Assembly (NCBI GenBank): GCA_021732605.1
Contig: JAKFUS010000021.1
Span: 10,186 to 74,185, forward strand
Reading direction: 5' to 3'
Origin: Betaproteobacteria bacterium
Lineage (GTDB): Bacteria; Pseudomonadota; Gammaproteobacteria; Burkholderiales; SG8-41
Length of the DNA stretch: 64,000 bases
Shown here piece after piece: positions 1-64,000 of the stretch. The translations under genes were made by a program, and so were the position numbers. The notes beneath the pieces are model-generated. The model was not told the DNA's origin and ran no database searches. It saw only the letters and a program-made list of their open reading frames with translations. Each line of letters starts with the position of its first letter. Positions within the stretch are counted from its first letter, which is position 1.

Positions 1-6
1 CGCGCG

Positions 7-1116
7 GTGAAAAAGGATCTGAAAAAAATCGGCCTTGCCATCATCGGTGCCGGCCGTGTCGGCCTGATCCGCGCCGAACTCGCCGCGCGCCATCCCTCGG
101 TGGGCTGGATCGGCATTGCCGAACTGAATCCCGAGCGCGGCGAAATCGTCCGCGAAAAATGCGGCGGCGATTTTGTCACCACCGATTACCGTGAGCTGCT
201 GGCGCGCCCCGAGGTCAATGCCGTCGCCATTTGTACGGACGAACACCTGCACGTCGATCCGGTGATCATGGCGGCAGAACGCAAGCTGCCGATGCTGATC
301 GAAAAACCGCTGGCCACCGACCTTGGCGAATCGGCGATGACACTGGCTGCCATCGAAAAATCCGGCGTAGACGCGGTGATCGGCTACACCCAGCGTTTCC
401 GCCGCCGCTGGCTGGTGGCCAAGGAAAAAGTCCGCACCGGTTCGCTGGGTGACGTGACCATGGTGACCTCGCGCGCGTTCATGAACCGCCTGGTGGCGAT
501 CGACAACTACAAACGCAGCGACAACCGCGCTGAAGTGACGCCGATGGTGATTTCCGGCACCCACGCGCTGGATATCGTGATGTGGCTGATGGAAACCAAG
601 AAACCGGTCGAGGTTTATGCGCGCTCGGTGAACAAGGCGCTGGGTCCGACGTGGCAAGGCGTGGACGGTACCGGTTACACGATTTCCTTTGATGACGGCG
701 CGATTTACCACGGCGTCATTTCCTGGGCGCTGCCCGAGGTCTGGCCCGGCGCGGTCTACAGCCTGGAAGTCGGCGCTGTCGGCACCGAAGGCGTGCTAAC
801 CATCGACGACACGCATCGCGACATCATCCTCGCCACCAACCTGATCCAGGGCGAAGGTTACGCACCGGACAAACGCCGCCACGTCGATTTCCTGACCAGC
901 TATCCGGTCGGTGACATGGCGCTGGGCGAACTGCGCGGACCGATGCGCGAAGAAACCAATTCGTGGTTGAATCGGGTGTCGCTGGGCGTACCGACGCAAC
1001 ACGCCACCGCAGCGGAAGGCCATAATCGCCTGATGCTGACCAAGGCCATCGATCTGTCGGCAAGACTGAAGCGTCCGGTGAAATTGCCGATCGCTCCAGG
1101 CGAAGAAAAAGCTTAA
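7..1116 (+). CDS. Gfo/Idh/MocA family NAD(P)-dependent oxidoreductase
   Basis: 369-aa ORF with an N-terminal Rossmann motif (IGLAIIGAGRVG) and the family EKPLA motif. GTG start at 7, but the frame is open to the window edge, so the start could lie upstream. Confidence 0.8.
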   Translation: MKKDLKKIGLAIIGAGRVGLIRAELAARHPSVGWIGIAELNPERGEIVREKCGGDFVTTDYRELLARPEVNAVAICTDEHLHVDPVIMAAERKLPMLIEKPLATDLGESAMTLAAIEKSGVDAVIGYTQRFRRRWLVAKEKVRTGSLGDVTMVTSRAFMNRLVAIDNYKRSDNRAEVTPMVISGTHALDIVMWLMETKKPVEVYARSVNKALGPTWQGVDGTGYTISFDDGAIYHGVISWALPEVWPGAVYSLEVGAVGTEGVLTIDDTHRDIILATNLIQGEGYAPDKRRHVDFLTSYPVGDMALGELRGPMREETNSWLNRVSLGVPTQHATAAEGHNRLMLTKAIDLSARLKRPVKLPIAPGEEKA

Positions 1117-1120
1117 TAAA

Positions 1121-1156
1121 GATATTATAAAATATCAATAAAAACAAATACTTATA
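1121..1156 (-). repeat. AT-rich recurrent element, copy A (reverse orientation)
   Basis: The reverse complement reads tataagtatttgtttttattgatattttataatatc. It shares the 21-nt core ATAAGTATTTGTTTTTATTRA with copies at 6684, 9910 and 48481. It lies in the 60-nt Gfo-Bug intergenic spacer. Confidence 0.8.
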
Positions 1157-1176
1157 TACACCAAAGGAGAAAACCA

Positions 1177-2154
1177 ATGAAACATTGCAAGCGCACTGCC
1201 CTGGCTGCCGCACTGTCCCTGCTCGCCTGCGGCACTGCATTCAGCGCAGACAACTATCCCAACCGCCCGGTGCGCATGGTCGTGCCGTTTGCGCCGGGTG
1301 GCGCTTCGGACTTCGTCGGCCGCATCATCCAGCCGGCGATGGCGGATCTGCTGAAACAGCAGGTGGTTGTCGATAACCGCCCGGGCGCCGCCGGCAACAT
1401 CGGCGTGGAAGTCGGTGCCCGCGCCAGCCCTGACGGTTACACCTTCATTCTTGGCAATGTCGGCACGATGGCGATCAATCCGGTGTACTACACCAAGTTC
1501 CCGTACAAACCGCTGAGAGACCTGATCCCGATTACGCAACTGGTCGACGTGCCGGGCAGCCTGGTGGTGCATCCCGCATTGCCGGCAAAATCAGTGAAAG
1601 AACTGGTTGCCTATATGAAGGCCAACCCGAACAAGCTCAACTTTGGCTCGCCGACGGCGAGCAGCGCCAATTCGCTGGAAGCGCGCATGTTCCTCAATGT
1701 CACCGGCACCAGTGCTACTGAAGTGCCCTACAAGGGCGGCGCCGGTCCGGCCACTGTCGGCCTGCTGGCCAATGAAGTGCAGTTCATGTTTGCCACTTTT
1801 TCTTCAACGCTGACCTTCGCCAAGCAGAACCGCCTGCGCATGCTGGCCATCGTCGCACCGGAACGCAGCTCCGCCATGCCCGACGTGCCGACCATGCGTG
1901 AACAGGGTTTCAACATGGTGGTTGGCTCCTGGCAGGGGCTGTTTGTGCCCAAAGGTACGCCGACACCGGTGGTCAACACCCTCTTCAAGGTTGGCCAGGA
2001 CGCCATGAAGGATGCCACTGTCAACAAGCGTCTCGGCGACAGTGGTGTCGCCGTCGTCACCAGCAAGAGTCCTGCGGATTTCACCGCCTTTGTCAAAGGC
2101 GAGACCGAGCGTTTCGGCAAGGTGATCCGCGACTCCAACATCCAGACCGAATAA
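1177..2154 (+). CDS. Bug/TctC family tripartite tricarboxylate transporter substrate-binding protein
   Basis: 325 aa with a signal peptide, then the family hallmark YPNRPVRMVVPFAPGGASD. RBS aaggag lies upstream. Confidence 0.85.
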   Translation: MKHCKRTALAAALSLLACGTAFSADNYPNRPVRMVVPFAPGGASDFVGRIIQPAMADLLKQQVVVDNRPGAAGNIGVEVGARASPDGYTFILGNVGTMAINPVYYTKFPYKPLRDLIPITQLVDVPGSLVVHPALPAKSVKELVAYMKANPNKLNFGSPTASSANSLEARMFLNVTGTSATEVPYKGGAGPATVGLLANEVQFMFATFSSTLTFAKQNRLRMLAIVAPERSSAMPDVPTMREQGFNMVVGSWQGLFVPKGTPTPVVNTLFKVGQDAMKDATVNKRLGDSGVAVVTSKSPADFTAFVKGETERFGKVIRDSNIQTE

Positions 2155-2188
2155 CTGTTGTCCGTTTAACCCGACCAAGGATGCAAGG

Positions 2189-3298
2189 ATGAAACTCGGA
2201 ACGTTCATGATGCCGCTCCACCCGCCCGGGAAGAGCTATCCGCAATCACTGCGCGAGGACCGCGAGGCGATCATCCTCGCCGACAAGCTGGGCTTTGATG
2301 AAGCCTATGTCGGAGAGCATGTCACGGATGCTGCGGAAACGGTCACGCACTGCATGACCTTTCTCGCCAGCCTGATCTCGGAAACCAAGCGCATCAAGCT
2401 TGGCACCGGCACCATCAACATTCCGTGTTCCCATCCCGCCGCCATCGCGGCGCAGGTCGCGATGCTGGACAACCTGCTTGAAGGCCGTTTCATCATGGGC
2501 ATCAGCCCCGGCGGCCTGGCCTCCGACGCTGAAGTGTTCGGCAACCTCGAACGCGACCGCAATGCGATGTTTGTCGAAGGCATCAACATGGTGCTGAAGA
2601 TCTGGGAATCCGAGCCGCCGTACAACCTCGAAGGCAAGTTCTGGAAAGTCACGACCGAAAAAACCATGATTCCGGAAATCGGCCAGGGCCGCATCCTCAG
2701 GCCCTTCCAGAAACCGCATCCATTGATCGTGGGTACCGTGGTCGCCCCCTTCTCCAAGGGCGTGATCGCAATGGCCGAGCGCGGCTGGCAGCCGATCTCT
2801 GCCAACTTCCTGATGCCGGAGTGGGTCAAGACGCACTGGCCCAACTACGCCGAAGGCAAGAAAAACATCGGTGAGGTGGCTAACACTGCCGACTGGCGCA
2901 TCGCCAAAAGCATTTTCGTCGCCGATGACGAAGCCACCGCGCAGCGCTATGGCAAATCGGCGGAAGGCCCCTACCATTTCTATTTCAAGCAGCTGGTGCG
3001 CAAGCTGGTTGGTTTCAGCGGCCGCGGCAACCTGTTCAAGGTCGACCAGAGCATGCCCGATTCGGCGATCACGCCGGAATACGTCACCGACAAGCTGGTG
3101 CTCGCCGGCACCGTCAACAGCGTGGTCGACCAGATCCTCGCCTTCCGCGAACAGGTCGGCGATTTCGGCATGCTGGTGTATGCCTGCCACGACTGGATTG
3201 ACCCCAAGCTGGCCAAACGTTCCATGGAACTGATGGCTGAAAAAGTGATGCCGGCGGTCAACGCCGCCATCGCCAAAAAAGGCAGCAAGGCCGCCTGA
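2189..3298 (+). CDS. LLM-class (luciferase-like) flavin-dependent oxidoreductase
   Basis: 369 aa. The N-terminus MKLGTFMMPLH, LGFDEAYVGEHV and an overall TIM-barrel LLM pattern support the call. Confidence 0.75.
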   Translation: MKLGTFMMPLHPPGKSYPQSLREDREAIILADKLGFDEAYVGEHVTDAAETVTHCMTFLASLISETKRIKLGTGTINIPCSHPAAIAAQVAMLDNLLEGRFIMGISPGGLASDAEVFGNLERDRNAMFVEGINMVLKIWESEPPYNLEGKFWKVTTEKTMIPEIGQGRILRPFQKPHPLIVGTVVAPFSKGVIAMAERGWQPISANFLMPEWVKTHWPNYAEGKKNIGEVANTADWRIAKSIFVADDEATAQRYGKSAEGPYHFYFKQLVRKLVGFSGRGNLFKVDQSMPDSAITPEYVTDKLVLAGTVNSVVDQILAFREQVGDFGMLVYACHDWIDPKLAKRSMELMAEKVMPAVNAAIAKKGSKAA

Positions 3299-3320
3299 AA
3301 CATTCGCAAGGAGCAACACG

Positions 3321-4319
3321 TTGTTCAACGTCGCAGTCGTCGGCATGGGCTGGTGGGGCAAGATCATTGTCCCGCTGCTCAAGACCAGCAAAAAAATCAA
3401 TGTCAGCACCGTCGTCGAGATCAATGCCGCGGGCATTGCCGATTTTGCAAAACAGCATGGCGTCAAAGTCGTCACCGACCTTCAGGATGTTCTGAAGGAT
3501 CCGGCCATCCAGGGTGTCGTGCTGTGCACCCCGCACACCCAGCACACCGAGCAGATCATTGCCGTTGCGAACGCCGGCAAACACGTGTTCTGCGAAAAAC
3601 CGCTGTCGATGACCCGTGCCGATGTGCTGCGCGCAATCAAAGCCGTCAATGACAACAAGGTGGCGCTGGCCGTGGGCCATGAACGGCGCTTCGAGCCACC
3701 TGTGCTGGAAGCCATGCGCATCATCCAGTCCGGGGAGCTTGGCACACCGCTGCAGGTTGAGGCCAATTTCAGCCAGGACAAATTCCTCGCACTGGCCGCT
3801 GACAACTGGCGGCTCTCCGGCAAAGAAGCGCCAGCCGGTCCGATGACGGCCACCGGCATTCATCTGCTTGATTTGTCCGTCGGCGTATTTGGCGAAGCCG
3901 AGCGCGTATTCGCCAGCGTCAAACAACTGGGCAGCCAGCTCGTGAACGGCGATACATTGGCGATTCTCGTGACGTTCAAGAACGGCGGCCATGCACTGAT
4001 CAGCGCAATACTCGCCACACCGTTCGAAGGGCGCTTCGCGGTGTACTGCAACAAGGGCTGGATCGAAGTGCGCGACAAAACCCATCCCGAAGCGCCGGAA
4101 GGCTGGGTGCTGACCAAGACACTGCGCGGCGGCAAGAAAGAAGTCCGTGAGTTCCCGCCGGCACCCAATGTGCTTGCCAACCTCGAAGCCTTTGCCGATG
4201 CCGCCGAAGGTCGTGCGCCCTACCCGGTGCCACAATCGCAGATGATTGCCAACATTTCCGCGCTGGAAGCGATCTTCAAATCAGCCTCCACCGGCACCAT
4301 CGTCAACGTCGAATCCTGA
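3321..4319 (+). CDS. Gfo/Idh/MocA family oxidoreductase (paralog of 6714..7682)
   Basis: 332 aa with VGMGWWGK Rossmann and CEKPL motifs. TTG start; the stop overlaps the next gene's start (ATGA-type junction at 4319). Confidence 0.8.
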   Translation: MFNVAVVGMGWWGKIIVPLLKTSKKINVSTVVEINAAGIADFAKQHGVKVVTDLQDVLKDPAIQGVVLCTPHTQHTEQIIAVANAGKHVFCEKPLSMTRADVLRAIKAVNDNKVALAVGHERRFEPPVLEAMRIIQSGELGTPLQVEANFSQDKFLALAADNWRLSGKEAPAGPMTATGIHLLDLSVGVFGEAERVFASVKQLGSQLVNGDTLAILVTFKNGGHALISAILATPFEGRFAVYCNKGWIEVRDKTHPEAPEGWVLTKTLRGGKKEVREFPPAPNVLANLEAFADAAEGRAPYPVPQSQMIANISALEAIFKSASTGTIVNVES

Positions 4320-5497
4320 TGGCCAAGACTGCGCCGACTCATTCCGATCTCAGCGAACGCGCACAGGCGCTGGTGCCGGTATTGCGCGAGCGTGCACCGC
4401 GCACGGAAGAGCTGCGACGCATCCCTGACGACACCATCAGCGACCTGCATGCCAGCGGCCTGTTCCGCATGCTGCAACCGAAACGTGTCGGCGGCAGCGA
4501 ATTGTCGTACGAGGCCATCGTTGAACTGTCGGCCATCATCGGCCGTGGTTGTGGTTCGACAGCCTGGGTACTGGCCAACCTCGCCAATCACCACTGGATG
4601 CTGGCGCTGTGGCCACGCGCTGCGCAGGATGAAATCTGGGGCCCGTCACCGGATGCACTGGTCGGCTCGGCGCTGATGTTCCCCGCCGGGCACGCCGAGC
4701 GCGACGGCAAAGGATTCCGTTTGTCCGGCCGCTGGAAATTTTCCAGCGGCATTGATGCCTGCGACTGGTGCATGCTCGGTGGCATTGCCAGCAGCGCCGA
4801 AGGCGAACTGCCGCAATATTATGTGTTCGTCGTGCCCAGGGCCGATTACAAAGTCATCGATACCTGGCATGTCGCGGGACTGCGCGGTACCGGCAGCAAG
4901 GATGTCGAGGTCAGCGAAATTTTCGTGCCTGCGCATCGCGCGCTGACTGTCGAGCAGATGAAAGGTGGTGTTGCGCCCGGCGGTGAAACCGCCCCGCTGT
5001 ATCGCCTGCCGGTGTTCGACATGTTTCCTTATGTGGTGGCCGGCGCTGCGCTGGGCATCGCCCAGGGCGCGATCGAAGAGTTCAGTGCCGACATCCGCCA
5101 CCGCATCACCGCCTACGCCACGACGCTGCTTGCCGACTATGCAACCACCCAGGCGCGACTGGGTCATGCGGCATCGGCGATCTCCGCTGCAGAACGCATC
5201 CTGATCGGCAATTGCAGGGAAGCCATGGCACTGGCAGCACACAATGCCGTGCCGGCGCGCGACCTGAAAATCCGCATGCGTCGCGACGGCGCCTACGCCG
5301 CGCATCTGTGCACCGAAGGTGTCGATCTGCTGTTCGGCGCCGGTGGTGGAGAGTTTCTTTACAACCAGCAGGTCATACAGCGCTCTTTCCGCGATATCCA
5401 CGCCGCAAACAGCCATTACGCGCTGGCCTGGGATATCGCCACCACGATGGCGGGTAAATCCCTGCTCGGCATTGCGGCCGACTTGCCTACCCTGTAA
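4319..5497 (+). CDS. Acyl-CoA-dehydrogenase-fold flavin-dependent monooxygenase, oxygenase component (HsaA / HpaH-C2-like)
   Basis: 392 aa. The N-terminal pattern (RAPRTEELRRIPDDTISDLHASGLFRMLQPKRVGG ... GSTAWV) resembles HsaA/C2-type two-component hydroxylases. A flavin reductase gene follows directly. Confidence 0.7.
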   Translation: MAKTAPTHSDLSERAQALVPVLRERAPRTEELRRIPDDTISDLHASGLFRMLQPKRVGGSELSYEAIVELSAIIGRGCGSTAWVLANLANHHWMLALWPRAAQDEIWGPSPDALVGSALMFPAGHAERDGKGFRLSGRWKFSSGIDACDWCMLGGIASSAEGELPQYYVFVVPRADYKVIDTWHVAGLRGTGSKDVEVSEIFVPAHRALTVEQMKGGVAPGGETAPLYRLPVFDMFPYVVAGAALGIAQGAIEEFSADIRHRITAYATTLLADYATTQARLGHAASAISAAERILIGNCREAMALAAHNAVPARDLKIRMRRDGAYAAHLCTEGVDLLFGAGGGEFLYNQQVIQRSFRDIHAANSHYALAWDIATTMAGKSLLGIAADLPTL

Positions 5498-5502
5498 CGC
5501 TG

Positions 5503-6024
5503 ATGGCTGATACACCGACCGCACCGGCCAGTCCGGAACTTGATCCGCGCGACTTTCGCAATGCGCTCGGCCTGTTCGCCACCGGCGTCACCATCGTCAC
5601 CACCAAAACCAGTGACGGCGAACCCATAGGCCTGACCTGCAATTCCTTCAGTTCGGTCTCGCTGTCGCCGCCACTGGTGTTGTGGAGCCTGTCGCTGCGC
5701 TCACCCAATCTGCCGAATTTTCTGCAGGCCACGCATTTCGCGATCAACGTGCTGGCGCATGACCAGATTCCGCTGTCGCAGCGTTTTGCCAAACCGGTGC
5801 CGCGCAAGTTCGAAGGCATTGCCCATGGTTTCGGCGCGCACGGCATGCCGCTGCTCGATGGTGCTGCGGCACAGTTCGAGTGCCGCACTGAAGCCCGGCA
5901 CTACAGCGGCGACCATGTGATATTCATCGGCCAGGTATTGCAATACAGCTATGCCGACCGTGCACCACTGGGTTATTTCCGCGGTTCTTATGCCGCGATA
6001 CAGCCCGTTTTGCAAAACTCCTGA
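5503..6024 (+). CDS. Flavin reductase family protein (reductase partner of the two-component monooxygenase)
   Basis: 173 aa. FRNALGLFATGVTIVTT and LTCNSFSSVSLSPPLVLWS are hallmarks of the flavin reductase-like domain. Confidence 0.8.
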   Translation: MADTPTAPASPELDPRDFRNALGLFATGVTIVTTKTSDGEPIGLTCNSFSSVSLSPPLVLWSLSLRSPNLPNFLQATHFAINVLAHDQIPLSQRFAKPVPRKFEGIAHGFGAHGMPLLDGAAAQFECRTEARHYSGDHVIFIGQVLQYSYADRAPLGYFRGSYAAIQPVLQNS

Positions 6025-6045
6025 TTCACCCTGAAAGGAATCGCC

Positions 6046-6681
6046 ATGACTCAGCGCATCCGCGGCATCACCGATGAGGAAGCCGTTGGGCCCGCCAGGG
6101 ATCTGTTCGACGCATCGAACAAAATGCTCGGCCGCACCGCCAACCTGATGCGCATCCTGTCGCACAGCCCGTATGTCGCGCGCTGGATCCTGCCCTTCAT
6201 CGCCGCGGTGCGCCAGCCCAATGCCGGTGCAGTATCGGATGTGCGCCTGCGCAACCTCGCGGTACTGAAGACTTCAACCATCAACGACTGTCATTACTGA
6301 ACGGAACACAATTACGTGCTTGGTCAAGCACTGGGTCTGAAAGACGAAGAGTTCGACGCCCTGAAAGGCGACTATCAGGCAAGTCCGCTGTTCAATGCCA
6401 AAGAGAAGGCGACCATCGCGTGGTCTGAGGCGATGACACTGAACACCGCGAAACGCGACAACAAGGCCTGGGATGCGATGCGCCGCGAATTCAATGACGC
6501 TGAAATCGTCGAAATCTCCCTCGCCTGTTCAATGTTCAACATGATCAACCGACTCAATGATTCCTTCCGCACCGAACTGGAGAGCGTGGAATACAACCGC
6601 CGCCAGCACGGCGCGGTCGGCGTCACCCGCGCAACGCTGGAAGAGTATGCCTGCCGGATTTGTGCAGCAAAGAGTGAATGA
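6046..6681 (+). CDS. AhpD/carboxymuconolactone-decarboxylase (CMD) family protein with an in-frame TGA at 6298-6300 (candidate selenocysteine codon; alternatively a nonsense pseudogene)
   Basis: ORFs 6046..6300 and 6316..6681 share one frame and are separated only by the TGA. Read-through gives 211 aa. The TGA replaces the second Cys of the CxxC motif (INDC-H-Y-TGA-T-E-H). Confidence 0.55.
6312..6334 (+). promoter_or_regulatory. SECIS-like RNA hairpin downstream of the in-frame UGA
   Basis: Perfect 6-bp stem gtgctt/aagcac (6316-6321 / 6326-6331) with apical loop ggtc (6322-6325), which starts 21 nt after the UGA. A possible lower stem forms with C6315 bulged. Confidence 0.45.
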
Positions 6682-6683
6682 CC

Positions 6684-6720
6684 TTATAAATATTTGTTTT
6701 TATTGATAATTTTATGATCA
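6684..6720 (+). repeat. AT-rich recurrent element, copy B (forward)
   Basis: ttataaatatttgtttttattgataattttatgatca. Its 3' end contains the ATG (6714) of the next gene, which has no recognisable Shine-Dalgarno sequence. Confidence 0.8.
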
Positions 6721-7682
6721 ATGCAGCTATCGTCGGACTCGGCTGGTGGGGCAAAAATATCGCCGATGCCGTGCAGGGCAAAAGCAACAAGCTGCACTTT
6801 GTGCATGGCGTGACCCAGGAACTCGACGCCACGCGCGAATACGCCAAGGCCAAAGGTTTCAGGCTGTCGGCGACGCTGGCAGAAGCTCTGGCGGACCCGG
6901 CAGTGCAGGCCGTGGTGCTGGCCACGCCCCACTCGCTGCATGCCGACCAGGTGGTGCAGGTGGCGCGCGCCGGCAAAGCCGTGTTCTGCGAAAAACCGCT
7001 GTCACTGGTCCGCACCGATGCCGAACGTGCGGTGGCCGCGTGCAAGGCTGCAAAAGTGCCGCTGGGTGTAGGCCAGAACAAACGCTTCTGGCCATCGATG
7101 GCGGAACTGCGCCGCGTCATTGCCAGCGGTGCGCTGGGCCGCGTCATGCACGTCGAAGGCCATTACAGCAACGAACACTCCAGTAAATTTTTTGCACCGT
7201 GGCGCGATCTGCCGGCCGAAACGCCAGGCGCCGGCATGACCGGCACCGGCATCCACATCCTTGATGCCTTTGCCAACATCGCCGGCCCGGCTGAGCAGCT
7301 CACCGCGCAGTTCATTGCCCATCGCAGCGGTGCCGATCCGCGCGACACGGTTTCCGTATTGTTCAGGTTCGCCAACGGCATCAGCGGTTTCCTTGGTGCC
7401 GTGCGCGCCTCCCCGCTGTATTTCCGCGTGCATGTGTTCGGCGATGAAGGCTCGGTCGAAGCGCTGGACGAAACGCGGACCATCATCCGCCTCAAGGGCG
7501 GCAGGACCGAAGTGAAGGATTTCGCGAAAATCGACTCAGTGCTGGCAGAGATGGATGCGTTTGCCGATGCGGTGGCGGGTGTGGCGCCCTACCCGATCAC
7601 CACCGATGAAATGGTAAACACCATTGCCTCATTCGAAGCCGTGATCCAATCGATTGCCGGGGGAAATACCGTCAGGCTGTAG
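6714..7682 (+). CDS. Gfo/Idh/MocA family oxidoreductase
   Basis: 322 aa with VGLGWWGK and CEKPLS motifs; a clear paralog of 3321..4319. Confidence 0.8.
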   Translation: MINAAIVGLGWWGKNIADAVQGKSNKLHFVHGVTQELDATREYAKAKGFRLSATLAEALADPAVQAVVLATPHSLHADQVVQVARAGKAVFCEKPLSLVRTDAERAVAACKAAKVPLGVGQNKRFWPSMAELRRVIASGALGRVMHVEGHYSNEHSSKFFAPWRDLPAETPGAGMTGTGIHILDAFANIAGPAEQLTAQFIAHRSGADPRDTVSVLFRFANGISGFLGAVRASPLYFRVHVFGDEGSVEALDETRTIIRLKGGRTEVKDFAKIDSVLAEMDAFADAVAGVAPYPITTDEMVNTIASFEAVIQSIAGGNTVRL

Positions 7683-7768
7683 TTCGCGAGTCGTCATAAC
7701 GTGGACGAACGCTTATCGGGCACCACAAAATCCCGTATTGTGCGCGCACGATCCTCGGGGAGATTCAA

Positions 7769-8737
7769 ATGCTGCTGCGGTTGGCTGTCGGTTTGGCATC
7801 TGTTTTGTTTTTTGCGGGCGCTGCCCAGGCCCAGCAACCCTACCCCAGTCGGGCCATTCGTGTGGTGGTTCCCTATCCGCCCGGCGGCGGCAACGACATC
7901 ATCGGCCGTATTGTTGCCGACGATCTCGGCAAGCGGCTGGGCCAGCAGGCGCTGGTGGACAACCGTCCCGGCGGCAGCACGGTCATCGGCGCGGAAATCG
8001 TCGCACGTGCAGCACCCGACGGCTACACGATCCTGGTCACCAGCCACACGACTTATGCGCTGATTCCCAATCTGCGAGCCAGGCTGCCGTACGATCCGCA
8101 GCGCGATTTCGAACCGGTGTCGCTGCTCGCCACACAATCGTTCGCGCTGGCGGTGCATCCGTCGTTGCCGGCGAACAGCGTCAAGCAGGTCATCGCACTG
8201 GCCAAAGCCAAACCCGGGCAACTGACTTTCTCTTCAGCAGGCGCGGGCACCGGTACGCATTTCTCCGGTGAGCAATTCAAGGTGCTGGGCAAACTGGACA
8301 TGCTGCATGTGCCGTATAAAGGTGGAAACACCGCGGTGAATGCGGTACTCAGCGGCGAAACCACGATGACTTTCGGCAGCTTGTCGGCACTGTCGCCGTA
8401 TGTCACCGCCAAAAAGCTGCGCGTGATTGCAGTGACCAGCGCAAAACGTTCGCCGCTGGATCCGAAGATTCCGACGATTGCCGAAAGCGGCCTGCCCGGT
8501 TACGAGATGACACCCTGGTACGGCTTGACCGTGCCCAAAGGTACGCCGCAGGCCATCGTCGAACGATTGAACACGACCATCATTACCGGGCTGCAGACGC
8601 GCGACATGCAGGAGCGCATGGCGCGCGTGGGTTACGAGCCCGAAGGCAGCACGCCGGCGCAACTGGCGGCACACATCAAGGCCGAACTGGCCCGTTATGC
8701 CGTGTTGATCAAGACCATCGGTTTCAAGGAGGAGTAG
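7769..8737 (+). CDS. Bug/TctC family substrate-binding protein
   Basis: 322 aa with a signal peptide followed by YPSRAIRVVVPYPPGGGND. Confidence 0.85.
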   Translation: MLLRLAVGLASVLFFAGAAQAQQPYPSRAIRVVVPYPPGGGNDIIGRIVADDLGKRLGQQALVDNRPGGSTVIGAEIVARAAPDGYTILVTSHTTYALIPNLRARLPYDPQRDFEPVSLLATQSFALAVHPSLPANSVKQVIALAKAKPGQLTFSSAGAGTGTHFSGEQFKVLGKLDMLHVPYKGGNTAVNAVLSGETTMTFGSLSALSPYVTAKKLRVIAVTSAKRSPLDPKIPTIAESGLPGYEMTPWYGLTVPKGTPQAIVERLNTTIITGLQTRDMQERMARVGYEPEGSTPAQLAAHIKAELARYAVLIKTIGFKEE

Positions 8738-8757
8738 GCGGCTTCAGGCAAGCGTCT

Positions 8758-9735
8758 TCAGCGTGCAAGCCCGAGATCCAGCAATACATTTTTCAGATAG
8801 GCGTAGTCGGTCTCGAGATCCTTTGCCAGCTGCGCGCTGCCGGCGAAGTTGTCGCTCCAGTAGTTTTTTTCCAGGTCGTCTTTCCATTCCGGTGCGTGCA
8901 CCATTTTGCGCAGCGCGTCCTCCCAGAATGTGACTTGCGCGGCGCTGAGTCCCTTCGGAGCAAAAATCGCCCGCCAGTTGCCATAGACGAAATCGGCCCC
9001 CTGCTCCCTCCAGGTCGGCGCGGTCGCCAGCGGACCGGACAGCCGCACGGGTGCCGCAACGCCGATGACCCGCACGGTGCCATTATTGACGTGGACGACT
9101 GCGTTCACCGCACCGGCGACGGCCACATCAATATGCCCGCCAAGCATCGCGGTGATTGCTTCCGCAGAACCCTTGAACACCACAGGCTTTAAATCCCGTG
9201 CATTGCCACCCAGTGATTTGATCAGCAAACCCGAAGCGACGTGGCGGCTGCTGCCGAAGGCATTGGCAAAACCCACGACGACCGAACGCGGGTCCTTCTT
9301 CAGCCGCTCGGCGAGGTCGCGTCCGGTCCTGATCGGTGACTCGGTCCTGACCATGAACACTGCATAATCTTCATAAAGCGAAACCACTGGCGTGAAATCG
9401 CGATGACCGAGCGGACTGGAGCCGAGGATGTTGTTCGACAGCAGCCCGCTGCTCGCAATGTACAGGGCATGGGCATCTCCGGGTTTCTGGCTGACATAGG
9501 TGTAAGCGATGCTGCCGCCACCGCCCGGCTTGTTGATCACCACCAGCGGCACCGGGGCCAGCTTGTTTGTGGTGAAAATGCGCTCCATGATCCGCGCTGT
9601 CTTGTCGTTGCTGCCGCCGGCCGCCGAGCCGGCAACGATTTCGACGTTCTTCTGCGGCAACCACGTCTGGGCGGTCGCAGTGGCGGTTGTTCCCGCAAAG
9701 ACGATTGCCATTGCACACAGCGTCAGCTTTGCCAT
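8758..9735 (-). CDS. Bug/TctC family substrate-binding protein
   Basis: The ORF runs to 9771, but an RBS (ggaggag) precedes the ATG at 9735 (MAKLTLCAM...). It has a signal peptide and the GSAAGGSND motif. Confidence 0.8.
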   Translation of the reverse strand: MAKLTLCAMAIVFAGTTATATAQTWLPQKNVEIVAGSAAGGSNDKTARIMERIFTTNKLAPVPLVVINKPGGGGSIAYTYVSQKPGDAHALYIASSGLLSNNILGSSPLGHRDFTPVVSLYEDYAVFMVRTESPIRTGRDLAERLKKDPRSVVVGFANAFGSSRHVASGLLIKSLGGNARDLKPVVFKGSAEAITAMLGGHIDVAVAGAVNAVVHVNNGTVRVIGVAAPVRLSGPLATAPTWREQGADFVYGNWRAIFAPKGLSAAQVTFWEDALRKMVHAPEWKDDLEKNYWSDNFAGSAQLAKDLETDYAYLKNVLLDLGLAR

Positions 9736-9909
9736 CGATTTCTCCTCCAGCAGTGATGAACGGACGATCATTGGCGGCTTTTTTAAATACGATGATTGTT
9801 ATTTGAAGGCCAGTCTATCTTTTGTCGAGGATACGATTGAATGCGCCATCAATCCCTGTGCGGGACACCCTTATTGATTCCGCCCATTGGTCAATCTGGA
9901 GGCCATCTC

Positions 9910-9944
9910 AATAAGTATTTGTTTTTATTAACAATTTTATGATT
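9910..9944 (+). repeat. AT-rich recurrent element, copy C (forward)
   Basis: aataagtatttgtttttattaacaattttatgatt, located about 175 nt upstream of the minus-strand Bug gene start. Confidence 0.8.
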
Positions 9945-9964
9945 TTCCTGCGGGTAGCAAGCAT

Positions 9965-9993
9965 AAAAACGGGCAGAACCGAAGTTCCGCCCG
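9965..9993 (-). terminator. Rho-independent terminator downstream of katG
   Basis: On the minus strand: a 10-bp stem cgggcggaac/gttctgcccg (one mismatch), a 4-nt loop, then TTTTT. Confidence 0.6.
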
Positions 9994-10081
9994 TCTCATT
10001 TTCGGCCGTTCACCCTTGTGAGGCTGCGCGCCGGATGCCCTTCCCGCCCTCGTGAGGCGGAAAAGTTTTGTCTAACCAAAA

Positions 10082-12298
<2,217 letters not shown>

Positions 12299-12360
12299 CT
12301 ATGGACAATTGACTGTTGATCCGGCAACCAAAGGTTAGGCCCTTGTGTTGGATAGCGCTA

Positions 12361-12397
12361 ATTGATTGTTGGAATGACTAATATAGTCAATGGCTAT
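12361..12397. promoter_or_regulatory. Possible OxyR-type operator in the katG promoter region
   Basis: ATTG-N7-GAAT-N7-ATAG-N7-CTAT. The promoter-distal half relative to katG, at the higher coordinates (ATAGtcaatggCTAT, 12383-12397), matches ATAG-N7-CTAT perfectly. The site lies 80-115 nt upstream of the katG start. Confidence 0.3.
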
Positions 12398-12403
12398 GAT
12401 CAA

Positions 12404-13579
12404 TCAGGCGGTCTGTCGGCACACCCATTTCAGCCACAGGAAGCCCGCCGTTCCCGCCACCAGTGACGCCAGCAGAATCGCCATTTTCGACGCATTGATG
12501 GCCGCCGCATCACCGGCAAATGCCAGATTGGTGATGAATATGGACATGGTGAACCCGATGCCGCCCAGGATGCCGGCCCCCAGTACATGGCGCCAGCCCA
12601 GATCCTCCGGCAGGCGGCACAGTCCTGTGGCGACTGCGATCAGACAAAGCAGCACCACACCGACCGGTTTGCCCAGCAACAGCCCGACGGCGATGCCCAG
12701 GCCATTGGCGCTGGTCAGGCTTTGCATCCAGTCAGCACCGATCACGACACCGGTATTGGCCAGTGCAAATACCGGCAGGATGATGAAGGCCACCGGTTTG
12801 TGCAGGATATGTTCCAGCCTGTGCGAAGGCGATGCAGTGTCGTCATCCTGGTGCGAAAACGGAATGGCGAAAGCCAGCATCACGCCGGCAATCGTCGCGT
12901 GCACCCCGGACTTGAGCATCAGCGCCCACATCAGCGCCCCGCCGATCAGATATGGCAGCAACGACATCACCCGAAGCAGCCGGTTGAAACACAGCAACAC
13001 GCCCCATACCGCCAGTGCCGCCAGCAGGTAGGCCATCGAGAGTTCCGCCGTATAGAACACGGCGATGACAATGATCGCGCACAGGTCGTCGATCACCGCG
13101 AACGCCACCACCAGCACCTTCAGCGACCACGGCACCCTGCTGCCAAGAAGGGCCAGCACACCCAGCGCAAAAGCGATGTCGGTGGCCATCGGAATGCCGA
13201 AGCCGGCCTCCGTAGCCTTTCCTGCATTCAGCGAATAATGAATCAGCGCCGGCATGATAACCCCGCCCAGTGCCGCAAATATCGGCAGCAGCGCATTGCG
13301 AAAATTCGACAATTCACCGACATAGAGTTCGCGCTCCAGCTCCAAGCCGATCAGCAAAAAGAAAATCGCCATCAGTGCATCATTGATCCACTGCTCGACG
13401 CTCAAGCCGGCAACACGGGTCTGCCAGAACCCGATGTAATACACGCCGATCAGGGAATTCGCCAGCAGCAGCGAAACAGCCGTGCACAGGATCAGCAGGA
13501 TGCCGCCGGATTTTTCGGATTCGAAAAATGCCTGGAAAGTTTTGGAGATTGTTTTTTGCAATGCGGCAACCATCATCAA
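12404..13579 (-). CDS. nhaA: Na+/H+ antiporter NhaA
   Basis: 391 aa polytopic membrane protein with NhaA-typical motifs (FFLLIGLELERE, IDDLCAI). Confidence 0.92.
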   Translation of the reverse strand: MMMVAALQKTISKTFQAFFESEKSGGILLILCTAVSLLLANSLIGVYYIGFWQTRVAGLSVEQWINDALMAIFFLLIGLELERELYVGELSNFRNALLPIFAALGGVIMPALIHYSLNAGKATEAGFGIPMATDIAFALGVLALLGSRVPWSLKVLVVAFAVIDDLCAIIVIAVFYTAELSMAYLLAALAVWGVLLCFNRLLRVMSLLPYLIGGALMWALMLKSGVHATIAGVMLAFAIPFSHQDDDTASPSHRLEHILHKPVAFIILPVFALANTGVVIGADWMQSLTSANGLGIAVGLLLGKPVGVVLLCLIAVATGLCRLPEDLGWRHVLGAGILGGIGFTMSIFITNLAFAGDAAAINASKMAILLASLVAGTAGFLWLKWVCRQTA

Positions 13580-13689
13580 CTCGAAAATCGAATTTCAGGA
13601 ACTGACGAGTTTACCCCGTTATTTTGCCTTATCCAGACGTATGCAGTGCCGTTGCTCGCGGCGCGAGGATCCGTGCTCTGGACAAAACC

Positions 13690-14054
13690 ATCTACTGGCG
13701 TGGCAGGCCGTCGGGGATCCGCCGCGACAACTGCCCGCATTCAGCAAAGGCGCGTTGCGGGCATGGGCCAAAAGCCGCGAGATACGGAGCGCACCCATCC
13801 AGCCCGGCAAGCCGCAGCAGAATGCCAACTTGGAACGCTACAACCGCACCATGCATTACGACTAGTGACTCAGGATCTGTTCGATTCGTTCAACGAGGCG
13901 CAGGAATTGGCTACTCGACGGCTACGGACATACCAATTACGATCGACCGAATATGGCGCTTGGCGGCATCATGCCTATGCAAAAATTCAAACTCGCCGCT
14001 AAACTCCACTTCTGGCAGGTGCTAAAAACGCGGGATTACCCTATCCTCTGTTAA
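13690..14054 (+). pseudogene. IS3-family transposase (OrfB integrase-core C-terminus) remnant, 5'-truncated and frameshifted
   Basis: Fragments lie in three frames: GIRRDNCP; IQPGKPQQNANLERYNRTM; FDSFNEAQELATR..; YNYDRPNMALGGIMPMQKFKL. No intact ORF and no N-terminal part remain. Confidence 0.7.
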
Positions 14055-14098
14055 GCGCCGTGGTTAAATATCTTTTTTATCGATAAATCGAAATCGTT

Positions 14099-15520
14099 AT
14101 GTCAGTAATGCAAGAAAGAAAGCGCCCCGTTCTTCAGCGCCGCAGCAGTATTACCAACTTAATCCAGGCCGGGCTGGATGGGCTTACGATCATTGGTATT
14201 GCCTACGGGCTTATCAATTATCACATCGGTGCTCTCACCACCAATTACCTAGTCATGCTGCTGCTCCTGCTGGGTGCGTTGGCGGTGACGTATGACCATT
14301 ATGGAATTTACCGCAGCAATGCCAGTTTCTCGAGAAAGTCACTTACGCTGTTCAAGGCGTGGACCGTCTGCTTCGCGTTTCTGGTGATGATGGCTTTCTT
14401 GACCAAGGAGAGCGAAAAATTCTCGCGGCTTCTGATGGGGCAGCTCTATGTGATGGGACTGCTGTCACAACTGCTCCTGCACCTGATCATGCAGGTGGTG
14501 CAAAAGACTCTGCTCAGGCATGCTGCCCAATCGGAGAATGTCCTTATCATCGGTACGGGAAAACTCGCCAACTACCTCTACCAGAAGATCGCGGGGAACC
14601 CCTGGTTGGGACAGCGGGTATTGGGTTCCGTGCCGCTCAAGGGTGCTGCTCCCTCGGAGTCAGAACCCGGGGCAGGCAAGACACTCCCGATCCTGGGTAA
14701 CCTCGGGAACCTGAACGAGTTGATCGAGCGCCACCATATTAGTACGGTCTATTTCGTCACGCCCCTCGATGCCTCCGAAGTTCTTGAAGAGCTCTACTTC
14801 TCGCTCCTAGACAAGCACGTCGCCGTGCACTGGGTACCAGACATCTTCTCCCTGCGCCTCATTAACCATAGTGTGCGCGAGATTGCCGGCATTCCTATTC
14901 TCACCCTCTCCGAGACACCGTTGACCGGCACCAGCGTGTTGCTGAAGTCACTGGAAGACATCGTACTCTCTGTCTTGATATTCCTGCTGATTGCTCCGCT
15001 GATGGTCTTAATCGCCGTTGCGATCAAACTTGACAGCCCCGGCCCTGTCTTTTTCAGACAGAAACGCATGGGCTGGAGCGGCAAGATCTTCAGCATCTGG
15101 AAGTTCCGCAGCATGGTAGTGCACCAACCGAATAACAATGTGATAAAGCAGGCAGAAAAAAATGACCCTCGGGTTACGCGGGTCGGGGCCTTCATCCGCC
15201 GCACCAGCCTTGATGAGTTACCCCAGATATTCAATGTCTTATCGGGCGAGATGTCTCTGGTAGGCCCTCGTCCCCATGCCATCCAGCACGATGAAGAATA
15301 CTCCCGCCGCATTGCCGAATATTTCGCCCGCCACAATATCAAGCCGGGTATCACCGGGCTGGCCCAAGTGCGCGGCTTCCGTGGTGAAACAAAGGATATT
15401 GAGCAGATGATGCAGCGCGTAGAGTCCGATATCGAATACATCAACAACTGGTCGCTCTGGCTCGATCTGACTATTCTCATCCGCACTACATCGGCATTAA
15501 CAGGCAAAAACGCCTATTGA
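14099..15520 (+). CDS. Undecaprenyl-phosphate sugar phosphotransferase (WcaJ/EpsL-like priming glycosyltransferase)
   Basis: 473 aa with N-terminal TM helices and a C-terminal bacterial sugar-transferase domain (KFRSM, DELPQ, SLVGPRP, PGITGLAQV). Confidence 0.88.
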   Translation: MSVMQERKRPVLQRRSSITNLIQAGLDGLTIIGIAYGLINYHIGALTTNYLVMLLLLLGALAVTYDHYGIYRSNASFSRKSLTLFKAWTVCFAFLVMMAFLTKESEKFSRLLMGQLYVMGLLSQLLLHLIMQVVQKTLLRHAAQSENVLIIGTGKLANYLYQKIAGNPWLGQRVLGSVPLKGAAPSESEPGAGKTLPILGNLGNLNELIERHHISTVYFVTPLDASEVLEELYFSLLDKHVAVHWVPDIFSLRLINHSVREIAGIPILTLSETPLTGTSVLLKSLEDIVLSVLIFLLIAPLMVLIAVAIKLDSPGPVFFRQKRMGWSGKIFSIWKFRSMVVHQPNNNVIKQAEKNDPRVTRVGAFIRRTSLDELPQIFNVLSGEMSLVGPRPHAIQHDEEYSRRIAEYFARHNIKPGITGLAQVRGFRGETKDIEQMMQRVESDIEYINNWSLWLDLTILIRTTSALTGKNAY

Positions 15521-15542
15521 AGTGAATTGCTTGGTCAGTCCG

Positions 15543-15950
15543 TTACTCCGAGCGGTCGGTATGGGCTATTTTTCTTGAAAAAATATCGAGCCCAAACCCG
15601 AGAAACAAGCCCAATCCATCTGCAATGATGTCGCCCCACTCTGCAACACGGTAAGGCGTGAAAGACTGCAACACTTCAATCAGTCCGCCATAGAGCAGCA
15701 AGCCCGCCATGACCGCTGCAAGGTGCGACGGATATGTTCGACATCCCAGAATGGCCAGAACTGAAAAAGCCAGGACGTGGTTACTTTTGTCCCAACCGGC
15801 AGCGAGCAGATGCTCTGCGGGGGGGCTTAACGAGAGCAAAAGTACAACAGCTACGCAACTCCAGAAAATGAATGCCCAGCGTGCACTTGCAGCCATGCCG
15901 GTGCTCATCTTTTCAGTGGAAATTTCGCAAGAATCCGGGGAGCATCTCAA
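15543..15950 (-). CDS. VanZ-like family membrane protein
   Basis: 135 aa with 4 TM helices; DKSNHVLAF and EVLQ..R motifs are typical of VanZ-like proteins. Confidence 0.55.
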   Translation of the reverse strand: MRCSPDSCEISTEKMSTGMAASARWAFIFWSCVAVVLLLSLSPPAEHLLAAGWDKSNHVLAFSVLAILGCRTYPSHLAAVMAGLLLYGGLIEVLQSFTPYRVAEWGDIIADGLGLFLGFGLDIFSRKIAHTDRSE

Positions 15951-15967
15951 CTCATGACCGACAGAGT

Positions 15968-16828
15968 CTAAGCTTGGGAACTATGGGGCCCAAAATCGAA
16001 AGGGCCATTTTTAATTGCAAGAACCCCAAACTCCCCCTGGTCCTGGATCACTTCATCCAACACATTGGCATCGATACGTTTAATACCCCGGGCAAACCCA
16101 TATACCAGCGCCGTATCGCAGAGAACATTGATACTGCGTGGAATACCCCGGCTGATCTCAGCGACGCGCTGACAGGCCGACGGCGTGAAGAGCGACTTTT
16201 CCCGACCGGACGCCCTGACCCGGTGGTGAATATAGCGATGCACATCCGCTACATCGAGGGGGGTCACGAAAAAATGTACCGACACACGCTGGGCGAACTG
16301 CTGCAAATCCGGACGGCGCAGCATCTCCTGGAGTTGGGGTTGGCCTACCAGGATGATCTGCAGCAACTGATCCTTGTCCGCGTTGATGTTGGAAAGCATG
16401 CGCAGCGATTCGAGCGCACTGGGGCTAAGGTTCTGCGCCTCATCGACAATCAACATAACCCTTTTCCCTGCGCTGAACTGTGCAATCAGAAAACGCTGGA
16501 ACGCATCGTATAGCGCGACCTGCGACAGCCCTTCGTAGGGCTGTCCAAAAGCCAGCATGATCCACTCCAAGAGGTTGGCAATCTCCTGATGGGTGTTGTA
16601 GACCAGTCCGATGGTCATATTTTGCCCGACATTGTTGAGCAGATGCCGGATCAGGGTGGTCTTGCCGCAACCGATCTCGCCGCTGATCACGGCAAAACCT
16701 GCTTTGTTGTGGATACTGTACATCAGCATGGCATAGGCCATGCTGTGCCGCTTGCTCATGTAGAGAAAATCAGGGTCGGGTTGAATAGAAAACGGTTTTT
16801 CTTTCATCCCATAGAAATTTTCGTACAT
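15968..16828 (-). CDS. ExeA-like AAA ATPase, PEP-CTERM-locus-associated subfamily
   Basis: 286 aa. N-terminal YENFYGMKEKPF, Walker A GEIGCGKTT and Walker B LIVDEAQ support the call. Confidence 0.75.
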   Translation of the reverse strand: MYENFYGMKEKPFSIQPDPDFLYMSKRHSMAYAMLMYSIHNKAGFAVISGEIGCGKTTLIRHLLNNVGQNMTIGLVYNTHQEIANLLEWIMLAFGQPYEGLSQVALYDAFQRFLIAQFSAGKRVMLIVDEAQNLSPSALESLRMLSNINADKDQLLQIILVGQPQLQEMLRRPDLQQFAQRVSVHFFVTPLDVADVHRYIHHRVRASGREKSLFTPSACQRVAEISRGIPRSINVLCDTALVYGFARGIKRIDANVLDEVIQDQGEFGVLAIKNGPFDFGPHSSQA

Positions 16829-16863
16829 TTATCCAGCCGCCAGAAAAATAGACTCAATCCTCA

Positions 16864-19281
16864 TCATAGCCCCTTGAGCGTCTGCTTCACCTGCTCCGAT
16901 TCGGGAAAAGTCTTGCCTTCACCCAAGGTCAGCGCTTTTTCCAGCTCCTTGCGGGCGGCATCCTTCTTATTGAGCGCCAGATAGCTCATGCCGAGGTGAT
17001 AGCGGAGCACCGGCATGTCCGGCAGCTGCTTGGTCGCATACTCAATCAGCGGCGCCGCCTCGTTTGCCTTACCGACCTTGTAGCTGGACCAGCCCAGAGT
17101 GTCCTTGAACTGCGGGACATTGGAACGCTTGAAACGTTGCGCCAGATCGTAGGCGCGACTCAGGCTGGCCTTATCGCTGCGATGGTCGCTCAACAGGCTG
17201 GCGAGATTGTTGGCCAGCACATCCGAGTTGGGGCGCTCCTTGAGCAACTGCTCATACAGCTTGATCGCATCCTCGAAACGACCGGACACTTCATGCGCCC
17301 CGGCCTGAGTCAGGCGCAGCGCAAAATCATCCGGCACGGCTGCCAGACCGGCAGCAATCGTCTGGTCCGCCTCCGCGAGGTGCCCGGCCTGCAGATGCAA
17401 GTTAGCCAGGTTGATATACCCAATCGCATTTCCGGGTTGCAGGTTGACGACAGCCTTAAAGCCGTCAGCGGCGGCTGCCTTGTCACCTTTCATGGCATAC
17501 AACTGCCCCCGAAGCAGTATTGCGTTGAAGTTACCCGGACTGGCCTGAATCACCGAGCTCAGGAAAGTGATTGCCTCGTTGGGCTTGCCGGCAAGCAAAT
17601 AAGCGCGTACCAGCGACACCATGGGTTGCATCTCGGCAGGCGCCGCATCGAACGCCCGCTTGAAGGCAGCAATGCTTTGCGCATAGTTCTTTTTTCCGGC
17701 CTGGATCAATCCGGAGATCTGCTCCGAAATTTCCCCCTTGTCGCCCTGTTTGCGCAGTTCGTCCGCTGCGGCCTGCGCCGCGACCCAATCACCCATATTG
17801 ATTTTCGCCTGCGCAAGCAGCTTCAGCGCCGGCACATGGCCCGGCGAATCACTCAGGATGTCCTCGGCCACGCTTGCAGCACGTGCGGGCTGGCCGCGCT
17901 TGAGCATAAACTCGCCATAAGCCATGCCGTAGGGCGCCGCCTGCTTGCTCGCCCGGAAAGCCTTCAGATAATGCTCCTGGGCCAATTCGGTTGAACCGGC
18001 CAATTCATGCGCCTTGGCCAGCAGCAGCAAGGCACGTGCGGAATCGGGCACATCGCGCAGCAGGGTGCGCAGATCGGCAATCGCCACATCCAACTGGTGC
18101 TCGTCGATAGCCATTCCCGCCTTCAGCAACAGCCCCTGTTCGTTGTGCTGGTCCTTCACCAGCACTTCAGCCACCAGCGCCCGTGCGCCCTGCTTGTCAC
18201 CCCTCGCCAGCAATGCGACCGCCAGCAACCCTTTGGCCTTGATGCTGTCCTGGCTGCCTCCGGCCTTGTCGATGATGGCTCTGAACACGGCCTCGGCCGC
18301 CTTGTGATCGTTACGCGACTGATACATGTTGGCGAGCCCGAACTTCAACTCGTTGCTGGCCGGATCCTTGGCGATCATGGCCTCGAGTTCCTGCTGGGCC
18401 GCCTTGGGTCCTTTCAGCGTATTCACAAACCGCACCACATCCAGCCGGGCGGACACATCGGTTGGATTCTCGGCAACGATGGCGCGATATTCCGCCTCTG
18501 CAGCATCCTTACGGCCGTGGCTCAGTAAAAATTGCGCCAAGATATGCCGCAGAGCGCGGGTCTCGGGATAAAAGGCGGCCAGTTTGCGGAAGATCTCTTC
18601 CGCTGAATCGAGCTTGGCCAGAGACTCCAGCGCCTGCACCTTGATCAACTGCAGCGCAATGTTTTTCTCATTGCTTTTCAAGCCACGATCCAGGTATTCG
18701 ATGGCCTTGCTGCCATCCTTAGCCGCCAGTCGCTCGGTTGCGAGCACGATCAAGGCATCAACGTTATTCGGGTCTTTCGCCAGTGCCGCGTTGGCCTGTG
18801 TTATCGCGCCTGCTTTGTCGTCCAGCTTGTAAAGCACCCCCGCGCGCAAGGCCAGCACATCCGGATTATCCTTCGCCAACGCAATCGTGGTGTCGCTGGC
18901 GGCAAGCGCCCTGTCGAGCTTGCCTGCTGCCAGCAGCAATCGCCCGAGCTTGATGTGCGCTTGCAGATGCTTCGGGTCATGGTCAACAACCTTGTTTAAC
19001 ATCCCGAACATCTTTGGATAATCACCCTGCTTTTCGGCAATCTGCGCCAACGCATACCAGGCCTCGGGCATGCCATCCTTGATCTGCAGCGCATTCTGGA
19101 ATTCGATGCGCGCCTTGACCAGCTCGCCTTGTTGCATCAGCGCCATGCCCTTCTCGTAAAACCGGTTCGCCTTGTCAGCCGGGGAACACCCCGCCACCAG
19201 CATCACGAGCCCGATGCATACGACACGGCCCAGCGAATAAACACTTCGGCCGCAATCAGCCATACGGAATAAGGAAATCAT
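16864..19281 (-). CDS. prsT: PEP-CTERM system TPR-repeat lipoprotein (PrsT-like)
   Basis: About 800 aa of TPR repeats with a lipobox LVAGC near the N-terminus. The ORF extends to 19440 and overlaps the upstream gene. The start is placed at ATG 19281; alternatives are 19263 and 19341. Confidence 0.7.
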   Translation of the reverse strand: MISLFRMADCGRSVYSLGRVVCIGLVMLVAGCSPADKANRFYEKGMALMQQGELVKARIEFQNALQIKDGMPEAWYALAQIAEKQGDYPKMFGMLNKVVDHDPKHLQAHIKLGRLLLAAGKLDRALAASDTTIALAKDNPDVLALRAGVLYKLDDKAGAITQANAALAKDPNNVDALIVLATERLAAKDGSKAIEYLDRGLKSNEKNIALQLIKVQALESLAKLDSAEEIFRKLAAFYPETRALRHILAQFLLSHGRKDAAEAEYRAIVAENPTDVSARLDVVRFVNTLKGPKAAQQELEAMIAKDPASNELKFGLANMYQSRNDHKAAEAVFRAIIDKAGGSQDSIKAKGLLAVALLARGDKQGARALVAEVLVKDQHNEQGLLLKAGMAIDEHQLDVAIADLRTLLRDVPDSARALLLLAKAHELAGSTELAQEHYLKAFRASKQAAPYGMAYGEFMLKRGQPARAASVAEDILSDSPGHVPALKLLAQAKINMGDWVAAQAAADELRKQGDKGEISEQISGLIQAGKKNYAQSIAAFKRAFDAAPAEMQPMVSLVRAYLLAGKPNEAITFLSSVIQASPGNFNAILLRGQLYAMKGDKAAAADGFKAVVNLQPGNAIGYINLANLHLQAGHLAEADQTIAAGLAAVPDDFALRLTQAGAHEVSGRFEDAIKLYEQLLKERPNSDVLANNLASLLSDHRSDKASLSRAYDLAQRFKRSNVPQFKDTLGWSSYKVGKANEAAPLIEYATKQLPDMPVLRYHLGMSYLALNKKDAARKELEKALTLGEGKTFPESEQVKQTLKGL

Positions 19282-19363
19282 CTTCAAACGCCCCCAATAT
19301 TTTTTTAGACTCACAACAGGCGACATCCTGCCCCCCGACATTTTTACTGCCGCCCCACAACGA

Positions 19364-20635
19364 TTATGCACATGCCGGGGAAAGCACCGCCTTGTAGATC
19401 CGCGCGCCATAGGGCGGCAAATCATCAACAAACCTACCATTCACCGTAGGCAGTATCTTGCTCTCATTCTCTACCGCGATGCGGCTAATATTATCTTTAA
19501 AATTCAATCGGATAGCTAGTTTTGTTGGCGTATTGACCAGAGAAGCAACCATGACGTAGGTGGCACACCCGTCACGGCGGGCGGTGAAAGACAGTTTTTC
19601 CGCACGATTGCCCCTACCATCCTCACCCATCAAGCTGACGTCGGCCACATCCTGCGCGGCGGGAAGGTTGATGATGCGGGCCAAGCCCTGCACCTCTGCA
19701 TTGATCCTGCCCATTGCCGCCGACAGCGCAGGATCCTCGAACCAGGAGGCTTCGACAAACCGCGGCTTGAACTGGTGAACAAAATAGAGGATTCCGCGCG
19801 CACCGCCGATGATGCTCATCCAAACCTGGGCACGTATTTGCGCCGGATCGACACGCGCGTCCGGATTATTGACCCGGCTCGCGCCGATCACAGACCAGAC
19901 TTTCCGCTCCGGTCCGGCCCAAGCGACCAGCCGCTTAACTCCTTGCGCCACCAACTCAAGACGCCCCGCCAAGGCAGGGTCGGTCTCTGCCGCCGGATAA
20001 ATGTCGAAGGAGACGATGTCTGCCGCCTTGACATACTCAAGGTAATCTTCCGGATGTCCAGTCCGATTCCCCCGTCCTTTCCAGGCATCCCACGCCACAC
20101 CCTTGCCGAAATTCATGAATATCGGCCGTAACGGGTCGAGCTTACGTATCGCCCGATAGCGCTCCAGCATTTCCGCCGGCGACAGCGGCGATCCCCAACC
20201 GGCCCGGGCAAGACCCACCCCACCGACCAGCGGCTGTGCGTTGTCAGGCTCATCATGCTGCAGCCAGCCGACGATGATGTCCCGGTGCGGATCGGTCAAC
20301 CCGACTTCATTCTGCGTGGCGATGACCGGCATGCCAGCCCGCTTCAAGGTTGCCAGTTGCGCCGCTGTCGGCCCCTGCCACAAGCCCACATACACGTTAA
20401 TTCCCAGCGCCTGGTATCTGCGTGCATGCTCGGGTTGTTGCAACCAGACGCCGATCGGAAAAACCCCGTCTGGCATGGCATTGGCCGGGAACCGGGCATT
20501 GGCAGCCGCGACCAGCGCCGCGCCGCCAATGAGCCACACCCCCAGTGCAAACCGAACTAAATTTTTTGCCCCGATTTCCTTCGCGCGCAACCATTGAAAC
20601 GTGCAGGACGGCGCTGCCGCATCAATCCGGCACAT
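19364..20635 (-). CDS. Hypothetical exported protein, possible TIM-barrel glycoside hydrolase
   Basis: 423 aa with an N-terminal hydrophobic segment. Motifs such as WLQHDEPD and FDIYP are reminiscent of clan GH-A-like enzymes. Its position between prsT and xrtA fits that role. The functional call is weak. Confidence 0.4.
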   Translation of the reverse strand: MCRIDAAAPSCTFQWLRAKEIGAKNLVRFALGVWLIGGAALVAAANARFPANAMPDGVFPIGVWLQQPEHARRYQALGINVYVGLWQGPTAAQLATLKRAGMPVIATQNEVGLTDPHRDIIVGWLQHDEPDNAQPLVGGVGLARAGWGSPLSPAEMLERYRAIRKLDPLRPIFMNFGKGVAWDAWKGRGNRTGHPEDYLEYVKAADIVSFDIYPAAETDPALAGRLELVAQGVKRLVAWAGPERKVWSVIGASRVNNPDARVDPAQIRAQVWMSIIGGARGILYFVHQFKPRFVEASWFEDPALSAAMGRINAEVQGLARIINLPAAQDVADVSLMGEDGRGNRAEKLSFTARRDGCATYVMVASLVNTPTKLAIRLNFKDNISRIAVENESKILPTVNGRFVDDLPPYGARIYKAVLSPACA

Positions 20636-22193
20636 AAGCAGGGATCAACTCGACAAATCCGGCAGCAAAATGCTTGAGCCGCGCATCCCCCGCGTCCAGC
20701 GTTTCTCCTGGCCGCACTTCGGTAAACAGGCGGATCAAAGCGCCGTCGGTGCGGTTGTCCAGCAGCGAGAGCCGCACCAGATCCAGCCTGGCCAGAAACT
20801 CCTGCAGATAAGTACCGGATCCCTGCTTGATCCAGTAATAAGCGATCACCCGCCGCCCGCCCAGGGCCGTGACGATACGGTTCACAACGAAGGCATCACC
20901 GGACTTACCCTGAATGGTCGCGGTAGACTGACTTTCAATGACCCAGCCGCCTCCGGGTACGCATACCTTAGGCGAATGCGGAATGCGACCATGGCGCTGC
21001 GTTTCGTAGTACGACACGTAGGTATTCACCACCGCACCGGTATCGCCTGTGAAATCGCCATAGAAATAATCCGAGGCCCCGGCCACCTCCTCGACCGTGG
21101 AAGACAGGCGCCCCACCTGCGCAGACCACTCCCCAATCTGAGCCGGAAATTCGTTCAGCGGCTTGCGCTCCGGCATGAGTTCACCGCGACTGCTAAGCAC
21201 ACCTGAGACGAGTACCGCCAGCGCCATCAAGGCTGTAATCACCCACAGCGCCACCGTCGGCAATCGATACGCCCCGCTGCCGGGTGCCGGTGAGGCTGCA
21301 ACTTTGTCCGTTTGCACGGACAAGACATCGAACAATCCTTGGCGGCCCGGCAACAACTTGATCAGCCCCCAGATCACCACCAGCAGCAGCAAGGCAGCGA
21401 CGACAAACACTACCCAGCCTTCGAAGAAGTGCAGAAAGCCTTCCGTATGCTTGGCCCCGCCGCTCGCCACCAGCATACCCGTCACACCGATGCGGAAACT
21501 GTTCATGAAAATCGTGATGGGGATGGTCACCAGAAACACCGTCCAGCGCATCCACAGCGGCGTACGCAGCATGATATAGGCCGCAATCGCCCCCAGGCTC
21601 ATCAGTGGAAAAAGGTAGCGCAGTCCGGCGCAGGCCTCGGCCACCAGCAGCTTTGTCACACCCATATCGAGCACATTGCCTTCGAGATAGACGCTGCCGC
21701 CGAACAGGCGGATGAACCACACTCCGAGCTTCGACGAGATCAACTGCAGTTCCGCCGTCAGCATCGGCCCCAGTGGATTGGGCAGGGGAAACAGCAGCAG
21801 CACAATCAACAGCGGCACCAGCAGCTTGCGCAGCAAACCGAAGCCCCCCACCGCCAGCGCCGCCGCCAACCCGAACAACCAAAAACCGTAATAACTCATC
21901 AAATTGATGCCCGAGGCATTGCCCAGCACCACAAAGACCAATGCCACGACGGCCAGTACAACACTCAATCCGGCTTTACCAGGACGCAAAGGCAGGTAAT
22001 TCCCCCGGCGCAGCGCCACCAGATACCCCAGTACCACCACCACCATCAGGCCGTGGCCATATTCCTCGCTCTGCGTCCAAATCTGCAACAAGCCGGACTG
22101 ATACATCAGACCGGTCATACCAAGGGCGAACGCCAGCCATAGTATTCCGGCCGGACGAGGTGGCCACTGCACCCAAGAGAGCAGCTTATCCAT
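20622..22193 (-). CDS. xrtA: Exosortase A (XrtA) fused to an EpsI-family domain
   Basis: 523 aa. The N-terminal polytopic domain carries the exosortase Cys/Arg/His motifs (AEACAGLRYL, NSFRIG, HTEGFLHFFEGW). The C-terminal ~200 aa carries an EpsI-like motif (HSPKVCVPGGGW). Confidence 0.8.
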   Translation of the reverse strand: MDKLLSWVQWPPRPAGILWLAFALGMTGLMYQSGLLQIWTQSEEYGHGLMVVVVLGYLVALRRGNYLPLRPGKAGLSVVLAVVALVFVVLGNASGINLMSYYGFWLFGLAAALAVGGFGLLRKLLVPLLIVLLLFPLPNPLGPMLTAELQLISSKLGVWFIRLFGGSVYLEGNVLDMGVTKLLVAEACAGLRYLFPLMSLGAIAAYIMLRTPLWMRWTVFLVTIPITIFMNSFRIGVTGMLVASGGAKHTEGFLHFFEGWVVFVVAALLLLVVIWGLIKLLPGRQGLFDVLSVQTDKVAASPAPGSGAYRLPTVALWVITALMALAVLVSGVLSSRGELMPERKPLNEFPAQIGEWSAQVGRLSSTVEEVAGASDYFYGDFTGDTGAVVNTYVSYYETQRHGRIPHSPKVCVPGGGWVIESQSTATIQGKSGDAFVVNRIVTALGGRRVIAYYWIKQGSGTYLQEFLARLDLVRLSLLDNRTDGALIRLFTEVRPGETLDAGDARLKHFAAGFVELIPAYVPD

Positions 22194-22683
22194 TCTTAAT
22201 TACACCCCCATCCACGAATTGCTTGAGTGCCCCGATAAGCGCGTTCAAGTTCACGTTTTCCTTCGAATCTACCGGCAGCGTTGCAGCAGGAGGATCATTC
22301 AAGGCAGCCGTCAGTTCAATGGAATCGTTCACGATGCGAATATTGGAATAACCATCAAACCGAGCCGACGTCGCCATCTGATGGTCGTTGCGGTGCTCTC
22401 CAAGCGCAGCCAGCCGCGGCATCATGATCAGCGGCTTGCCAAGTTCCAGGCTTTTGAGAATGGTGCCCATGCCCGCATGGGAAACCACCAGATCTGCCTC
22501 GTTGAAATACTGCTCCCACTCTGCGGGCCGGGTATAAGCGACAAACTGGCAGTGGCGTGGCCGATAATCCGAATCACTCAATTGCATCACAACCGGACGT
22601 TCGGGGTGCATGCCGGCCCAGTCGTCGAGCGCTCGCATCAAGCGTTCGAAAGGCAACTGCGTGCCCACCGTGGCGAAAATCAC
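22186..22683 (-). CDS. Glycosyltransferase family 28 C-terminal-domain protein (Alg13/PssE-like subunit)
   Basis: 165 aa. MIFATVGTQLPFERL and SHAGMGT are typical of Alg13-like half-enzymes. Confidence 0.7.
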   Translation of the reverse strand: MIFATVGTQLPFERLMRALDDWAGMHPERPVVMQLSDSDYRPRHCQFVAYTRPAEWEQYFNEADLVVSHAGMGTILKSLELGKPLIMMPRLAALGEHRNDHQMATSARFDGYSNIRIVNDSIELTAALNDPPAATLPVDSKENVNLNALIGALKQFVDGGVIKNG

Positions 22684-23141
22684 AGCACCGCTCCCTTAAA
22701 GATTGGACCATTGGCCTTGGCCAAATGCGGCCATTGGGTCAGCCACAGGTCGGCAAAGGGCTTCACCTTAGCCCCGGAAAGCGACAACCGTTCGGCATTG
22801 GCGATGCTATCCACCCAGATCGTCCGTGCACCCAGTAGCTTGCCGAATACCAGCGCAAAGAATCCTGGCGCTGCCCCGGTCGAGACTACTAAATCGGGCC
22901 GATGCCGAAACACGATACCGAGCATACGGAAAGCCAGCTCCAGCATGGCCATCTTGTTCCGAAGATTCGCGTCCGGTACCACGGAGAGTAGCGCGGGTGT
23001 TACTTCAGCAAGCAAGCCCGGATTAGTGGATACATAGTGCACATCCAGTGCATCAAAAGCTGGCGCGAGGCGACGTAACTGCACCCAGTGTCCGCCGTGC
23101 GAGGCCACGAGCAGAACTTTCCGACGCCGCGCATCAACCAT
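22680..23141 (-). CDS. Alg14/PssD-like glycosyltransferase membrane-anchor subunit
   Basis: 153 aa with VASHGGHWVQL and STGAAPG motifs. It overlaps its Alg13-like partner by 4 nt. Confidence 0.7.
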   Translation of the reverse strand: MVDARRRKVLLVASHGGHWVQLRRLAPAFDALDVHYVSTNPGLLAEVTPALLSVVPDANLRNKMAMLELAFRMLGIVFRHRPDLVVSTGAAPGFFALVFGKLLGARTIWVDSIANAERLSLSGAKVKPFADLWLTQWPHLAKANGPIFKGAVL

Positions 23142-23991
23142 GAAAACCCTTTCCTGCCTGTCTTGAGGACAAATCCTTCTCCCATTGATATTGCGAGAGA
23201 TTTTTGATGCGCTGCTTTGCTAAAATTCGCGACATCAGACTCACGTAAAGATACACCGCCACCTTTAGCCACTTGAGCGGATTGCACAGCACACTCAACA
23301 GCCCTCCCCGGTAATCCTTGACCTCGTTTTTCATGAGTTCCGGGAAACGCGCCGCCAACTCCATCTGCCCCAATCGGCTACGTGTCTTGATCTTGAGCAG
23401 CCAATGCAGGTTGGACGGTGCACGCACATAGGAATAAGCGCCTTCCACATTGCCCCGTTCATGCTCCTTGAACAAGGCTCGAACATAGCCATCATCGGCA
23501 ATCACATCGGGGAACTCGCCAAAGCGCCGTCGGCCCTCTTCCGATAATGCATATACGCCCGCCCCAAGCATGCCGCTTTTGCAATAAGGCAATGATAGCC
23601 AGATGTCGTAATACGAACGTACCGCCCAGTTTGATCCATCGAGCTTCATTACCGGGGTTGGCGAAACAGCCAGCCAGCGGCCGGAATCCAAGGCATCCCT
23701 TATCCTCTCTATGGCACCATCACTGAGAGATACATCTGCATCCATGTAGATCCGCGGAAACCCCTTTGCATGCCGTTCACCTAAGTTGAGAGCACCGACT
23801 TTTGAAGGTATCTGGATTTCCAACACAGTGGCCCCGGGTTCGAAGCGACGTGCCACGACCGCCGTACTGTCTATGCAGCCATTGCAGACGACAACGATAA
23901 CATCGTCCTTGCATAACTGTCCGATCAATGACTGAAGAGTATACGAAATTACTGTGGCCTCGTTGTGGGCCGGAATTATAGTACTTGTCAC
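23134..23991 (-). CDS. Glycosyltransferase family 2
   Basis: 285 aa with an IIPAHNE start and a DAD motif (IYMDADV). Confidence 0.8.
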   Translation of the reverse strand: MTSTIIPAHNEATVISYTLQSLIGQLCKDDVIVVVCNGCIDSTAVVARRFEPGATVLEIQIPSKVGALNLGERHAKGFPRIYMDADVSLSDGAIERIRDALDSGRWLAVSPTPVMKLDGSNWAVRSYYDIWLSLPYCKSGMLGAGVYALSEEGRRRFGEFPDVIADDGYVRALFKEHERGNVEGAYSYVRAPSNLHWLLKIKTRSRLGQMELAARFPELMKNEVKDYRGGLLSVLCNPLKWLKVAVYLYVSLMSRILAKQRIKNLSQYQWEKDLSSRQAGKGFHG

Positions 23992-24674
23992 GATTTATCT
24001 TTGTTGAAGAACCCTTGGTAAACGACGAGCGACTTGGTAAGTCCGAAGATTTTTTCCTTCCACAAGATGGCATTAGGAAAGAGCTGGGCAAGCTCATCTT
24101 TACTCATCAATCGCACCTCATCCACAAGATCCTCGGCATGCTTTCGATCGGCCGCCGGCCCTCGCCATCCGCAGCGAAAACGCATGAGCAAAGCCACTCT
24201 CAAAGACCTTGGCATCCATTGCCAGCCCGGCACGTGAAAATGTGGCTCAATGGGGAACCAATAGTTTGGCGTCTGGATCCAATAAGCTCTTGCAACTCGC
24301 TGTACTTCGGCGGCCATCTTTGACTGATTTTCAAGCGAGAACAGATGTTCGATAACGGAATTGCTGTAAGCCACATCGAACGCACCATCAGCATATTCAG
24401 ATAGATCAAGTGCATTGCCGTCCTTGACAAGCACATTCTCAAAGGCAAATTCCTGGGCACCTTTATTGACAACAGTAATCTCAACACCATCCTTCCCCAG
24501 CCAACCACGTTGTTGCCAATAGCCTAAGGTGCCGCCGACATCGATAATCTTTATAGGCTTAGGCAGCGATTCGACCAACGAGGTAAACAGCGCAAATCTT
24601 TGTGCACGCAATTTGTTCGCCAGAGAGCTAGAACGTCCAACATCAGCAAAACCACGCAGATCTAAGAAACTCAT
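23988..24674 (-). CDS. Class I SAM-dependent methyltransferase
   Basis: 228 aa with motif I IKIIDVGGTLG and a later FDVAYSNSVIEH. Confidence 0.7.
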   Translation of the reverse strand: MSFLDLRGFADVGRSSSLANKLRAQRFALFTSLVESLPKPIKIIDVGGTLGYWQQRGWLGKDGVEITVVNKGAQEFAFENVLVKDGNALDLSEYADGAFDVAYSNSVIEHLFSLENQSKMAAEVQRVARAYWIQTPNYWFPIEPHFHVPGWQWMPRSLRVALLMRFRCGWRGPAADRKHAEDLVDEVRLMSKDELAQLFPNAILWKEKIFGLTKSLVVYQGFFNKDKS

Positions 24675-26146
24675 CGGCCTACCTGCCCTACGTTATTACG
24701 ATAGATAAGCCACATCTGGTCACCAAATTTATTTCGATAATCACCTCCATCCTTCTTGGTGCCATGTTTGGTTTTATAGCGCCCTGCTCCGCGGATGCAA
24801 TTGTTATCTTTATCAGGGCCATAGACTTTCATGTAGTCATCGGGATTATTGTTATATGAAGCGCAGGGGTCCGGATTCGCCCAAACCCCGTCAATTACCC
24901 ATCGATCCGCGTATTCCAGAAATGCGTTGTTCGCCCACCCCTCTTCTAGCCCCAGCATTCTTACTGCAAGCGCAGTGTATTTCCAGGGCATCGCTGTGCA
25001 ACAAAATTGGTAGGCACCTCCAATTTCGTGGCCGCCGCCATCAATGTAACCATAGGGATCACGACAATCGCGCGAACCTCGTCCAAGGCGGGTGGTCAAC
25101 CAATAGTTGCTATCCGAGCAAGATGCGCCATACAAAGCCTTCCCGGCTTTTTCGCTAAAATACACCTGCTCATCTTCAGAAAAAACAGCGCGCTTCGCTG
25201 ATTGTAAAAAATCGTCACGCCCCAACAAGCGCGCTGCGAACAAGATGGGCAATTTTCGGCCGTTACCATGACCACCAGCGCCAGGCCATTTCATCCCTGT
25301 CATCGCCATCCCTTTGAGATCAACGCCCATTTGTAAGTAGTTTATCAGCGCCAGGCGGTGTGTTTGAACCTCAAAATTAAAGTCATTTAGCATAAACCGC
25401 AGAGGAGCAACCGCATTGTCTGTCGCGATTGAGGCCCCAAAATCCGGCATGTTGTCTATAGGATGCATATCCCTGCCCACCCAATTTTCCAGATGATCCA
25501 GTTGAACCCCTCGATAACGTTTCAGGATCTTCTCGAAGTCACCATACTTAGCTTCAGTGCAACACCCGACGGGCAACCTAGGAATATGTTTAAGCAAATC
25601 CTTGGGCAAGGCGTAGTGCGTCTTTTCTTTTCCAAAATAAGGCGGTCGCAGAAACCCGCTTGAATAAGCGAGAGGCGTCCTCAGCACCGTAAGCACAGCA
25701 GCAAACTGTAAGCAAGGTCTGCATTTTGAATTGGTATTCTTTTTGGAGTGCTCCGCTGAAATGCTAACCGCCTTGACGACTGATGAATCGCCTCTGACAC
25801 GTAACGGCAAGCGCACATTCAAGGTGCCGTCATAACCGCTGATCCTCTGGTCGAAACCCTGCATGGTTTTGGTTGAAGGATTGATTTCAATTCCACTAAA
25901 CCCGACGCTGGTCACTGGATCAACAGATTTGATCACAACGACTTCCGAGGCATCGGCGCTTACCCACCAATCGCCATTGGCATACCGGCCACAGTGATAC
26001 GGTTTGTCAAAGCTAAATACGATATCGTTTTTAGAACCGGACGGCGCCGGATAACTGATACTGACGCAAGTGCCAACATCGGCATATGCCAAAGACAAAA
26101 ACTGAGCACAAACGGCAAAAAAGCAGGCAACAATCCGCGGGATCAT
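24671..26146 (-). CDS. Hypothetical secreted Cys-rich protein
   Basis: 491 aa with a signal peptide (..SLAYA). I recognise no family. It is translationally coupled (4-nt overlaps) on both sides within the glycan cassette. Confidence 0.5.
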   Translation of the reverse strand: MIPRIVACFFAVCAQFLSLAYADVGTCVSISYPAPSGSKNDIVFSFDKPYHCGRYANGDWWVSADASEVVVIKSVDPVTSVGFSGIEINPSTKTMQGFDQRISGYDGTLNVRLPLRVRGDSSVVKAVSISAEHSKKNTNSKCRPCLQFAAVLTVLRTPLAYSSGFLRPPYFGKEKTHYALPKDLLKHIPRLPVGCCTEAKYGDFEKILKRYRGVQLDHLENWVGRDMHPIDNMPDFGASIATDNAVAPLRFMLNDFNFEVQTHRLALINYLQMGVDLKGMAMTGMKWPGAGGHGNGRKLPILFAARLLGRDDFLQSAKRAVFSEDEQVYFSEKAGKALYGASCSDSNYWLTTRLGRGSRDCRDPYGYIDGGGHEIGGAYQFCCTAMPWKYTALAVRMLGLEEGWANNAFLEYADRWVIDGVWANPDPCASYNNNPDDYMKVYGPDKDNNCIRGAGRYKTKHGTKKDGGDYRNKFGDQMWLIYRNNVGQVGR

Positions 26147-27138
26147 GCTCCCACCCCACCGCTTCTATCCGACATATACCACTCCGCTTTTCGACTCAAT
26201 ACTTCGCCCCAGATAGTTGCAGCCTCACGAGAAGAAGAGCGACCGAATGCCGAAAGAACTGAGTGAAATGCATACCGACTTAAAGGCCATAAGAAAAGTA
26301 AGTGAAAACCTAGCCGCTTTGACCAAAACGAAAAATGAATTTGGATCAGAAGTTTTTTTGCATTAAGCAGGCGGACAAGCTTGTCGACTCGAATCTTTTC
26401 TGAGGCACCACCATAGTGAATGATTGTCGCAGTAGATGTCACTATGGGTTTGGCACCTAGCGCTTGGGCCCGCAAGCACAAATCCGCTTCTTCGCCATAC
26501 ATGAAGAACTCTTCACGGAATCCCCCCAGAGGCTCCCACAACCCCCTCTTAACCAGTAGAAAGCACCCAGAAACTATATCTACCTCGCGTTCACCACCAC
26601 GATCCCACCCCCCAATTCCTTCTGGATTAAAAATAATTGATCGCCTAAAAAGCGACGTCAGACCCAAAGCCTGACAAAGCAAACTCCATACTGATTGCCG
26701 AGACCAGCAGGACGCAGGATTGAGTGTGCCATCGCCAAACAGCGTCCTTCCACCCCAAATTCCGGAGGCCGGATTTGCATTCGCAAACTCGATCAAACGA
26801 TCAATGGCAGAATTTATTACTACAGTATCCGGGTTGAGCAGAAGGAGGTAATGCCCTTTCGCATTAATAGCTGCCAAGTTATTTCCAGCCGCAAAGCCAA
26901 GGTTTTCAATGGATGGAATCAAAGTAACTTTATTGCCAAATTCCTCTCTTATTGCCACAACCGATCCATCTGCTGAAGCATTATCGAGAACGATCAACTC
27001 AAATTCCGAGTTCTTGGTTTCTCTAAATACTGAACGCAAACATTCAAGCGTCATCTCCCTAGTGTTATAGCTGATCACGATGATCGACAAAATCGGCGTG
27101 ATCATAAGAAGAAAATATTTTTCATAGGAAGATAGCAA
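26143..27138 (-). CDS. Glycosyltransferase family 2
   Basis: 331 aa with ILSIIVISYNT, LDNASADGS and a DxD region. The start may instead be the ATG at 27105. Confidence 0.8.
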   Translation of the reverse strand: MLSSYEKYFLLMITPILSIIVISYNTREMTLECLRSVFRETKNSEFELIVLDNASADGSVVAIREEFGNKVTLIPSIENLGFAAGNNLAAINAKGHYLLLLNPDTVVINSAIDRLIEFANANPASGIWGGRTLFGDGTLNPASCWSRQSVWSLLCQALGLTSLFRRSIIFNPEGIGGWDRGGEREVDIVSGCFLLVKRGLWEPLGGFREEFFMYGEEADLCLRAQALGAKPIVTSTATIIHYGGASEKIRVDKLVRLLNAKKLLIQIHFSFWSKRLGFHLLFLWPLSRYAFHSVLSAFGRSSSREAATIWGEVLSRKAEWYMSDRSGGVGA

Positions 27139-27149
27139 TCCGGTCTAGC

Positions 27150-28460
27150 CTAGTAGGCTTTTACATTCAGATAGGCTGCTTCATGGTGCCCGCCATCCCA
27201 AGCCACTGCAGCACTAACCATTGCCCCTAGCAAAATATGGCTCAACAAGAGTGGCGGACCAAATAACCCAACTGACATACTTGCGATATCCAGAGCCATT
27301 AGGGTTGCACCAAAGGCGAATAGCATATTTCGCCTCGACGCATTGAGGTCATTACGCCACGCATAAATGACTTTTTTCATTGCTAAATAATGAGTGGCCA
27401 CATACATAATCAGAGCAGGTACTCCACCATAGATGGCCACTATCAAAAAATGGTTGACTATATCGATATGATCTCTGCCATCCAATATCTCTCCCCAATG
27501 ATGGGGCCAATTGGAACCCACCCCAACTAACCAGTATTCACGCCATTGCGAGAAAGCCACCTCTAACAGCCTTGTACGGTACCAAGCGGTATGCGGATCT
27601 AAAGCCAGATAATCGATGAGGTTGTAAAAATGCCGATTTGAAATGATTTCTAAAAAGATAGATATGGCTATCAAAAGATAAAGTCCTGGCTTGATCAGTC
27701 CCGGGCGCCTCTCGAGCCAAATGAATAGGATTAGTGCAAAACAGGCGATCCAAGGACCACTGGACATCGATGAAAGAGCGCCTAGAAGCGCTGAAGACAC
27801 AGCGATAAAAAAAATAACTTGGCTCTTTACATAGCCACGTAGCGACCATAGCAATCCCATTAATAGCATCATCGCTATGCCAAAATATATATGAACTGAT
27901 GTACTTCCTTTAGCCCTAAGAAAACCATATCGATATTGATCGTATTTGTCGATCCAACGCCAAAACCGATGATCAGTTAATGATGCATATGGTGCGGCAT
28001 ATCCGGCTGATTCGCAGACACCTAGTAGGCCCATAAAAACTGCAGTGATCGCCAATCCAGTGTAGAGACCCTTTACATCCTCAGGTGATCTGACAGTGAT
28101 TCTGGCAAGAAAATACATCAATACTGTGTCGAAACCTCGCCCGATCATCTGGGACACATGAGGAAATTCCGCTCCAGACAATATCGTAGCCAGCACTGTA
28201 TAAACCCATAATAATAAGACTATGGTATCCACCATTCCATAACCCATCACTCGGTATTGCCCCGCAATTAAATACTTAACAAGAAGAACCAACGCCACCA
28301 GTCGGGGCACGGACATCTCTGCAAGCCCCATTGGGATTCGCAAGAATTCTGGCCAAAGCATCATCGACATGATGACAATACCTAGGGCGGCGCCACTACG
28401 CCGGCATGATAATGCCAAGACAATAAATGCAAATGTCACGACCAACGTGACACCAATCAT
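27150..28460 (-). CDS. O-antigen ligase/polymerase-like (Wzy-type) membrane protein
   Basis: 436 aa with about 10-12 TM helices and AT-rich codon usage. Its position in the cassette, next to a flippase, fits this call. Confidence 0.6.
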   Translation of the reverse strand: MIGVTLVVTFAFIVLALSCRRSGAALGIVIMSMMLWPEFLRIPMGLAEMSVPRLVALVLLVKYLIAGQYRVMGYGMVDTIVLLLWVYTVLATILSGAEFPHVSQMIGRGFDTVLMYFLARITVRSPEDVKGLYTGLAITAVFMGLLGVCESAGYAAPYASLTDHRFWRWIDKYDQYRYGFLRAKGSTSVHIYFGIAMMLLMGLLWSLRGYVKSQVIFFIAVSSALLGALSSMSSGPWIACFALILFIWLERRPGLIKPGLYLLIAISIFLEIISNRHFYNLIDYLALDPHTAWYRTRLLEVAFSQWREYWLVGVGSNWPHHWGEILDGRDHIDIVNHFLIVAIYGGVPALIMYVATHYLAMKKVIYAWRNDLNASRRNMLFAFGATLMALDIASMSVGLFGPPLLLSHILLGAMVSAAVAWDGGHHEAAYLNVKAY

Positions 28461-29737
28461 TCTCCTTGCTCCCCAGGCAGTTTCTTCAGAATGATGGCAA
28501 TTCGTAATCGCTTGGTGAAAACTCTCTTGACAGTTCCGATAATGGATTTCAACTTTGCCGTACTATCCAAATTTTCAATCCATAATTTAAACATTGGGAA
28601 GCCAGAATACCGCGGCACCCCGGCTGCGAACATACGAAGCACCCAAAGACGCGCCCATAGCGCCCCTCTGGTTTCCATAAGACCGGGCTGGGAGCGCGGG
28701 AGCAGATCCGGGCTGCTATCTTCCAAAGTCAGATAACCTGCTGCTGATGCTGCCCTGATCACGTCCAGACCTCGCCTAGTCCTGGCGACGATCAACGATT
28801 TCCCGAGTTCTCCATCTTGCACCTTGCGATACCACGGGTCCCCTACCGCGATATCCGCAAACTCACCCGTATGATCCGGGCAAATATAGCAACGCCACTG
28901 GCGATATTGCTGCAAAAAACCCCAGGAATCCGCGTAGGACAACTGCTGAATTTCCTGCTTGCCTTCGCGATTCAAAAACTCCGCAGTCCACATGCCCGGC
29001 CAACCTTTACCCCGGTAGCGCAGTTCCTTGACCGTTGCAGGGTCATCCACCCCATGGGCTCGGAGCAAATCTAGAGTACCCTTGGTAGACGGCACCCCTG
29101 CACAGAAAAAGGCAATCACCAAGCCAAGCTTTTCATCCAACTCCGGTCTTAGTTTTCTTGCGCTCATCACAGCAGCCGCATCGCATGGCTTTCCGATGAA
29201 TACACTTTTTTCTTTGGCGGCTTCAATACGGTCTAGGCCATCGCAGGGGCTGGCGGGCGCGTATCGCGAGCCTGTACGGTCAAGCAAGTCGGTCCGATCC
29301 TTACTGTAAACGGTTTCGTTCAGGTACGGCACATCATGCCGGGCTCCAACATGCAGTGCCCCAGCCATACCTTCCCGCTCAATGCCGTATAGCGCCAATG
29401 CCGTCGCTGCACCCCCACTCGATCCGGAAAAGCGGATCTCGGGGTCAGCTGCGTAGCCCTCCCATACTGCAAGAACCGGCCCCCAGGCATCAAGAAGCTC
29501 AGGCAAGATATCGTCGCGAGCACGCATAGATGCCGGATGCTCAAGTTGCGCGCCCGGGCAAACAGCCAGCGCCTCACCCGATTCCATTATCGCCTTATCC
29601 AAGAGGAAAGGACGCCGCCCATGGTCCATCGTATCTGCCATACGGAATCGTTTTGGTTCGACATACGCACAAACACCGCAGCCGGTACATAGCTGCATTG
29701 CCACGACATCGGCGATCGATTTAATGGGTCGCGACAC
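28457..29737 (-). CDS. Coenzyme F420 hydrogenase/dehydrogenase beta-subunit (FrhB)-like Fe-S protein
   Basis: 426 aa, GTG start, N-terminal ferredoxin-like CTGCGVCAYVEP. This family commonly pairs with polysaccharide pyruvyl transferases. Confidence 0.65.
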   Translation of the reverse strand: MSRPIKSIADVVAMQLCTGCGVCAYVEPKRFRMADTMDHGRRPFLLDKAIMESGEALAVCPGAQLEHPASMRARDDILPELLDAWGPVLAVWEGYAADPEIRFSGSSGGAATALALYGIEREGMAGALHVGARHDVPYLNETVYSKDRTDLLDRTGSRYAPASPCDGLDRIEAAKEKSVFIGKPCDAAAVMSARKLRPELDEKLGLVIAFFCAGVPSTKGTLDLLRAHGVDDPATVKELRYRGKGWPGMWTAEFLNREGKQEIQQLSYADSWGFLQQYRQWRCYICPDHTGEFADIAVGDPWYRKVQDGELGKSLIVARTRRGLDVIRAASAAGYLTLEDSSPDLLPRSQPGLMETRGALWARLWVLRMFAAGVPRYSGFPMFKLWIENLDSTAKLKSIIGTVKRVFTKRLRIAIILKKLPGEQGE

Positions 29738-30090
29738 CGCGATCCTCCAACATTGACAGGAATTTTTTTAGACTAGCCGGAGTATCCGGAGTGAACAGAA
29801 GGTCATCTGCTATGGCAAGTTTGATTAATGAAAACTCCCACCACTGCGATAGCTCAATCAATGCACGAATTTCCGGATTGAATCGCACGCCCATTTAACC
29901 ACCCTCAAAACCTAGGGCAAAAGACAAGCATGCCTTGCACAGTATGCCGATTCGGTAGGCACCGGCGATCAGAGGAGAAAGAACGGATTCAGCGTTCCTA
30001 ACTGCCGCAAAAGCCCAAAGCCCGTAGTGCTCCACAAAGCAGGTAATCGACATCGTCGGACCAAGTGATCGGTGCGCCATGCTTTTTCCC

Positions 30091-31536
30091 TCACTTTCGT
30101 CCAACGCCAGCCCCCCTCGTCAATAACTGACTCAACTCACTTCGAATTGCGGGCGAAGCAACCACGAAGATTGCCGCTAGGACAATCAACCACACCCCCC
30201 CGAGAATGAATTGTCCGGTCGCCGGCGCCAATCCGCGAAGCAGCGTACCAACGCCCCAAGACAAACCTGCCAGCACCAGCCACACTGCAATCAGTGGCAT
30301 CTGGCTAATGGCAGAATAACGAACTTGCTTCGCGAGCAGGTGCATCGCGATTGCATAAGCAACGCTCTCGCCCAGCAGACCGGTCACGGCGATCACCACC
30401 GGACCATAGCCAGTCGCGATGAATCCAATTGCAACGAATAACGCCGCCCCGCGCGCCAGATTGGCAAATAACGGAATTTTCGTGTTAGCCATGGCTACCG
30501 CCGATACAAATTGACCCGATTTGGCGATTCGTACACCTTGGGTAAGGCCAAGCAAAACGACAACCACCGTGCCATCACGATAACGGTCGCCAAACAGCGT
30601 GATCAAAAGTTCGGGCCCGAAAACGGCAAACACGGCTGCCGTCAACAGACCAACGGTGAGGCAGGTCTGCACGACTTTTTCATGGCGCCGCCGGAATTCA
30701 TCCGGCGCATCTTGGGAACTGGAAAGTACAGGCAACAGCAGGCTTTGCATAACCGAGGTGGCCAGCATGGCCGGCCCCATGGACAACATGAAAGCCGCCG
30801 CATACCAGCCGACGACTTCAGGTGTAAATGCGATGGCAATCATCGCCTTGTCGCCCTGGAAAATGGCAAACATCAGCAAACCGTTGGCGAGCAACGGCCA
30901 ACCAAATGACATTACACGAACCACCATCGCTCGATCCCAATCCCAGCGGTATGGCCGGCTTGCCAGAAAATGTGTAATCACGGTAAACGCAAGTGCTTGC
31001 GCGAGCATCGCCCAGACAATCGCTGAATAGTCACGCAACCAGTAAGCCAAAGGGATTGCCAATCCAAGCGAGATCAACTGCGGAACGGCATCGATCCAAA
31101 AGGTGGGCTTGTAGCGCATCTCGCGCTGGAATCGCACGGTGTCGAGATGCAGGGAGCTGCGGATCAAGGGCACCAAAGCAAGTAGTTGGAAGGCCCAAGT
31201 CGTGTGGGGTATCTTGAAGAGGGTCGCAACCCATCCGGCGACGAGGAACAAAATGACGCCACCGATTACGCCACGAACGACCTGCAGCGCATGTGCGACC
31301 GCCTGCAGCTTGGGATCATCACCGTCAGATGCCTGAACCAGCAGGCGGTCAATGGCGAGGTTGCTGACTGTTTCCAGCACCGACAGCGTCAATGACAGCA
31401 GAACAACAATTCCGAAATCCTCGACGCTGACCAGACGGGCGATAACGATGTTGCGCAGGAAAGCAGCGCCTGCGGAAAGACCCTGCCCAGCAGTTAGCCA
31501 GACACCGCCCCGGAGCAGTAGCCGGCGCAGCATCAA
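30091..31536 (-). CDS. Polysaccharide flippase (Wzx/MOP superfamily)
   Basis: 481 aa with about 12-14 TM helices and a typical oligosaccharide-flippase N-terminus. Confidence 0.75.
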   Translation of the reverse strand: MMLRRLLLRGGVWLTAGQGLSAGAAFLRNIVIARLVSVEDFGIVVLLSLTLSVLETVSNLAIDRLLVQASDGDDPKLQAVAHALQVVRGVIGGVILFLVAGWVATLFKIPHTTWAFQLLALVPLIRSSLHLDTVRFQREMRYKPTFWIDAVPQLISLGLAIPLAYWLRDYSAIVWAMLAQALAFTVITHFLASRPYRWDWDRAMVVRVMSFGWPLLANGLLMFAIFQGDKAMIAIAFTPEVVGWYAAAFMLSMGPAMLATSVMQSLLLPVLSSSQDAPDEFRRRHEKVVQTCLTVGLLTAAVFAVFGPELLITLFGDRYRDGTVVVVLLGLTQGVRIAKSGQFVSAVAMANTKIPLFANLARGAALFVAIGFIATGYGPVVIAVTGLLGESVAYAIAMHLLAKQVRYSAISQMPLIAVWLVLAGLSWGVGTLLRGLAPATGQFILGGVWLIVLAAIFVVASPAIRSELSQLLTRGAGVGRK

Positions 31537-32858
31537 GGCATGCCGCTTGCGGTCGTCGCCAAGTGGCGAATGTGTCTGGCAATGTCACGCATTTGTCCTG
31601 AAGCAATGTCAGCAACTTGCGGCAGTCTGGCTGCTAGGGACAGGTGCAATGCATCACGACTGAGGAAGGACTGCCACAAACCCTCGATCACCGCGTCGGT
31701 ATCCAGAATTCGGGGATCAAAAACCTGCAAGGCCTGACCACAGATGTCGAAAACACCCAGGGTCTTGTCGCTGTAGGAGATTGATGCGGTAGAAACACCA
31801 CTGGACAATCCGGCAATGGTTGAATGCATACGGGTGCCGCAGAACCACTCCATTTTGGATATTAGCCATTTTGCCTCGGTTTCGTTCAGAGTCGTCGGTG
31901 CCACAGCTACTCGGCTGACATACTGACCGCCCAGTTGTCTGGCCACATCTTGGCAAGCAGCCAAGTCTGACTCGTAATGGCCCGGCTGATCCATGACGTG
32001 GGAGATCAGAACTAATCGGGCTGGAGTCTCTTCGAGAATTTTGTTAAGAAAACCGACAACAGCCTGACGGTAATCGGCCTTAAGGCCGTATTTTTTTTTT
32101 GCCCTAGCGGGGTCGTTGTAGATGAGGCCATTGACGTTGAAGCCAATCAGAGGCCAGTCCGGCTTCTGGCATTCCAGCCATGCACTCAGTGTCGCGTCGA
32201 GACACTGACTGGCTGGGCTGGCTTGCAATCCAAAGGCCATGTCTACGCCACACTGGTGGATTTGTGGATTGAAACTGTTGCCCAGCAAACCTTTTAGTGC
32301 TTCGTAGCTGTGTATATCCCGTGCCCAAGCCATGCTGGCATGGCGAACTAAGGTGGCAGCTAATGTCCGGACCGCTGGGTCGTTGTATGGGCCGTAAGTT
32401 TGTGGCAACAGAATAAGGGGCTTGCCACGGTTAATGGCAATGGCCTTGGGCCGATAGATATTGTTGAAACGGCCAAGTCCGTAGATGTCGCTGAAACTGT
32501 CGCCACCAGACACATCCAACACAGCAGCACAGGAATCAATCAGGCGGATGCCTTCGTTGAGTATGGCCCCCAAAGGACCCAGGCGAGATGCCAGCAACAT
32601 GGTTGCCAGATTCTCAGCCCGGTGATAACGCCGCCCTCCCCTGGCGCCGAAGTGGATCAGTCGGATCTTTTTGCCATCAGAGGTTGTAAGCGTTTCCTCT
32701 CGCTGCCCCAAGCCGTTGTCAAATACGACAAACTCAACAACGGCATCGATATGCTTGCTGATTTCCGTGACAGCACTCATAAACAGTGCGGATACACCCA
32801 TATTGGAGGTATCAGGGGCAGCACCGAATAGAGCTAGGCGCAAGTTAATGCTAGGCAC
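31533..32858 (-). CDS. Polysaccharide pyruvyl transferase family protein
   Basis: 441 aa. The N-terminal NMGVSAL, GGDSFSDIYG and later SMRMH-like (GTRMHSTI) motifs are typical of WcaK/CsaB-type pyruvyl transferases. Confidence 0.7.
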   Translation of the reverse strand: MPSINLRLALFGAAPDTSNMGVSALFMSAVTEISKHIDAVVEFVVFDNGLGQREETLTTSDGKKIRLIHFGARGGRRYHRAENLATMLLASRLGPLGAILNEGIRLIDSCAAVLDVSGGDSFSDIYGLGRFNNIYRPKAIAINRGKPLILLPQTYGPYNDPAVRTLAATLVRHASMAWARDIHSYEALKGLLGNSFNPQIHQCGVDMAFGLQASPASQCLDATLSAWLECQKPDWPLIGFNVNGLIYNDPARAKKKYGLKADYRQAVVGFLNKILEETPARLVLISHVMDQPGHYESDLAACQDVARQLGGQYVSRVAVAPTTLNETEAKWLISKMEWFCGTRMHSTIAGLSSGVSTASISYSDKTLGVFDICGQALQVFDPRILDTDAVIEGLWQSFLSRDALHLSLAARLPQVADIASGQMRDIARHIRHLATTASGMP

Positions 32859-32861
32859 AAG

Positions 32862-33671
32862 TTAATAATAGTATTTCCTCGGCTGAACCTGGGCCTTGTT
32901 GAGCACCACGCCGAGAAGATTTGCTGAACCGAGTTGGTGCATGCATTCTGTCATTTCTGTACGGGTTACCATGCCGCTGCCGACCACAATAAGAACGCAA
33001 TCGATCTGCGGCAGCACGGAGATGGCGTCATCGGAACTGAGCATGGGTGGCAAATCGAAGACGACAATGCGTTCCTGATAGCGATCGCGCAGTTCCTTGA
33101 TCAGATCGCTCACTTTCTGCGAACCCAGGATTTCGGCGGACTTCTGCACGGGCTTTGAAGTCGGGATCACCACCAGCTTGGGCATGCCTGGATTAACGAA
33201 GGCCTCGGACAACTCGGCTTCGCCGCTCAATACGTCGTTGAGAGATTTTTCCGGTGGAATGCCTAAATAAGCCCCTACTCTAGGCCGGCGCAGATCAAAA
33301 TCCACCAGCATCGCAGTCTTGCTGGTGTAATGGGCGATGCTGATCCCCAGGTTGATGGCCACCACCGTCTTGCCGCATTCGGGCACCGGTGAAATCACCG
33401 CCAGCGTACGCCAGCCCTTTTCTTCCATCTTCTGCAGAACCTGAGTGCGCAGCAGATCGAAGCACACGCTCATCGGATCATTTTTATTGAAGGCGATGAT
33501 GCGATTTTTTTCCAGGTGCGCCTTGTCCAACTCGACCGTGCGGGTGCTGCTGTAGCTGATAGACGCGATTTCAGCAGCCAGTGCTGGCAGAACGGCGTTC
33601 ACACGCGGGCCTTCAACGGGATGTTCCCCCTGCCGCTTGGCTTTTTCGATGGCCTGCTTGATTCTTTCCAT
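32862..33671 (-). CDS. Tyrosine-autokinase-like P-loop ATPase (PEP-CTERM-locus chain-length co-determinant)
   Basis: The ORF extends to 33797, but the ATG at 33671 (MERIKQAIEKAK) lies just after the upstream stop. Walker A-like SPVPECGKTVVAINL and Walker B VVFDLPP support the call. Confidence 0.75.
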   Translation of the reverse strand: MERIKQAIEKAKRQGEHPVEGPRVNAVLPALAAEIASISYSSTRTVELDKAHLEKNRIIAFNKNDPMSVCFDLLRTQVLQKMEEKGWRTLAVISPVPECGKTVVAINLGISIAHYTSKTAMLVDFDLRRPRVGAYLGIPPEKSLNDVLSGEAELSEAFVNPGMPKLVVIPTSKPVQKSAEILGSQKVSDLIKELRDRYQERIVVFDLPPMLSSDDAISVLPQIDCVLIVVGSGMVTRTEMTECMHQLGSANLLGVVLNKAQVQPRKYYY

Positions 33672-33682
33672 GTCTTGCGTCC

Positions 33683-35257
33683 TCAGCCGAACCGGGCAAC
33701 GATTTTCATCATCAGGATATCGAGTGGCATGTAGACAAAGTGCAGCAGGATCAGGGAAAGGAGGATCGCGCCCGTCAGTCCTGCGGATGTGCGCCAAATC
33801 AGACGCTTCCTGCTCGCGATCTCGCTCTCGATGGTGATGTAAGGGATGACCAGCATGGGGCGCTGGCGGATGGCGATGGCGAGTGCCTCTACCCCGCGGA
33901 TGGGCTGGTTCAAGGCTTCCAGCAGGAATACCAAGCCACCCGCGCTGCCGATTGCCAGGAAAAACCCAATCAGGATGATTTTGATGCGATCAGGCTTGAA
34001 GGGCTTTTCCGGGAAAGTTGGCGGTTCCAGCAATGTAAACCGCTCCGCCTTGTTCTGGCCTTCAAGGTTTTCGGTGATTTTGGCGCTCATCAGCTTGGCA
34101 CTGATTTCCTCGTATTTCTTCCGCGCGTTTTCGTGGTCGCGCATCAGGGTGACCAGTCCCTGCTCCACCATGGGTGAGCGGATGATTTGTTGCTCAGTGG
34201 CGGCCAACTTGCCACGCAAAGCTTTCATCTGCGCCGCGAGCGATTCGATACGGGACTGAGTGGCTGAAATCTTGATTTGCACCTTGGCGACATCCAGGCT
34301 CACTGCCTCGCCCCCCGCTTTGTCGCCAGCCTTGGCGGGCGCCGCGGCTTCGAGTGCCTCAATCTTGCGCTTGAGGCTGCGCACATCGGGGTGCGCCTCC
34401 GTATAAATGGCTGAAACCCGGGCATACTCTGCCTTCAGGCTACCGAGATCCTCTGCCGGCTTGGCATACGACGTACCCGTCCTGGGCGTTATGCCCGCCT
34501 TAGCCGCCGAGAGTTCCAGATCAAGAAAACGCAGTTCTTCCTGCGCGGTCTTGTAGTCGCGCTCGACATCTTTCAGTTCGGCCTCGGTGCGGGACACCAT
34601 GTTCATGCGCAACTGCTGGTGTTCCGGCAGCGCATTGCTGTGTCCCTGCTTGTAGGTGGCGAGCTGGTTTTCCAAGGCTTCCAGTTCGACCCTCAATTTG
34701 CTCGCTTCCTGGGTCAGAAACTCGGTGGTTTCACTAGCACGTTCGGTACGGGCTTTGACGTTTTCGTCGAGAAACAGGGTGACCAGTTCGTTAGCCCCCT
34801 TGTGGGCAAGATCGGCATGGCGGTGTTCGAACTTCAACCGGAAGGCAATGGTTCCCTGCCCCTGTCGCCGGCCCTTCAGATTGGCATTGATCGGTTCGAT
34901 GCTGATTTGCTTGCGCATTTCATCGATCTTTTCCGTAACACTGAGCGACTCACTGTCATCCTTAAACAACCTGTATTTATCGATAATCTTGAGCAGGTTT
35001 TCTCGCGTCATCACGCGCTGACGGATCACTTCGATGCGTTCTTCCACCAGGCTGGCGGCCATTGTGGGGATCAGGTCGGTGGGGATTTGCTGCGATTCGA
35101 CCATGATGGTGCCGCTGGACTGATAAACCGGCGGAATCGCAACGGCGGTGACCAGCGCAATAACCAGCAATCCGAAGAAGGAAGCGCCCAACACTACCGC
35201 GCGGCGGCGGATGATGGACAGGTAGTCGTTGAAGGTCAGTTGATACTCTTGAGCCAT
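33683..35257 (-). CDS. Polysaccharide chain-length determinant (Wzz/GumC-like, PEP-CTERM-locus type)
   Basis: 524 aa with an N-terminal TM helix, a long coiled-coil periplasmic region and a C-terminal TM helix. Confidence 0.8.
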   Translation of the reverse strand: MAQEYQLTFNDYLSIIRRRAVVLGASFFGLLVIALVTAVAIPPVYQSSGTIMVESQQIPTDLIPTMAASLVEERIEVIRQRVMTRENLLKIIDKYRLFKDDSESLSVTEKIDEMRKQISIEPINANLKGRRQGQGTIAFRLKFEHRHADLAHKGANELVTLFLDENVKARTERASETTEFLTQEASKLRVELEALENQLATYKQGHSNALPEHQQLRMNMVSRTEAELKDVERDYKTAQEELRFLDLELSAAKAGITPRTGTSYAKPAEDLGSLKAEYARVSAIYTEAHPDVRSLKRKIEALEAAAPAKAGDKAGGEAVSLDVAKVQIKISATQSRIESLAAQMKALRGKLAATEQQIIRSPMVEQGLVTLMRDHENARKKYEEISAKLMSAKITENLEGQNKAERFTLLEPPTFPEKPFKPDRIKIILIGFFLAIGSAGGLVFLLEALNQPIRGVEALAIAIRQRPMLVIPYITIESEIASRKRLIWRTSAGLTGAILLSLILLHFVYMPLDILMMKIVARFG

Positions 35258-35271
35258 TTTTTTATGTGCTG

Positions 35272-36387
35272 CTAGAAGCCCGGATGGGCGTAGATAAGGC
35301 TTAACCCCAATAGGTCGCCCGTGGCATCAGCAAAGCCGGTCTGCTGGCGCTCCCTGCGCTGATAATAAAGCCGCGCGTTCCAGAATTGAGAAAGTTCGTA
35401 GCCGGCCCAGACAGTCAGCTGCCGGATGGTATTGGGATTGGCACTCTTGTTGTCGCGCCATGACACATCGACACCGGTGCGCGTGCGCTCACCCAAGGCA
35501 TAGCTCCAGGCACCCTTGATCTGGTCGGATTCGACGAAGCCGCCCTGCCCGCTGTCCTTTACATAACGGCCGGCATCCAGCAAGAGGTCATAACGTTTGC
35601 CCAGATAACGCATGGCCAGGCTGCCGATCCATCCTGTGTCGCTGGTCGCACCGGAAACACGGCTGGCACCCGCCTGTCCGGTCCATTCGAGGTGCTCGGA
35701 TTCCTTCCACTTCACACCCACCATCAGGGTGGAATTGTCTGAAGACGGCAATGTTGAACCCGAAGGCTCGTAGTGGCTGGCAGCAACTCGTATAAAAGGC
35801 TCGATCCGCTCGCTCCAGGCATAGCTGTATGTGAGGCCAGCTGTCAGATTGGCGTAATCGGTTAAACCACTTTGGTCGTAGTCGACTTGTTTGTAGTTGC
35901 CATCGGCGGAAAGCGTACTGCGCTCGCTGACGGTGGAACGCCATTTGCCACCCAGAGATTGGGTGGTGCGCGTGCCATCCCGCAACTGCTGCCCGGTTTC
36001 ATCCAGTTCGGTGAAACGTGTTGAGGCCTGTTCGTAATTGGCGACGAGGCCGAATTCACCGGTTTGGGTCTGACGGCGCCAGCCCAGTGAAAGAATCGGG
36101 TCTTCGCGATTCTGGCTGATTGCCTCGTTGGAGGAACGTTCCAACCTCAAGGCCAGGCCCGCCTTGATCTCGTCCACGCCATAGGTACCAATCAGGTTGT
36201 AGGTAGGCGTGATTTTCGTACGCGAGACGCCCTGCTTGTTGGTCGCGGAAAGCGTCGGGTTGGAATCGTACTCCAGCGTCATTGGCATCGAACCCGACCG
36301 GCGCCACTCCTCTGCCAGTGCCGGCATATGCCCCAGCAAGACGCCGACCAACAGGACACATTCCCAGAGATTTTGGCGTAACTTCAA
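35272..36387 (-). CDS. Outer-membrane beta-barrel protein associated with PEP-CTERM loci
   Basis: 371 aa with a signal peptide, alternating beta-strand pattern and a C-terminal aromatic residue (..YAHPGF). Confidence 0.6.
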   Translation of the reverse strand: MKLRQNLWECVLLVGVLLGHMPALAEEWRRSGSMPMTLEYDSNPTLSATNKQGVSRTKITPTYNLIGTYGVDEIKAGLALRLERSSNEAISQNREDPILSLGWRRQTQTGEFGLVANYEQASTRFTELDETGQQLRDGTRTTQSLGGKWRSTVSERSTLSADGNYKQVDYDQSGLTDYANLTAGLTYSYAWSERIEPFIRVAASHYEPSGSTLPSSDNSTLMVGVKWKESEHLEWTGQAGASRVSGATSDTGWIGSLAMRYLGKRYDLLLDAGRYVKDSGQGGFVESDQIKGAWSYALGERTRTGVDVSWRDNKSANPNTIRQLTVWAGYELSQFWNARLYYQRRERQQTGFADATGDLLGLSLIYAHPGF

Positions 36388-36451
36388 TGTAACGCCCTCA
36401 TGATTTTTTTCCGCAGCAGAAAGTACTCATGTGCCATTTCAAAACCATTAC

Positions 36452-37036
36452 TCAAGGCACCACGATGGTGTCACCGGCCTTGAGCTGGAAGTTGGTCTTC
36501 ATATCCCGGCCCGAGATCAGATCCTTGTAATTCACGGGCAGAACGTCTTGGCCGTTTGCCTGCGGTCGGATGATCTTGATGGTGTTTTCGTCGGCAAATT
36601 TATCGAGGCCGCCGGCGATGCTCAATGCCTGCAGCACCGTGAGGGGTGCACTCATGACCACCGGGCCAGGTTTGAGCACCTTGCCCAGTACGTACGTGCG
36701 GTTGCCTTCAATTCCAGTGATCACGACCGTAACAATCGGATCAGGAAAGTATTTCTTCAGCCCGGCGGCGATGCGCTGCTCCACCTCAGGGGTGCTTAAA
36801 CCGGCGACTTCGACACGACCCACCAAGGCGAAGGTAATGCTGCCATCCGGCAGCACGCGCACTTCCTTGTTCAGGGCATCTTCACGCCAGACCGAAATCA
36901 GCGCCGCATCGCCCGAGCGCAGCCGATAGGCGTCCACCATATCCGCCGCATGGACTCCAGTCACGCCTGTCAAGAAAAGCAATAAGGAAACAACGCCAAA
37001 AGTGACCCGATTCATATCGCCACCCCAATCAAACAT
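36452..37036 (-). CDS. Polysaccharide export protein (Wza-like periplasmic/OM component)
   Basis: 194 aa with a signal peptide and Poly_export/SLBB-type motifs (YRLRSGD, PDGSITFALVG, GDTIVVP). Confidence 0.8.
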   Translation of the reverse strand: MFDWGGDMNRVTFGVVSLLLFLTGVTGVHAADMVDAYRLRSGDAALISVWREDALNKEVRVLPDGSITFALVGRVEVAGLSTPEVEQRIAAGLKKYFPDPIVTVVITGIEGNRTYVLGKVLKPGPVVMSAPLTVLQALSIAGGLDKFADENTIKIIRPQANGQDVLPVNYKDLISGRDMKTNFQLKAGDTIVVP

Positions 37037-37053
37037 GCAGGCAGCATAGTAAC

Positions 37054-37078
37054 AAAAAAGGGGGGCAAAGCCCCCCTT
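37054..37078 (-). terminator. Rho-independent terminator after the PEP-CTERM protein genes
   Basis: On the minus strand: aagggggg-c-ttt-g-cccccctt followed by a T-run. Confidence 0.65.
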
Positions 37079-37101
37079 GTTTCGTAATAAGTAGAATCAG
37101 A

Positions 37102-37701
37102 TCAGGCAGTTGCCAACTCAGCAGGTTTCGCCATTAACTTCTTACGAAGAGCAGCGAAACCGAGCAGCGCGGAACCGAACAGCAACGGGGCAATCGGGAG
37201 GGGGACGGCATCCAGCAAAAGTTTAGAGTCAACCGCGTTATCCCCTGCATTGAAGAGGGAAAACGAGAGTGAACCGAAATTTGTTGTTACATCCGAAACC
37301 CAGGAGAAATACTGCCAACCTGTATCGAAGGTATTTCCGTTCGTATTACCCACTGAGGCCACGCTGGCAAGCACTTGCGAACCGTTGACGTGAAAAACAA
37401 CACTCTGATCGTTGAAAGGCAGGTAGTCCGAAGTTATGAAACGCCACATGAAATCATACGTTGTGCCTGCGGTGACACTGATCAGTTGGGACAAGGTTCC
37501 ATAACCGCTGATTTGGCCGTAAGAGGAACCCTGATTGGCACCAAGCACAGAACCAGTCGTGATGTTTGGTGTAGCCAACGGCGCCACGGTCCAACCTGTC
37601 AAACCGCTTTCAAAGTCGATATTGGGAACCGACACTGCCATGGCCATTTGACTGGATGCCAGTAAGACTATCCCTAACGCTAGTTTTCGAATCGTTTTCA
37701 T
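37102..37701 (-). CDS. PEP-CTERM sorting-domain protein (exosortase substrate)
   Basis: ATG at 37701 with RBS ggggtga. It has a signal peptide and a C-terminal VPLPIAPLLFGSALLGFAALRKK motif. Confidence 0.85.
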   Translation of the reverse strand: MKTIRKLALGIVLLASSQMAMAVSVPNIDFESGLTGWTVAPLATPNITTGSVLGANQGSSYGQISGYGTLSQLISVTAGTTYDFMWRFITSDYLPFNDQSVVFHVNGSQVLASVASVGNTNGNTFDTGWQYFSWVSDVTTNFGSLSFSLFNAGDNAVDSKLLLDAVPLPIAPLLFGSALLGFAALRKKLMAKPAELATA

Positions 37702-37726
37702 CGTCACCCCCTTTTTAAATTTCCGC

Positions 37727-38398
37727 TCAAACCTTGCGCCTGTTTGACAGGACCACAAAACCCATTAAAGCTGAACCAAACAGCCAAGCCGCTGCAGGCA
37801 AAGGCACCGGCGGCAAATTACTCGGTGATAAATTTACACCCACCACGAAATCATCAAAATCGCGATCAGAGCCTCCGCCGCTGTCATCGAAGCCGAGGAT
37901 GTAATTGAAGCAGCCATAGACGGTGATGCACTGGCCAGCCAGGATTGCGAACGAAGAACCCTTCCTGTATTTTTCTCCATCGTTACCTACGTAGCCGCCA
38001 TGATCATCTCTAAACCAAAAATCCAGAATGCCAGTCTGGACATCGGTATAAATAGTATGGCCAATTGTGGAGTATTCATTCAGGGCGATATCGTAATTCG
38101 CAGTGCCGGGCTTCATGGCTTTTCCCAGCCTGTAACCGGTCTTCTCGAAACTGAATCCGGTGTTGTAGCCGCTTTCCTGGCCGAGATAGGTCGCGGAAAA
38201 AACCCCGTCAGACAGGGCGTTCAGCATCCCTAAAGTACCTTGGGTATATGTGCCTGTAATTGCAGGTGATGGGTTGTATCCCGTAAAAGTTACCGTAGAC
38301 CCATCCACAATATTGAGATAACTAGCCTGCGCTCCGAAGGGCAACAGAAACGCAAGAATGACTAAGAATTTATCAAATTGTTTTTTCACTTTTTTCAC
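37727..38398 (-). CDS. PEP-CTERM sorting-domain protein with a DUF4114-like acidic region
   Basis: 223 aa with a signal peptide, DDSGGGSDRDFDDFVVGV, and a C-terminal VPLPAAAWLFGSALMGFVVLSNRRK. Confidence 0.85.
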   Translation of the reverse strand: MKKVKKQFDKFLVILAFLLPFGAQASYLNIVDGSTVTFTGYNPSPAITGTYTQGTLGMLNALSDGVFSATYLGQESGYNTGFSFEKTGYRLGKAMKPGTANYDIALNEYSTIGHTIYTDVQTGILDFWFRDDHGGYVGNDGEKYRKGSSFAILAGQCITVYGCFNYILGFDDSGGGSDRDFDDFVVGVNLSPSNLPPVPLPAAAWLFGSALMGFVVLSNRRKV

Positions 38399-38580
38399 TT
38401 AGACATTTATTGTCGGCACGGTTTTCATACGATCAGATAATGCAACTTTCCTAAGAAACAATGCATAAGAAGACTCTCCTGATCTTGATGAGAGATGTCT
38501 CCCGATATTCATAGGACAAACCTCCCGTTTCAAAACCCACTACATTGACACCACGAACCGTTTATACAAGCTGCCAGCGC

Positions 38581-38901
38581 CTATACGCCCAAACCTTGAT
38601 GATTTATCGATGACTTCAACTCCCTGACCAAGGTCATTGCCGAATCGATGATCATGATAGCTACCCCGTTACACTCACCCCGCTGCTCGGTGCGTAAGAC
38701 TCGCCCTTGGCATTTCAACATCCGTTTGCCACCCGGCGCATCGAATTCCACTGTGAAATCAATCGATTCCCCGACAACAAGAGAGGCATCGGTTTCGAAG
38801 AACACCCCCGAAGCACTGACATCGCATGTCGTGCCACTAGCATCAACGAGAACTACAGGCAGTGATGCAGTAACCCGCTCTTCTCGTCTTTTTTCGATCA
38901 T
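38581..38901 (-). CDS. PilZ domain protein (putative c-di-GMP receptor)
   Basis: 106 aa with RxxxR (RREER) and DxSxxG (DVSASG) motifs at the correct spacing. Confidence 0.7.
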   Translation of the reverse strand: MIEKRREERVTASLPVVLVDASGTTCDVSASGVFFETDASLVVGESIDFTVEFDAPGGKRMLKCQGRVLRTEQRGECNGVAIMIIDSAMTLVRELKSSINHQGLGV

Positions 38902-39198
38902 GGCGACTTTTCGTTTATTGAGTCACAAAATACGCTGCCATGCGCGTCTCCGCTTGAGAGGAACCTCCAGATCTTTGGGGCAGGAATTGACTGCTCTTGG
39001 CGGGCATAACCTCCTGGCCCTGACAGGAGAAGACTCCTATAGGTATGCGACGCCGAATATGAACAAAAAAACGCCGCGTGCCGACTAACATACAGATCGT
39101 CCGCAGCTGAGCCCAAAAAGCGAATACAATCAGATGGTTATTTGCGTACTATGATGCCGACCAGCATAGTCGGGTGCGCAATAAGACGTTCGTGAGCG

Positions 39199-39897
39199 CT
39201 AGATACTTGAGCTTGTTTTTTTCGCCACGTTGTACTTTTGCGCAAAGGCAAACAATTCGAGCCGGTTGACCACATTGAGCTTGTCGTAGATCGAGGTCAG
39301 ATGGTTGCGCAATGTGTGTTCGCTGATGTTCAAACTGTTTGCAATTACCTTGGCCGTCGCTCCGGCATTGGCCGTTGTGGCTGCGACGATCATCATTTCC
39401 CGATCAGTTAATGAATCGATGCGCACGCGATCCGGGTGAGCAGCTTGTGCGGCACCTTCCCGCGAAAACTCGACAAAAATCCTGCCCGTAGTCGCACGAT
39501 CGAGCCAGATTTCCCCCTTATGCACCTTGGTGATGGCGGTCAATATCGTCTCTGCAGGCGCTTCCTTCTCCACCACACCACAAGCACCGGCGAGCACTGC
39601 CCTGTCGTGTATTGCCTTGTCACGCACGCCCGTCAGTACCAGAATTTTTGCGTTGGATTTTTCCAGGAGTTTCGGTATGCCGTCCACGCCATTTTCTCCG
39701 CCCAGATCTATGTCGAGCAGGATAACGTCGATGACGGCATGCTCCATTGTTTTGAGCGCCTCGGTGTAATTTGAGGAGCTGCCTACGACCTTCATTTTGG
39801 GGGCGCCGCTCTCAATCAGACGTTCCAGTCCCCAGAGTATGCAACTGTGATCGTCAATCAGAAAAACGCGGATTTCGGACTGGCTCTGTACGTTCAT
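39199..39897 (-). CDS. NarL/FixJ (LuxR-type HTH) response regulator
   Basis: 232 aa with a REC domain (LIDDH, DVILLDIDL) and a C-terminal LuxR HTH (LTDREMMIV..TLRNHLTSIYDKL). Confidence 0.9.
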   Translation of the reverse strand: MNVQSQSEIRVFLIDDHSCILWGLERLIESGAPKMKVVGSSSNYTEALKTMEHAVIDVILLDIDLGGENGVDGIPKLLEKSNAKILVLTGVRDKAIHDRAVLAGACGVVEKEAPAETILTAITKVHKGEIWLDRATTGRIFVEFSREGAAQAAHPDRVRIDSLTDREMMIVAATTANAGATAKVIANSLNISEHTLRNHLTSIYDKLNVVNRLELFAFAQKYNVAKKTSSSI

Positions 39898-39920
39898 ATG
39901 GAAAACATTCTTGATTGCGG

Positions 39921-41618
39921 TTACATGGGGATCGCTACACGGACTACAGTAAAACCTTCATTGCCTTGCTCGACGGTGGTTTCACCACCCATCGCCCGCA
40001 CACGCTCGTAAATCGATCGGGGCATGAAGTTGACCACGTTACCGAACTCGGCAGGAGTTTCATTGCCGACCCGCAACAATAACTTTGAATTCTCACAGAC
40101 AATTTTGACAAACGCCTTCTTGGCTGCAGTATGCCGAAGCACATTGCTCAGGCTCTCCGAAACAATCTGGAAAACTTCGGCCGCCAAGCGCCCCTTGAGC
40201 TCGGGCGAGATTTCGCTCTTGATATCGACATTGATGCCGTAGAACCGCCGCAACCGTTCGGCCTGCTTGGCCATTGCATCGAGCAGGAATTCCCCGGGCA
40301 TCGGCATGTTGTCCTTGAGGGTGGCCGCGTAATTGCGCAGATCGCGTATCGTGCTCTCGGTCATTTCGATCAGGTCGAAAATCCGCGGCGAAAGCGGATT
40401 ACTGGCGCCCGCCTCGCGATACAGCCCATCGAGCGCAAGTTTCAAGCCGATATAAGGCTGTATGGTCGTATCGTGCAAATCCCGCGACATGAGCAGGCGT
40501 TCGCTTTCAGCGGCACCGGCGATGAGCTCCTCAACCAGGCGCATGTTCCCAACGACGGTCGCTATCGCATCTGATGCCTGGGCTAGAAGATCGATGTCGG
40601 CAGACGTGAACCAGCCGTTGGATGTGGCCAGAAAAATCCGGCCAGTAATGCCTTCGTGCGCATAAGGCACGGTTGCGAATGACTTCGCATCAAGTAGATT
40701 GCGCCACACTGCACATTCTTGCCGGAATGAATTGGTTTTTGTCTTCAGATCGAAATCAAACGCAGAATAACCGCGGTATCTCATCCACCATGGACCCTCC
40801 GGATCATGGTAGTACGCGCCAAGTGTTTCCGGCAATGTCAATAATGCATCAACTACATTTTTGGAAACATCCCGCTGTATTTCCAAAGACGCAGTTTTAC
40901 CGCGTGTGGAGGTATACATCACGTAATTCTGCAGCGAGTGGTGCCGCGTGATGAGTATGCATGAGCTTGCGTTATAGAAATCGAGCAGTCGTTTTATATT
41001 GGCATGGGTCACATGATCAATGCCAAAGCGCGGATGCCAGGGATTGTTGATCGCCCTAAGCAGCGCCAGCCTGCTCCTGAGCAAATGCTCGTAGACGCCC
41101 AGATACGAGATGACGTAACCGAATAGCAGCAGCCCGGAGGCCGGAATTATTGTGCTGCTCTGATTGGCAATCAGACCAACAGTCGAGAAGAGGACCGTGG
41201 ATACCAGCGTAACCATCACGCCTTCTCTGAACCCCCAGGAAAAAGCCGAAACCAGAATTGGATAGAAGAAAAACAAAAAGAAATAGTTTTCCGTACTCCC
41301 GGACCATGCAGTCAGATAGACGTAGAACAGCGTATCTATCCAATGAAACGAACGTGCCATCACCGGCCAGTCGCGCTGGTACCATACCAGTGCGACGATC
41401 ACGCTGAAGGCGCAATAGATCAAAAGGAAAACGAAGTGCAGCGTACTCAGCGATTCCGACTGAGAGGGCGCCGCCAGGATCGCCAAGGCTGAGAACGCCA
41501 GCAGGCAGCGCAATGTGACGAGCATGCGCGAGTCAGTTTCTGTCCCTCCCTGTGTTTCCAGGTGATGTGAGATGGCAAACGGCCTCACTGGGGATGACAT
41601 TGACCTAACTTGATTCAT
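39921..41618 (-). CDS. Membrane sensor histidine kinase (HisKA_3/NarX-type)
   Basis: 565 aa with about 6 N-terminal TM helices, a central sensory (GAF-like?) region, an H-box SRDLHDTTIQ and a C-terminal HATPase domain. Confidence 0.8.
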   Translation of the reverse strand: MNQVRSMSSPVRPFAISHHLETQGGTETDSRMLVTLRCLLAFSALAILAAPSQSESLSTLHFVFLLIYCAFSVIVALVWYQRDWPVMARSFHWIDTLFYVYLTAWSGSTENYFFLFFFYPILVSAFSWGFREGVMVTLVSTVLFSTVGLIANQSSTIIPASGLLLFGYVISYLGVYEHLLRSRLALLRAINNPWHPRFGIDHVTHANIKRLLDFYNASSCILITRHHSLQNYVMYTSTRGKTASLEIQRDVSKNVVDALLTLPETLGAYYHDPEGPWWMRYRGYSAFDFDLKTKTNSFRQECAVWRNLLDAKSFATVPYAHEGITGRIFLATSNGWFTSADIDLLAQASDAIATVVGNMRLVEELIAGAAESERLLMSRDLHDTTIQPYIGLKLALDGLYREAGASNPLSPRIFDLIEMTESTIRDLRNYAATLKDNMPMPGEFLLDAMAKQAERLRRFYGINVDIKSEISPELKGRLAAEVFQIVSESLSNVLRHTAAKKAFVKIVCENSKLLLRVGNETPAEFGNVVNFMPRSIYERVRAMGGETTVEQGNEGFTVVRVAIPM

Positions 41619-41995
41619 GGATATGATAGTGCCATAAAAAAAGCTGCGGCGTGGTGAAAAACAGCAATGTCAGGAATACGCTTTAACGCAAGGACGCAGA
41701 GGTAAAAGAGGTAAAAAAGAGTCGCAGAAAGGAACACAAAGTCATGGCTACACAGGCTTTGCCTTGATTTCCTCCACGACTCTGCGTTAACAATAAGGTT
41801 ATTGGTTTCCACATTTTATCCTGCCAAACACCCCTATTCGCTTATTAAGGTTCTTTATCCGCGAAAATGCCCCGGATGTTCCGGGCAAGCATGCCGAATG
41901 GGCGGCGGCGCATTTGCCTGGCGGCATTGGGTAGTGATACATACTATTTATTGCAACTGCAGGATTGATCATCAAGTTTTTAAGGGGATTCTGAT

Positions 41996-43345
41996 TTGAA
42001 AATCACCATCATCGGCACCGGATATGTTGGATTGGTCACTGGTGCATGTCTGGCTGAAGTGGGCAACGACGTGATGTGCCTGGATCTCGACGAGTCAAAA
42101 ATTGAGATGCTAAAGCAGGGCCGCATACCCATCCATGAACCAGGGCTGGAGATGATGGTCATCAACTGCGCCGCCTCGGGCCAGTTGCGATTTACCACTG
42201 ATATCGCCGCTGCGGTGGAACATGGCCAACTGCAGATGATTGCTGTTGGCACACCGGCTGGCGAGGACGGCTCGGCAGATCTCAGTTATGTGCTGGCGGC
42301 GGCCCGGAATATCGGCAAATACATGAACGACTACAAAATCGTCATTGACAAATCAACGGTGCCGGTAGGCACTGCCGATCGCGTACGCAACGTCATATCC
42401 GATGAACTCAAACGCCGTGGCCTGAATACTGAATTCAGTGTGGTGTCCAATCCCGAATTCCTGAAGGAAGGCGCCGCGATTGCGGACTTCATGCGCCCGG
42501 ACCGTATTGTCATAGGCTGCAGTGACGATCGGGCGCTGCAAACCATGCGCCAACTCTACGCCCCATTCAATCGCAACCACGACCGCATCCTCACCATGGC
42601 AATACGTTCGGCGGAGCTGACTAAGTACGCCGCCAACGCCATGCTGGCGACCCGGATCTCGTTCATGAATGAACTGGCGATTCTCGCCGACGCCACCGGC
42701 GCTGATATCGAGGAAGTCCGGCTGGGCATAGGCTCCGACCAGCGCATCGGCTATAACTTCATGTACGCCGGCATCGGCTACGGGGGCTCTTGCTTCCCCA
42801 AGGACATCCGGGCTCTGCAAAGAACGGCCAATGAACATCAGATTCAACTTCATCTGGTGTCTGTACTCAGCACTGTAAACGAGCGCCAGAAGCGGTTGAT
42901 CGTCGACAAGGTGGTGCGCCGGTTTGGCGATGACCTGACCGGCAGACGTTTTGCCTTGTGGGGACTTGCATTCAAACCCAACACCGACGATATGCGCGAG
43001 GCACCGAGTCTTGAGATTATCAGAGGGCTCATTGCGCGCAATGCTACGGTGGTCGCTTACGACCCCATCGCCATGAACAACGCCAAAAGCCTTCTTGGCG
43101 ATTGCCCCGGCTTGTCTTACGCTACGTCCCCCATCGAGGCGCTCAAGGGCTGCGATGCGCTGATTGTCGCCACCGAGTGGCGTGAATTCAAGAGTCCAAA
43201 TTTCGCCACCTTGAAATCAGCCCTCAAGGACCCGGTATTGTTCGACGGACGCAACCTCTACGACCCACCCTATGTCGCTTCATTCGGTATCGAATACCAC
43301 TCCATTGGCAGAACCGATCCGGGAATGAAAAATGCAATGCCCTGA
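41996..43345 (+). CDS. ugd: UDP-glucose 6-dehydrogenase
   Basis: 449 aa, TTG start. [16 protein letters not shown] and the catalytic GGSCFPKD motif support the call. Confidence 0.93.
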
Positions 43346-43420
43346 CAGCGTGTTGATTGCGGGGCGTGTGACGGAAACTATTGCTGCAATTGATGCCCCT
43401 TTGTTGGAATAAGGCACTCC

Positions 43421-44302
43421 ATGAACAGAATTACCAAAGCGGTTTTTCCGGTGGCCGGGCTCGGCACGCGCTTCCTGCCCGCAACCAAGGCTAGCCCCAA
43501 AGAAATGATGCCCATCGTTGACAAACCGCTGATCCAGTTCGCGGTTGAAGAGGCAGTCGCCTCCGGCATCACCGATCTGATTTTCATCACGGGACGTGGC
43601 AAACGCGCCATCGAAGACCATTTCGACAAGGCCTATGAACTGGAAAACGAGCTGATGCTGCGCGGCAAGAGCGACATGATTGCGGCCTTACGCGACATCC
43701 TGCCGAAGCAGGTCAACTGCATTTTTATCCGCCAGACCGAGGCGCTGGGACTGGGACATGCCGTTTTGTGCGCCAAGCCCGCGATCGTAAACGAGCCGTT
43801 TGCAGTGCTTCTGGCAGACGACCTGCTCGACGCTGGCACACCGGTGATCCAGCAGATGATCGAGGTTTATAACTATTACAACTGTTCGGTACTGGGTGTG
43901 CAGGACGTGCCACGGGAAGACACCAGGAGCTACGGCATCGTCGCTGCAAAGCCGCTGACTGAACGGGTGGAAAAAGTCGATGCCATTGTAGAGAAACCGA
44001 ATCCCGATGTTGCACCTTCAACGCTCGCCGTGGTGGGACGCTACGTGTTAACGCCGCGCATATTTCACTACCTCGAGAATGCGAAGCCGGGCTCAGGCGG
44101 TGAAATCCAGCTCACCGACGCGATATCCGCGCTGCTCAATGAGCAACAGGTACTCGCCTACCGGTATCAGGGCGTGCGCTACGATTGTGGCTCCAAGCTC
44201 GGGTACCTGCAGGCTACGGTCGAGTTTGGACAGCGGCATCCGGAAGTCGGCAAGGAATTCGCAGAATATCTTGCTGGTAGAGACGCGCTGAAAACGAATT
44301 AA
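43421..44302 (+). CDS. galU: UTP--glucose-1-phosphate uridylyltransferase
   Basis: 293 aa. [24 protein letters not shown] is the canonical GalU motif. Confidence 0.93.
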
Positions 44303-44378
44303 TCTCCAGCCCGTCATCGTTTGCGAAGGATCGGGCACGGGCCTGTAGTTGAAACCCTGTGAAATCGACTAGCTGGGT

Positions 44379-44582
44379 TTATTTCCTCAGCGCTGCCCGC
44401 TGTTCGCGGCGCTGATGACAGCGGACGAGGATTTCATTTCTCTGGTAATTGTCCGCCCCGCTCCAACCGGTAATTTCGCTGATTGAGCGGTAACAGCCCA
44501 GACAGATATCCTGAGCGTCGAGACAGCAGTTGCGGACGCAGGGACTGGTTACGCTGCCCGGCGCAGGCGTCAGGTCTTCCAC
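44379..44582 (-). CDS. DUF1289 family small Cys-rich (putative Fe-S) protein
   Basis: 67 aa. SPCVRNCCLDAQDICLGCYRSISEI..W matches the DUF1289 pattern. It overlaps the moaE stop by 13 nt. Confidence 0.6.
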   Translation of the reverse strand: MEDLTPAPGSVTSPCVRNCCLDAQDICLGCYRSISEITGWSGADNYQRNEILVRCHQRREQRAALRK

Positions 44583-45025
44583 CGCTCCGCCGCCTTGTCG
44601 TCCGTCACCCGTGCATCCACCCAGCGCCCGCCCTGCGGCGTGATTTCCTTTTTCCAGAACGGCGCCTGGGTCTTCAGGTAATCCATGATGAATTCGCAGG
44701 CCGCAAAGGCATCGCCACGATGCGTGCTGGCAACGATCACCAGCACGATCTGGTCCGTGGGCTTTAATGTTCCGACACGGTGGATCACCAGCGCGTCCAG
44801 CACCTCCCAGCGGCCGCGCGCCTCGTCGATGATGGCTGCGATCGATTTCTCGGTCATCCCCGGGTAATGCTCCAGCGTCATGGTCGAAACGCTGTCACCG
44901 TCGTTGACGTCACGCACCACGCCGACAAAACTGGCGATGGCGCCGATTTTCGGATTGCCGCTGCGCATCGCGGTGATCTCGGCGCTGATGTCGAAGTCCT
45001 GCTGCTGTACGCGCACGCTCATCAT
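44570..45025 (-). CDS. moaE: Molybdopterin synthase catalytic subunit
   Basis: 151 aa with a MoaE-typical pattern (GAIASFVGVVRD..LEHYPGM..FWKKE). Confidence 0.88.
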   Translation of the reverse strand: MMSVRVQQQDFDISAEITAMRSGNPKIGAIASFVGVVRDVNDGDSVSTMTLEHYPGMTEKSIAAIIDEARGRWEVLDALVIHRVGTLKPTDQIVLVIVASTHRGDAFAACEFIMDYLKTQAPFWKKEITPQGGRWVDARVTDDKAAERWKT

Positions 45026-45031
45026 TGCCCC

Positions 45032-45286
45032 CTATCCGCCGGTCACCGGCGGAAAGAATGCCACTTCATCGCCATCGGCCAACGGTGTATCCGCCGCGGC
45101 TACGGTCTGGTTCACTGCGGCGCGCAGGTTGCGCCCCTCGGCCATTTCCCTGGCCCAGGCCTCGCCGCGTTGCGCAAGGTGGGCGCGTAATCCGCGCAAT
45201 GTGCTGACGCCGGCCGGCAGCACCAGTTGTTCCTGGCCGGTGCCCAGCGCTTCGCGCAGCCGGGCGAAATAAAGCACAGTGATCAC
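45032..45286 (-). CDS. moaD: Molybdopterin synthase sulfur-carrier subunit
   Basis: 84 aa with a ThiS/MoaD fold pattern and a C-terminal FFPPVTGG. Confidence 0.85.
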   Translation of the reverse strand: MITVLYFARLREALGTGQEQLVLPAGVSTLRGLRAHLAQRGEAWAREMAEGRNLRAAVNQTVAAADTPLADGDEVAFFPPVTGG

Positions 45287-45789
45287 CGCGCGCCCTCGCC
45301 CAGCCCGACATGCTTCATGATGAAATCGGCAATGATCGGCGGCGCGTTCAGATCGAATTGCGGCAGTTTGGTATCCACGCTGGCATCACTGGCGACCGCC
45401 ACGATGTTGCTGTCGTGGGGATGCAGCAGCGATTCACCGACTTCGGAACGATAAACCTCCAGCTTGGGTATGCGCTCATGCTTGAAACCTTCAACCAGCA
45501 GCAGGTCGCAGGGGGACAACCGCTCAATCTGCTCGGTCAACCCCGGCTCCGGCGTGCCGCGCAGTTCGTGCATCAGCGCCCAGCGCCGCGACGATGTCAC
45601 CAGCACTTCGGTGCAACCGGCGTGGCGATGGCGAAAGGAATCCTTGCCCGGCTGGTCGACGTCGAAAGTGTGATGCGCGTGTTTGATCAGCGACACTTTC
45701 AGATTCTGCGCCACGAACAACGGAATCAGTTTTTCGATCAAGGTGGTTTTGCCGCTGCCGGAATACCCGGCAAAGCCGAAAATTTTCAT
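45283..45789 (-). CDS. mobB: Molybdopterin-guanine dinucleotide biosynthesis adapter protein
   Basis: 168 aa with P-loop GYSGSGKTTLIEKLI and KHAHH motifs. Confidence 0.88.
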   Translation of the reverse strand: MKIFGFAGYSGSGKTTLIEKLIPLFVAQNLKVSLIKHAHHTFDVDQPGKDSFRHRHAGCTEVLVTSSRRWALMHELRGTPEPGLTEQIERLSPCDLLLVEGFKHERIPKLEVYRSEVGESLLHPHDSNIVAVASDASVDTKLPQFDLNAPPIIADFIMKHVGLGEGAR

Positions 45790-45829
45790 GCCCTGCGTTC
45801 TCCTCGTGGGCCAATATTACCAGTGCCCC

Positions 45830-45922
45830 GCTCCCTACCCACGTTCTCGCTCCATGTTCCCGCCCCAAGTTCTCGCCCCATCTTCTCGTCTTACCCTCCC
45901 GCCCAATACTTCCTCGCCTCAC
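45830..45922. repeat. Tandem array of a 13-nt unit (plus-strand consensus GTTCTCGCCCCAT) in the modC-mobB spacer
   Basis: Units start at 45843, 45856 and 45869 (12/13, 11/13 and 13/13 matches), with degenerate units on both sides. A period of 13 is not a codon multiple. Confidence 0.7.
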
Positions 45923-45925
45923 ACC

Positions 45926-47059
45926 CTATGCCGGTTTTGCAGGGGTGCGCGATTCATCAGCCGGCATCAGGTGTATCCCTTCTGCGAGCAGGGATACGCC
46001 AACCACCACGCCCTGAACGATGCCGTTACGACGCGCTGCATGCGCGGGGATGGTCAGGAACAGCGGCGGCCGGTCGGGGCCATTGACAGCCACGGTCAGT
46101 GCAACATTTTCACCGAGTGGCAGATACTCGAGGACCGGGCCGGACACCGGGTTTTCATGCTCACCGCGTGATGGCCGGTCACGCCGGTGCAGCACAATAT
46201 GACCCTGCGGGATGGCCCAGTTTACCTGCTGCCCGACCTTAAAATCCGGCTGCAGCCGCGCTTCGAGGCGATGTTTGCGCCACTCAATGGTGGTGACATT
46301 ACGCCCGGCATCATGCGCAAGCACACCGGCGCGAAATACATTGCGCAGTCCGACGAGCTGCGCGACTTCCACCGTCTGGGGTTGTGTCATCACCGCATAC
46401 GGATCGCCGGATTGCAGCGTGCGGCCCTGGTGCAGCACGCACATGCGGTCGGCGAGCATCAGAGCTTCATCGAGATCATGCGTGACCAGGATTATGGGCA
46501 TCGCCAGTTCACGACGCAGTTCGGCCAGTTCAAGATACAAACGCTGACGCGTGGCACGGTCCACCGCAGAGAATGGTTCATCCAGCAGCAATACCTGCGG
46601 CTCACGCGCCAGTGCGCGTGCCACGGCGACGCGTTGCTGCTGACCTCCTGAAAGCGCTGCGGGCACGCGGTGTTCAAGTCCGGCAAGGCGCACCCGCGCC
46701 AGCACGTCGCGGGCACGGCGTTCGCGCTCGGCCACAGGCAGTTCGAGCATGGCCTCCATCACGTTATGCAAGGCGCTCAGGTGCGGGAACAGTGCGTAGT
46801 TCTGAAATACGTAACCGACACGCCGTTTGCGGGTTTCCACCCAGACATGAGCGTCACCATCAAACCAGCAGTCGCCGCTGCACTGGATCGCGCCGTGCCT
46901 GACGCGCAGCAAACCGGCTATCGCGCGCAGTATCGTGGTCTTGCCACTGCCCGATGGTCCGACCAGCGCCAGCACTTCGCCCGGCGGGCAGCTGAGTTCG
47001 GCGTCGAGCGGGATCGGGCCGCTTTGCTGCAAACGGACGTGGATGCCCTGATCAGCCAT
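45926..47059 (-). CDS. modC: Molybdate ABC transporter ATP-binding protein with C-terminal TOBE-type domain
   Basis: Walker A GPSGSGKTT, signature LSGGQQQR and a C-terminal Mop/TOBE region. The ATG at 47059 overlaps the modB stop; the ORF extends to 47101. Confidence 0.88.
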   Translation of the reverse strand: MADQGIHVRLQQSGPIPLDAELSCPPGEVLALVGPSGSGKTTILRAIAGLLRVRHGAIQCSGDCWFDGDAHVWVETRKRRVGYVFQNYALFPHLSALHNVMEAMLELPVAERERRARDVLARVRLAGLEHRVPAALSGGQQQRVAVARALAREPQVLLLDEPFSAVDRATRQRLYLELAELRRELAMPIILVTHDLDEALMLADRMCVLHQGRTLQSGDPYAVMTQPQTVEVAQLVGLRNVFRAGVLAHDAGRNVTTIEWRKHRLEARLQPDFKVGQQVNWAIPQGHIVLHRRDRPSRGEHENPVSGPVLEYLPLGENVALTVAVNGPDRPPLFLTIPAHAARRNGIVQGVVVGVSLLAEGIHLMPADESRTPAKPA

Positions 47060-47723
47060 GGCGGCGTGACCGCGTACGCGATGTTGTAAAGTAAGCGGCA
47101 CTAATTGCCAGCAGTGAAATCAGCAGCAGCACAGCGGACATCAAGCCGGCACCAGCAGTGTCGAAAGCCTGCACGCGGTCGTAGATCGCGATGGCAATGG
47201 TCTTGGTTTCGCCGGGTATGCTGCCGCCGACCATCAGCACCACGCCGAATTCGCCCAGCGTGTGCGCAAACGTCAGCACTACCGCCGACAGGATGCCGGG
47301 CCAGGCCAGCGGCAATTCGATGCGCCACAGCGTACGCCAGCGCGACAGACCGCAACAGGCCGCGGCATCGCGCACCTCCGGTGCGATGGCCTCGAAGCCC
47401 CTCTGCATGGGCTGGATCGCGAACGGGATGTTGAAAATCACCGACGCCAGCAGCAGCCCCTCGAAACTGAATACCAGCGGCCGGCCGAACACGGATTCAT
47501 AGAATTGGCCGATGGGAGACGCACCACCCATCATCACCAGCAGGTAATAACCCAGCACGGTCGGAGGCAATACCAGCGGCAGCGCCAGCAGCGCCTCGAC
47601 CCAGGCCTTGCCGCGAAAGTGGTAGGCAGCCAGGGCATGACCGGCCCAGATGCCTATGGGCAGCAGGATCAGCACCGTGCAGGCCGCCAGTTTCAGCGAG
47701 AGATTGAGTGCAGACCAATCCAT
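47052..47723 (-). CDS. modB: Molybdate ABC transporter permease
   Basis: 223 aa with a CysTW/ModB-type permease pattern and an EAA loop (RDAAACCGLSRWRTLWRIELP). Confidence 0.88.
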   Translation of the reverse strand: MDWSALNLSLKLAACTVLILLPIGIWAGHALAAYHFRGKAWVEALLALPLVLPPTVLGYYLLVMMGGASPIGQFYESVFGRPLVFSFEGLLLASVIFNIPFAIQPMQRGFEAIAPEVRDAAACCGLSRWRTLWRIELPLAWPGILSAVVLTFAHTLGEFGVVLMVGGSIPGETKTIAIAIYDRVQAFDTAGAGLMSAVLLLISLLAISAAYFTTSRTRSRRHG

Positions 47724-47726
47724 GAT

Positions 47727-48518
47727 TTATTTCATCGCCTCAACCGGCAGCACGAAACCATATTGCTCAAAAATTTTCCGTGCTGCGGGCTGCTGCAACC
47801 AGGCATAAAACGCGCGCGCCGTTTCGCCCGCCCCTTTGACCAGCACCATGCGCTGGCGGAGTGGCTGGTGCAGGTCTTCGGGCAACAAAACATACGTTCC
47901 CAATTTCGAAACAGTCGGGGACAAGGCCAGCGAATACGCAAAAATGCCGCCCTGCGCCGAACCACTGGTCGCAAACTGCGCCGCCTGTGACACGTTTTCG
48001 CCGAGCACCAGTTTTCTCTGCAATAGCTCCCACAGCCCCTGCTTGCGCAAAGCCTGTTCGGCCGCGCGACCGTAGGGTGCATGCTCAGGATTGGCAATGG
48101 CAAAACGGCTGATGCGGTTGGCAGCGAGGGCGGCGTTGAGGCCGTCCATCCGGCCATCGACCTGGAGCGGCGATGATTTGGGTGCAAACAATACAATACG
48201 GCCGGTCGCATACAGCACGCCACGATCTTCGGTTTTCCCGTCCTGATGCAGACGAAAAACAAAATCCTCATCGGCCGACATAAACAGCTGGAATGGAGCG
48301 CCCTGCCCGATCTGGCGGAAATAATTACCCGAGGAACCAAACGACAGCCGCAGTTCATTTTGGGTATCGCCACGAAAGCGTGCGGCGATGGCTTCCAGCG
48401 CGAACTGCAGATCGGATGCGGCAGCAATGGCGGGATTGGAGTCCTGGGCATGAACACTCGCGCTTTGCCCTGAAAATAACAAAAATATTAATAAAAACAA
48501 ATACTTATGAAACTTCAT
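47727..48518 (-). CDS. modA: Molybdate ABC transporter substrate-binding protein
   Basis: 263 aa. The mature part, AAASDLQFALEAIAARF...SFGSSG, is ModA-like. The signal-peptide codons coincide with AT-rich element copy D. Confidence 0.85.
   Translation of the reverse strand: MKFHKYLFLLIFLLFSGQSASVHAQDSNPAIAAASDLQFALEAIAARFRGDTQNELRLSFGSSGNYFRQIGQGAPFQLFMSADEDFVFRLHQDGKTEDRGVLYATGRIVLFAPKSSPLQVDGRMDGLNAALAANRISRFAIANPEHAPYGRAAEQALRKQGLWELLQRKLVLGENVSQAAQFATSGSAQGGIFAYSLALSPTVSKLGTYVLLPEDLHQPLRQRMVLVKGAGETARAFYAWLQQPAARKIFEQYGFVLPVEAMK
48481..48508 (-). repeat. AT-rich recurrent element, copy D (inside the modA 5' coding region)
   Basis: The reverse complement reads ataagtatttgtttttattaatattttt and is translated as KYLFLLIFL within the ModA signal peptide. 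Confidence 0.8.
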
Positions 48519-49342
48519 CGCGCAATCCCCAGCGGCAGGCAGACATTGCGCGTGCCGCCCTGCGTCAGTGCCACTGCTGTAACCGCGATCTCCACACCAT
48601 AGAGCTGGCGCAGATTGACGGCAGTCATCACTTCGGTGGGCGTGCCACAGGCCATCAACCGTCCCTCATGCAGCATCGCCGCCCGATCCGCACACAGAAA
48701 AGCGTGATCCGGATCGTGCGTGGACAGCAGCACGCCGATACCCTCTCCGGCCAGCGTACGAATGCGCTCCAGTACGCGCACCTGGTTGCCGAAATCAAGA
48801 TTTGCCGTCGGCTCATCCATGATCACCACGCGTGCTTCCTGCGCCAGCGCGCGCGCGATCAGCGCGAGCTGGCATTCGCCGCCGGAGACCTGTGTGTAAA
48901 TCGTATCCGCCAGGTGTGCGATGCCCATGCGTTCGATGGCCGCCATCGCCGCGGCATGGTCCCGCGCGGAGGGTGCTGCGAACAGGCCGAGGTGCGCGGT
49001 GCGTCCCATCAGCACCAGTTCGCGCACCGTGTACGGAAAAAATGCGCCATGCGCCTGCGGCACATAACTGATCTGCCGTGCAATCGCATCACGCGGCAGC
49101 GTGCGCGCATCACGGCCATCGATCAATACCGTGCCATCCTGTGGCGGCAACAGTCCGAGCAGGGTCTTGAACAATGTCGTCTTGCCGCTGCCATTGGGGC
49201 CGAGCAGGCACAACACCTCTCCAGGCGCCAGTTCCAGCGTAACGCCGCTGCCGACACGGCGGTCGCGGTAACCGAATCCGAGATTTGTTGCCGCCAGGCT
49301 CATTGCCAGTCCCTCATTGCCAGCTCCTTCTTGCGGTCGCAA
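48515..49342 (-). CDS. Type-II (BtuD/FepC/MolC-like) ABC importer ATP-binding protein
   Basis: 275 aa with Walker A GPNGSGKTT, signature VSGGECQ and Walker B VIMDEP. Its stop overlaps the modA start (ATGA). Confidence 0.85.
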   Translation of the reverse strand: MRPQEGAGNEGLAMSLAATNLGFGYRDRRVGSGVTLELAPGEVLCLLGPNGSGKTTLFKTLLGLLPPQDGTVLIDGRDARTLPRDAIARQISYVPQAHGAFFPYTVRELVLMGRTAHLGLFAAPSARDHAAAMAAIERMGIAHLADTIYTQVSGGECQLALIARALAQEARVVIMDEPTANLDFGNQVRVLERIRTLAGEGIGVLLSTHDPDHAFLCADRAAMLHEGRLMACGTPTEVMTAVNLRQLYGVEIAVTAVALTQGGTRNVCLPLGIAR

Positions 49343-50348
49343 GCTGCCACAGGAACAGCGGTGTGCCGATGAACGCCGTCAGCACGCCCAGCGGCACTTC
49401 GATGTTGGCAATGCTGCGGGCCAGCGTATCGACGGCAACCAGGAAACCCGCACCGAGCAGCACCGATACCGGCAACAGGCGCGAAAAATCCGGCCCGGTG
49501 AGCAGGCGTGCGAAATGCGGAATCACCAGGCCGATCCAGCCGATAACGCCGGAAATCGCCACTGCCGCCGAGGTCATCAGGGTTGCGCCGACGATCACCG
49601 CCACACGAATGCGCACCGTAGCCACGCCCAGCGCGCGCGCCTCCTCGTCATCCAGTGACAGCACGTTGATGCGCCAGCGCAGCAGCCACAGCGGCAGCAG
49701 GCCGGCGAGCATCAGCGGCCCGGCGATCCACAGGTCACGCGGATCGACTGACGCCAGGCTGCCAAGCAGCCAGAAGGTGATCGCCGGGAGCTGGTTGTAG
49801 GGATCGGCGAGATATTTCATCAGCGCAACAAAGGCGCCTAGCAGCGAGCCCAGCACCACGCCGGCGAGCACCAGCACCAGCAGCGGATCGTGGCCGCGCA
49901 CAGCCCGTGCAACCACATAAACCAGGGCGACTGCAGCCAGCCCGCCAGCCAAGGCCATGGACTGGATGGCGACTATGCCCAGTGACAGAAAAATACCCAG
50001 CACCGCCCCCACTGCGGCGCCGGCCGACACGCCGAGGATATCCGGTGACACCAGCGGATTGCGAAACAGATTCTGATACGCAGCACCAGCCGCGGCCAGC
50101 GAAGCACCGACCAGCAGCGCGGCGATCACCCGCGGCCCGCGGATCTGCAGCACCACGGTTTCGATGGTCGGATCGAGGCCGTGCGCTGCGCCACCCAGCC
50201 ACGCCCAGATCACGCGCAACAAATCGCCGACAGCGATCGGGTAACGACCGACCGAAAACGCGATGGCGACAATAATGATCAGGGCCAGTATTGCCGCAAC
50301 AATAATCAGACCGGGCGCGCGCCCCCCCGGTATTCCCGATGAATTCAA
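49314..50348 (-). CDS. FecCD/BtuC-family (MolB-like) ABC importer permease
   Basis: 344 aa with about 10 TM helices and the typical FecCD pattern (LQIRGPRVIAALLVGASLAAAGAAYQ..NPL..P..LG). Confidence 0.85.
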   Translation of the reverse strand: MNSSGIPGGRAPGLIIVAAILALIIIVAIAFSVGRYPIAVGDLLRVIWAWLGGAAHGLDPTIETVVLQIRGPRVIAALLVGASLAAAGAAYQNLFRNPLVSPDILGVSAGAAVGAVLGIFLSLGIVAIQSMALAGGLAAVALVYVVARAVRGHDPLLVLVLAGVVLGSLLGAFVALMKYLADPYNQLPAITFWLLGSLASVDPRDLWIAGPLMLAGLLPLWLLRWRINVLSLDDEEARALGVATVRIRVAVIVGATLMTSAAVAISGVIGWIGLVIPHFARLLTGPDFSRLLPVSVLLGAGFLVAVDTLARSIANIEVPLGVLTAFIGTPLFLWQLATARRSWQ

Positions 50349-50394
50349 GTCAGCGATTCCTTAAACCAGAACCGCCGCAGCATACCGCACCCGA

Positions 50395-51219
50395 CTAACG
50401 GCCAGCGTTCGGGAAAAACAGCTGATCGGCACCAATCTTGTAGTCCGCGATGACCTTCTGGCCTTCTGCGGAAATCACCCAGTCGACAAAAGCCTGGCCC
50501 AGGTCTTTTTTGACATGCGGATGTTTCGCCGGATTGACCAGCATCACGCCGTACTGGTTGAACAACTGTTCGTCACCTTCAACCACGATCACCAGATCAC
50601 CGCGGTTCCTGAACGACAGCCAGGTGCCGCGATCGGTAAATGAGTAGGCATTCATCGCGGAGGCCGTGTTCAGCGTCGGCCCCATGCCGGAACCGGTTTC
50701 GCGATACCAGCTGCCTTTGCCCGTCTGCGGATCAATGCCGGCGGATTTCCACAAGCGCAGTTCAGCAGCGTGGGTGCCGCTTTTGTCGCCGCGCGAAGCA
50801 AACGGCGCAGCCGCAGCCGCGATTTTCCTGTACGCGTCGGTGATGTTCTTGCCGCCGGCGATTTTGGCCGGATCGGCCTTCGGCCCGACCAGCACGAAAT
50901 CGTTGTACATCACCTCAAAGCGCTGCACGCCAAAACCATCGGCCACAAATTTCTGTTCCGCCACCTTGTCATGCACGAACACCACATCCGCATCGCCGCG
51001 ACGGCCCATGTCCAGCGCCTGCCCCGTGCCCAGCGCCACCACGCGCACCTGGGTGCCGGTTTTTTTCTCGAATACCGGCAGCAGATGTTTGAACAGGCCT
51101 GACTGCTCCGTTGATGTGGTGGAGGCTACGGTAATGAATTGCTGTGCCGCAGCCATCGGCGCCTGCAGCAAACCCGACAGCGCCAAAACCAGCAATGCCC
51201 TGCGCATCATTATTGCCAT
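50395..51219 (-). CDS. tupA: Tungstate/oxyanion ABC transporter substrate-binding protein (TupA-like)
   Basis: 274 aa with a signal peptide and a TTSTEQSGL anion-binding-type motif near the N-terminus of the mature protein. Confidence 0.75.
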   Translation of the reverse strand: MAIMMRRALLVLALSGLLQAPMAAAQQFITVASTTSTEQSGLFKHLLPVFEKKTGTQVRVVALGTGQALDMGRRGDADVVFVHDKVAEQKFVADGFGVQRFEVMYNDFVLVGPKADPAKIAGGKNITDAYRKIAAAAAPFASRGDKSGTHAAELRLWKSAGIDPQTGKGSWYRETGSGMGPTLNTASAMNAYSFTDRGTWLSFRNRGDLVIVVEGDEQLFNQYGVMLVNPAKHPHVKKDLGQAFVDWVISAEGQKVIADYKIGADQLFFPNAGR

Positions 51220-51920
51220 GGTATTTCTCCTTTGATAAAAGACGCCGCTTCAGTCGAAACGGGTTGTTTGAAAAACCGGTCTATGGGTGTGTGCTCCATC
51301 AACCGGCCGTTGCTGATAAAAAGGATTTCGTCGCCCAGCCGTCGCGCCTGGCCGAGGTTGTGCGTGGTCATGATGATTTTGGTGCCGGAGGCATGGATCG
51401 CATTGATGATGTTCTCGATATCCTGGGTCGATGCCGGATCGAGGTTGGCCGTCGGCTCGTCGAGGAACAACACATCGGGCCCCAGCGCCCAGGCCCGCGC
51501 CAGCGCCAAGCGTTGCTGCTCGCCGCCCGACAGCACCCGTGCCGCCCGCTCTGCATGTTGCGCAAGGCCGACCACTTCCAGTACATCCATCGCGCGCAAT
51601 TCGGACTGGCTGCGCGATTTTCCCGCCAGCTTCAGGCCGTACATCACATTGGCCAGCGCCGAGCGCCGCAACATCACCGGGCGCTGGAACACCATCGCCT
51701 GGTGTTTTCGCTCGTCGCCGTTTTTGGCGCCCTGCCAGACGATACGGCCGCTGCTGGGTTTCAGCAGCCCATGGCACAGGCGCATCAGCACGCTTTTGCC
51801 GGCACCGTTGGGGCCGAGGATCACGGTCCGCGGGCCGGCTTCGATGCGCGCCGAAATGCCACGAATGATCGCGGCATTGCCGACGGTAAAGGACAGTTCA
51901 TGCAGTTCCAGTGGCAGCAT
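51210..51920 (-). CDS. tupC: ABC transporter ATP-binding protein (TupC-like)
   Basis: 236 aa with Walker A GPNGAGKS, signature LSGGEQQR and Walker B LFLDEP. Confidence 0.7.
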   Translation of the reverse strand: MLPLELHELSFTVGNAAIIRGISARIEAGPRTVILGPNGAGKSVLMRLCHGLLKPSSGRIVWQGAKNGDERKHQAMVFQRPVMLRRSALANVMYGLKLAGKSRSQSELRAMDVLEVVGLAQHAERAARVLSGGEQQRLALARAWALGPDVLFLDEPTANLDPASTQDIENIINAIHASGTKIIMTTHNLGQARRLGDEILFISNGRLMEHTPIDRFFKQPVSTEAASFIKGEIPWQ

Positions 51921-51923
51921 GGC

Positions 51924-52628
51924 TCAGCCGTAGCGCCGCAGCGCCATCTCCCGGATCACTGCGGCGAGTGCATTGAGCACGATCACCAGCGTGATCAGCA
52001 CAATACCCAGGCCCAGCGCCAGCGGCAGATCGCCCTTGCTGGTTTCCAGCGCAATGGTGGTGGTCATCACCCGCGTCACGCCGGCGATGTTGCCGCCAAC
52101 GATCATCACTGCGCCGACTTCCGCCGCAGCGCGGCCGAAACCGGCCAGCACGATGGTCAGCAGTGAAAACCGCGTATCCCAGATCAGCGTCATCGCCGCA
52201 TTGAGTCGCTGTGCACCCAGCGAACGCAGCTGTTCATCGTATTCGCGCCAGGCATCTTCGATGATCTGGCGCGACAGCGCGGCGATGATCGGCGTGATCA
52301 GCACAGTCTGCGCGATGACCATGGCGGTCGGCGTAAACAGGATGCCGAGGCTGCCCAAGGGCCCTGCGCGCGACAGCAGCAGGTACACCACCAATCCCAC
52401 CACCACCGGCGGCAGGCCCATCAAGGCGTTGAGCAACACGATCAGGGTCTGGCGGCCGCGGAAACGTTCGACGGCAATCATCGCGCCGATCGGCAGACCA
52501 ATCAGGGTCGCGATCACCACGGCAGTCAGGCTGACCTGCAGGCTGAGTCCGACCACCTGCGCCAGTTCGTCATCAAAGCCGGCGATCAAGCGCCACGCCG
52601 CACCAAATGCTTCAACCAAACTGTTCAT
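51924..52628 (-). CDS. tupB: ABC transporter permease (TupB-like)
   Basis: 234 aa with 5-6 TM helices and an EAA-type loop (EQLRSLGAQRLNAAMTLI). Confidence 0.7.
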   Translation of the reverse strand: MNSLVEAFGAAWRLIAGFDDELAQVVGLSLQVSLTAVVIATLIGLPIGAMIAVERFRGRQTLIVLLNALMGLPPVVVGLVVYLLLSRAGPLGSLGILFTPTAMVIAQTVLITPIIAALSRQIIEDAWREYDEQLRSLGAQRLNAAMTLIWDTRFSLLTIVLAGFGRAAAEVGAVMIVGGNIAGVTRVMTTTIALETSKGDLPLALGLGIVLITLVIVLNALAAVIREMALRRYG

Positions 52629-52651
52629 GTAATTATTAGCAATACTTGAAA

Positions 52652-52678
52652 GATATTGATTTTATTGATATAAAAATC
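52652..52678 (+). repeat. Variant of the AT-rich recurrent element (copy F) in the tupB / modE-like divergent promoter region
   Basis: gatattgattttattgatataaaaatc resembles copy E (gtatttgattttattaataatt) and contains a direct ATTGAT..ATTGAT repeat. Confidence 0.5.
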
Positions 52679-52707
52679 AACCACAATATGCAATATAGAA
52701 CATAACC

Positions 52708-53766
52708 ATGAAGATTTCCGGGGAAGTGCGCTGGACCATCGAAGGCCTGACCATGGAGCCCCGGCTGGTCATGTTGCTGGAATCGATTGCCCGCACCGGC
52801 AACCTGCAGGCCGCGGCAAAAACCACCGGGCTTTCGTATCGCCATGCCTGGGGGCTGCTGGAGGCTGCCGCCAATGAATTGGGCGAACCTTTGGTATTAA
52901 CCCAACAGGGTAAAGGCACAAAGCTCTCACCACTGGCCGAACGCCTGCTGGCCGGGCTGGTCGATGCCAGCGGCCCGCTGGCCGCGGGCATCCGCGAGGC
53001 CGAGGCGCGGCTGCTGGCTGCATTGGAAACAACGCATTCCACGGCCCCGGCAAAAACGGTCGTGGTGCATGCCAGCCACGACCTTGCCCTCGCACGACTG
53101 CGCGATTTACTGCAAAACGACAAGGATTCCACGCTGGAACTGCATTTTCAGGGCAGCCTCGACTGCCTCGCCGCGCTGCGCCGCAAACAATGCGACATCG
53201 CCGGATTCCACCTGCCGGTGATGCCGGGAGCCAGCGCGCTGGTGGCGCAATTGAGGCCCTGGCTGCGTATGAAGTCACTGATGATTACCAATCTGTTTGA
53301 TCGCACCCAGGGGCTGATGGTCGCGCCCGGCAATCCGAAAAAACTGGTGACCATTGCCGACCTCGCGCGCAAAGGCGTGCGCTTCGTCAACCGGCAGCCG
53401 GGCTCCGGCACACGCCTGTGTTTTGATTTTCTGCTGGCAGACCGCGGGTTACGGCCCGGCGCCATCCACGGCTACGCGCATGAAGAATTCACTCATGCCG
53501 CTGTCGCAGCTACGGTGGCCAGCGGAATGGCCGATGCCGGCTTCGGTATCGAGGCCGCGGCACGCGAACAAGACCTCGCCTTCGTACCGCTGGTCAAGGA
53601 ACACTACTATCTGGCCGCCCGCTCGAGCACATTGCGCCAACCCCGGTTACGTGCCCTGCTCGCCCAGCTTGAACAACCGGCGTTCCGCAAAATGGTCTCC
53701 AACCTGGCCGGCTACAAAGCCGGCGGCGCGCTGGAATGGGTGCCCGCCACGGAATTGCTCGAATAG
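52708..53766 (+). CDS. ModE N-terminal HTH domain fused to a periplasmic-binding-protein-like (oxyanion-binding) domain; putative Mo/W-responsive regulator
   Basis: 352 aa. The N-terminus LLESIARTGNLQAAAKTTGLSYRHAWGLL is ModE-like. The C-terminal ~250 aa is PBP-like rather than a Mop/TOBE tandem. Confidence 0.7.
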   Translation: MKISGEVRWTIEGLTMEPRLVMLLESIARTGNLQAAAKTTGLSYRHAWGLLEAAANELGEPLVLTQQGKGTKLSPLAERLLAGLVDASGPLAAGIREAEARLLAALETTHSTAPAKTVVVHASHDLALARLRDLLQNDKDSTLELHFQGSLDCLAALRRKQCDIAGFHLPVMPGASALVAQLRPWLRMKSLMITNLFDRTQGLMVAPGNPKKLVTIADLARKGVRFVNRQPGSGTRLCFDFLLADRGLRPGAIHGYAHEEFTHAAVAATVASGMADAGFGIEAAAREQDLAFVPLVKEHYYLAARSSTLRQPRLRALLAQLEQPAFRKMVSNLAGYKAGGALEWVPATELLE

Positions 53767-53832
53767 GTCTGCAAGCTGCCTGATAAAATCCAAACTTCCA
53801 TTACATCCATTACCACCATCGAGGACCCGTCG

Positions 53833-55122
53833 ATGAATACTCCGAATCCGACCCTGAATGCAACATCGTTACGCGACATTTCCTGCGCCGACGATTACGA
53901 TCCCAATTCGATGCCAGTCCCCAAGGCGCGGGAAGTAATTGCGCGCTTCCTGTCACCGATCACCACGATTGAACGCGTATCCGTACGCGCAGCTTTGGGG
54001 CGTGTGCTGGCGGAAGACGTCATCTCTCCGGTCGATGTGCCCTCCCATGACAATTCAGCAATGGACGGTTATGCCGTACGGTTTGCCGACCTGAAGGCCG
54101 ACGGCCAGGTCACACTGAAAATGACCGGCAGCTCCTTCGCCGGCGTACCGTTCAAAGGCGCCGTCGCTGCAGGCGAGGCCGTGCGCATCATGACCGGCGG
54201 CGTCGTGCCCTCGGGTGCAGACACCATCGTCATGCAGGAACATGCCGAAGCCAAAGACGGGCAGATCAGCATCGGCAGCGGTCACAAGAAAAACCAGCAC
54301 CTGCGCCGCGCCGGTGAAGACCTGCAGCGCGGCCAGCCGGCATTGCGTCGCGGCCAGCCGCTGCGCCCCGCCGAAACCGGACTGATCGCTTCACTCGGCA
54401 TTGCCGAGGTTTCTGTGCATCGCAAATTACGCGTGGCATTTTTCTCCACCGGCGATGAACTGGTATCCATCGGCTCACCACTGGGCGAGGGCCAGATTTA
54501 CGACAGCAATCGTTACACGTTGCACGCCATGCTGACGCGTCTGGGTTGCGAAGTCATCGACATGGGTGTGGTGCGCGATGACCCAAAACTGCTCGAGTCC
54601 GCATTCCGCGAAGCCGCTGCAGTGGCCGATGTCGTCATCACCAGCGGCGGCGTATCCGTCGGAGAAGCCGATTTTGTCAAAGACCTGCTCAATCAAATGG
54701 GCGAAGTCGTGTTCTGGAAAATCGCGATGAAACCCGGTCGTCCTCTCGCCTACGGCAAAATCGGCAAGGCGCATTTCTTCGGCCTGCCCGGCAATCCGGT
54801 ATCGGTAATGGTGACCTTCTACCAGTTCGTGCGTGATGCGCTGCTGAAACTCTCGGGCCGCGATCCGATTGAAGCACTGCCCACCTTCAAGGTGCCCTGC
54901 ACCTCGGTGCTGAAAAAAGCACCCGGCCGCACCGAGTTCCAGCGCGGCATCCTGTCGCGCGACAGCGCCGGCAACCTCAGCGTGCGCGTCACCGGTGAGC
55001 AAGGTTCAGGCATCCTGCGTTCGATGTCGGAAGCCAACTGCTTCATCATCCTCGGCATCGACCAGGGCAACGTCACCTCGGGCACACTGGTTGAAGTGCA
55101 GGTGATGGAAGGCGTGATTTGA
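53833..55122 (+). CDS. moeA: Molybdopterin molybdotransferase
   Basis: 429 aa with MoeA motifs (SAMDGYAV, RRAGED, IITSGGVSVGEADF, MKPGRP). Confidence 0.92.
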   Translation: MNTPNPTLNATSLRDISCADDYDPNSMPVPKAREVIARFLSPITTIERVSVRAALGRVLAEDVISPVDVPSHDNSAMDGYAVRFADLKADGQVTLKMTGSSFAGVPFKGAVAAGEAVRIMTGGVVPSGADTIVMQEHAEAKDGQISIGSGHKKNQHLRRAGEDLQRGQPALRRGQPLRPAETGLIASLGIAEVSVHRKLRVAFFSTGDELVSIGSPLGEGQIYDSNRYTLHAMLTRLGCEVIDMGVVRDDPKLLESAFREAAAVADVVITSGGVSVGEADFVKDLLNQMGEVVFWKIAMKPGRPLAYGKIGKAHFFGLPGNPVSVMVTFYQFVRDALLKLSGRDPIEALPTFKVPCTSVLKKAPGRTEFQRGILSRDSAGNLSVRVTGEQGSGILRSMSEANCFIILGIDQGNVTSGTLVEVQVMEGVI

Positions 55123-55126
55123 ACCA

Positions 55127-55197
55127 GTGATGGGTGATGGGGGAAGACCGGGACTGCCACGACCCACTCATTACTCATTACCCATTACTCATCACCT
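55127..55197 (+). repeat. Heptamer-repeat inverted structure / large RNA hairpin just after the moeA stop
   Basis: Left arm (GTGATGG)x2+GGG at 55127-55143. Right arm: five heptamers CCCACTC ATTACTC ATTACCC ATTACTC ATCACCT at 55163-55197. Positions 55127-55141 pair with 55181-55195 over 15 bp (13 Watson-Crick plus 2 G-U). Confidence 0.55.
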
Positions 55198-55231
55198 CTA
55201 ATTAATGAGCAGCACTAAATAAAACCACCGC

Positions 55232-56233
55232 ATGAACAACACCAACAAACCGGTCCGCTGGGCCATCGTCGGCCTCGGCTGGGTCGCCACGGATTTTGTC
55301 GCGCCGGGCATCATCAAAAGCCCCGGCTCGGAACTCGTCGCCTGCCTCGGCAGCACGCCGGAAAAAAGCCGCGCCTTTGCTGAAAAATTCAAGGTTGCGC
55401 GCCCCCATCCTGACCTCGAAAGCCTGGCGCGGGACCCTGATGTCGATGCCGTTTACATCGCTCTGCCCAATGCCATGCACCATGGCGCGGTGCTGACACT
55501 GGCGCGCGCCGGCAAGGACATCCTCTGCGAAAAACCGTTTGCGATGAAAACCCAGCACGCCCGGGAAATGGTTCAGGCCTGCCGCGATGCCGGGGTGGTG
55601 TTGCGCGTCGCGCACCAGATCCGTCTTGATGCCGCGGTCGTCCGTGTGCGTGAAATCGTGCGCTCCGGGCGGCTCGGCCGGCTGGCGGAAATTTCGCTGG
55701 AACGCGCCTCAGGCCTCAGTTCGCGCGCGTCCTGGCGCAACGATTTCGAACAAAGCGGTGTGATGTACGACGTCGGCGTGCACCTGCTCGACCTGATCCA
55801 GTACGTCAGCGGCCAGCGTTTTGTCGAAGTCGCGGCGTTCACCCATCCCGATCGTCGTGACAAAAAATCTGACGACACCATGACCGTGCTCGGCCGCCTC
55901 GACGGCGACTGCCACGCGCTGGCCAAAGCCACCCGCGAAGTCGCCAGTGCCGAAAACAACCTGCTGATCGAAGGCGACAAGGCCACGCTGGTCACCTCGG
56001 CGCTGCGTTTCGCCAAGGAGCATGTGATCACCATCCGTGACGCCCAAGGCAGCACCGAGGAACGTTTCCCGGTCAGCCCGGCCTATGACCTGCAGGTGCA
56101 GGCCTTCGAGACCGATGTGCGCGGCGGACGCAGCCTTCTGCCGGATGGCGAAGACAGCCTCTATACCGTGGCCGTCACCAATGCAGTCCTGCAATCGATC
56201 GATGAGCGGCGCATCGTGACTGTCACCGCCTGA
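55232..56233 (+). CDS. Gfo/Idh/MocA family oxidoreductase
   Basis: 333 aa with WAIVGLGWVA Rossmann and CEKPFA motifs. Confidence 0.8.
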   Translation: MNNTNKPVRWAIVGLGWVATDFVAPGIIKSPGSELVACLGSTPEKSRAFAEKFKVARPHPDLESLARDPDVDAVYIALPNAMHHGAVLTLARAGKDILCEKPFAMKTQHAREMVQACRDAGVVLRVAHQIRLDAAVVRVREIVRSGRLGRLAEISLERASGLSSRASWRNDFEQSGVMYDVGVHLLDLIQYVSGQRFVEVAAFTHPDRRDKKSDDTMTVLGRLDGDCHALAKATREVASAENNLLIEGDKATLVTSALRFAKEHVITIRDAQGSTEERFPVSPAYDLQVQAFETDVRGGRSLLPDGEDSLYTVAVTNAVLQSIDERRIVTVTA

Positions 56234-56272
56234 CTTGCCCGGCGGCATCAGCCGCAGCACAATGCCTGACGT

Positions 56273-56294
56273 GCAATACCAATAACAAACATCC
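56273..56294 (-). repeat. Possible degenerate (GC-ameliorated) copy of the AT-rich element in a Gfo-Bug spacer
   Basis: gcaataccaataacaaacatcc compared with copy A aaatatcaataaaaacaaatactt: same orientation and same position between a Gfo gene and a Bug gene. Confidence 0.3.
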
Positions 56295-56314
56295 CGCACA
56301 CCGGAGGAGTTCGA

Positions 56315-57301
56315 ATGGAACGCAAAAAAATCGGCTTGAATGCCATCGTCGTTGCAATCATGGCCTGCCTGACCGCCCTTCCGGCCTGGGGCCAGAGCGG
56401 CCCGTATCCGAACAAAATCATCCGCATCATCAATCCGCTGGCGGCAGGCGGTAACGTGGACATCGTGGCGCGCGGCATCGCCGAGCAATTAAGCAAATCG
56501 CTGGGGCAGCAGGTGCTGGTGGAAAACCGTCCCGGCGCCAGCGCACTGATCGGTACACGCTACGTCAAGGGCCAGCCCGCCGACGGTTATACCCTGCTTG
56601 CCATCGCCAACACCTTCGCCCGGGTGCCGGCCATCGTCAGCGACCCCGGTTACGATCCGCTGAAGGACTTCACCGGGGTTTCGCAGACCTGCGATATTCC
56701 GATGGTATTGGTGATCAACCCCGCACTACCCGTGAAGAGCATCAAGGAATTCATCGCACTGGCGAAAAAACGCCCCGGTGAACTGACTTACGGATCCGCA
56801 GGCAACGGCGGCACGGGGCACGTCGCAGCCGAAATGTTCAGCCAGCAGGCCGGCATCAAAATGATGCACATCCCGTACAAGGGCAATGCGCCGGCAACCA
56901 CCGACCTGGTCGGCGGCCAGATCATGCTGATGTTCGACCAGGTCAGCACTTCAGTCGGTTACATCCAGGCCGGCCGATTGCGCGGACTGGCCGTGACCAG
57001 CAAAAAACGCTCGCCGCTGTTCCCGGACATGCCCACCATCGACGAAGCCGGTGTTCAGGGCTTTGAGGACAGCACATTCAACGGGCTCGTTGCGCCCGCA
57101 GGCACGCCGCGCGATGTGCTCGAAAAAATCCGCGGCGAAGTGGTCAAAGCCGTGGCCGTTCCCGCACTGAGGGAGCGCTTCGACAAGCTGGGAATACCGC
57201 TGATCGCAAGCAATACACTGGATGAATACAATACCTTCCTGCGCCGGCATGTCGAAGACTTCACGAAACTGGCAAAAACCGCCGGCATCAAAGCCAACTA
57301 A
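56315..57301 (+). CDS. Bug/TctC family substrate-binding protein
   Basis: 328 aa with a signal peptide followed by YPNKIIRIINPLAAGGNVD. Confidence 0.85.
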   Translation: MERKKIGLNAIVVAIMACLTALPAWGQSGPYPNKIIRIINPLAAGGNVDIVARGIAEQLSKSLGQQVLVENRPGASALIGTRYVKGQPADGYTLLAIANTFARVPAIVSDPGYDPLKDFTGVSQTCDIPMVLVINPALPVKSIKEFIALAKKRPGELTYGSAGNGGTGHVAAEMFSQQAGIKMMHIPYKGNAPATTDLVGGQIMLMFDQVSTSVGYIQAGRLRGLAVTSKKRSPLFPDMPTIDEAGVQGFEDSTFNGLVAPAGTPRDVLEKIRGEVVKAVAVPALRERFDKLGIPLIASNTLDEYNTFLRRHVEDFTKLAKTAGIKAN

Positions 57302-57320
57302 ACCAACGCAGGAAACCACC

Positions 57321-57779
57321 ATGCCTGTCAGCCATCTTGAACATTTCCTGATCCAGACCGCCGACCTTAAAGCCACACGCGACTGGTACGTCGATATGCT
57401 CGGTTTCCGTGAAGGCCCGCATCCCGATTTCAAATTCCCGGTAGTGTGGCTTTATCTGGGTGACAACGACGTCGTGCACCTGACAGAGGGGGGCAAAGAC
57501 GTGAGTGCCAACCGTAAGGCCTACCTCGGCCAGCACTCAGAGGCCACTCAAGGCAGCGGCGTCATCGACCACATGGCCTTTCGCTGCACCGGCCTGCGCG
57601 GCATGATGGAACATTTGCGTGATAAAAAAGTCGAATTCCGTCAGCGCATGGTCAGCGACCAGGGACTGTTTCAACTCTTTCTGTTCGACCCCAACGGCGT
57701 CAAGGTCGAACTGAATTTTTCCAATACCGAAGCACAGGGCATTGCCCCGGAGCTGATGGCCTCCGCCTTGCCGGCATGA
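57321..57779 (+). CDS. VOC (glyoxalase/bleomycin-resistance/extradiol dioxygenase) family protein
   Basis: ATG at 57321 (MPVSHLEHFLIQTADL..). Metal-ligand-type His/Glu positions are present (H..H..E). Confidence 0.75.
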   Translation: MPVSHLEHFLIQTADLKATRDWYVDMLGFREGPHPDFKFPVVWLYLGDNDVVHLTEGGKDVSANRKAYLGQHSEATQGSGVIDHMAFRCTGLRGMMEHLRDKKVEFRQRMVSDQGLFQLFLFDPNGVKVELNFSNTEAQGIAPELMASALPA

Positions 57780-58720
57780 GCGCGCCGCAATGGCAAGCCC
57801 GCCAGTTTCATTACCTGTCCGCTGACAGCCACGTCCATCCTTTCCTGGTCGATCTGTGGGAGGAAGTCCGGCAGGCCACGGACGGTCGTTTCAGCGCAAC
57901 CGTCACCGCCAGCAATGCCGGTTTGCCCGGCTCGCATCTGGCCATTGTCGATCTGCTGATCACCGGTGAGATCGAGTTCTATGTGCTGATGGGCGGCATA
58001 CTCGGTCCGCTGGTGCCGGCGATGGAAATCCAGGGACTGCCCTTTGCTTTCAGCGACCACGCGCAGGTGCACGCGACACTTGACGGCCCGCTGGGTCACT
58101 ATCTGCGTCGCGAACTTGCGGCCAAAGGCATCCATGCCCTGCCCTACGGCTTGCTGGAAAACGGTTTCCGCCACATCTCCACCACAGACCGGCCGATCAC
58201 CAAAGTCGAAGATCTCGAAGGACTGCGCATCCGCATCCCCGAGGGCAAGATGTTTGCCGATGCGTTTTCCAGCCTCGGCGCGGTACCGGTCGAAGTCAAT
58301 GTATTGAAACTGTACCCGGCGCTGCAGAACCATGAAATCGACGCCCAGGAGAATCCGCTGTCGATCACCGAAGCGCTGCGTTTGCATGAAGTCACCAAGC
58401 ACATCGCACTGACCAGTCACATGTGGTCGGGATTCAACCTGATCGCGAGCCAGCGTTTCTGGAACACGCTGCCCGCCGATGTGCAGCAGATCATCGAGCG
58501 TGTCGCGCGCAAGCATGTGGCACGACAGCGCGCGCATACCGATGCGCTGAACCGCGCGCTGGAATCGAAAATCACCGGCTGGGGCATGACCGCTACTGCT
58601 GTAGACCGCAGCGCATTCAGGGAGCGCCTGCAAGCCGCCGGCTTCTACCGGCGCTGGCGCGAAAGCACCGGCGCCAAGGCCTGGGGTTTGCTCGAGGACA
58701 GCATCGGCAAAATATCGTGA
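57776..58720 (+). CDS. DctP-family (TRAP-type) solute-binding protein homolog without a recognisable signal peptide
   Basis: 314 aa with a DctP-like pattern throughout. Its ATG overlaps the VOC gene stop (ATGA). No DctQ/DctM genes are in the window. Confidence 0.65.
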   Translation: MSAPQWQARQFHYLSADSHVHPFLVDLWEEVRQATDGRFSATVTASNAGLPGSHLAIVDLLITGEIEFYVLMGGILGPLVPAMEIQGLPFAFSDHAQVHATLDGPLGHYLRRELAAKGIHALPYGLLENGFRHISTTDRPITKVEDLEGLRIRIPEGKMFADAFSSLGAVPVEVNVLKLYPALQNHEIDAQENPLSITEALRLHEVTKHIALTSHMWSGFNLIASQRFWNTLPADVQQIIERVARKHVARQRAHTDALNRALESKITGWGMTATAVDRSAFRERLQAAGFYRRWRESTGAKAWGLLEDSIGKIS

Positions 58721-58740
58721 GTGATCACGATGCCAAAGTT

Positions 58741-58772
58741 ATATAAGTATTTGATTTTATTAATAATTAAAT
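58741..58772 (+). repeat. AT-rich recurrent element, copy E (variant)
   Basis: atataagtatttgattttattaataattaaat: one T-to-A change in the core. It lies directly upstream of a terminator hairpin. Confidence 0.7.
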
Positions 58773-58802
58773 AAAAAAGCCCGGGCAAGCCCGGGCTTTT
58801 TT
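58773..58802. terminator. Bidirectional rho-independent terminator
   Basis: aaaaaa-gcccggg-caa-gcccggg-c-tttttt: a GC stem flanked by an A-run and a T-run, between convergent genes. Confidence 0.75.
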
Positions 58803-58816
58803 AATGCCTTGTTACA

Positions 58817-59062
58817 TCACTTCTTGGCAGTCGTGGTGGGCTTGGCCCCGCCTTTTTGTTTTTTGTAACGATCCGCCACCCGGTCCTGCGCCTTGCCGAG
58901 TTCATCGGCATCTTTTTTAGCGGTATCTGCCGCTTTTTTCTTGGCTTCTTCGGCCTTGACCGGATCCACCGGCGGCGGCGCCGGCAGCTTCGCCGAAGCC
59001 ATCCCCACCGCGCCGCATACGATTAATGCCGGAATTATTTTCCAAAGTTTTGGCGCGTTCAT
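58817..59062 (-). CDS. Small secreted Lys/Ala-rich protein, last gene of the formate dehydrogenase operon
   Basis: The ATG at 59062 overlaps the gamma-subunit stop (ATGA). It has a signal peptide (..GMASA) and a low-complexity charged tail. Confidence 0.45.
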   Translation of the reverse strand: MNAPKLWKIIPALIVCGAVGMASAKLPAPPPVDPVKAEEAKKKAADTAKKDADELGKAQDRVADRYKKQKGGAKPTTTAKK

Positions 59063-60105
59063 GCTTTCCACCCCTCCTTCAAAGCTGCTGCCGCAACAGG
59101 GCTTGCCACCCCGCCGCCGCCTTTGTTGTTGGCCAACGTATCCTGGTACCAGAATTCATGATGCTCCTTGGCCCAGGCTTCGTCCACATAACCGGTGCGC
59201 ATGGCTTCGTAGGCGCCTTCAGTGCCTATGGTGCCGATATAGATATGGCCAAGAGACAGAGTCATGAAGACGACAGCGGCGATCGCATGGATCACGTTCG
59301 CTTGCTGCATTAACGCCCGCCCCTGCTCAAAGTTCGGAAAATTCAGCACGAATCCGGTGACGCTGACCACGATGCCGAGCAAGGTTACACCGCCCCAGAA
59401 CCAAGCCTTTTCGCCGGCGTTAAAACGTCCCGACGGAACATGTTTGCCGCTGAACAATCCGCCCGCCTTGCTGATCCACTGCAAGTCATACAACTTCGGC
59501 AGGTTGTCTTTGACGAAGGTGATAAACATCAGGATGGTGCAGAACGCGAACACCGGGCCGACGAAGTTATGGATGTTCTTGGCCAGTATCGCGAGCCATG
59601 CAAACAACGTGTAACCAAAAATCGGCAGCAGAATGTGTTTGCCGAACAGGATGATGATGCCGGTCACTGCCAGCAGTACGAAACTGATTGCCACCGACCA
59701 ATGCACCATGCGATCCCATGAGCCGAAGCGCAACAGTTGGCGTCCCGTCTGTTTTTCATGAAGCTTGATCGGGCCGCGCCACCAGTAAAACGCACCGATC
59801 AGCGCCATCACCGCAACGATCAGCCAGCCGCCATAAATGGTGATTACGCCGTTGCGCAGCTGGCGCCAGGTTTCACCGGCCGGCTGCATCAGCACGCTGG
59901 ATTCGACGCCACGCACCTGCGTGGTCTGGTACGGGTTATCGCCGCCGCGAACATCACTCCAGAACGGCTGGTTATTGCCCGGCTGGGTCCGCTGCTGTGC
60001 GGCCTGCTCTTTGGCCGAGCCAGGCTCAGCCGCCACCACTGGCAATGAAAACAAACCGCAGGCGAGTATTGCCGCTACCAGCCATTGCTTCAGACGAACC
60101 TGCAT
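59059..60105 (-). CDS. Formate dehydrogenase gamma (cytochrome b) subunit
   Basis: ATG at 60105 with RBS aaaaggag. A signal-like N-terminus is followed by a 4-TM cytochrome-b core with conserved His residues (MVHWS.., NIHNF.., HIYIG). Confidence 0.85.
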   Translation of the reverse strand: MQVRLKQWLVAAILACGLFSLPVVAAEPGSAKEQAAQQRTQPGNNQPFWSDVRGGDNPYQTTQVRGVESSVLMQPAGETWRQLRNGVITIYGGWLIVAVMALIGAFYWWRGPIKLHEKQTGRQLLRFGSWDRMVHWSVAISFVLLAVTGIIILFGKHILLPIFGYTLFAWLAILAKNIHNFVGPVFAFCTILMFITFVKDNLPKLYDLQWISKAGGLFSGKHVPSGRFNAGEKAWFWGGVTLLGIVVSVTGFVLNFPNFEQGRALMQQANVIHAIAAVVFMTLSLGHIYIGTIGTEGAYEAMRTGYVDEAWAKEHHEFWYQDTLANNKGGGGVASPVAAAALKEGWKA

Positions 60106-60118
60106 GGCTACTCCTTTT

Positions 60119-60343
60119 CTAGTTGCCAGCAACGCGCGCGTATTCGTTCTGGTTGCCGTTGCGGGCCTTGATGGCCTTTTCCCAGGCCACCTGGTCACCC
60201 TTGAACTGGGCATTGTCCCAGGGCTGCTTGTCGGGTTTGCCCTGATACTGGCCCTGTTTGTACACGGTCACCGGCTGCTTCTCGCCGCAACCAGCCAGCA
60301 ACACCAGACTTCCGATCAGCGCTGCAAGCAGTATCCGCGTCAT
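60119..60343 (-). CDS. Small lipoprotein encoded between the FDH beta and gamma genes
   Basis: 74 aa with lipobox LLAGC. It overlaps the beta-subunit stop by 4 nt. Confidence 0.5.
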   Translation of the reverse strand: MTRILLAALIGSLVLLAGCGEKQPVTVYKQGQYQGKPDKQPWDNAQFKGDQVAWEKAIKARNGNQNEYARVAGN

Positions 60344-60963
60344 GATTTGGCCCCGGTCGGCGGCGTCGCGCCTTTCTCGGGTTTGCCGTACGCGGTGCCC
60401 CAGCCCCAGACCTCCGAGCCCTTGCCGCGTTTCAGCACGCGATTGCGGTAAATGTCCGCCACCACGTCGCCATCACCGCCGAGCAAGGCCTTGGTCGAGC
60501 ACATCTCGGCACAGGCCGGGAGTTTGCCTTCCGCCAGGCGGTTACGGCCGTATTTCTTGAACTCGGCTGCTGAATTGTCGTCTTCGGGACCACCGGCGCA
60601 GAACGTGCACTTGTCCATTTTGCCGCGCAGGCCGAACGCGCCGTCCTGCGGGAACTGCGGCGCGCCGAAGGGGCAGGCATAGAAGCAGTAACCGCAGCCG
60701 ATGCAGAGATCCTTGTCGTGCAGGACCACGCCTTCAGCCGTTTTGTAAAAGCAATCCACCGGGCACACCGCCATGCACGGCGCGTCCGAGCAGTGCATGC
60801 AGGCGACCGAAATTGACTTCTCGCCGGGCAAGCCGTCGTTCAGGGTCACCACCCGTCGGCGGTTCACGCCCCAAGGCACTTCGTGCTCCTGCTTGCAGGC
60901 GGTTACGCAGCCGTTGCATTCGATACAGCGTTCGGCGTCACACAGGAATTTCATTCTGGCCAT
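60340..60963 (-). CDS. Formate dehydrogenase beta (4Fe-4S ferredoxin-type) subunit
   Basis: 207 aa with four Cys clusters (CIECNGCVTAC, CMHCSDAPC, CIGCGYCFYAC, CTFC). Confidence 0.9.
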   Translation of the reverse strand: MARMKFLCDAERCIECNGCVTACKQEHEVPWGVNRRRVVTLNDGLPGEKSISVACMHCSDAPCMAVCPVDCFYKTAEGVVLHDKDLCIGCGYCFYACPFGAPQFPQDGAFGLRGKMDKCTFCAGGPEDDNSAAEFKKYGRNRLAEGKLPACAEMCSTKALLGGDGDVVADIYRNRVLKRGKGSEVWGWGTAYGKPEKGATPPTGAKS

Positions 60964-60990
60964 ACAGTTCTCCTCGCGAGTATCGGGTCG

Positions 60991-63927
60991 TTATGCCTTG
61001 GACACCTGGCACAGCGTGGTCTTGGATTCCTGCATCATGGTCACAATGTCGTAACCATAAGTAGTCGCCGTGTTGACCGCCTCGCCGCGCACGATCGGGG
61101 CAGCACCTTCCGGGTAATACTTCTTCATGTCCTCGCCCATCCACCAGCCGGCGAAATGGAACGGCAGGAACACGGTGCCGGGGCCCACGCGTTCGGTGAC
61201 CAGCGTTTTGACCTTGAGCCGCGCCTTGGTCGGCGATTCAACCCAGACGTACTCGTTGTTGCGCACGCCGCGGTCGTTCGCGTCCTTGGGATTGATCTCG
61301 ACGAACATTTCCTGCTGCAATTCCGCCAGCCAGGGGTTGGATCGTGTCTCGTCACCGCCACCCTCGTACTCCACCAGGCGGCCGCTGGTCATCGTCAACG
61401 GATACATCTTGCCGGCATCCTTGTTCGCCTGTTGCACCGTCTTGAACAACACCGGCACGCGCCAGCGGTTCTTCTGGTCGTCGTGGGTCGGATATTTGTC
61501 GACAAGATCGGCGCGCGGGCTATACAGTGGTTCGCGGTGCAGCGGCACCGAATCCGGGAAATTCCACACCACCGCACGCGCCTTGGCGTTGCCGAAGGGA
61601 TGGCAACCGTGCTCCTTCATGAACACGCGGATCATGCCGCCCGAGGAATCGGTCTTCCAGTTTTTGCCTTCGGCTGCCTTTTTCTCGTCTTCGGTGAGTT
61701 CGTCCCACCAGCCGAGTTTTTTCAGCAGCACATGGTCGAGTTCCGGATAACCCGTGGTGAGATCGGCGCCTTTGGAATGCGAGCCGTCCTCAGCAAGCAG
61801 GCTGACACCATCCCGTTCCACGCCAAAGTTGGCGCGGAAATTGCCGCCGCCATCCATCATGTGCTTCGAAGTGTCGTAGAGATTGGGCGAACCCGGATGC
61901 TTGATCGCCGCAGTGCCGAAACACGGCCACGGCAGGCCAAAATAATCGCCGTCGAGCACATAACCGGTCTTGGCATCCTTGCCACCCTTGGCGCGCAGGG
62001 TCTTGATGTCGAAGACATGCATGTTGCGCATGTGAGCCTGCAGGCGTTCCGGCGACTGGCCGGTATAACCGATGGTCCACACGCCGCGATTGATTTCGCG
62101 CAGCGTGTCTTCCATGTCCGGCTCGTCCATGCCGGCCTTGCCCTTGCTCAGCTTGATCTTAGCGGTGAACTCTTTGGCAAAACCGAATTTCTGCGCCAAC
62201 TGGTACATGATCATGTGGTCGGTGCGCGACTCGAACATCGGCTCGATCACCTTCTCCCGCCACTGCAGCGAACGATTCGACGCAGTGGCCGAACCCGCAC
62301 ATTCCAACTGCGTGGCCGCCGGCAGCAAGTACACATTGTCCTTGCGCACCATCGCCGCCATCGCCGCGGTAGCCGACGGATAGGGATCGATGACCACCAT
62401 CAGCTCGAGCTTTTTCATGGCATCGACCATTTCCTTGCCGCGGGTCTGGCTGTTCGGTGCATGGCCCCAGAACACCACCGCCTTCAGATTACTGTCCTGG
62501 TCGATCAGTTCGTTTTTCTCAAGCACCGCGTCCGCCCAGCGCGACACGGTCAAGCCCGGCTTGGTCATCATCCCCGGGTTCGCGAACTGCTTTTTGATCC
62601 ATTCGAAATCGACACCCCAGACATTGGCAAAGTGTTTCCACGAGCCTTCGGCGATGCCGTAATAGCCCGGCAACGAATCCGGATTCGGACCGACGTCAGT
62701 GGCGCCCTGCACGTTGTCGTGGCCGCGATAGATGTTGCAGCCACCGCCCGAAACGCCGACATTGCCCAGCGCCAGTTGCAGAATGCAGGAGGCGCGCACG
62801 ATGGCATTGCCGTTGGTGTGCTGGGTCTGACCCATCGCCCACACAATGGTGCTGGGCTTGTTCTTGCTCATTTGTTCGGCAACGTCGCGGACTTCGGCTT
62901 CCTTCATGCCGGTGACTTCTTCGACCTTGTCCGGCGTCCACTTGGCAGCCTCTTCCCGCACCTTGTCCATGCCGTAAACGCGGGCTTTGATGTAATCCTT
63001 GTCTTCCCAGCCGTTCTTGAAAATGTGATGCAGCATGCCCATCAGGAACGCGACATCAGCGCCGGAACGGATGCGGTAATAGGTGTCGGCCTTGGCAGCG
63101 GTCCGCGTAAAGCGCGGATCGACGACGATGACCTTGGCGCCGTTTTCCTTGGCATGCAGCGTGTGCAGCATCGACACCGGATGCGCTTCCGCGGCATTGC
63201 TGCCGAAAAACAGAATGCACTTCGAATTCTGTTCGTCGTTGTAGGAGTTGGTCATCGCACCATAACCCCAGGTATTCGCCACACCGGCGACCGTGGTGGA
63301 GTGGCAGATGCGCGCCTGGTGATCCATGTTGTTGGTGCCGAAGAACGACACAAACTTGCGCAGCAGGTAGGCCTGCTCGTTATTGTGTTTGCTGGAGCCG
63401 ATCCAGAAGGTCGCGTCCGCGCCGGACTCCTTCTTGATCTTCAACATCTTGTCGCTGACTTCAGCAAGCGCCACATCCCAGGAAATCTTTTCCCATTTGC
63501 CACCAACCAGTTTCATCGGCGTGCGCAGGCGATGCGAAATCTCGTGCATGCCGTGTTCGCGAATAGACGCGCCTTTTGCACAGTGCGCACCGAGGTTGAT
63601 CGGCGAATCGAATACCGGTTCCTGGCGGATCCACACGCCGTTCTGCACCACGGCATCAATCGCGCAACCCACCGAACAGTGGGTGCAGATCGTGCGTTTG
63701 ACCTCGATGTTGCCTGCTGGCGCCTTGTCCGCGGCCTCTGCTTTGCGCATCATCGAAAACGGCAATTGCGACAGCGCCGCGGCGCCACCGGCGGCCAAGC
63801 CGCTGCGGCGCAGGAAAGTCCGGCGGTCGATGGTATTGCCGACGAATGCGGACGCGCCGCGCGTCAGCCGGCTGGGGGAAGGATTTTGGGAAGAAGCAGC
63901 CTGCGTGGATTTACGGGTCAGTATCAT
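60991..63927 (-). CDS. Formate dehydrogenase alpha (molybdopterin) subunit, Tat-exported, Cys-type active site
   Basis: 978 aa. It has a Tat motif DRRTFLR and an N-terminal Fe-S motif CTHCSVGC. HQARICHSTTV aligns with E. coli FdnG QARVUHGPTV, with Cys (TGC at 63304-63306) in place of Sec. Confidence 0.95.
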   Translation of the reverse strand: MILTRKSTQAASSQNPSPSRLTRGASAFVGNTIDRRTFLRRSGLAAGGAAALSQLPFSMMRKAEAADKAPAGNIEVKRTICTHCSVGCAIDAVVQNGVWIRQEPVFDSPINLGAHCAKGASIREHGMHEISHRLRTPMKLVGGKWEKISWDVALAEVSDKMLKIKKESGADATFWIGSSKHNNEQAYLLRKFVSFFGTNNMDHQARICHSTTVAGVANTWGYGAMTNSYNDEQNSKCILFFGSNAAEAHPVSMLHTLHAKENGAKVIVVDPRFTRTAAKADTYYRIRSGADVAFLMGMLHHIFKNGWEDKDYIKARVYGMDKVREEAAKWTPDKVEEVTGMKEAEVRDVAEQMSKNKPSTIVWAMGQTQHTNGNAIVRASCILQLALGNVGVSGGGCNIYRGHDNVQGATDVGPNPDSLPGYYGIAEGSWKHFANVWGVDFEWIKKQFANPGMMTKPGLTVSRWADAVLEKNELIDQDSNLKAVVFWGHAPNSQTRGKEMVDAMKKLELMVVIDPYPSATAAMAAMVRKDNVYLLPAATQLECAGSATASNRSLQWREKVIEPMFESRTDHMIMYQLAQKFGFAKEFTAKIKLSKGKAGMDEPDMEDTLREINRGVWTIGYTGQSPERLQAHMRNMHVFDIKTLRAKGGKDAKTGYVLDGDYFGLPWPCFGTAAIKHPGSPNLYDTSKHMMDGGGNFRANFGVERDGVSLLAEDGSHSKGADLTTGYPELDHVLLKKLGWWDELTEDEKKAAEGKNWKTDSSGGMIRVFMKEHGCHPFGNAKARAVVWNFPDSVPLHREPLYSPRADLVDKYPTHDDQKNRWRVPVLFKTVQQANKDAGKMYPLTMTSGRLVEYEGGGDETRSNPWLAELQQEMFVEINPKDANDRGVRNNEYVWVESPTKARLKVKTLVTERVGPGTVFLPFHFAGWWMGEDMKKYYPEGAAPIVRGEAVNTATTYGYDIVTMMQESKTTLCQVSKA

Positions 63928-63939
63928 TTTGCCTCCTCC

Positions 63940-64000
63940 TTAAACCTTGGTAGTTTCGTAGTAACGGCGCACATGCGCCGTCTCCTGATAACCCTTGCCC
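63940..64000 (-). CDS. 3' end of a small ORF upstream of the FDH alpha gene (possibly the FDH-region Tat-target protein), truncated by the window edge
   Basis: The partial C-terminus ..GKGYQETAHVRRYYETTKV* ends 13 nt before the alpha-subunit RBS. Only 19 codons are visible. Confidence 0.35.
   Translation of the reverse strand, partial: GKGYQETAHVRRYYETTKV

Follow-up and report, generated by a model that had tools for sequence, protein, structure and literature searches.

An AT-rich, IHF-site-like element evenly dispersed at gene ends in a freshwater betaproteobacterial genome

Results

The window, a 64-kb stretch of one contig, carries five copies of a 21-nt AT-rich core with at most one mismatch: 1135-1155 (-), 6686-6706 (+), 9911-9931 (+), 48488-48508 (-) and 58743-58763 (+). 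Zero matches to this core are expected in shuffled sequence, so the recurrence is beyond chance, as a preliminary description made from the sequence had stated. We set the bounds of the full 43-nt element in the window with a profile built from genome-wide copies, and the five full elements score 20-22.5 bits. Two further copies had been listed, and neither stands as such. At 52652-52678 (+), in a divergent promoter region, TTGATTTTATTGATA is present and the TAAGTAT half is absent; this half-match scores 7.8 bits (E 0.32 within the window) and may have arisen by chance or represent a weak or decayed site. At 56273-56294 the profile search found no match to the element.

Copy A (1123-1165, minus strand, 20.2 bits) takes up most of the 60-nt intergenic gap that separates a GFO/IDH/MocA oxidoreductase gene (7-1116) from a TctC/Bug receptor gene (1177-2154; Pfam assignments), and an orthologue was found in all six congeners examined. 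Copy B (6676-6718, plus strand, 21.6 bits) fills the 32-nt gap 5' of another GFO/IDH/MocA gene (6714-7682), whose ATG lies inside the 3' end of the element and, as correctly noted before, has no Shine-Dalgarno sequence; copy and ATG are kept in six congeners, in four of which the upstream gene is not the same. Copy C (9901-9943, plus strand, 22.5 bits) lies between two minus-strand genes, katG (stop codon at 10082) and a TctC gene (start at 9771), on the border of a region with species-variable gene content. Copy D (48476-48518, minus strand, 21.9 bits) sits within an ABC-transporter operon, immediately 3' of the stop of the ATPase gene (48515-49342) and 5' of the binding-protein gene, with orthologues in four congeners. 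Copy E (58733-58775, plus strand, 21.1 bits) lies in a convergent gap, 13 nt past the stop of the DctP/TRAP binding-protein gene at 57776-58720; it has a GC-rich terminator hairpin on its 3' side and is found in three congeners. All window copies are non-palindromic, lack flanking inverted repeats and lie at gene boundaries, in agreement with the preliminary description. The stretch 12300-44500 is free of the element and corresponds to the portion of the window that lacks synteny with congeners, a low-GC (45-55%) segment included; the gap from 9943 to 48476 (about 38.5 kb) is the largest inter-element gap of the whole assembly (maximum 38,575).

Searching the whole 3.48-Mb genome extends the family on a scale that had been underestimated: 237 copies lie within 3 mismatches of a 19-mer and the profile search finds about 350, against none in a reversed-genome control. 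Copies are thus not confined to the window, and the element matches no known IS or MITE end. It is AT-rich, about 38-40 nt long, and its flanks are unrelated among copies. Both orientations are equally common (relative to genes, 102 same versus 88 opposite), so the earlier suggestion that reverse/forward pairs bracket gene modules finds no support. Copies lie close to gene 3' ends, 4-11 nt from the stop codon of the upstream gene, with the next start some 40 nt away, and occupy 54 of 423 convergent gaps compared with 35 of 424 divergent ones; about 37 lie inside genes. The balance of orientations, the proximity to stop codons and the preference for convergent gaps mark a DNA-level, orientation-free signal, and they speak against the promoter or UP-element role that had been considered; the fixed orientation and distance upstream of genes expected of a sigma-70 promoter or UP element are not seen.

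The host belongs to a freshwater, uncultured lineage, and its genome carries about one copy per 9-10 kb (0.1 per kb). Spacing is more even than chance: the coefficient of variation of the gaps is 0.70 versus 1.00 +/- 0.06 under random placement, and for intergenic copies 0.75 versus 0.97 +/- 0.07 with randomly drawn intergenic gaps. Profile scores are continuously distributed, without the shape of a recent burst.

A canonical IHF site has the consensus WATCAAnnnnTTR with an upstream A-tract, as in the H' type of site in lambda attP, where the A-tract spacing is 8 nt. In the position matrix of the 237 copies the reverse-strand consensus is 5'-TAAAAA-TATCAATAA-AAWCAA-ATAC-TTA-T. The near-invariant positions are T1 A2 A3, which form the TTR element on the other strand (TAA, read TTA there, in 98-99% of the 237 copies), and T9 G10 T12 T13, which belong to WATCAA; the spacer between the two is exactly 4 bases, and information dips there. 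Reverse-strand positions 13-8 read A-A-[T/A]-C-A-A, with the C and AA at least 88-100% conserved; the variable base gives ATCAA in 45% of copies, and position 11 is T in 55%, reading AACAA where the canonical site has ATCAA. TTGAT at positions 8-12 is repeated at 17-21, which places reverse-strand CAA steps 9 bp apart, and this second TTGAT, 9 bp downstream, supplies a second ApA step. Positions 23-27 hold a run of T (57-89% at each position), which on the reverse strand is an A5 A-tract; its distance from the W of WATCAA is 8-9 nt, and in half of the copies it is 9 nt, compared with the 8 nt of lambda H'. All four canonical IHF elements are therefore in register on the reverse strand within about 35-38 bp. 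In the published definition of an IHF site, two ApA steps 9 bp apart are the sites of the proline-intercalation kinks (PMC1874591).

Conservation also covers the spacer (GTAT), a left AT-rich extension (-9 to -1) and TTTTATT, and the matrix contains a 9-bp direct repeat, TTGWTTTTA/TTGATATTT; outside -9 and +30 the flanks are uninformative. The element carries about 49 bits, whereas 14.6 bits would suffice to specify 284 sites. Mutual information is restricted to neighbouring positions, which implies that there are no subfamilies. We found no terminal inverted repeats, target duplications or hairpin of the element's own, and stable hairpins (-15 kcal/mol or below) lie within 60 nt of 42% of copies versus 27% of control gaps. 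The spacer varies among species while TAA and TTG stay fixed: it is GTAT in this genome, GCCA/GTCA in another species (G021) and CTAT/CTTA in the second motif-bearing family.

The window sites in syntenic DNA (A, B, D and E) are kept in every congener with regional synteny (3-6 species), where their coding flanks are 75-85% identical, and they are conserved better than the adjoining non-coding DNA. Judged from these alignments, the motif is under clear purifying selection within the genus. The coding copies overlie existing codons by means of AT-ending synonymous codons and conservative replacements, and the peptides that the motif encodes in PolA, LigA and PurD give gap-free alignments with their E. 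coli homologues. In polA, motif-poor genera use CGC CAT CTC GGC GTG AAG ACC ATC ACC TAC where motif-rich genera use AGA CAT TTA TCA ATA AAA ACA ATA AGT TAT. As read from the aligned genes, the coding copies in polA, ligA and purD arose by substitution, not insertion. A recombination or insertion scar, proposed earlier, finds no support as the origin in view of the conserved orthologous sites and these coding copies, yet copies B and C do adjoin gene-content breakpoints between species. Genes with coding copies include polA, ligA, mfd, an ogt-like and a rarA-like gene and type III restriction-modification (7 of 37, with an uncalibrated baseline).

The genome encodes orthologues of IHF alpha and beta (E 2.5e-40 and 2.2e-33 versus 1IHF chains A and B), with an identical RIEIRGFGSF strand and a conserved RNPK arm in the DNA-binding arms. 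These proteins are 87-97% identical across motif-rich and motif-poor lineages. The motif-rich genera comprise three with hundreds of copies, two with 30-80 and one genus of a second family; in the 18 motif-rich genomes tested (6 genera, 2 families) the HU/IHF family comprises at most IHF alpha and beta, with one exception that has an extra divergent HU-like gene; HU is found in most motif-poor genera. No H-NS gene (PF00816) was found in this genome (G000) or in 13 others of the two motif-bearing families; PF00816 is present in two outgroup families. The element is thus no H-NS nucleation site here, and of the earlier proposal of a global or nucleoid regulator the direction is supported, for an IHF-type protein, while its H-NS version falls. 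One genus (g18) has no HU, no H-NS and no motif, so loss of both proteins is not sufficient, and the association of the motif with HU loss may amount to no more than two independent events in evolution. Elsewhere in the order, genomes of other families have just 1-9 copies of the same 18-mer pattern, at clusters of DnaA boxes (in three families the hemE-priA gap, and at one locus 9 DnaA-box-like words) or beside tRNA 3' ends, which is where IHF sites are expected.

Discussion

We infer that the copies are probably IHF sites with an architectural role, maintained by selection. Each copy would be a complete, high-affinity predicted site for the heterodimeric DNA-bending protein IHF, the two ApA steps 9 bp apart marking the two proline-intercalation kinks. 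Like canonical IHF sites, the element combines four consensus elements in register within about 35 bp and is asymmetric and non-palindromic, and the orthologous heterodimer is encoded here. Unlike those degenerate, individual regulatory, recombination or replication sites, it exists in about 350 copies that share some 30 conserved positions, are evenly spaced, lie at the 3' ends of genes and in some genes are written over codons. The sites were built in place by point substitution, without transposition, and selection would hold about 350 positions, most of them just past stop codons, where promoters and ribosome sites stay undisturbed, and some inside genes where needed. Bound IHF would then impose sharp, fixed U-turns that organise the chromosome, the sites serving, where transcription units end, as putative supercoil-domain anchors or barriers; we propose that IHF is the main bending protein because HU and H-NS have both been lost.

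A bolder and distinctly tentative version is that the chromosomes of these HU- and H-NS-less lineages are arranged on a hard-wired scaffold of hundreds of evenly spaced, near-perfect IHF sites, one per about 9 kb (the size of a supercoil domain), at transcription-unit ends. In that case the strength of selection would suffice to recode conserved proteins, DNA polymerase I among them, and the species "dialects" would indicate concerted evolution of the whole array.

Several observations sit uneasily with IHF sites of either kind. More than half of the copies (55%) carry AACAA rather than ATCAA, and about 49 bits is far above the need of a binding site. The spacer bases are not read directly by IHF, yet within the genome they are strongly conserved, and between species they differ despite near-identical IHF; these spacer dialects suggest an extra constraint or a homogenising drive. 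Copy number ranges about 10-fold within the genus, which would be odd for an essential scaffold.

The dialects and the excess information would be explained if another sequence-specific DNA-binding protein or complex, possibly acting with IHF, read the non-IHF positions. GTAT, the -9 to -1 extension and TTTTATT are conserved beyond the requirements of IHF, and the 9-bp direct repeat could suit a tandem binder. We regard this as doubtful: no candidate protein was found, the nucleoid-protein set of motif-rich lineages is reduced rather than expanded, the conserved positions fit the IHF elements best, and the same word occurs in families without amplification. The main rival is a DNA-uptake (or recombination) signal, in which competence prefers motif-bearing DNA, repeated uptake and recombination lead to hundreds of copies, and the IHF-like layout reflects a need for easily kinked DNA. 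USS of Pasteurellaceae and DUS of Neisseriaceae are such signals, and every population-genetic hallmark of them is present: hundreds of copies genome-wide, equally on both strands, in coding and non-coding DNA, with coding overlay by substitution, even spacing, dialects, more information than needed and absence from foreign DNA, here the non-syntenic 12-44 kb island. The spacing of AT-tracts by about one helical turn is likewise shared, the genes with coding copies listed above have been counted in its favour, ComEC and the type IV pilus protein PilP are encoded, and the densest carriers (g19, g173, g8) have a typical periplasmic ComEA. Nevertheless, the element is about 10-fold less dense than USS/DUS, much longer and entirely AT-rich, and the uptake machinery of this genome lacks comEA: there is no HHH_3 match and no tblastn match, the best hit being the HhH region of DnaE, and hldD and cysM are 3 nt apart where the syntenic order in g19 is hldD-comEA-cysM. 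This clean loss weakens the uptake explanation; comEA is also missing from two 99%-complete congeners (G011 and G024), and purifying selection on the motif persists in the genus despite the loss. Motif-free sister genera equally have ComEC and pili, and the four-element IHF match and the DnaA-box occurrences in motif-poor families would have to be coincidence. On balance we consider an uptake signal unlikely.

Much less probable is a signal read in RNA or by transcription, such as a promoter or UP element, a terminator, or an RNase or translation-enhancer site. It would account for positions at gene junctions, the AU-rich leader and start codon that copy B provides in place of a Shine-Dalgarno sequence, and the somewhat commoner flanking hairpins. 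With both orientations in equal use, however, it would be random whether the RNA is U-rich or A-rich; the element itself forms no hairpin, is nearer to stop codons than to starts, and occurs in convergent gaps and inside genes. Least credible of all is a miniature mobile or copied element, whether MITE- or REP-like or an IHF site multiplied by some copying mechanism. Many near-identical intergenic copies and the breakpoints at B and C would fit it, whereas the element shows no terminal inverted repeats, target duplication, hairpin or conserved flank, its orthologous positions are kept across species, its coding copies are substitutions, and it has a continuous score distribution and no subfamily structure. 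We found no insertion polymorphism either, and a MITE, REP or other small mobile repeat is largely refuted. Correia/NEMIS and other small repeats with a functional IHF site are also dispersed and intergenic, but these are MITEs, bounded by terminal inverted repeats and by target duplications; the element has neither and was not born by insertion.

The RIB/RIP sites of E. coli, in which IHF binds the L motif of BIME-1, number about 100 and offer a close precedent: they too are a dispersed, conserved, extragenic family of IHF sites that lie where transcription units end on the 3' side, and they have been proposed to help organise the nucleoid or supercoiling, as put forward here. They are always flanked by REP palindromes and never coding. 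The element has neither palindromes nor conserved flanks, so it is not a BIME-1, and has several-fold more copies per Mb. BIMEs have been discussed as possible domain barriers (PMC6907758).

The motif sequence was absent from the literature searched. A classical bending-protein site seems here to have undergone 50- to 100-fold amplification by evolving in place, to the point that polA was recoded, in clades whose repertoire of nucleoid proteins is unusually poor (IHF only). The prevailing view is that bacterial nucleoid proteins work mainly by abundant, weakly specific binding; to our knowledge, HU is otherwise almost universal, and arrays of dedicated sites across a genome are known solely for special functions (uptake sequences, Chi, KOPS, matS). 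If IHF does bind, these genomes would be a natural system for how fixed bends organise supercoil domains and transcription units, and would show how HU is replaced; if the scaffold exists, it would be the first bacterial nucleoid architecture encoded in the genome as a dedicated array of sequence-specific sites. Were the motif instead an uptake or recombination signal, the number of independent lineages with such signals would rise to three, this one being the first among free-living freshwater bacteria. As a marker, the motif also separates native from acquired DNA sharply in these genomes.

Copies in the window and across the genome

Five sites in the window match the 21-nt core of the AT-rich element with at most one mismatch, at 1135(-), 6686(+), 9911(+), 48488(-) and 58743(+), against a chance expectation of 0 (100 shuffles). 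These copies, designated A (1123-1165, reverse strand), B (6676-6718, forward), C (9901-9943, forward), D (48476-48518, reverse) and E (58733-58775, forward), score 20-22.5 bits with a profile built from the genome-wide copies. The preliminary description had listed all five, which are solid, along with two further sites that did not hold: the one at 52652 reaches only 7.8 bits and represents the TTGATTTTATTGATA half alone, and a profile scan returned no match at 56273. The gene contexts it gave were borne out by Pfam, with further detail: copy A separates a GFO/IDH/MocA gene from a TctC gene, copy B precedes a second GFO/IDH/MocA gene, copy C sits between katG and a TctC gene, copy D is internal to an ABC-transporter operon and copy E follows a DctP gene.

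The source genome, a 3.48-Mb draft of 59.8% GC, contains 237 copies that deviate from the 19-mer at no more than 3 positions. A profile search of this genome retrieved 353 matches at E<=10 (141 at E<=0.01), and the same search of the reversed genome retrieved zero. With the core start as reference, information in the aligned copies is raised between about -9 and +30, a span of some 38-40 nt, and the consensus reads rRAAwwwwT-ATAAGTATTTG[A/T]TTTTATTGATAWTTTTww. The flanks are mutually unrelated and of normal GC content, and we found no inverted repeat or duplication, nor any hairpin of the element's own. Mutual information is confined to adjacent positions, indicating that there are no subfamilies.

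Placement and spacing

To place the copies, we used a purpose-built, crude codon-usage gene caller (3207 genes, 88% coding); about 30 "inside-gene" copies no more than 30 nt from a predicted start are probable start-codon miscalls and were left out of the coding copies. Roughly 80% of the copies fall between genes. With respect to the two genes flanking them, 102 have the same orientation and 88 the opposite one, while 54 occupy convergent and 35 divergent gaps. In either orientation, the upstream stop codon is a median 4-11 nt away and the following start about 40 nt; the element sits near both stop codons where the gap is convergent, and far from both starts where it is divergent. These positions point to a DNA-level feature parked at the least harmful places. 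A promoter, terminator or RNA motif was rejected on these statistics, since the pattern of orientation and position excludes a promoter or an oriented RNA signal; hairpins are only mildly enriched in the flanks. We also rejected a strand-oriented signal of the Chi/KOPS type, because GC skew is constant along a 64-kb stretch in which copies of both orientations occur.

The copies are spaced more evenly than chance. The coefficient of variation of inter-copy gaps is 0.70, versus 1.00 +/- 0.06 under random placement, and gaps below 1 kb make up 1.8% of the total instead of the expected 11.8%. For the intergenic copies the coefficient is 0.75, compared to 0.97 +/- 0.07 for random intergenic gaps (minimum 0.78 in 1000 draws). 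The largest element-free gap of the whole assembly, 38.5 kb, falls in the window at 9943-48476 and coincides with a stretch that is non-syntenic to congeners and partly of low GC. The region at about 12300-44500, which has no element copy, lacks synteny with six congeners that hold different 10-20 kb inserts there, and includes a segment at about 24-30 kb with a GC content of 45-55%; it was probably acquired horizontally.

Conservation and origin in place

Six congeners are syntenic with window positions 8-7682, and most also with 44.5-64 kb, with 75-85% identity in the coding flanks. Wherever synteny holds, the orthologous positions of copies A, B, D and E carry the element, which is conserved better than the adjacent non-coding DNA. 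In copy B, the ATG of the GFO/IDH/MocA gene (window 6714) is embedded in the element without a Shine-Dalgarno sequence, an arrangement kept in six species. The gene directly upstream (about 6000-6683) is present in two congeners, G011 and G045, and absent from four others, which have an entirely different gene there and still keep the element with its embedded ATG. Window 6046-6681 holds two same-frame ORFs whose sole separator is a TGA at 6298-6300; their read-through product has no Pfam match at E<=1e-5. Many other copies in the genome likewise end in TTTTATG followed by GC-rich sequence, which suggests that a subset serves Shine-Dalgarno-independent initiation from an AU-rich leader.

Approximately 37 copies lie in frame, deep within high-scoring genes. 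Read forward, the element encodes QVIDFIDK (CAA GTA ATT GAT TTT ATT GAT AAA), with a T1-to-C change that avoids a TAA stop; read in reverse, it encodes (S/N)IK(S/T/N)N..(Y/L). In PolA, LigA and PurD, the residues that the motif encodes can be aligned to the E. coli or other solved homologues with no gap. We compared the polA codons across 13 genera of the family: motif-poor genera use CGC CAT CTC GGC GTG AAG ACC ATC ACC TAC (RHLGVKTITY; AT3 0.05-0.26), whereas motif-rich genera use AGA CAT TTA TCA ATA AAA ACA ATA AGT TAT (RHLSIKTISY; AT3 0.53-0.79), and none of the 13 genera has an intermediate form. The motif thus came to overlie pre-existing codons through synonymous and conservative substitutions, which requires a directional force on the DNA sequence itself. 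A mobile element was rejected, given the lack of terminal inverted repeats, target-site duplications or hairpins, the conserved orthologous sites and the gap-free alignment of coding copies to E. coli homologues.

Resemblance to IHF sites

On the reverse strand, the consensus presents in register an A5 tract, a CAA step and, 9 bp on, the CAA of AAWCAA, corresponding to the WATCAA element of the IHF consensus (defined as in PMC1874591, which was preferred because the consulted text of Table 2 of PMC6907758 assigns the motifs of IHF and H-NS to the wrong proteins). Four spacer bases, visible as a dip in the information profile, separate AAWCAA from a TTA that corresponds to the TTR element. The preferred spacers are GTAT in the source genome, GCCA or GTCA in the sampled genome G021, and CTAT or CTTA in a second family. 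The genes for IHF alpha and beta, adjoining pheT and rpsA, respectively, are both orthodox; the DNA-binding arms of their products are virtually the same as in the E. coli proteins, and IHF identity between motif-rich and motif-poor lineages is 87-97%. With moderate confidence, we predict that the copies are IHF architectural sites.

Our survey sampled 61 families of the order Burkholderiales (401 genomes). The strict word is abundant only in the source genus, in one further genus of its family and in a single genus outside that family, and occurs in 0-3 copies elsewhere in this sample. With the spacer left free, there are 56-250 copies per genome in all sampled members of the source genus (g1), 440-590 in g19, 348 in g173, 31-78 in g174, 64 in g170 and 283-329 in g8, which belongs to the second family, versus 0-9 in eight other genera of the source family. 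Among the few copies in other families, three (loci L163, L167 and L168, in three families) are found in the hemE-priA gap with DnaA-box-like words around them, two share one locus with nine such words, and two adjoin tRNA 3' ends. Replication-control regions and integrase attachment sites are the classical places of IHF sites, so this distribution supports the view that the element is the best IHF site of the Burkholderiales, amplified in some lineages. The clusters of DnaA-box-like 9-mers beside an IHF-type site at L163, L167, L168 and L172 are candidate replication origins or DnaA-titration/reactivation loci.

Our literature search returned no paper containing either 17-mer variant on either strand, and nothing relevant on uptake sequences in Burkholderiales. 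The element differs in a tested defining feature from single IHF sites, from the RIB/RIP sites of E. coli, which are REP-flanked, from IHF sites inside Correia-type MITEs and from the uptake signal sequences (USS/DUS) of Pasteurellaceae and Neisseriaceae.

Nucleoid proteins and alternative explanations

The motif-rich genomes we tested have at most two genes of the HU/IHF family, IHF alpha and beta, apart from one genome with an additional, divergent HU-like gene. They lack HU proper, as tblastn confirmed for the source genome; it is present in both outgroups and in most motif-poor genera of the family, except g18 and one g20 genome. At the genus level, HU loss is associated with motif richness (Fisher's p 0.001-0.007), although as few as two independent events may underlie this. 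Both motif-bearing families lack H-NS (PF00816), which the outgroups have; H-NS itself, one of the candidate readers of the element named in the preliminary description, was therefore rejected. Neither HU nor an H-NS-family gene occurs in the source genome or in G011, G024, G264, G378, G031 and G085, a repertoire that is unusually poor for Proteobacteria. IHF appears to be the sole classical bending protein of the motif-rich lineages, which makes selection for dedicated IHF sites plausible; however, g18 shares this repertoire but lacks the motif, so the repertoire is not proof of such selection.

Several features still speak against a simple IHF reading. The spacer and outer positions are strongly conserved within a genome, species "dialects" coexist with near-identical IHF, and copy number varies 10-fold within the source genus. 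Together with the motif-free, HU-less g18, these would allow for a homogenising process or for a further factor that reads the site. We consider an additional DNA binder unlikely. The search for an extra IHF/HU paralogue as motif-specific binder found none, HU being missing instead. The main rival is an uptake signal, and the population-level features match those of USS/DUS exactly: the motif overlies coding sequence, is evenly spaced and equally frequent on both strands, has dialects, is missing from the foreign island and carries excess information (about 49 bits where 14.6 are needed). The coding copies moreover include polA, ligA, mfd, an ogt-like gene, a rarA-like gene and type III restriction-modification genes, although this DNA-maintenance class (5-7 of 37) was assigned mostly by eye and its enrichment figure lacks a calibrated baseline. 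ComEC and type IV pilus genes (PilP) are uninformative, being equally present in motif-free sister genera; ComEA is informative. In genera g19, g173 and g8, the encoded ComEA has the typical periplasmic form, comprising a signal peptide, an HhH domain and a tail rich in Lys and Ala, but comEA is absent from the source genome and two 99%-complete congeners, the best match in the former being a weak one to the HhH region of DnaE. In g19, comEA (periplasmic product, long Lys/Ala/Asp-rich tail) lies between hldD and cysM, whereas in the source genome (C47:9665-11545, outside the window) cysM starts 3 nt after hldD: the gene has been cleanly lost. Since purifying selection acts on the motif in this comEA-less genus, uptake bias is unlikely to maintain it there, and we regard an uptake signal as distinctly improbable.

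Occurrences elsewhere

In an outgroup genome, a motif-like site (L166, G182:C1:615400-618400) is separated by about 330 nt from an H-NS-family gene, in an apparently transposase-bearing region. The exact 18-mer also occurs (e.g. at L026, L020 and L084) in metagenome-assembled genomes labelled Gallionellales and Nitrosomonadales and in several from lakes that wrongly bear the label "Bordetella parapertussis". Taxonomically, the amplification may extend beyond the two sampled families.

Follow-up and report, generated by a model that had tools for sequence, protein, structure and literature searches.

The question raised by this locus is whether an in-frame TGA at positions 6298-6300 of the 64-kb stretch of DNA analysed here (64,000 nucleotides, hereafter the window) terminates a short protein or is read through as selenocysteine (Sec). 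On the plus strand, positions 6046-6681 form a single frame that runs through 84 amino acids, the TGA (6298..6300, codon 85), a further 126 amino acids and a true stop codon, also TGA, at 6679..6681, and the read-through product of this frame has 211 residues. An earlier reading made from the sequence alone (the sequence-only reading) had joined the ORFs 6046..6300 and 6316..6681 into one gene of this length, and translation confirmed the single frame. The local context of the TGA is TINDC-H-Y-[TGA]-TEHNYVLGQALG, or, written out through the codons of the hairpin described below, ...TINDC-H-Y-[TGA]-T-E-H-N-Y-V-L-G-Q-A-L-G.... The proposed Sec codon is thereby the last codon of a predicted redox motif, C82-H-Y-U85 (TGT CAT TAC TGA, 6289..6300, plus strand). 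The peptide predicted to span residue 85 is DC(H)YU-TEHNYVLGQALGLK, and the predicted masses are ~23 kDa for the full-length protein and ~9 kDa for a product ending at the UGA. TGA is an ordinary stop in this genome, where it terminates this gene as well as no fewer than six others among the window genes that were checked; reading through the internal TGA would therefore require a local signal for recoding. When the window was scanned by inspection for further TGA-split ORFs, no second convincing selenoprotein candidate was seen.

Results

The read-through product has an AhpD/CMD fold that spans the TGA

For protein alignment and searches, residue 85 was entered as X or C. With Cys as residue 85, Pfam PF02627 (CMD) matched the product only weakly, at 18.8 bits for a cut-off of 23, in a match spanning the TGA. 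The best NCBIfam matches were AhpD/YciW relatives labelled '(seleno)protein' by NCBI, and all of them lay below their cut-offs; NF053654 'YciW-related (seleno)protein' gave 67 bits (cut-off 310) and NF041238 'AhpD_rel_CFYUT (seleno)protein' 34 bits (cut-off 175), while TIGR01926 'peroxidase-related enzyme' gave 56.2 bits with Cys at residue 85 (curated cut-off 81.8). With no NCBIfam model reaching its cut-off, the clade to which this protein belongs appears to go unrecognised by current annotation models. In one alignment (A1), all 16 members matched TIGR01926 at E <=0.001, the best with E 2.7e-17, and the window protein scored 49.9 bits there. Since its score is below the 81.8 cut-off, the window protein falls in a subfamily neighbouring TIGR01926 and is not a member by the NCBI threshold.

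Sequence matches in the PDB were to the AhpD-core proteins 2ijc, 7xw1, 2o4d and 2gmy, down to E = 2.5e-11, over residues 67-171, a range that includes the UGA position. The AlphaFold model of the read-through product was all-helical (pLDDT 87.8, pTM 0.84) and placed the redox motif, residues 82-85, in a loop directly N-terminal of the helix 87-95. When this model was compared with the PDB by Foldseek, the top 37 matches were all AhpD/CMD proteins, with target-normalised TM scores of up to 0.87. From these matches and the model, the AhpD/CMD fold of the 211-residue product can be called secure. As had been suggested, neither half would be a complete domain; the Pfam, PDB and fold matches all span the TGA junction.

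The TGA occupies the position of a conserved Cys

A search of 5.8 billion proteins returned 1,375 homologues; among those of full length, identity to the window protein reached 66% at best. This ceiling gave the first hint that gene callers had truncated the closer relatives. The full-length Cys homologues cover 96-100% of the read-through product of the gene at 6046..6681, which we take as complete, given its single frame, the AlphaFold model and a dN/dS of ~0.1 on both sides of the TGA. The TGA had been said to sit where the second Cys of the CxxC motif is expected, and the alignment bore this out: the column is Cys in 15/15 full-length homologues aligned, within an invariant C-x-Y-C, and is Cys also in L025 and L027-L036. 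In the nearest Cys forms (P0001, P0002 and L025) the codon corresponding to the TGA is TGC or TGT.

TGA-bearing orthologues form one clade under purifying selection

Orthologues were sought in one genome per GTDB species and in JGI and ENA metagenome contigs. The GTDB-species scan gave 25 loci with 76-97% amino-acid identity, nearly all of them labelled Burkholderiales/Betaproteobacteria MAGs (JAIEPF01, JAIETP01, LNDW01, JALHRQ01 and CAMCYP01 are examples), and the metagenome contigs added 31 orthologues with 72-94% identity. The sequence-only reading had proposed checking whether orthologues carry Cys, lack the hairpin and show further lesions. The opposite was seen, in that all 56 orthologues (72-97% identity) had the TGA at codon 85 together with the hairpin and had no other lesion. 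The window is at most 88% identical in nucleotide sequence to any orthologue locus, and the orthologue loci therefore belong to distinct lineages rather than being copies of a single genome.

Stop codons and dN/dS were analysed for 52 sequences, each with exactly one stop. Pairwise Nei-Gojobori estimates for these gave dN/dS values of 0.105 on the 5' side of the UGA and 0.116 on its 3' side, with dS ~1. The same purifying selection after the TGA as before it rules out a pseudogene, and the two sides of the UGA are constrained as a single gene. A neighbour-joining tree placed all 52 full-length Sec-type sequences in one clade, with no Cys sequence within it; identity inside the Sec clade was at least 69%, and the closest Sec-Cys pair was 73% identical. 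Conservation of UGA and hairpin extends through the whole of this monophyletic Burkholderiales clade.

A hairpin directly 3' of the UGA is constrained at the nucleotide level

The candidate recoding signal lies 15 nt downstream of the TGA. The perfect 6-bp hairpin GUGCUU-GGUC-AAGCAC that had been described at 6316-6331 was confirmed (GTGCTT-GGTC-AAGCAC in the DNA); it occurs once in the window and so is not a repeat element. From 57 sequences RNAalifold returned as consensus a bulged 9-bp hairpin (6312..6334, plus strand), which consists of a 3-bp lower stem (6312-6314/6332-6334), a 1-nt bulge at 6315, a 6-bp upper stem (6316-6321/6326-6331) and the apical loop GGUC (6322-6325), the last being invariant in the 57 sequences. 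The lower stem with a bulged C6315 that the sequence-only reading had thought could form is identical to this consensus. Counted from the U of the UGA, the hairpin spans nt 15-37 and its loop nt 25-28. The lower stem of the minimum free energy structure (nt 5-13 with 35-42) was rejected, its pair 8-39 being broken in 15/19 distinct sequences.

Pairing was retained in 99% of cells across the 57 sequences. Five pairs had one-sided compatible changes (C-G/U-G, U-G/C-G, A-U/G-U and, twice, U-A to U-G), one of which arises through a replacement of Tyr90 by Arg (UAC to CGN) that preserves the pairing. Changes in the upper stem were rare, with U-A to U-G in 3 sequences and a single U-C mismatch (L067). 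The hairpin is nearly invariant and no pair among the 57 sequences had compensatory, two-sided changes; covariation thus supplies no proof, and it is the invariance at synonymous sites that carries the argument. This was measured in the first 26 sequences, over 95 conserved codons with at least four-fold degeneracy. Only six of these 95 kept the same codon in every sequence, and each of them lies directly 3' of the UGA: T86 (ACG) immediately after it, and V91 (GTG), L92 (CTT), G93 (GGT), A95 (GCA) and L96 (CTG) in the hairpin. Q94 (CAA) was fixed too, which makes codons 91-96 a run of six invariant codons (permutation p = 3e-5), whereas elsewhere in the gene shared degenerate codons were identical between pairs in only 62%. 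The hairpin is thus constrained at the nucleotide level.

This constraint also reaches the protein. The peptide VLGQAL (residues 91-96) is invariant in the Sec clade, while positions 91, 92, 94 and 95 vary in the Cys forms; since the invariance is confined to the Sec clade, the RNA element freezes the peptide sequence. Homologues with no more than 66% identity to the window protein are all of the Cys type and have no hairpin, and the three Cys homologues that were checked (P0001, P0002 and L025) were unable to form it, with +7.8 to +17.4 kcal/mol in that register. Taken alone, the folding energy of the window hairpin is unexceptional (-8.3 kcal/mol; z = -0.32 relative to shuffled sequences; z = +0.83 in a second single-sequence test), and its significance therefore derives entirely from the comparative data. 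The element has the features by which a bacterial SECIS has been recognised before, a stem-loop immediately 3' of the UGA and an apical loop that is small and includes a G (PMC1088965).

The whole window had no Rfam matches at the gathering threshold, and SECIS_2 and SECIS_3 (RF01988 and RF01989), run over 6250-6400 with E values up to 10, returned only noise, although the fdhF element, used as a positive control, scored 87.1 bits on RF01988 (SECIS_2). The covariance-model check that the sequence-only reading had recommended thus gave no match, and the window hairpin is not a member of the RF01988 and RF01989 families. As the control covers formate-dehydrogenase SECIS only, this negative says little on function.

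Discussion

We propose that the UGA at 6298-6300 in this AhpD/CMD-fold gene very probably encodes Sec and that the hairpin at 6312-6334 is its SECIS. The sequence-only reading had put forward the same candidate, and the conservation of TGA and hairpin in the orthologues, the dN/dS values and the alignment with Cys forms together support it strongly. We infer that Sec is the inserted residue, that SelB binds the hairpin, and what the substrate would be. The frame 6046-6681 would accordingly encode a 211-residue thiol-selenol oxidoreductase of the AhpD/CMD fold with the redox centre C82-x-x-U85. In translation, the mRNA hairpin would act as a bacterial SECIS and bring SelB-GTP-Sec-tRNA(Sec) to a ribosome that has paused on the UGA, where this complex would outcompete RF2, and the UGA would be read as Sec. 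The Sec would stand in place of the second Cys of CxxC, the position that we take to be the attacking nucleophile in M. tuberculosis AhpD. Sec85 could then cycle with Cys82 via a selenenylsulfide and so reduce a peroxide, a disulfide or a similar oxidised substrate.

Genes for Sec insertion were looked for in and around the window. ARAGORN found no tRNA genes, and so no tRNA-Sec, in the 64-kb window, and tblastn with E. coli queries found no SelA, SelB or SelD in the window or in ~364 kb of related loci. Nor were selA, selB or selD found in four additional contigs that cover the formate dehydrogenase (FDH) region of relatives. Look-ups of exact proteins gave no record for the 84-amino-acid fragment, the Gfo/Idh/MocA oxidoreductase or FDH alpha. 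In one relative (L086, 87% nucleotide identity, reached via FDH beta) the ~7 kb past the window end, next to the FDH operon, contained molybdenum-cofactor and FDH accessory genes and no sel genes. The alpha subunit of formate dehydrogenase contains Sec in E. coli FDH-N. As had been noted earlier, the one encoded in the window (60991-63927, minus strand) uses Cys, in QARICHS (TGC 63304-63306, minus strand); it is the only formate dehydrogenase seen in the window and consequently gives no independent sign of Sec use. One explanation that would fit these absences, and with them the lack of compensatory covariation and of an Rfam SECIS match, is that the UGA is recoded site-specifically without selenium, Trp or Cys being inserted by near-cognate read-through or by a suppressor tRNA, and that the hairpin only stimulates read-through. 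We consider this highly improbable. The UGA lies at the redox Cys of CxxC, which is a classic site of Cys/Sec exchange, the invariant GGUC loop equals the loop of the fdhF SECIS and has a comparable spacing, and we know of no hairpin-dependent non-Sec recoding of UGA of this type in bacteria. Moreover, CxxU selenoproteins are known in the family (PMC1088965; PMC13188914).

Another possibility is that the locus is a split gene, in which an 84-amino-acid N-terminal product is followed by a 121-amino-acid product that starts at the GTG at 6316, and that the invariant sequence is a re-initiation signal. The GTG is itself invariant, and GenBank and IMG do call two ORFs; in the MAG JAIEPF01, for example, the public records split the gene into MBY0269219.1 (84 amino acids) and MBY0269218.1 (121 amino acids), both named 'hypothetical protein'. 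What lies between the UGA and the GTG is informative here. This 15-nt spacer of five codons (6301..6315, plus strand), which codes for T-E-H-N-Y, contains no ATG, GTG or TTG, and it varies mostly synonymously (GAA/GAG, CAC/CAT, AAT/AAC), His88 being invariant in the Sec and Cys forms alike. Since the spacer evolves as coding sequence, it is translated straight through the TGA, and this speaks against re-initiation at GTG 6316. The nucleotide invariance also extends five codons past the GTG, forming a perfect palindrome, and the second redox residue would be lost from a split protein. Every Cys homologue is a single polypeptide, and the matches to Pfam, PDB and fold library all run across the junction; two separate products are therefore even less credible than recoding without selenium. 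A recent nonsense mutation or pseudogene, which the sequence-only reading had kept as its alternative given that one base change turns TGC or TGT into TGA, or a sequencing error can be given practically no weight, as TGA is present in 57/57 clade sequences (56/56 orthologues) from independent assemblies with dS up to ~1, with no further lesions and a dN/dS of ~0.1 that is still 0.116 after the UGA, and as two Logan contigs that derive from other sequencing runs match window positions 6282-7502 with 100% identity, TGA included, so that the TGA at 6298-6300 is not a read error.

The gene belongs to a compact cluster of co-directional genes on the plus strand (3321-7682), where it is preceded by genes assigned by Pfam to a Gfo/Idh/MocA oxidoreductase (3321-4319), an acyl-CoA-dehydrogenase-like flavin monooxygenase component (4319-5497) and a flavin reductase (5503-6024). 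It is followed after 32 nt by a second Gfo/Idh/MocA oxidoreductase gene (6714..7682, also from Pfam), which is syntenic in 9 loci. The upstream gene order is shared with eight orthologue loci (L001, L003, L004, L005, L016, L018, L019 and L020). Around most other orthologues the cluster differs and includes a Zn-dependent alcohol dehydrogenase, a PEP-utilising enzyme, 2-hydroxyacid dehydrogenases and a fumarylacetoacetase-family gene, these assignments having been made by eye from translations, without a family search. As the two neighbourhoods have no common partner, gene context fixes no substrate or pathway, and by analogy with AhpD a general role as a peroxide or disulfide reductase is the best inference for this protein.

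AhpD-like CxxU selenoproteins are already known, and the window clade is therefore new within a known kind: it is a new clade, currently mis-annotated, of a well-known selenoprotein type, and the mechanism is not new. We found no publication describing it in the literature searched. GenBank and IMG store this widespread clade as two truncated ORFs, labelled 'hypothetical' or 'alkylhydroperoxidase family', and its fragment clusters contain 177 and 46 sequences. An AhpD-like CxxU protein with a SECIS in the coding region is textbook and offers no new principle, so the value of the finding is practical. The clade would justify a new selenoprotein annotation model, and it provides a clear teaching example of an RNA structure in a coding region that freezes both codon choice and amino-acid sequence (VLGQAL). 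It would also add a non-FDH selenoprotein to the Betaproteobacteria, which bears on the retention of the Sec machinery where formate dehydrogenase uses Cys. Whether the clade is defined by a separate, single-origin conversion of Cys to Sec in the AhpD superfamily, specific to these uncultured Burkholderiales, is a more speculative matter, and we put this forward only tentatively and as rather doubtful. If true, an entire Sec machinery would be maintained in the lineage for a redox protein other than FDH, in contradiction to the early picture, from a 2006 survey, of FdhA as the sole selenoprotein family in Betaproteobacteria (PMC1794560).

Comparison with known systems

Knowledge of AhpD-like CxxU selenoproteins goes back to 2005, when 27 sequences of this kind (COG2128) were reported from Sargasso Sea data (PMC1088965). 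The AhpD-like 1 family was later among the most abundant selenoprotein families of the GOS data, with 299 sequences (PMC2398784), and a 2026 review lists AhpD-like proteins under TIGR01926, together with an 'AhpD-related' family, NF041238 (PMC13188914). The earlier surveys recognised selenoproteins by a conserved TGA/Cys pair, at least two TGA sequences and, downstream, a hairpin whose small loop has a G (PMC1088965; PMC2398784), and the window gene has all three. The AhpD-like selenoproteins (COG2128/YciW, TIGR01926) share with it the AhpD/CMD fold, a CxxU motif with Sec for the second Cys, a hairpin that follows the UGA closely and bears a G in its small apical loop, and an abundance of Cys homologues. 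The selenoproteins of TIGR01926 are mostly marine, whereas the window clade comes from uncultured Burkholderiales/Betaproteobacteria MAGs and from metagenomes. The NF041238 family has a motif, C-F-Y-U-T, that closely parallels the C-H-Y-U-T of the window protein; however, the match covers only part of the 357-position model, and the window protein is a member of neither NF041238 nor NF053654.

Among solved structures, M. tuberculosis AhpD and the AhpD-core/CMD proteins 2gmy, 2ijc/2o4d, 6k40, 3c1l and the Bmp8 debrominase (6ohi) have the same all-helical fold (target-normalised TM 0.75-0.87) and likewise carry their CxxC at the start of a helix. They differ in that all of them use Cys, and their identity to the window protein is 13-30%. 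The partners and substrates of the solved AhpD-core proteins include AhpC, lipoamide and bromopyrroles, none of which is indicated by the gene context in the window.

The closest parallel for the hairpin is the SECIS of E. coli fdhF. The two differ in their stem sequences, which are unrelated, and in the distance from bulge to loop, which is 6 bp in the window hairpin and 3 bp in fdhF. The loop in fdhF lies at nt 22-25 from the U of the UGA and that of the window hairpin at nt 25-28, which is 3 nt, or one codon, further; the spacing from UGA to loop given by the sequence-only reading, 21 nt against 18 nt in fdhF, was correct in both figures. Both elements lie in the coding region right after the UGA and have a single-nucleotide bulge. 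Their apical loops are identical, the GGUC that had been named for fdhF being present in the fdhF sequence that we retrieved. In E. coli the determinants of SelB binding are the G and U of the SECIS loop together with a bulged U, and the C-terminal domain of SelB recognises the loop's GpU as its motif.

UGA context and SECIS-like hairpin

The base 3' of the in-frame UGA (window 6298-6300), the proposed Sec codon of the AhpD-like gene (window 6046-6681, plus strand), was A in all 57 sequences, that is, the window gene and its 56 TGA-carrying orthologues, and the following codon (window 6301-6303) was ACG in 53 of these and ACC in the other four. The invariable presence of A directly after UGA points to selection on the sequence context in which this stop codon is recoded. 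The upper stem (6316-6321/6326-6331) of the SECIS-like hairpin (window 6312-6334) was otherwise invariant, with departures limited to four related loci from GTDB-species genomes or metagenome contigs. Counting from the U of UGA, A33 is replaced by C in L067 (2253-2300), giving a U-C mismatch, and by G in L069 and L070, giving a U-G pair; both of these also have a change in the lower stem. A30 is replaced by G in L072, again giving U-G. These loci have diverged furthest (72-76% identity) and would make natural test cases for SECIS tolerance.

Gene neighbourhoods and annotation

The loci compared fall into two groups, with unrelated genes around the selenoprotein gene. In the first it belongs to the flavin monooxygenase/Gfo operon, as in window 3321-7682; in the second (L006-L015, L017, L021-L023 and L026) its neighbours are an alcohol dehydrogenase, a PEP-utilising enzyme, 2-hydroxyacid dehydrogenases and a fumarylacetoacetase-family gene. 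In this second setting the end of the upstream gene abuts the selenoprotein start. One contig labelled 'uncultured Acidimicrobiaceae' (L013, CAWGTY010000012.1) is probably mis-binned or mislabelled: its orthologue shares 89% identity with the Burkholderiales-type gene, and the hairpin is identical. GenBank and IMG entries keep the gene as two ORFs of 84 and 120-126 amino acids (for example MBY0269219.1 and MBY0269218.1 in L005, JAIEPF010000004.1), labelled 'hypothetical protein' or 'alkylhydroperoxidase family enzyme', and the fragments fall into protein clusters of 177 and 46 members.

Other genes in the window

An FDH-N-like operon lies on the minus strand (window 59059-63927) and encodes, in this order, an alpha subunit with a twin-arginine signal (60991-63927), a 4Fe-4S beta subunit (60340-60963) and a gamma subunit of the cytochrome b type (59059-60213). 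The sequence-only reading had this formate dehydrogenase using Cys at the Sec position, and the alpha subunit does carry Cys in the motif concerned, QARICHS. The 7-kb stretch upstream of the operon in L086, a relative with 87% nucleotide identity, encodes a NarJ-like chaperone, a large Fe-S protein, DUF3305/DUF3306, MoaA, FdhD and MobA, and contains no sel genes.

An exopolysaccharide/exosortase locus (window ~14000-35000) encodes a sugar transferase, a TPR protein, an EpsH exosortase with DUF3485, family-2 glycosyltransferases and a flippase-type polysaccharide-biosynthesis protein. GC3 falls to 0.43-0.57 at window 23134-28562, compared with ~0.7 elsewhere, and this segment may therefore have been acquired horizontally.

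Downstream of the AhpD-like gene, at a distance of ~3.4 kb, lies a gene for a KatG-type catalase-peroxidase with two peroxidase domains (window 10082-12298, minus strand); the two may share an oxidative-stress theme, or their proximity may be coincidence.

Three genes for TctC/Bug-family periplasmic receptors lie within 10 kb (window 1120-2154, 7769-8737 and 8758-9771). Expansion of this family is typical of Bordetella-like Burkholderiales, and its occurrence here agrees with the taxonomy given for the related MAGs.
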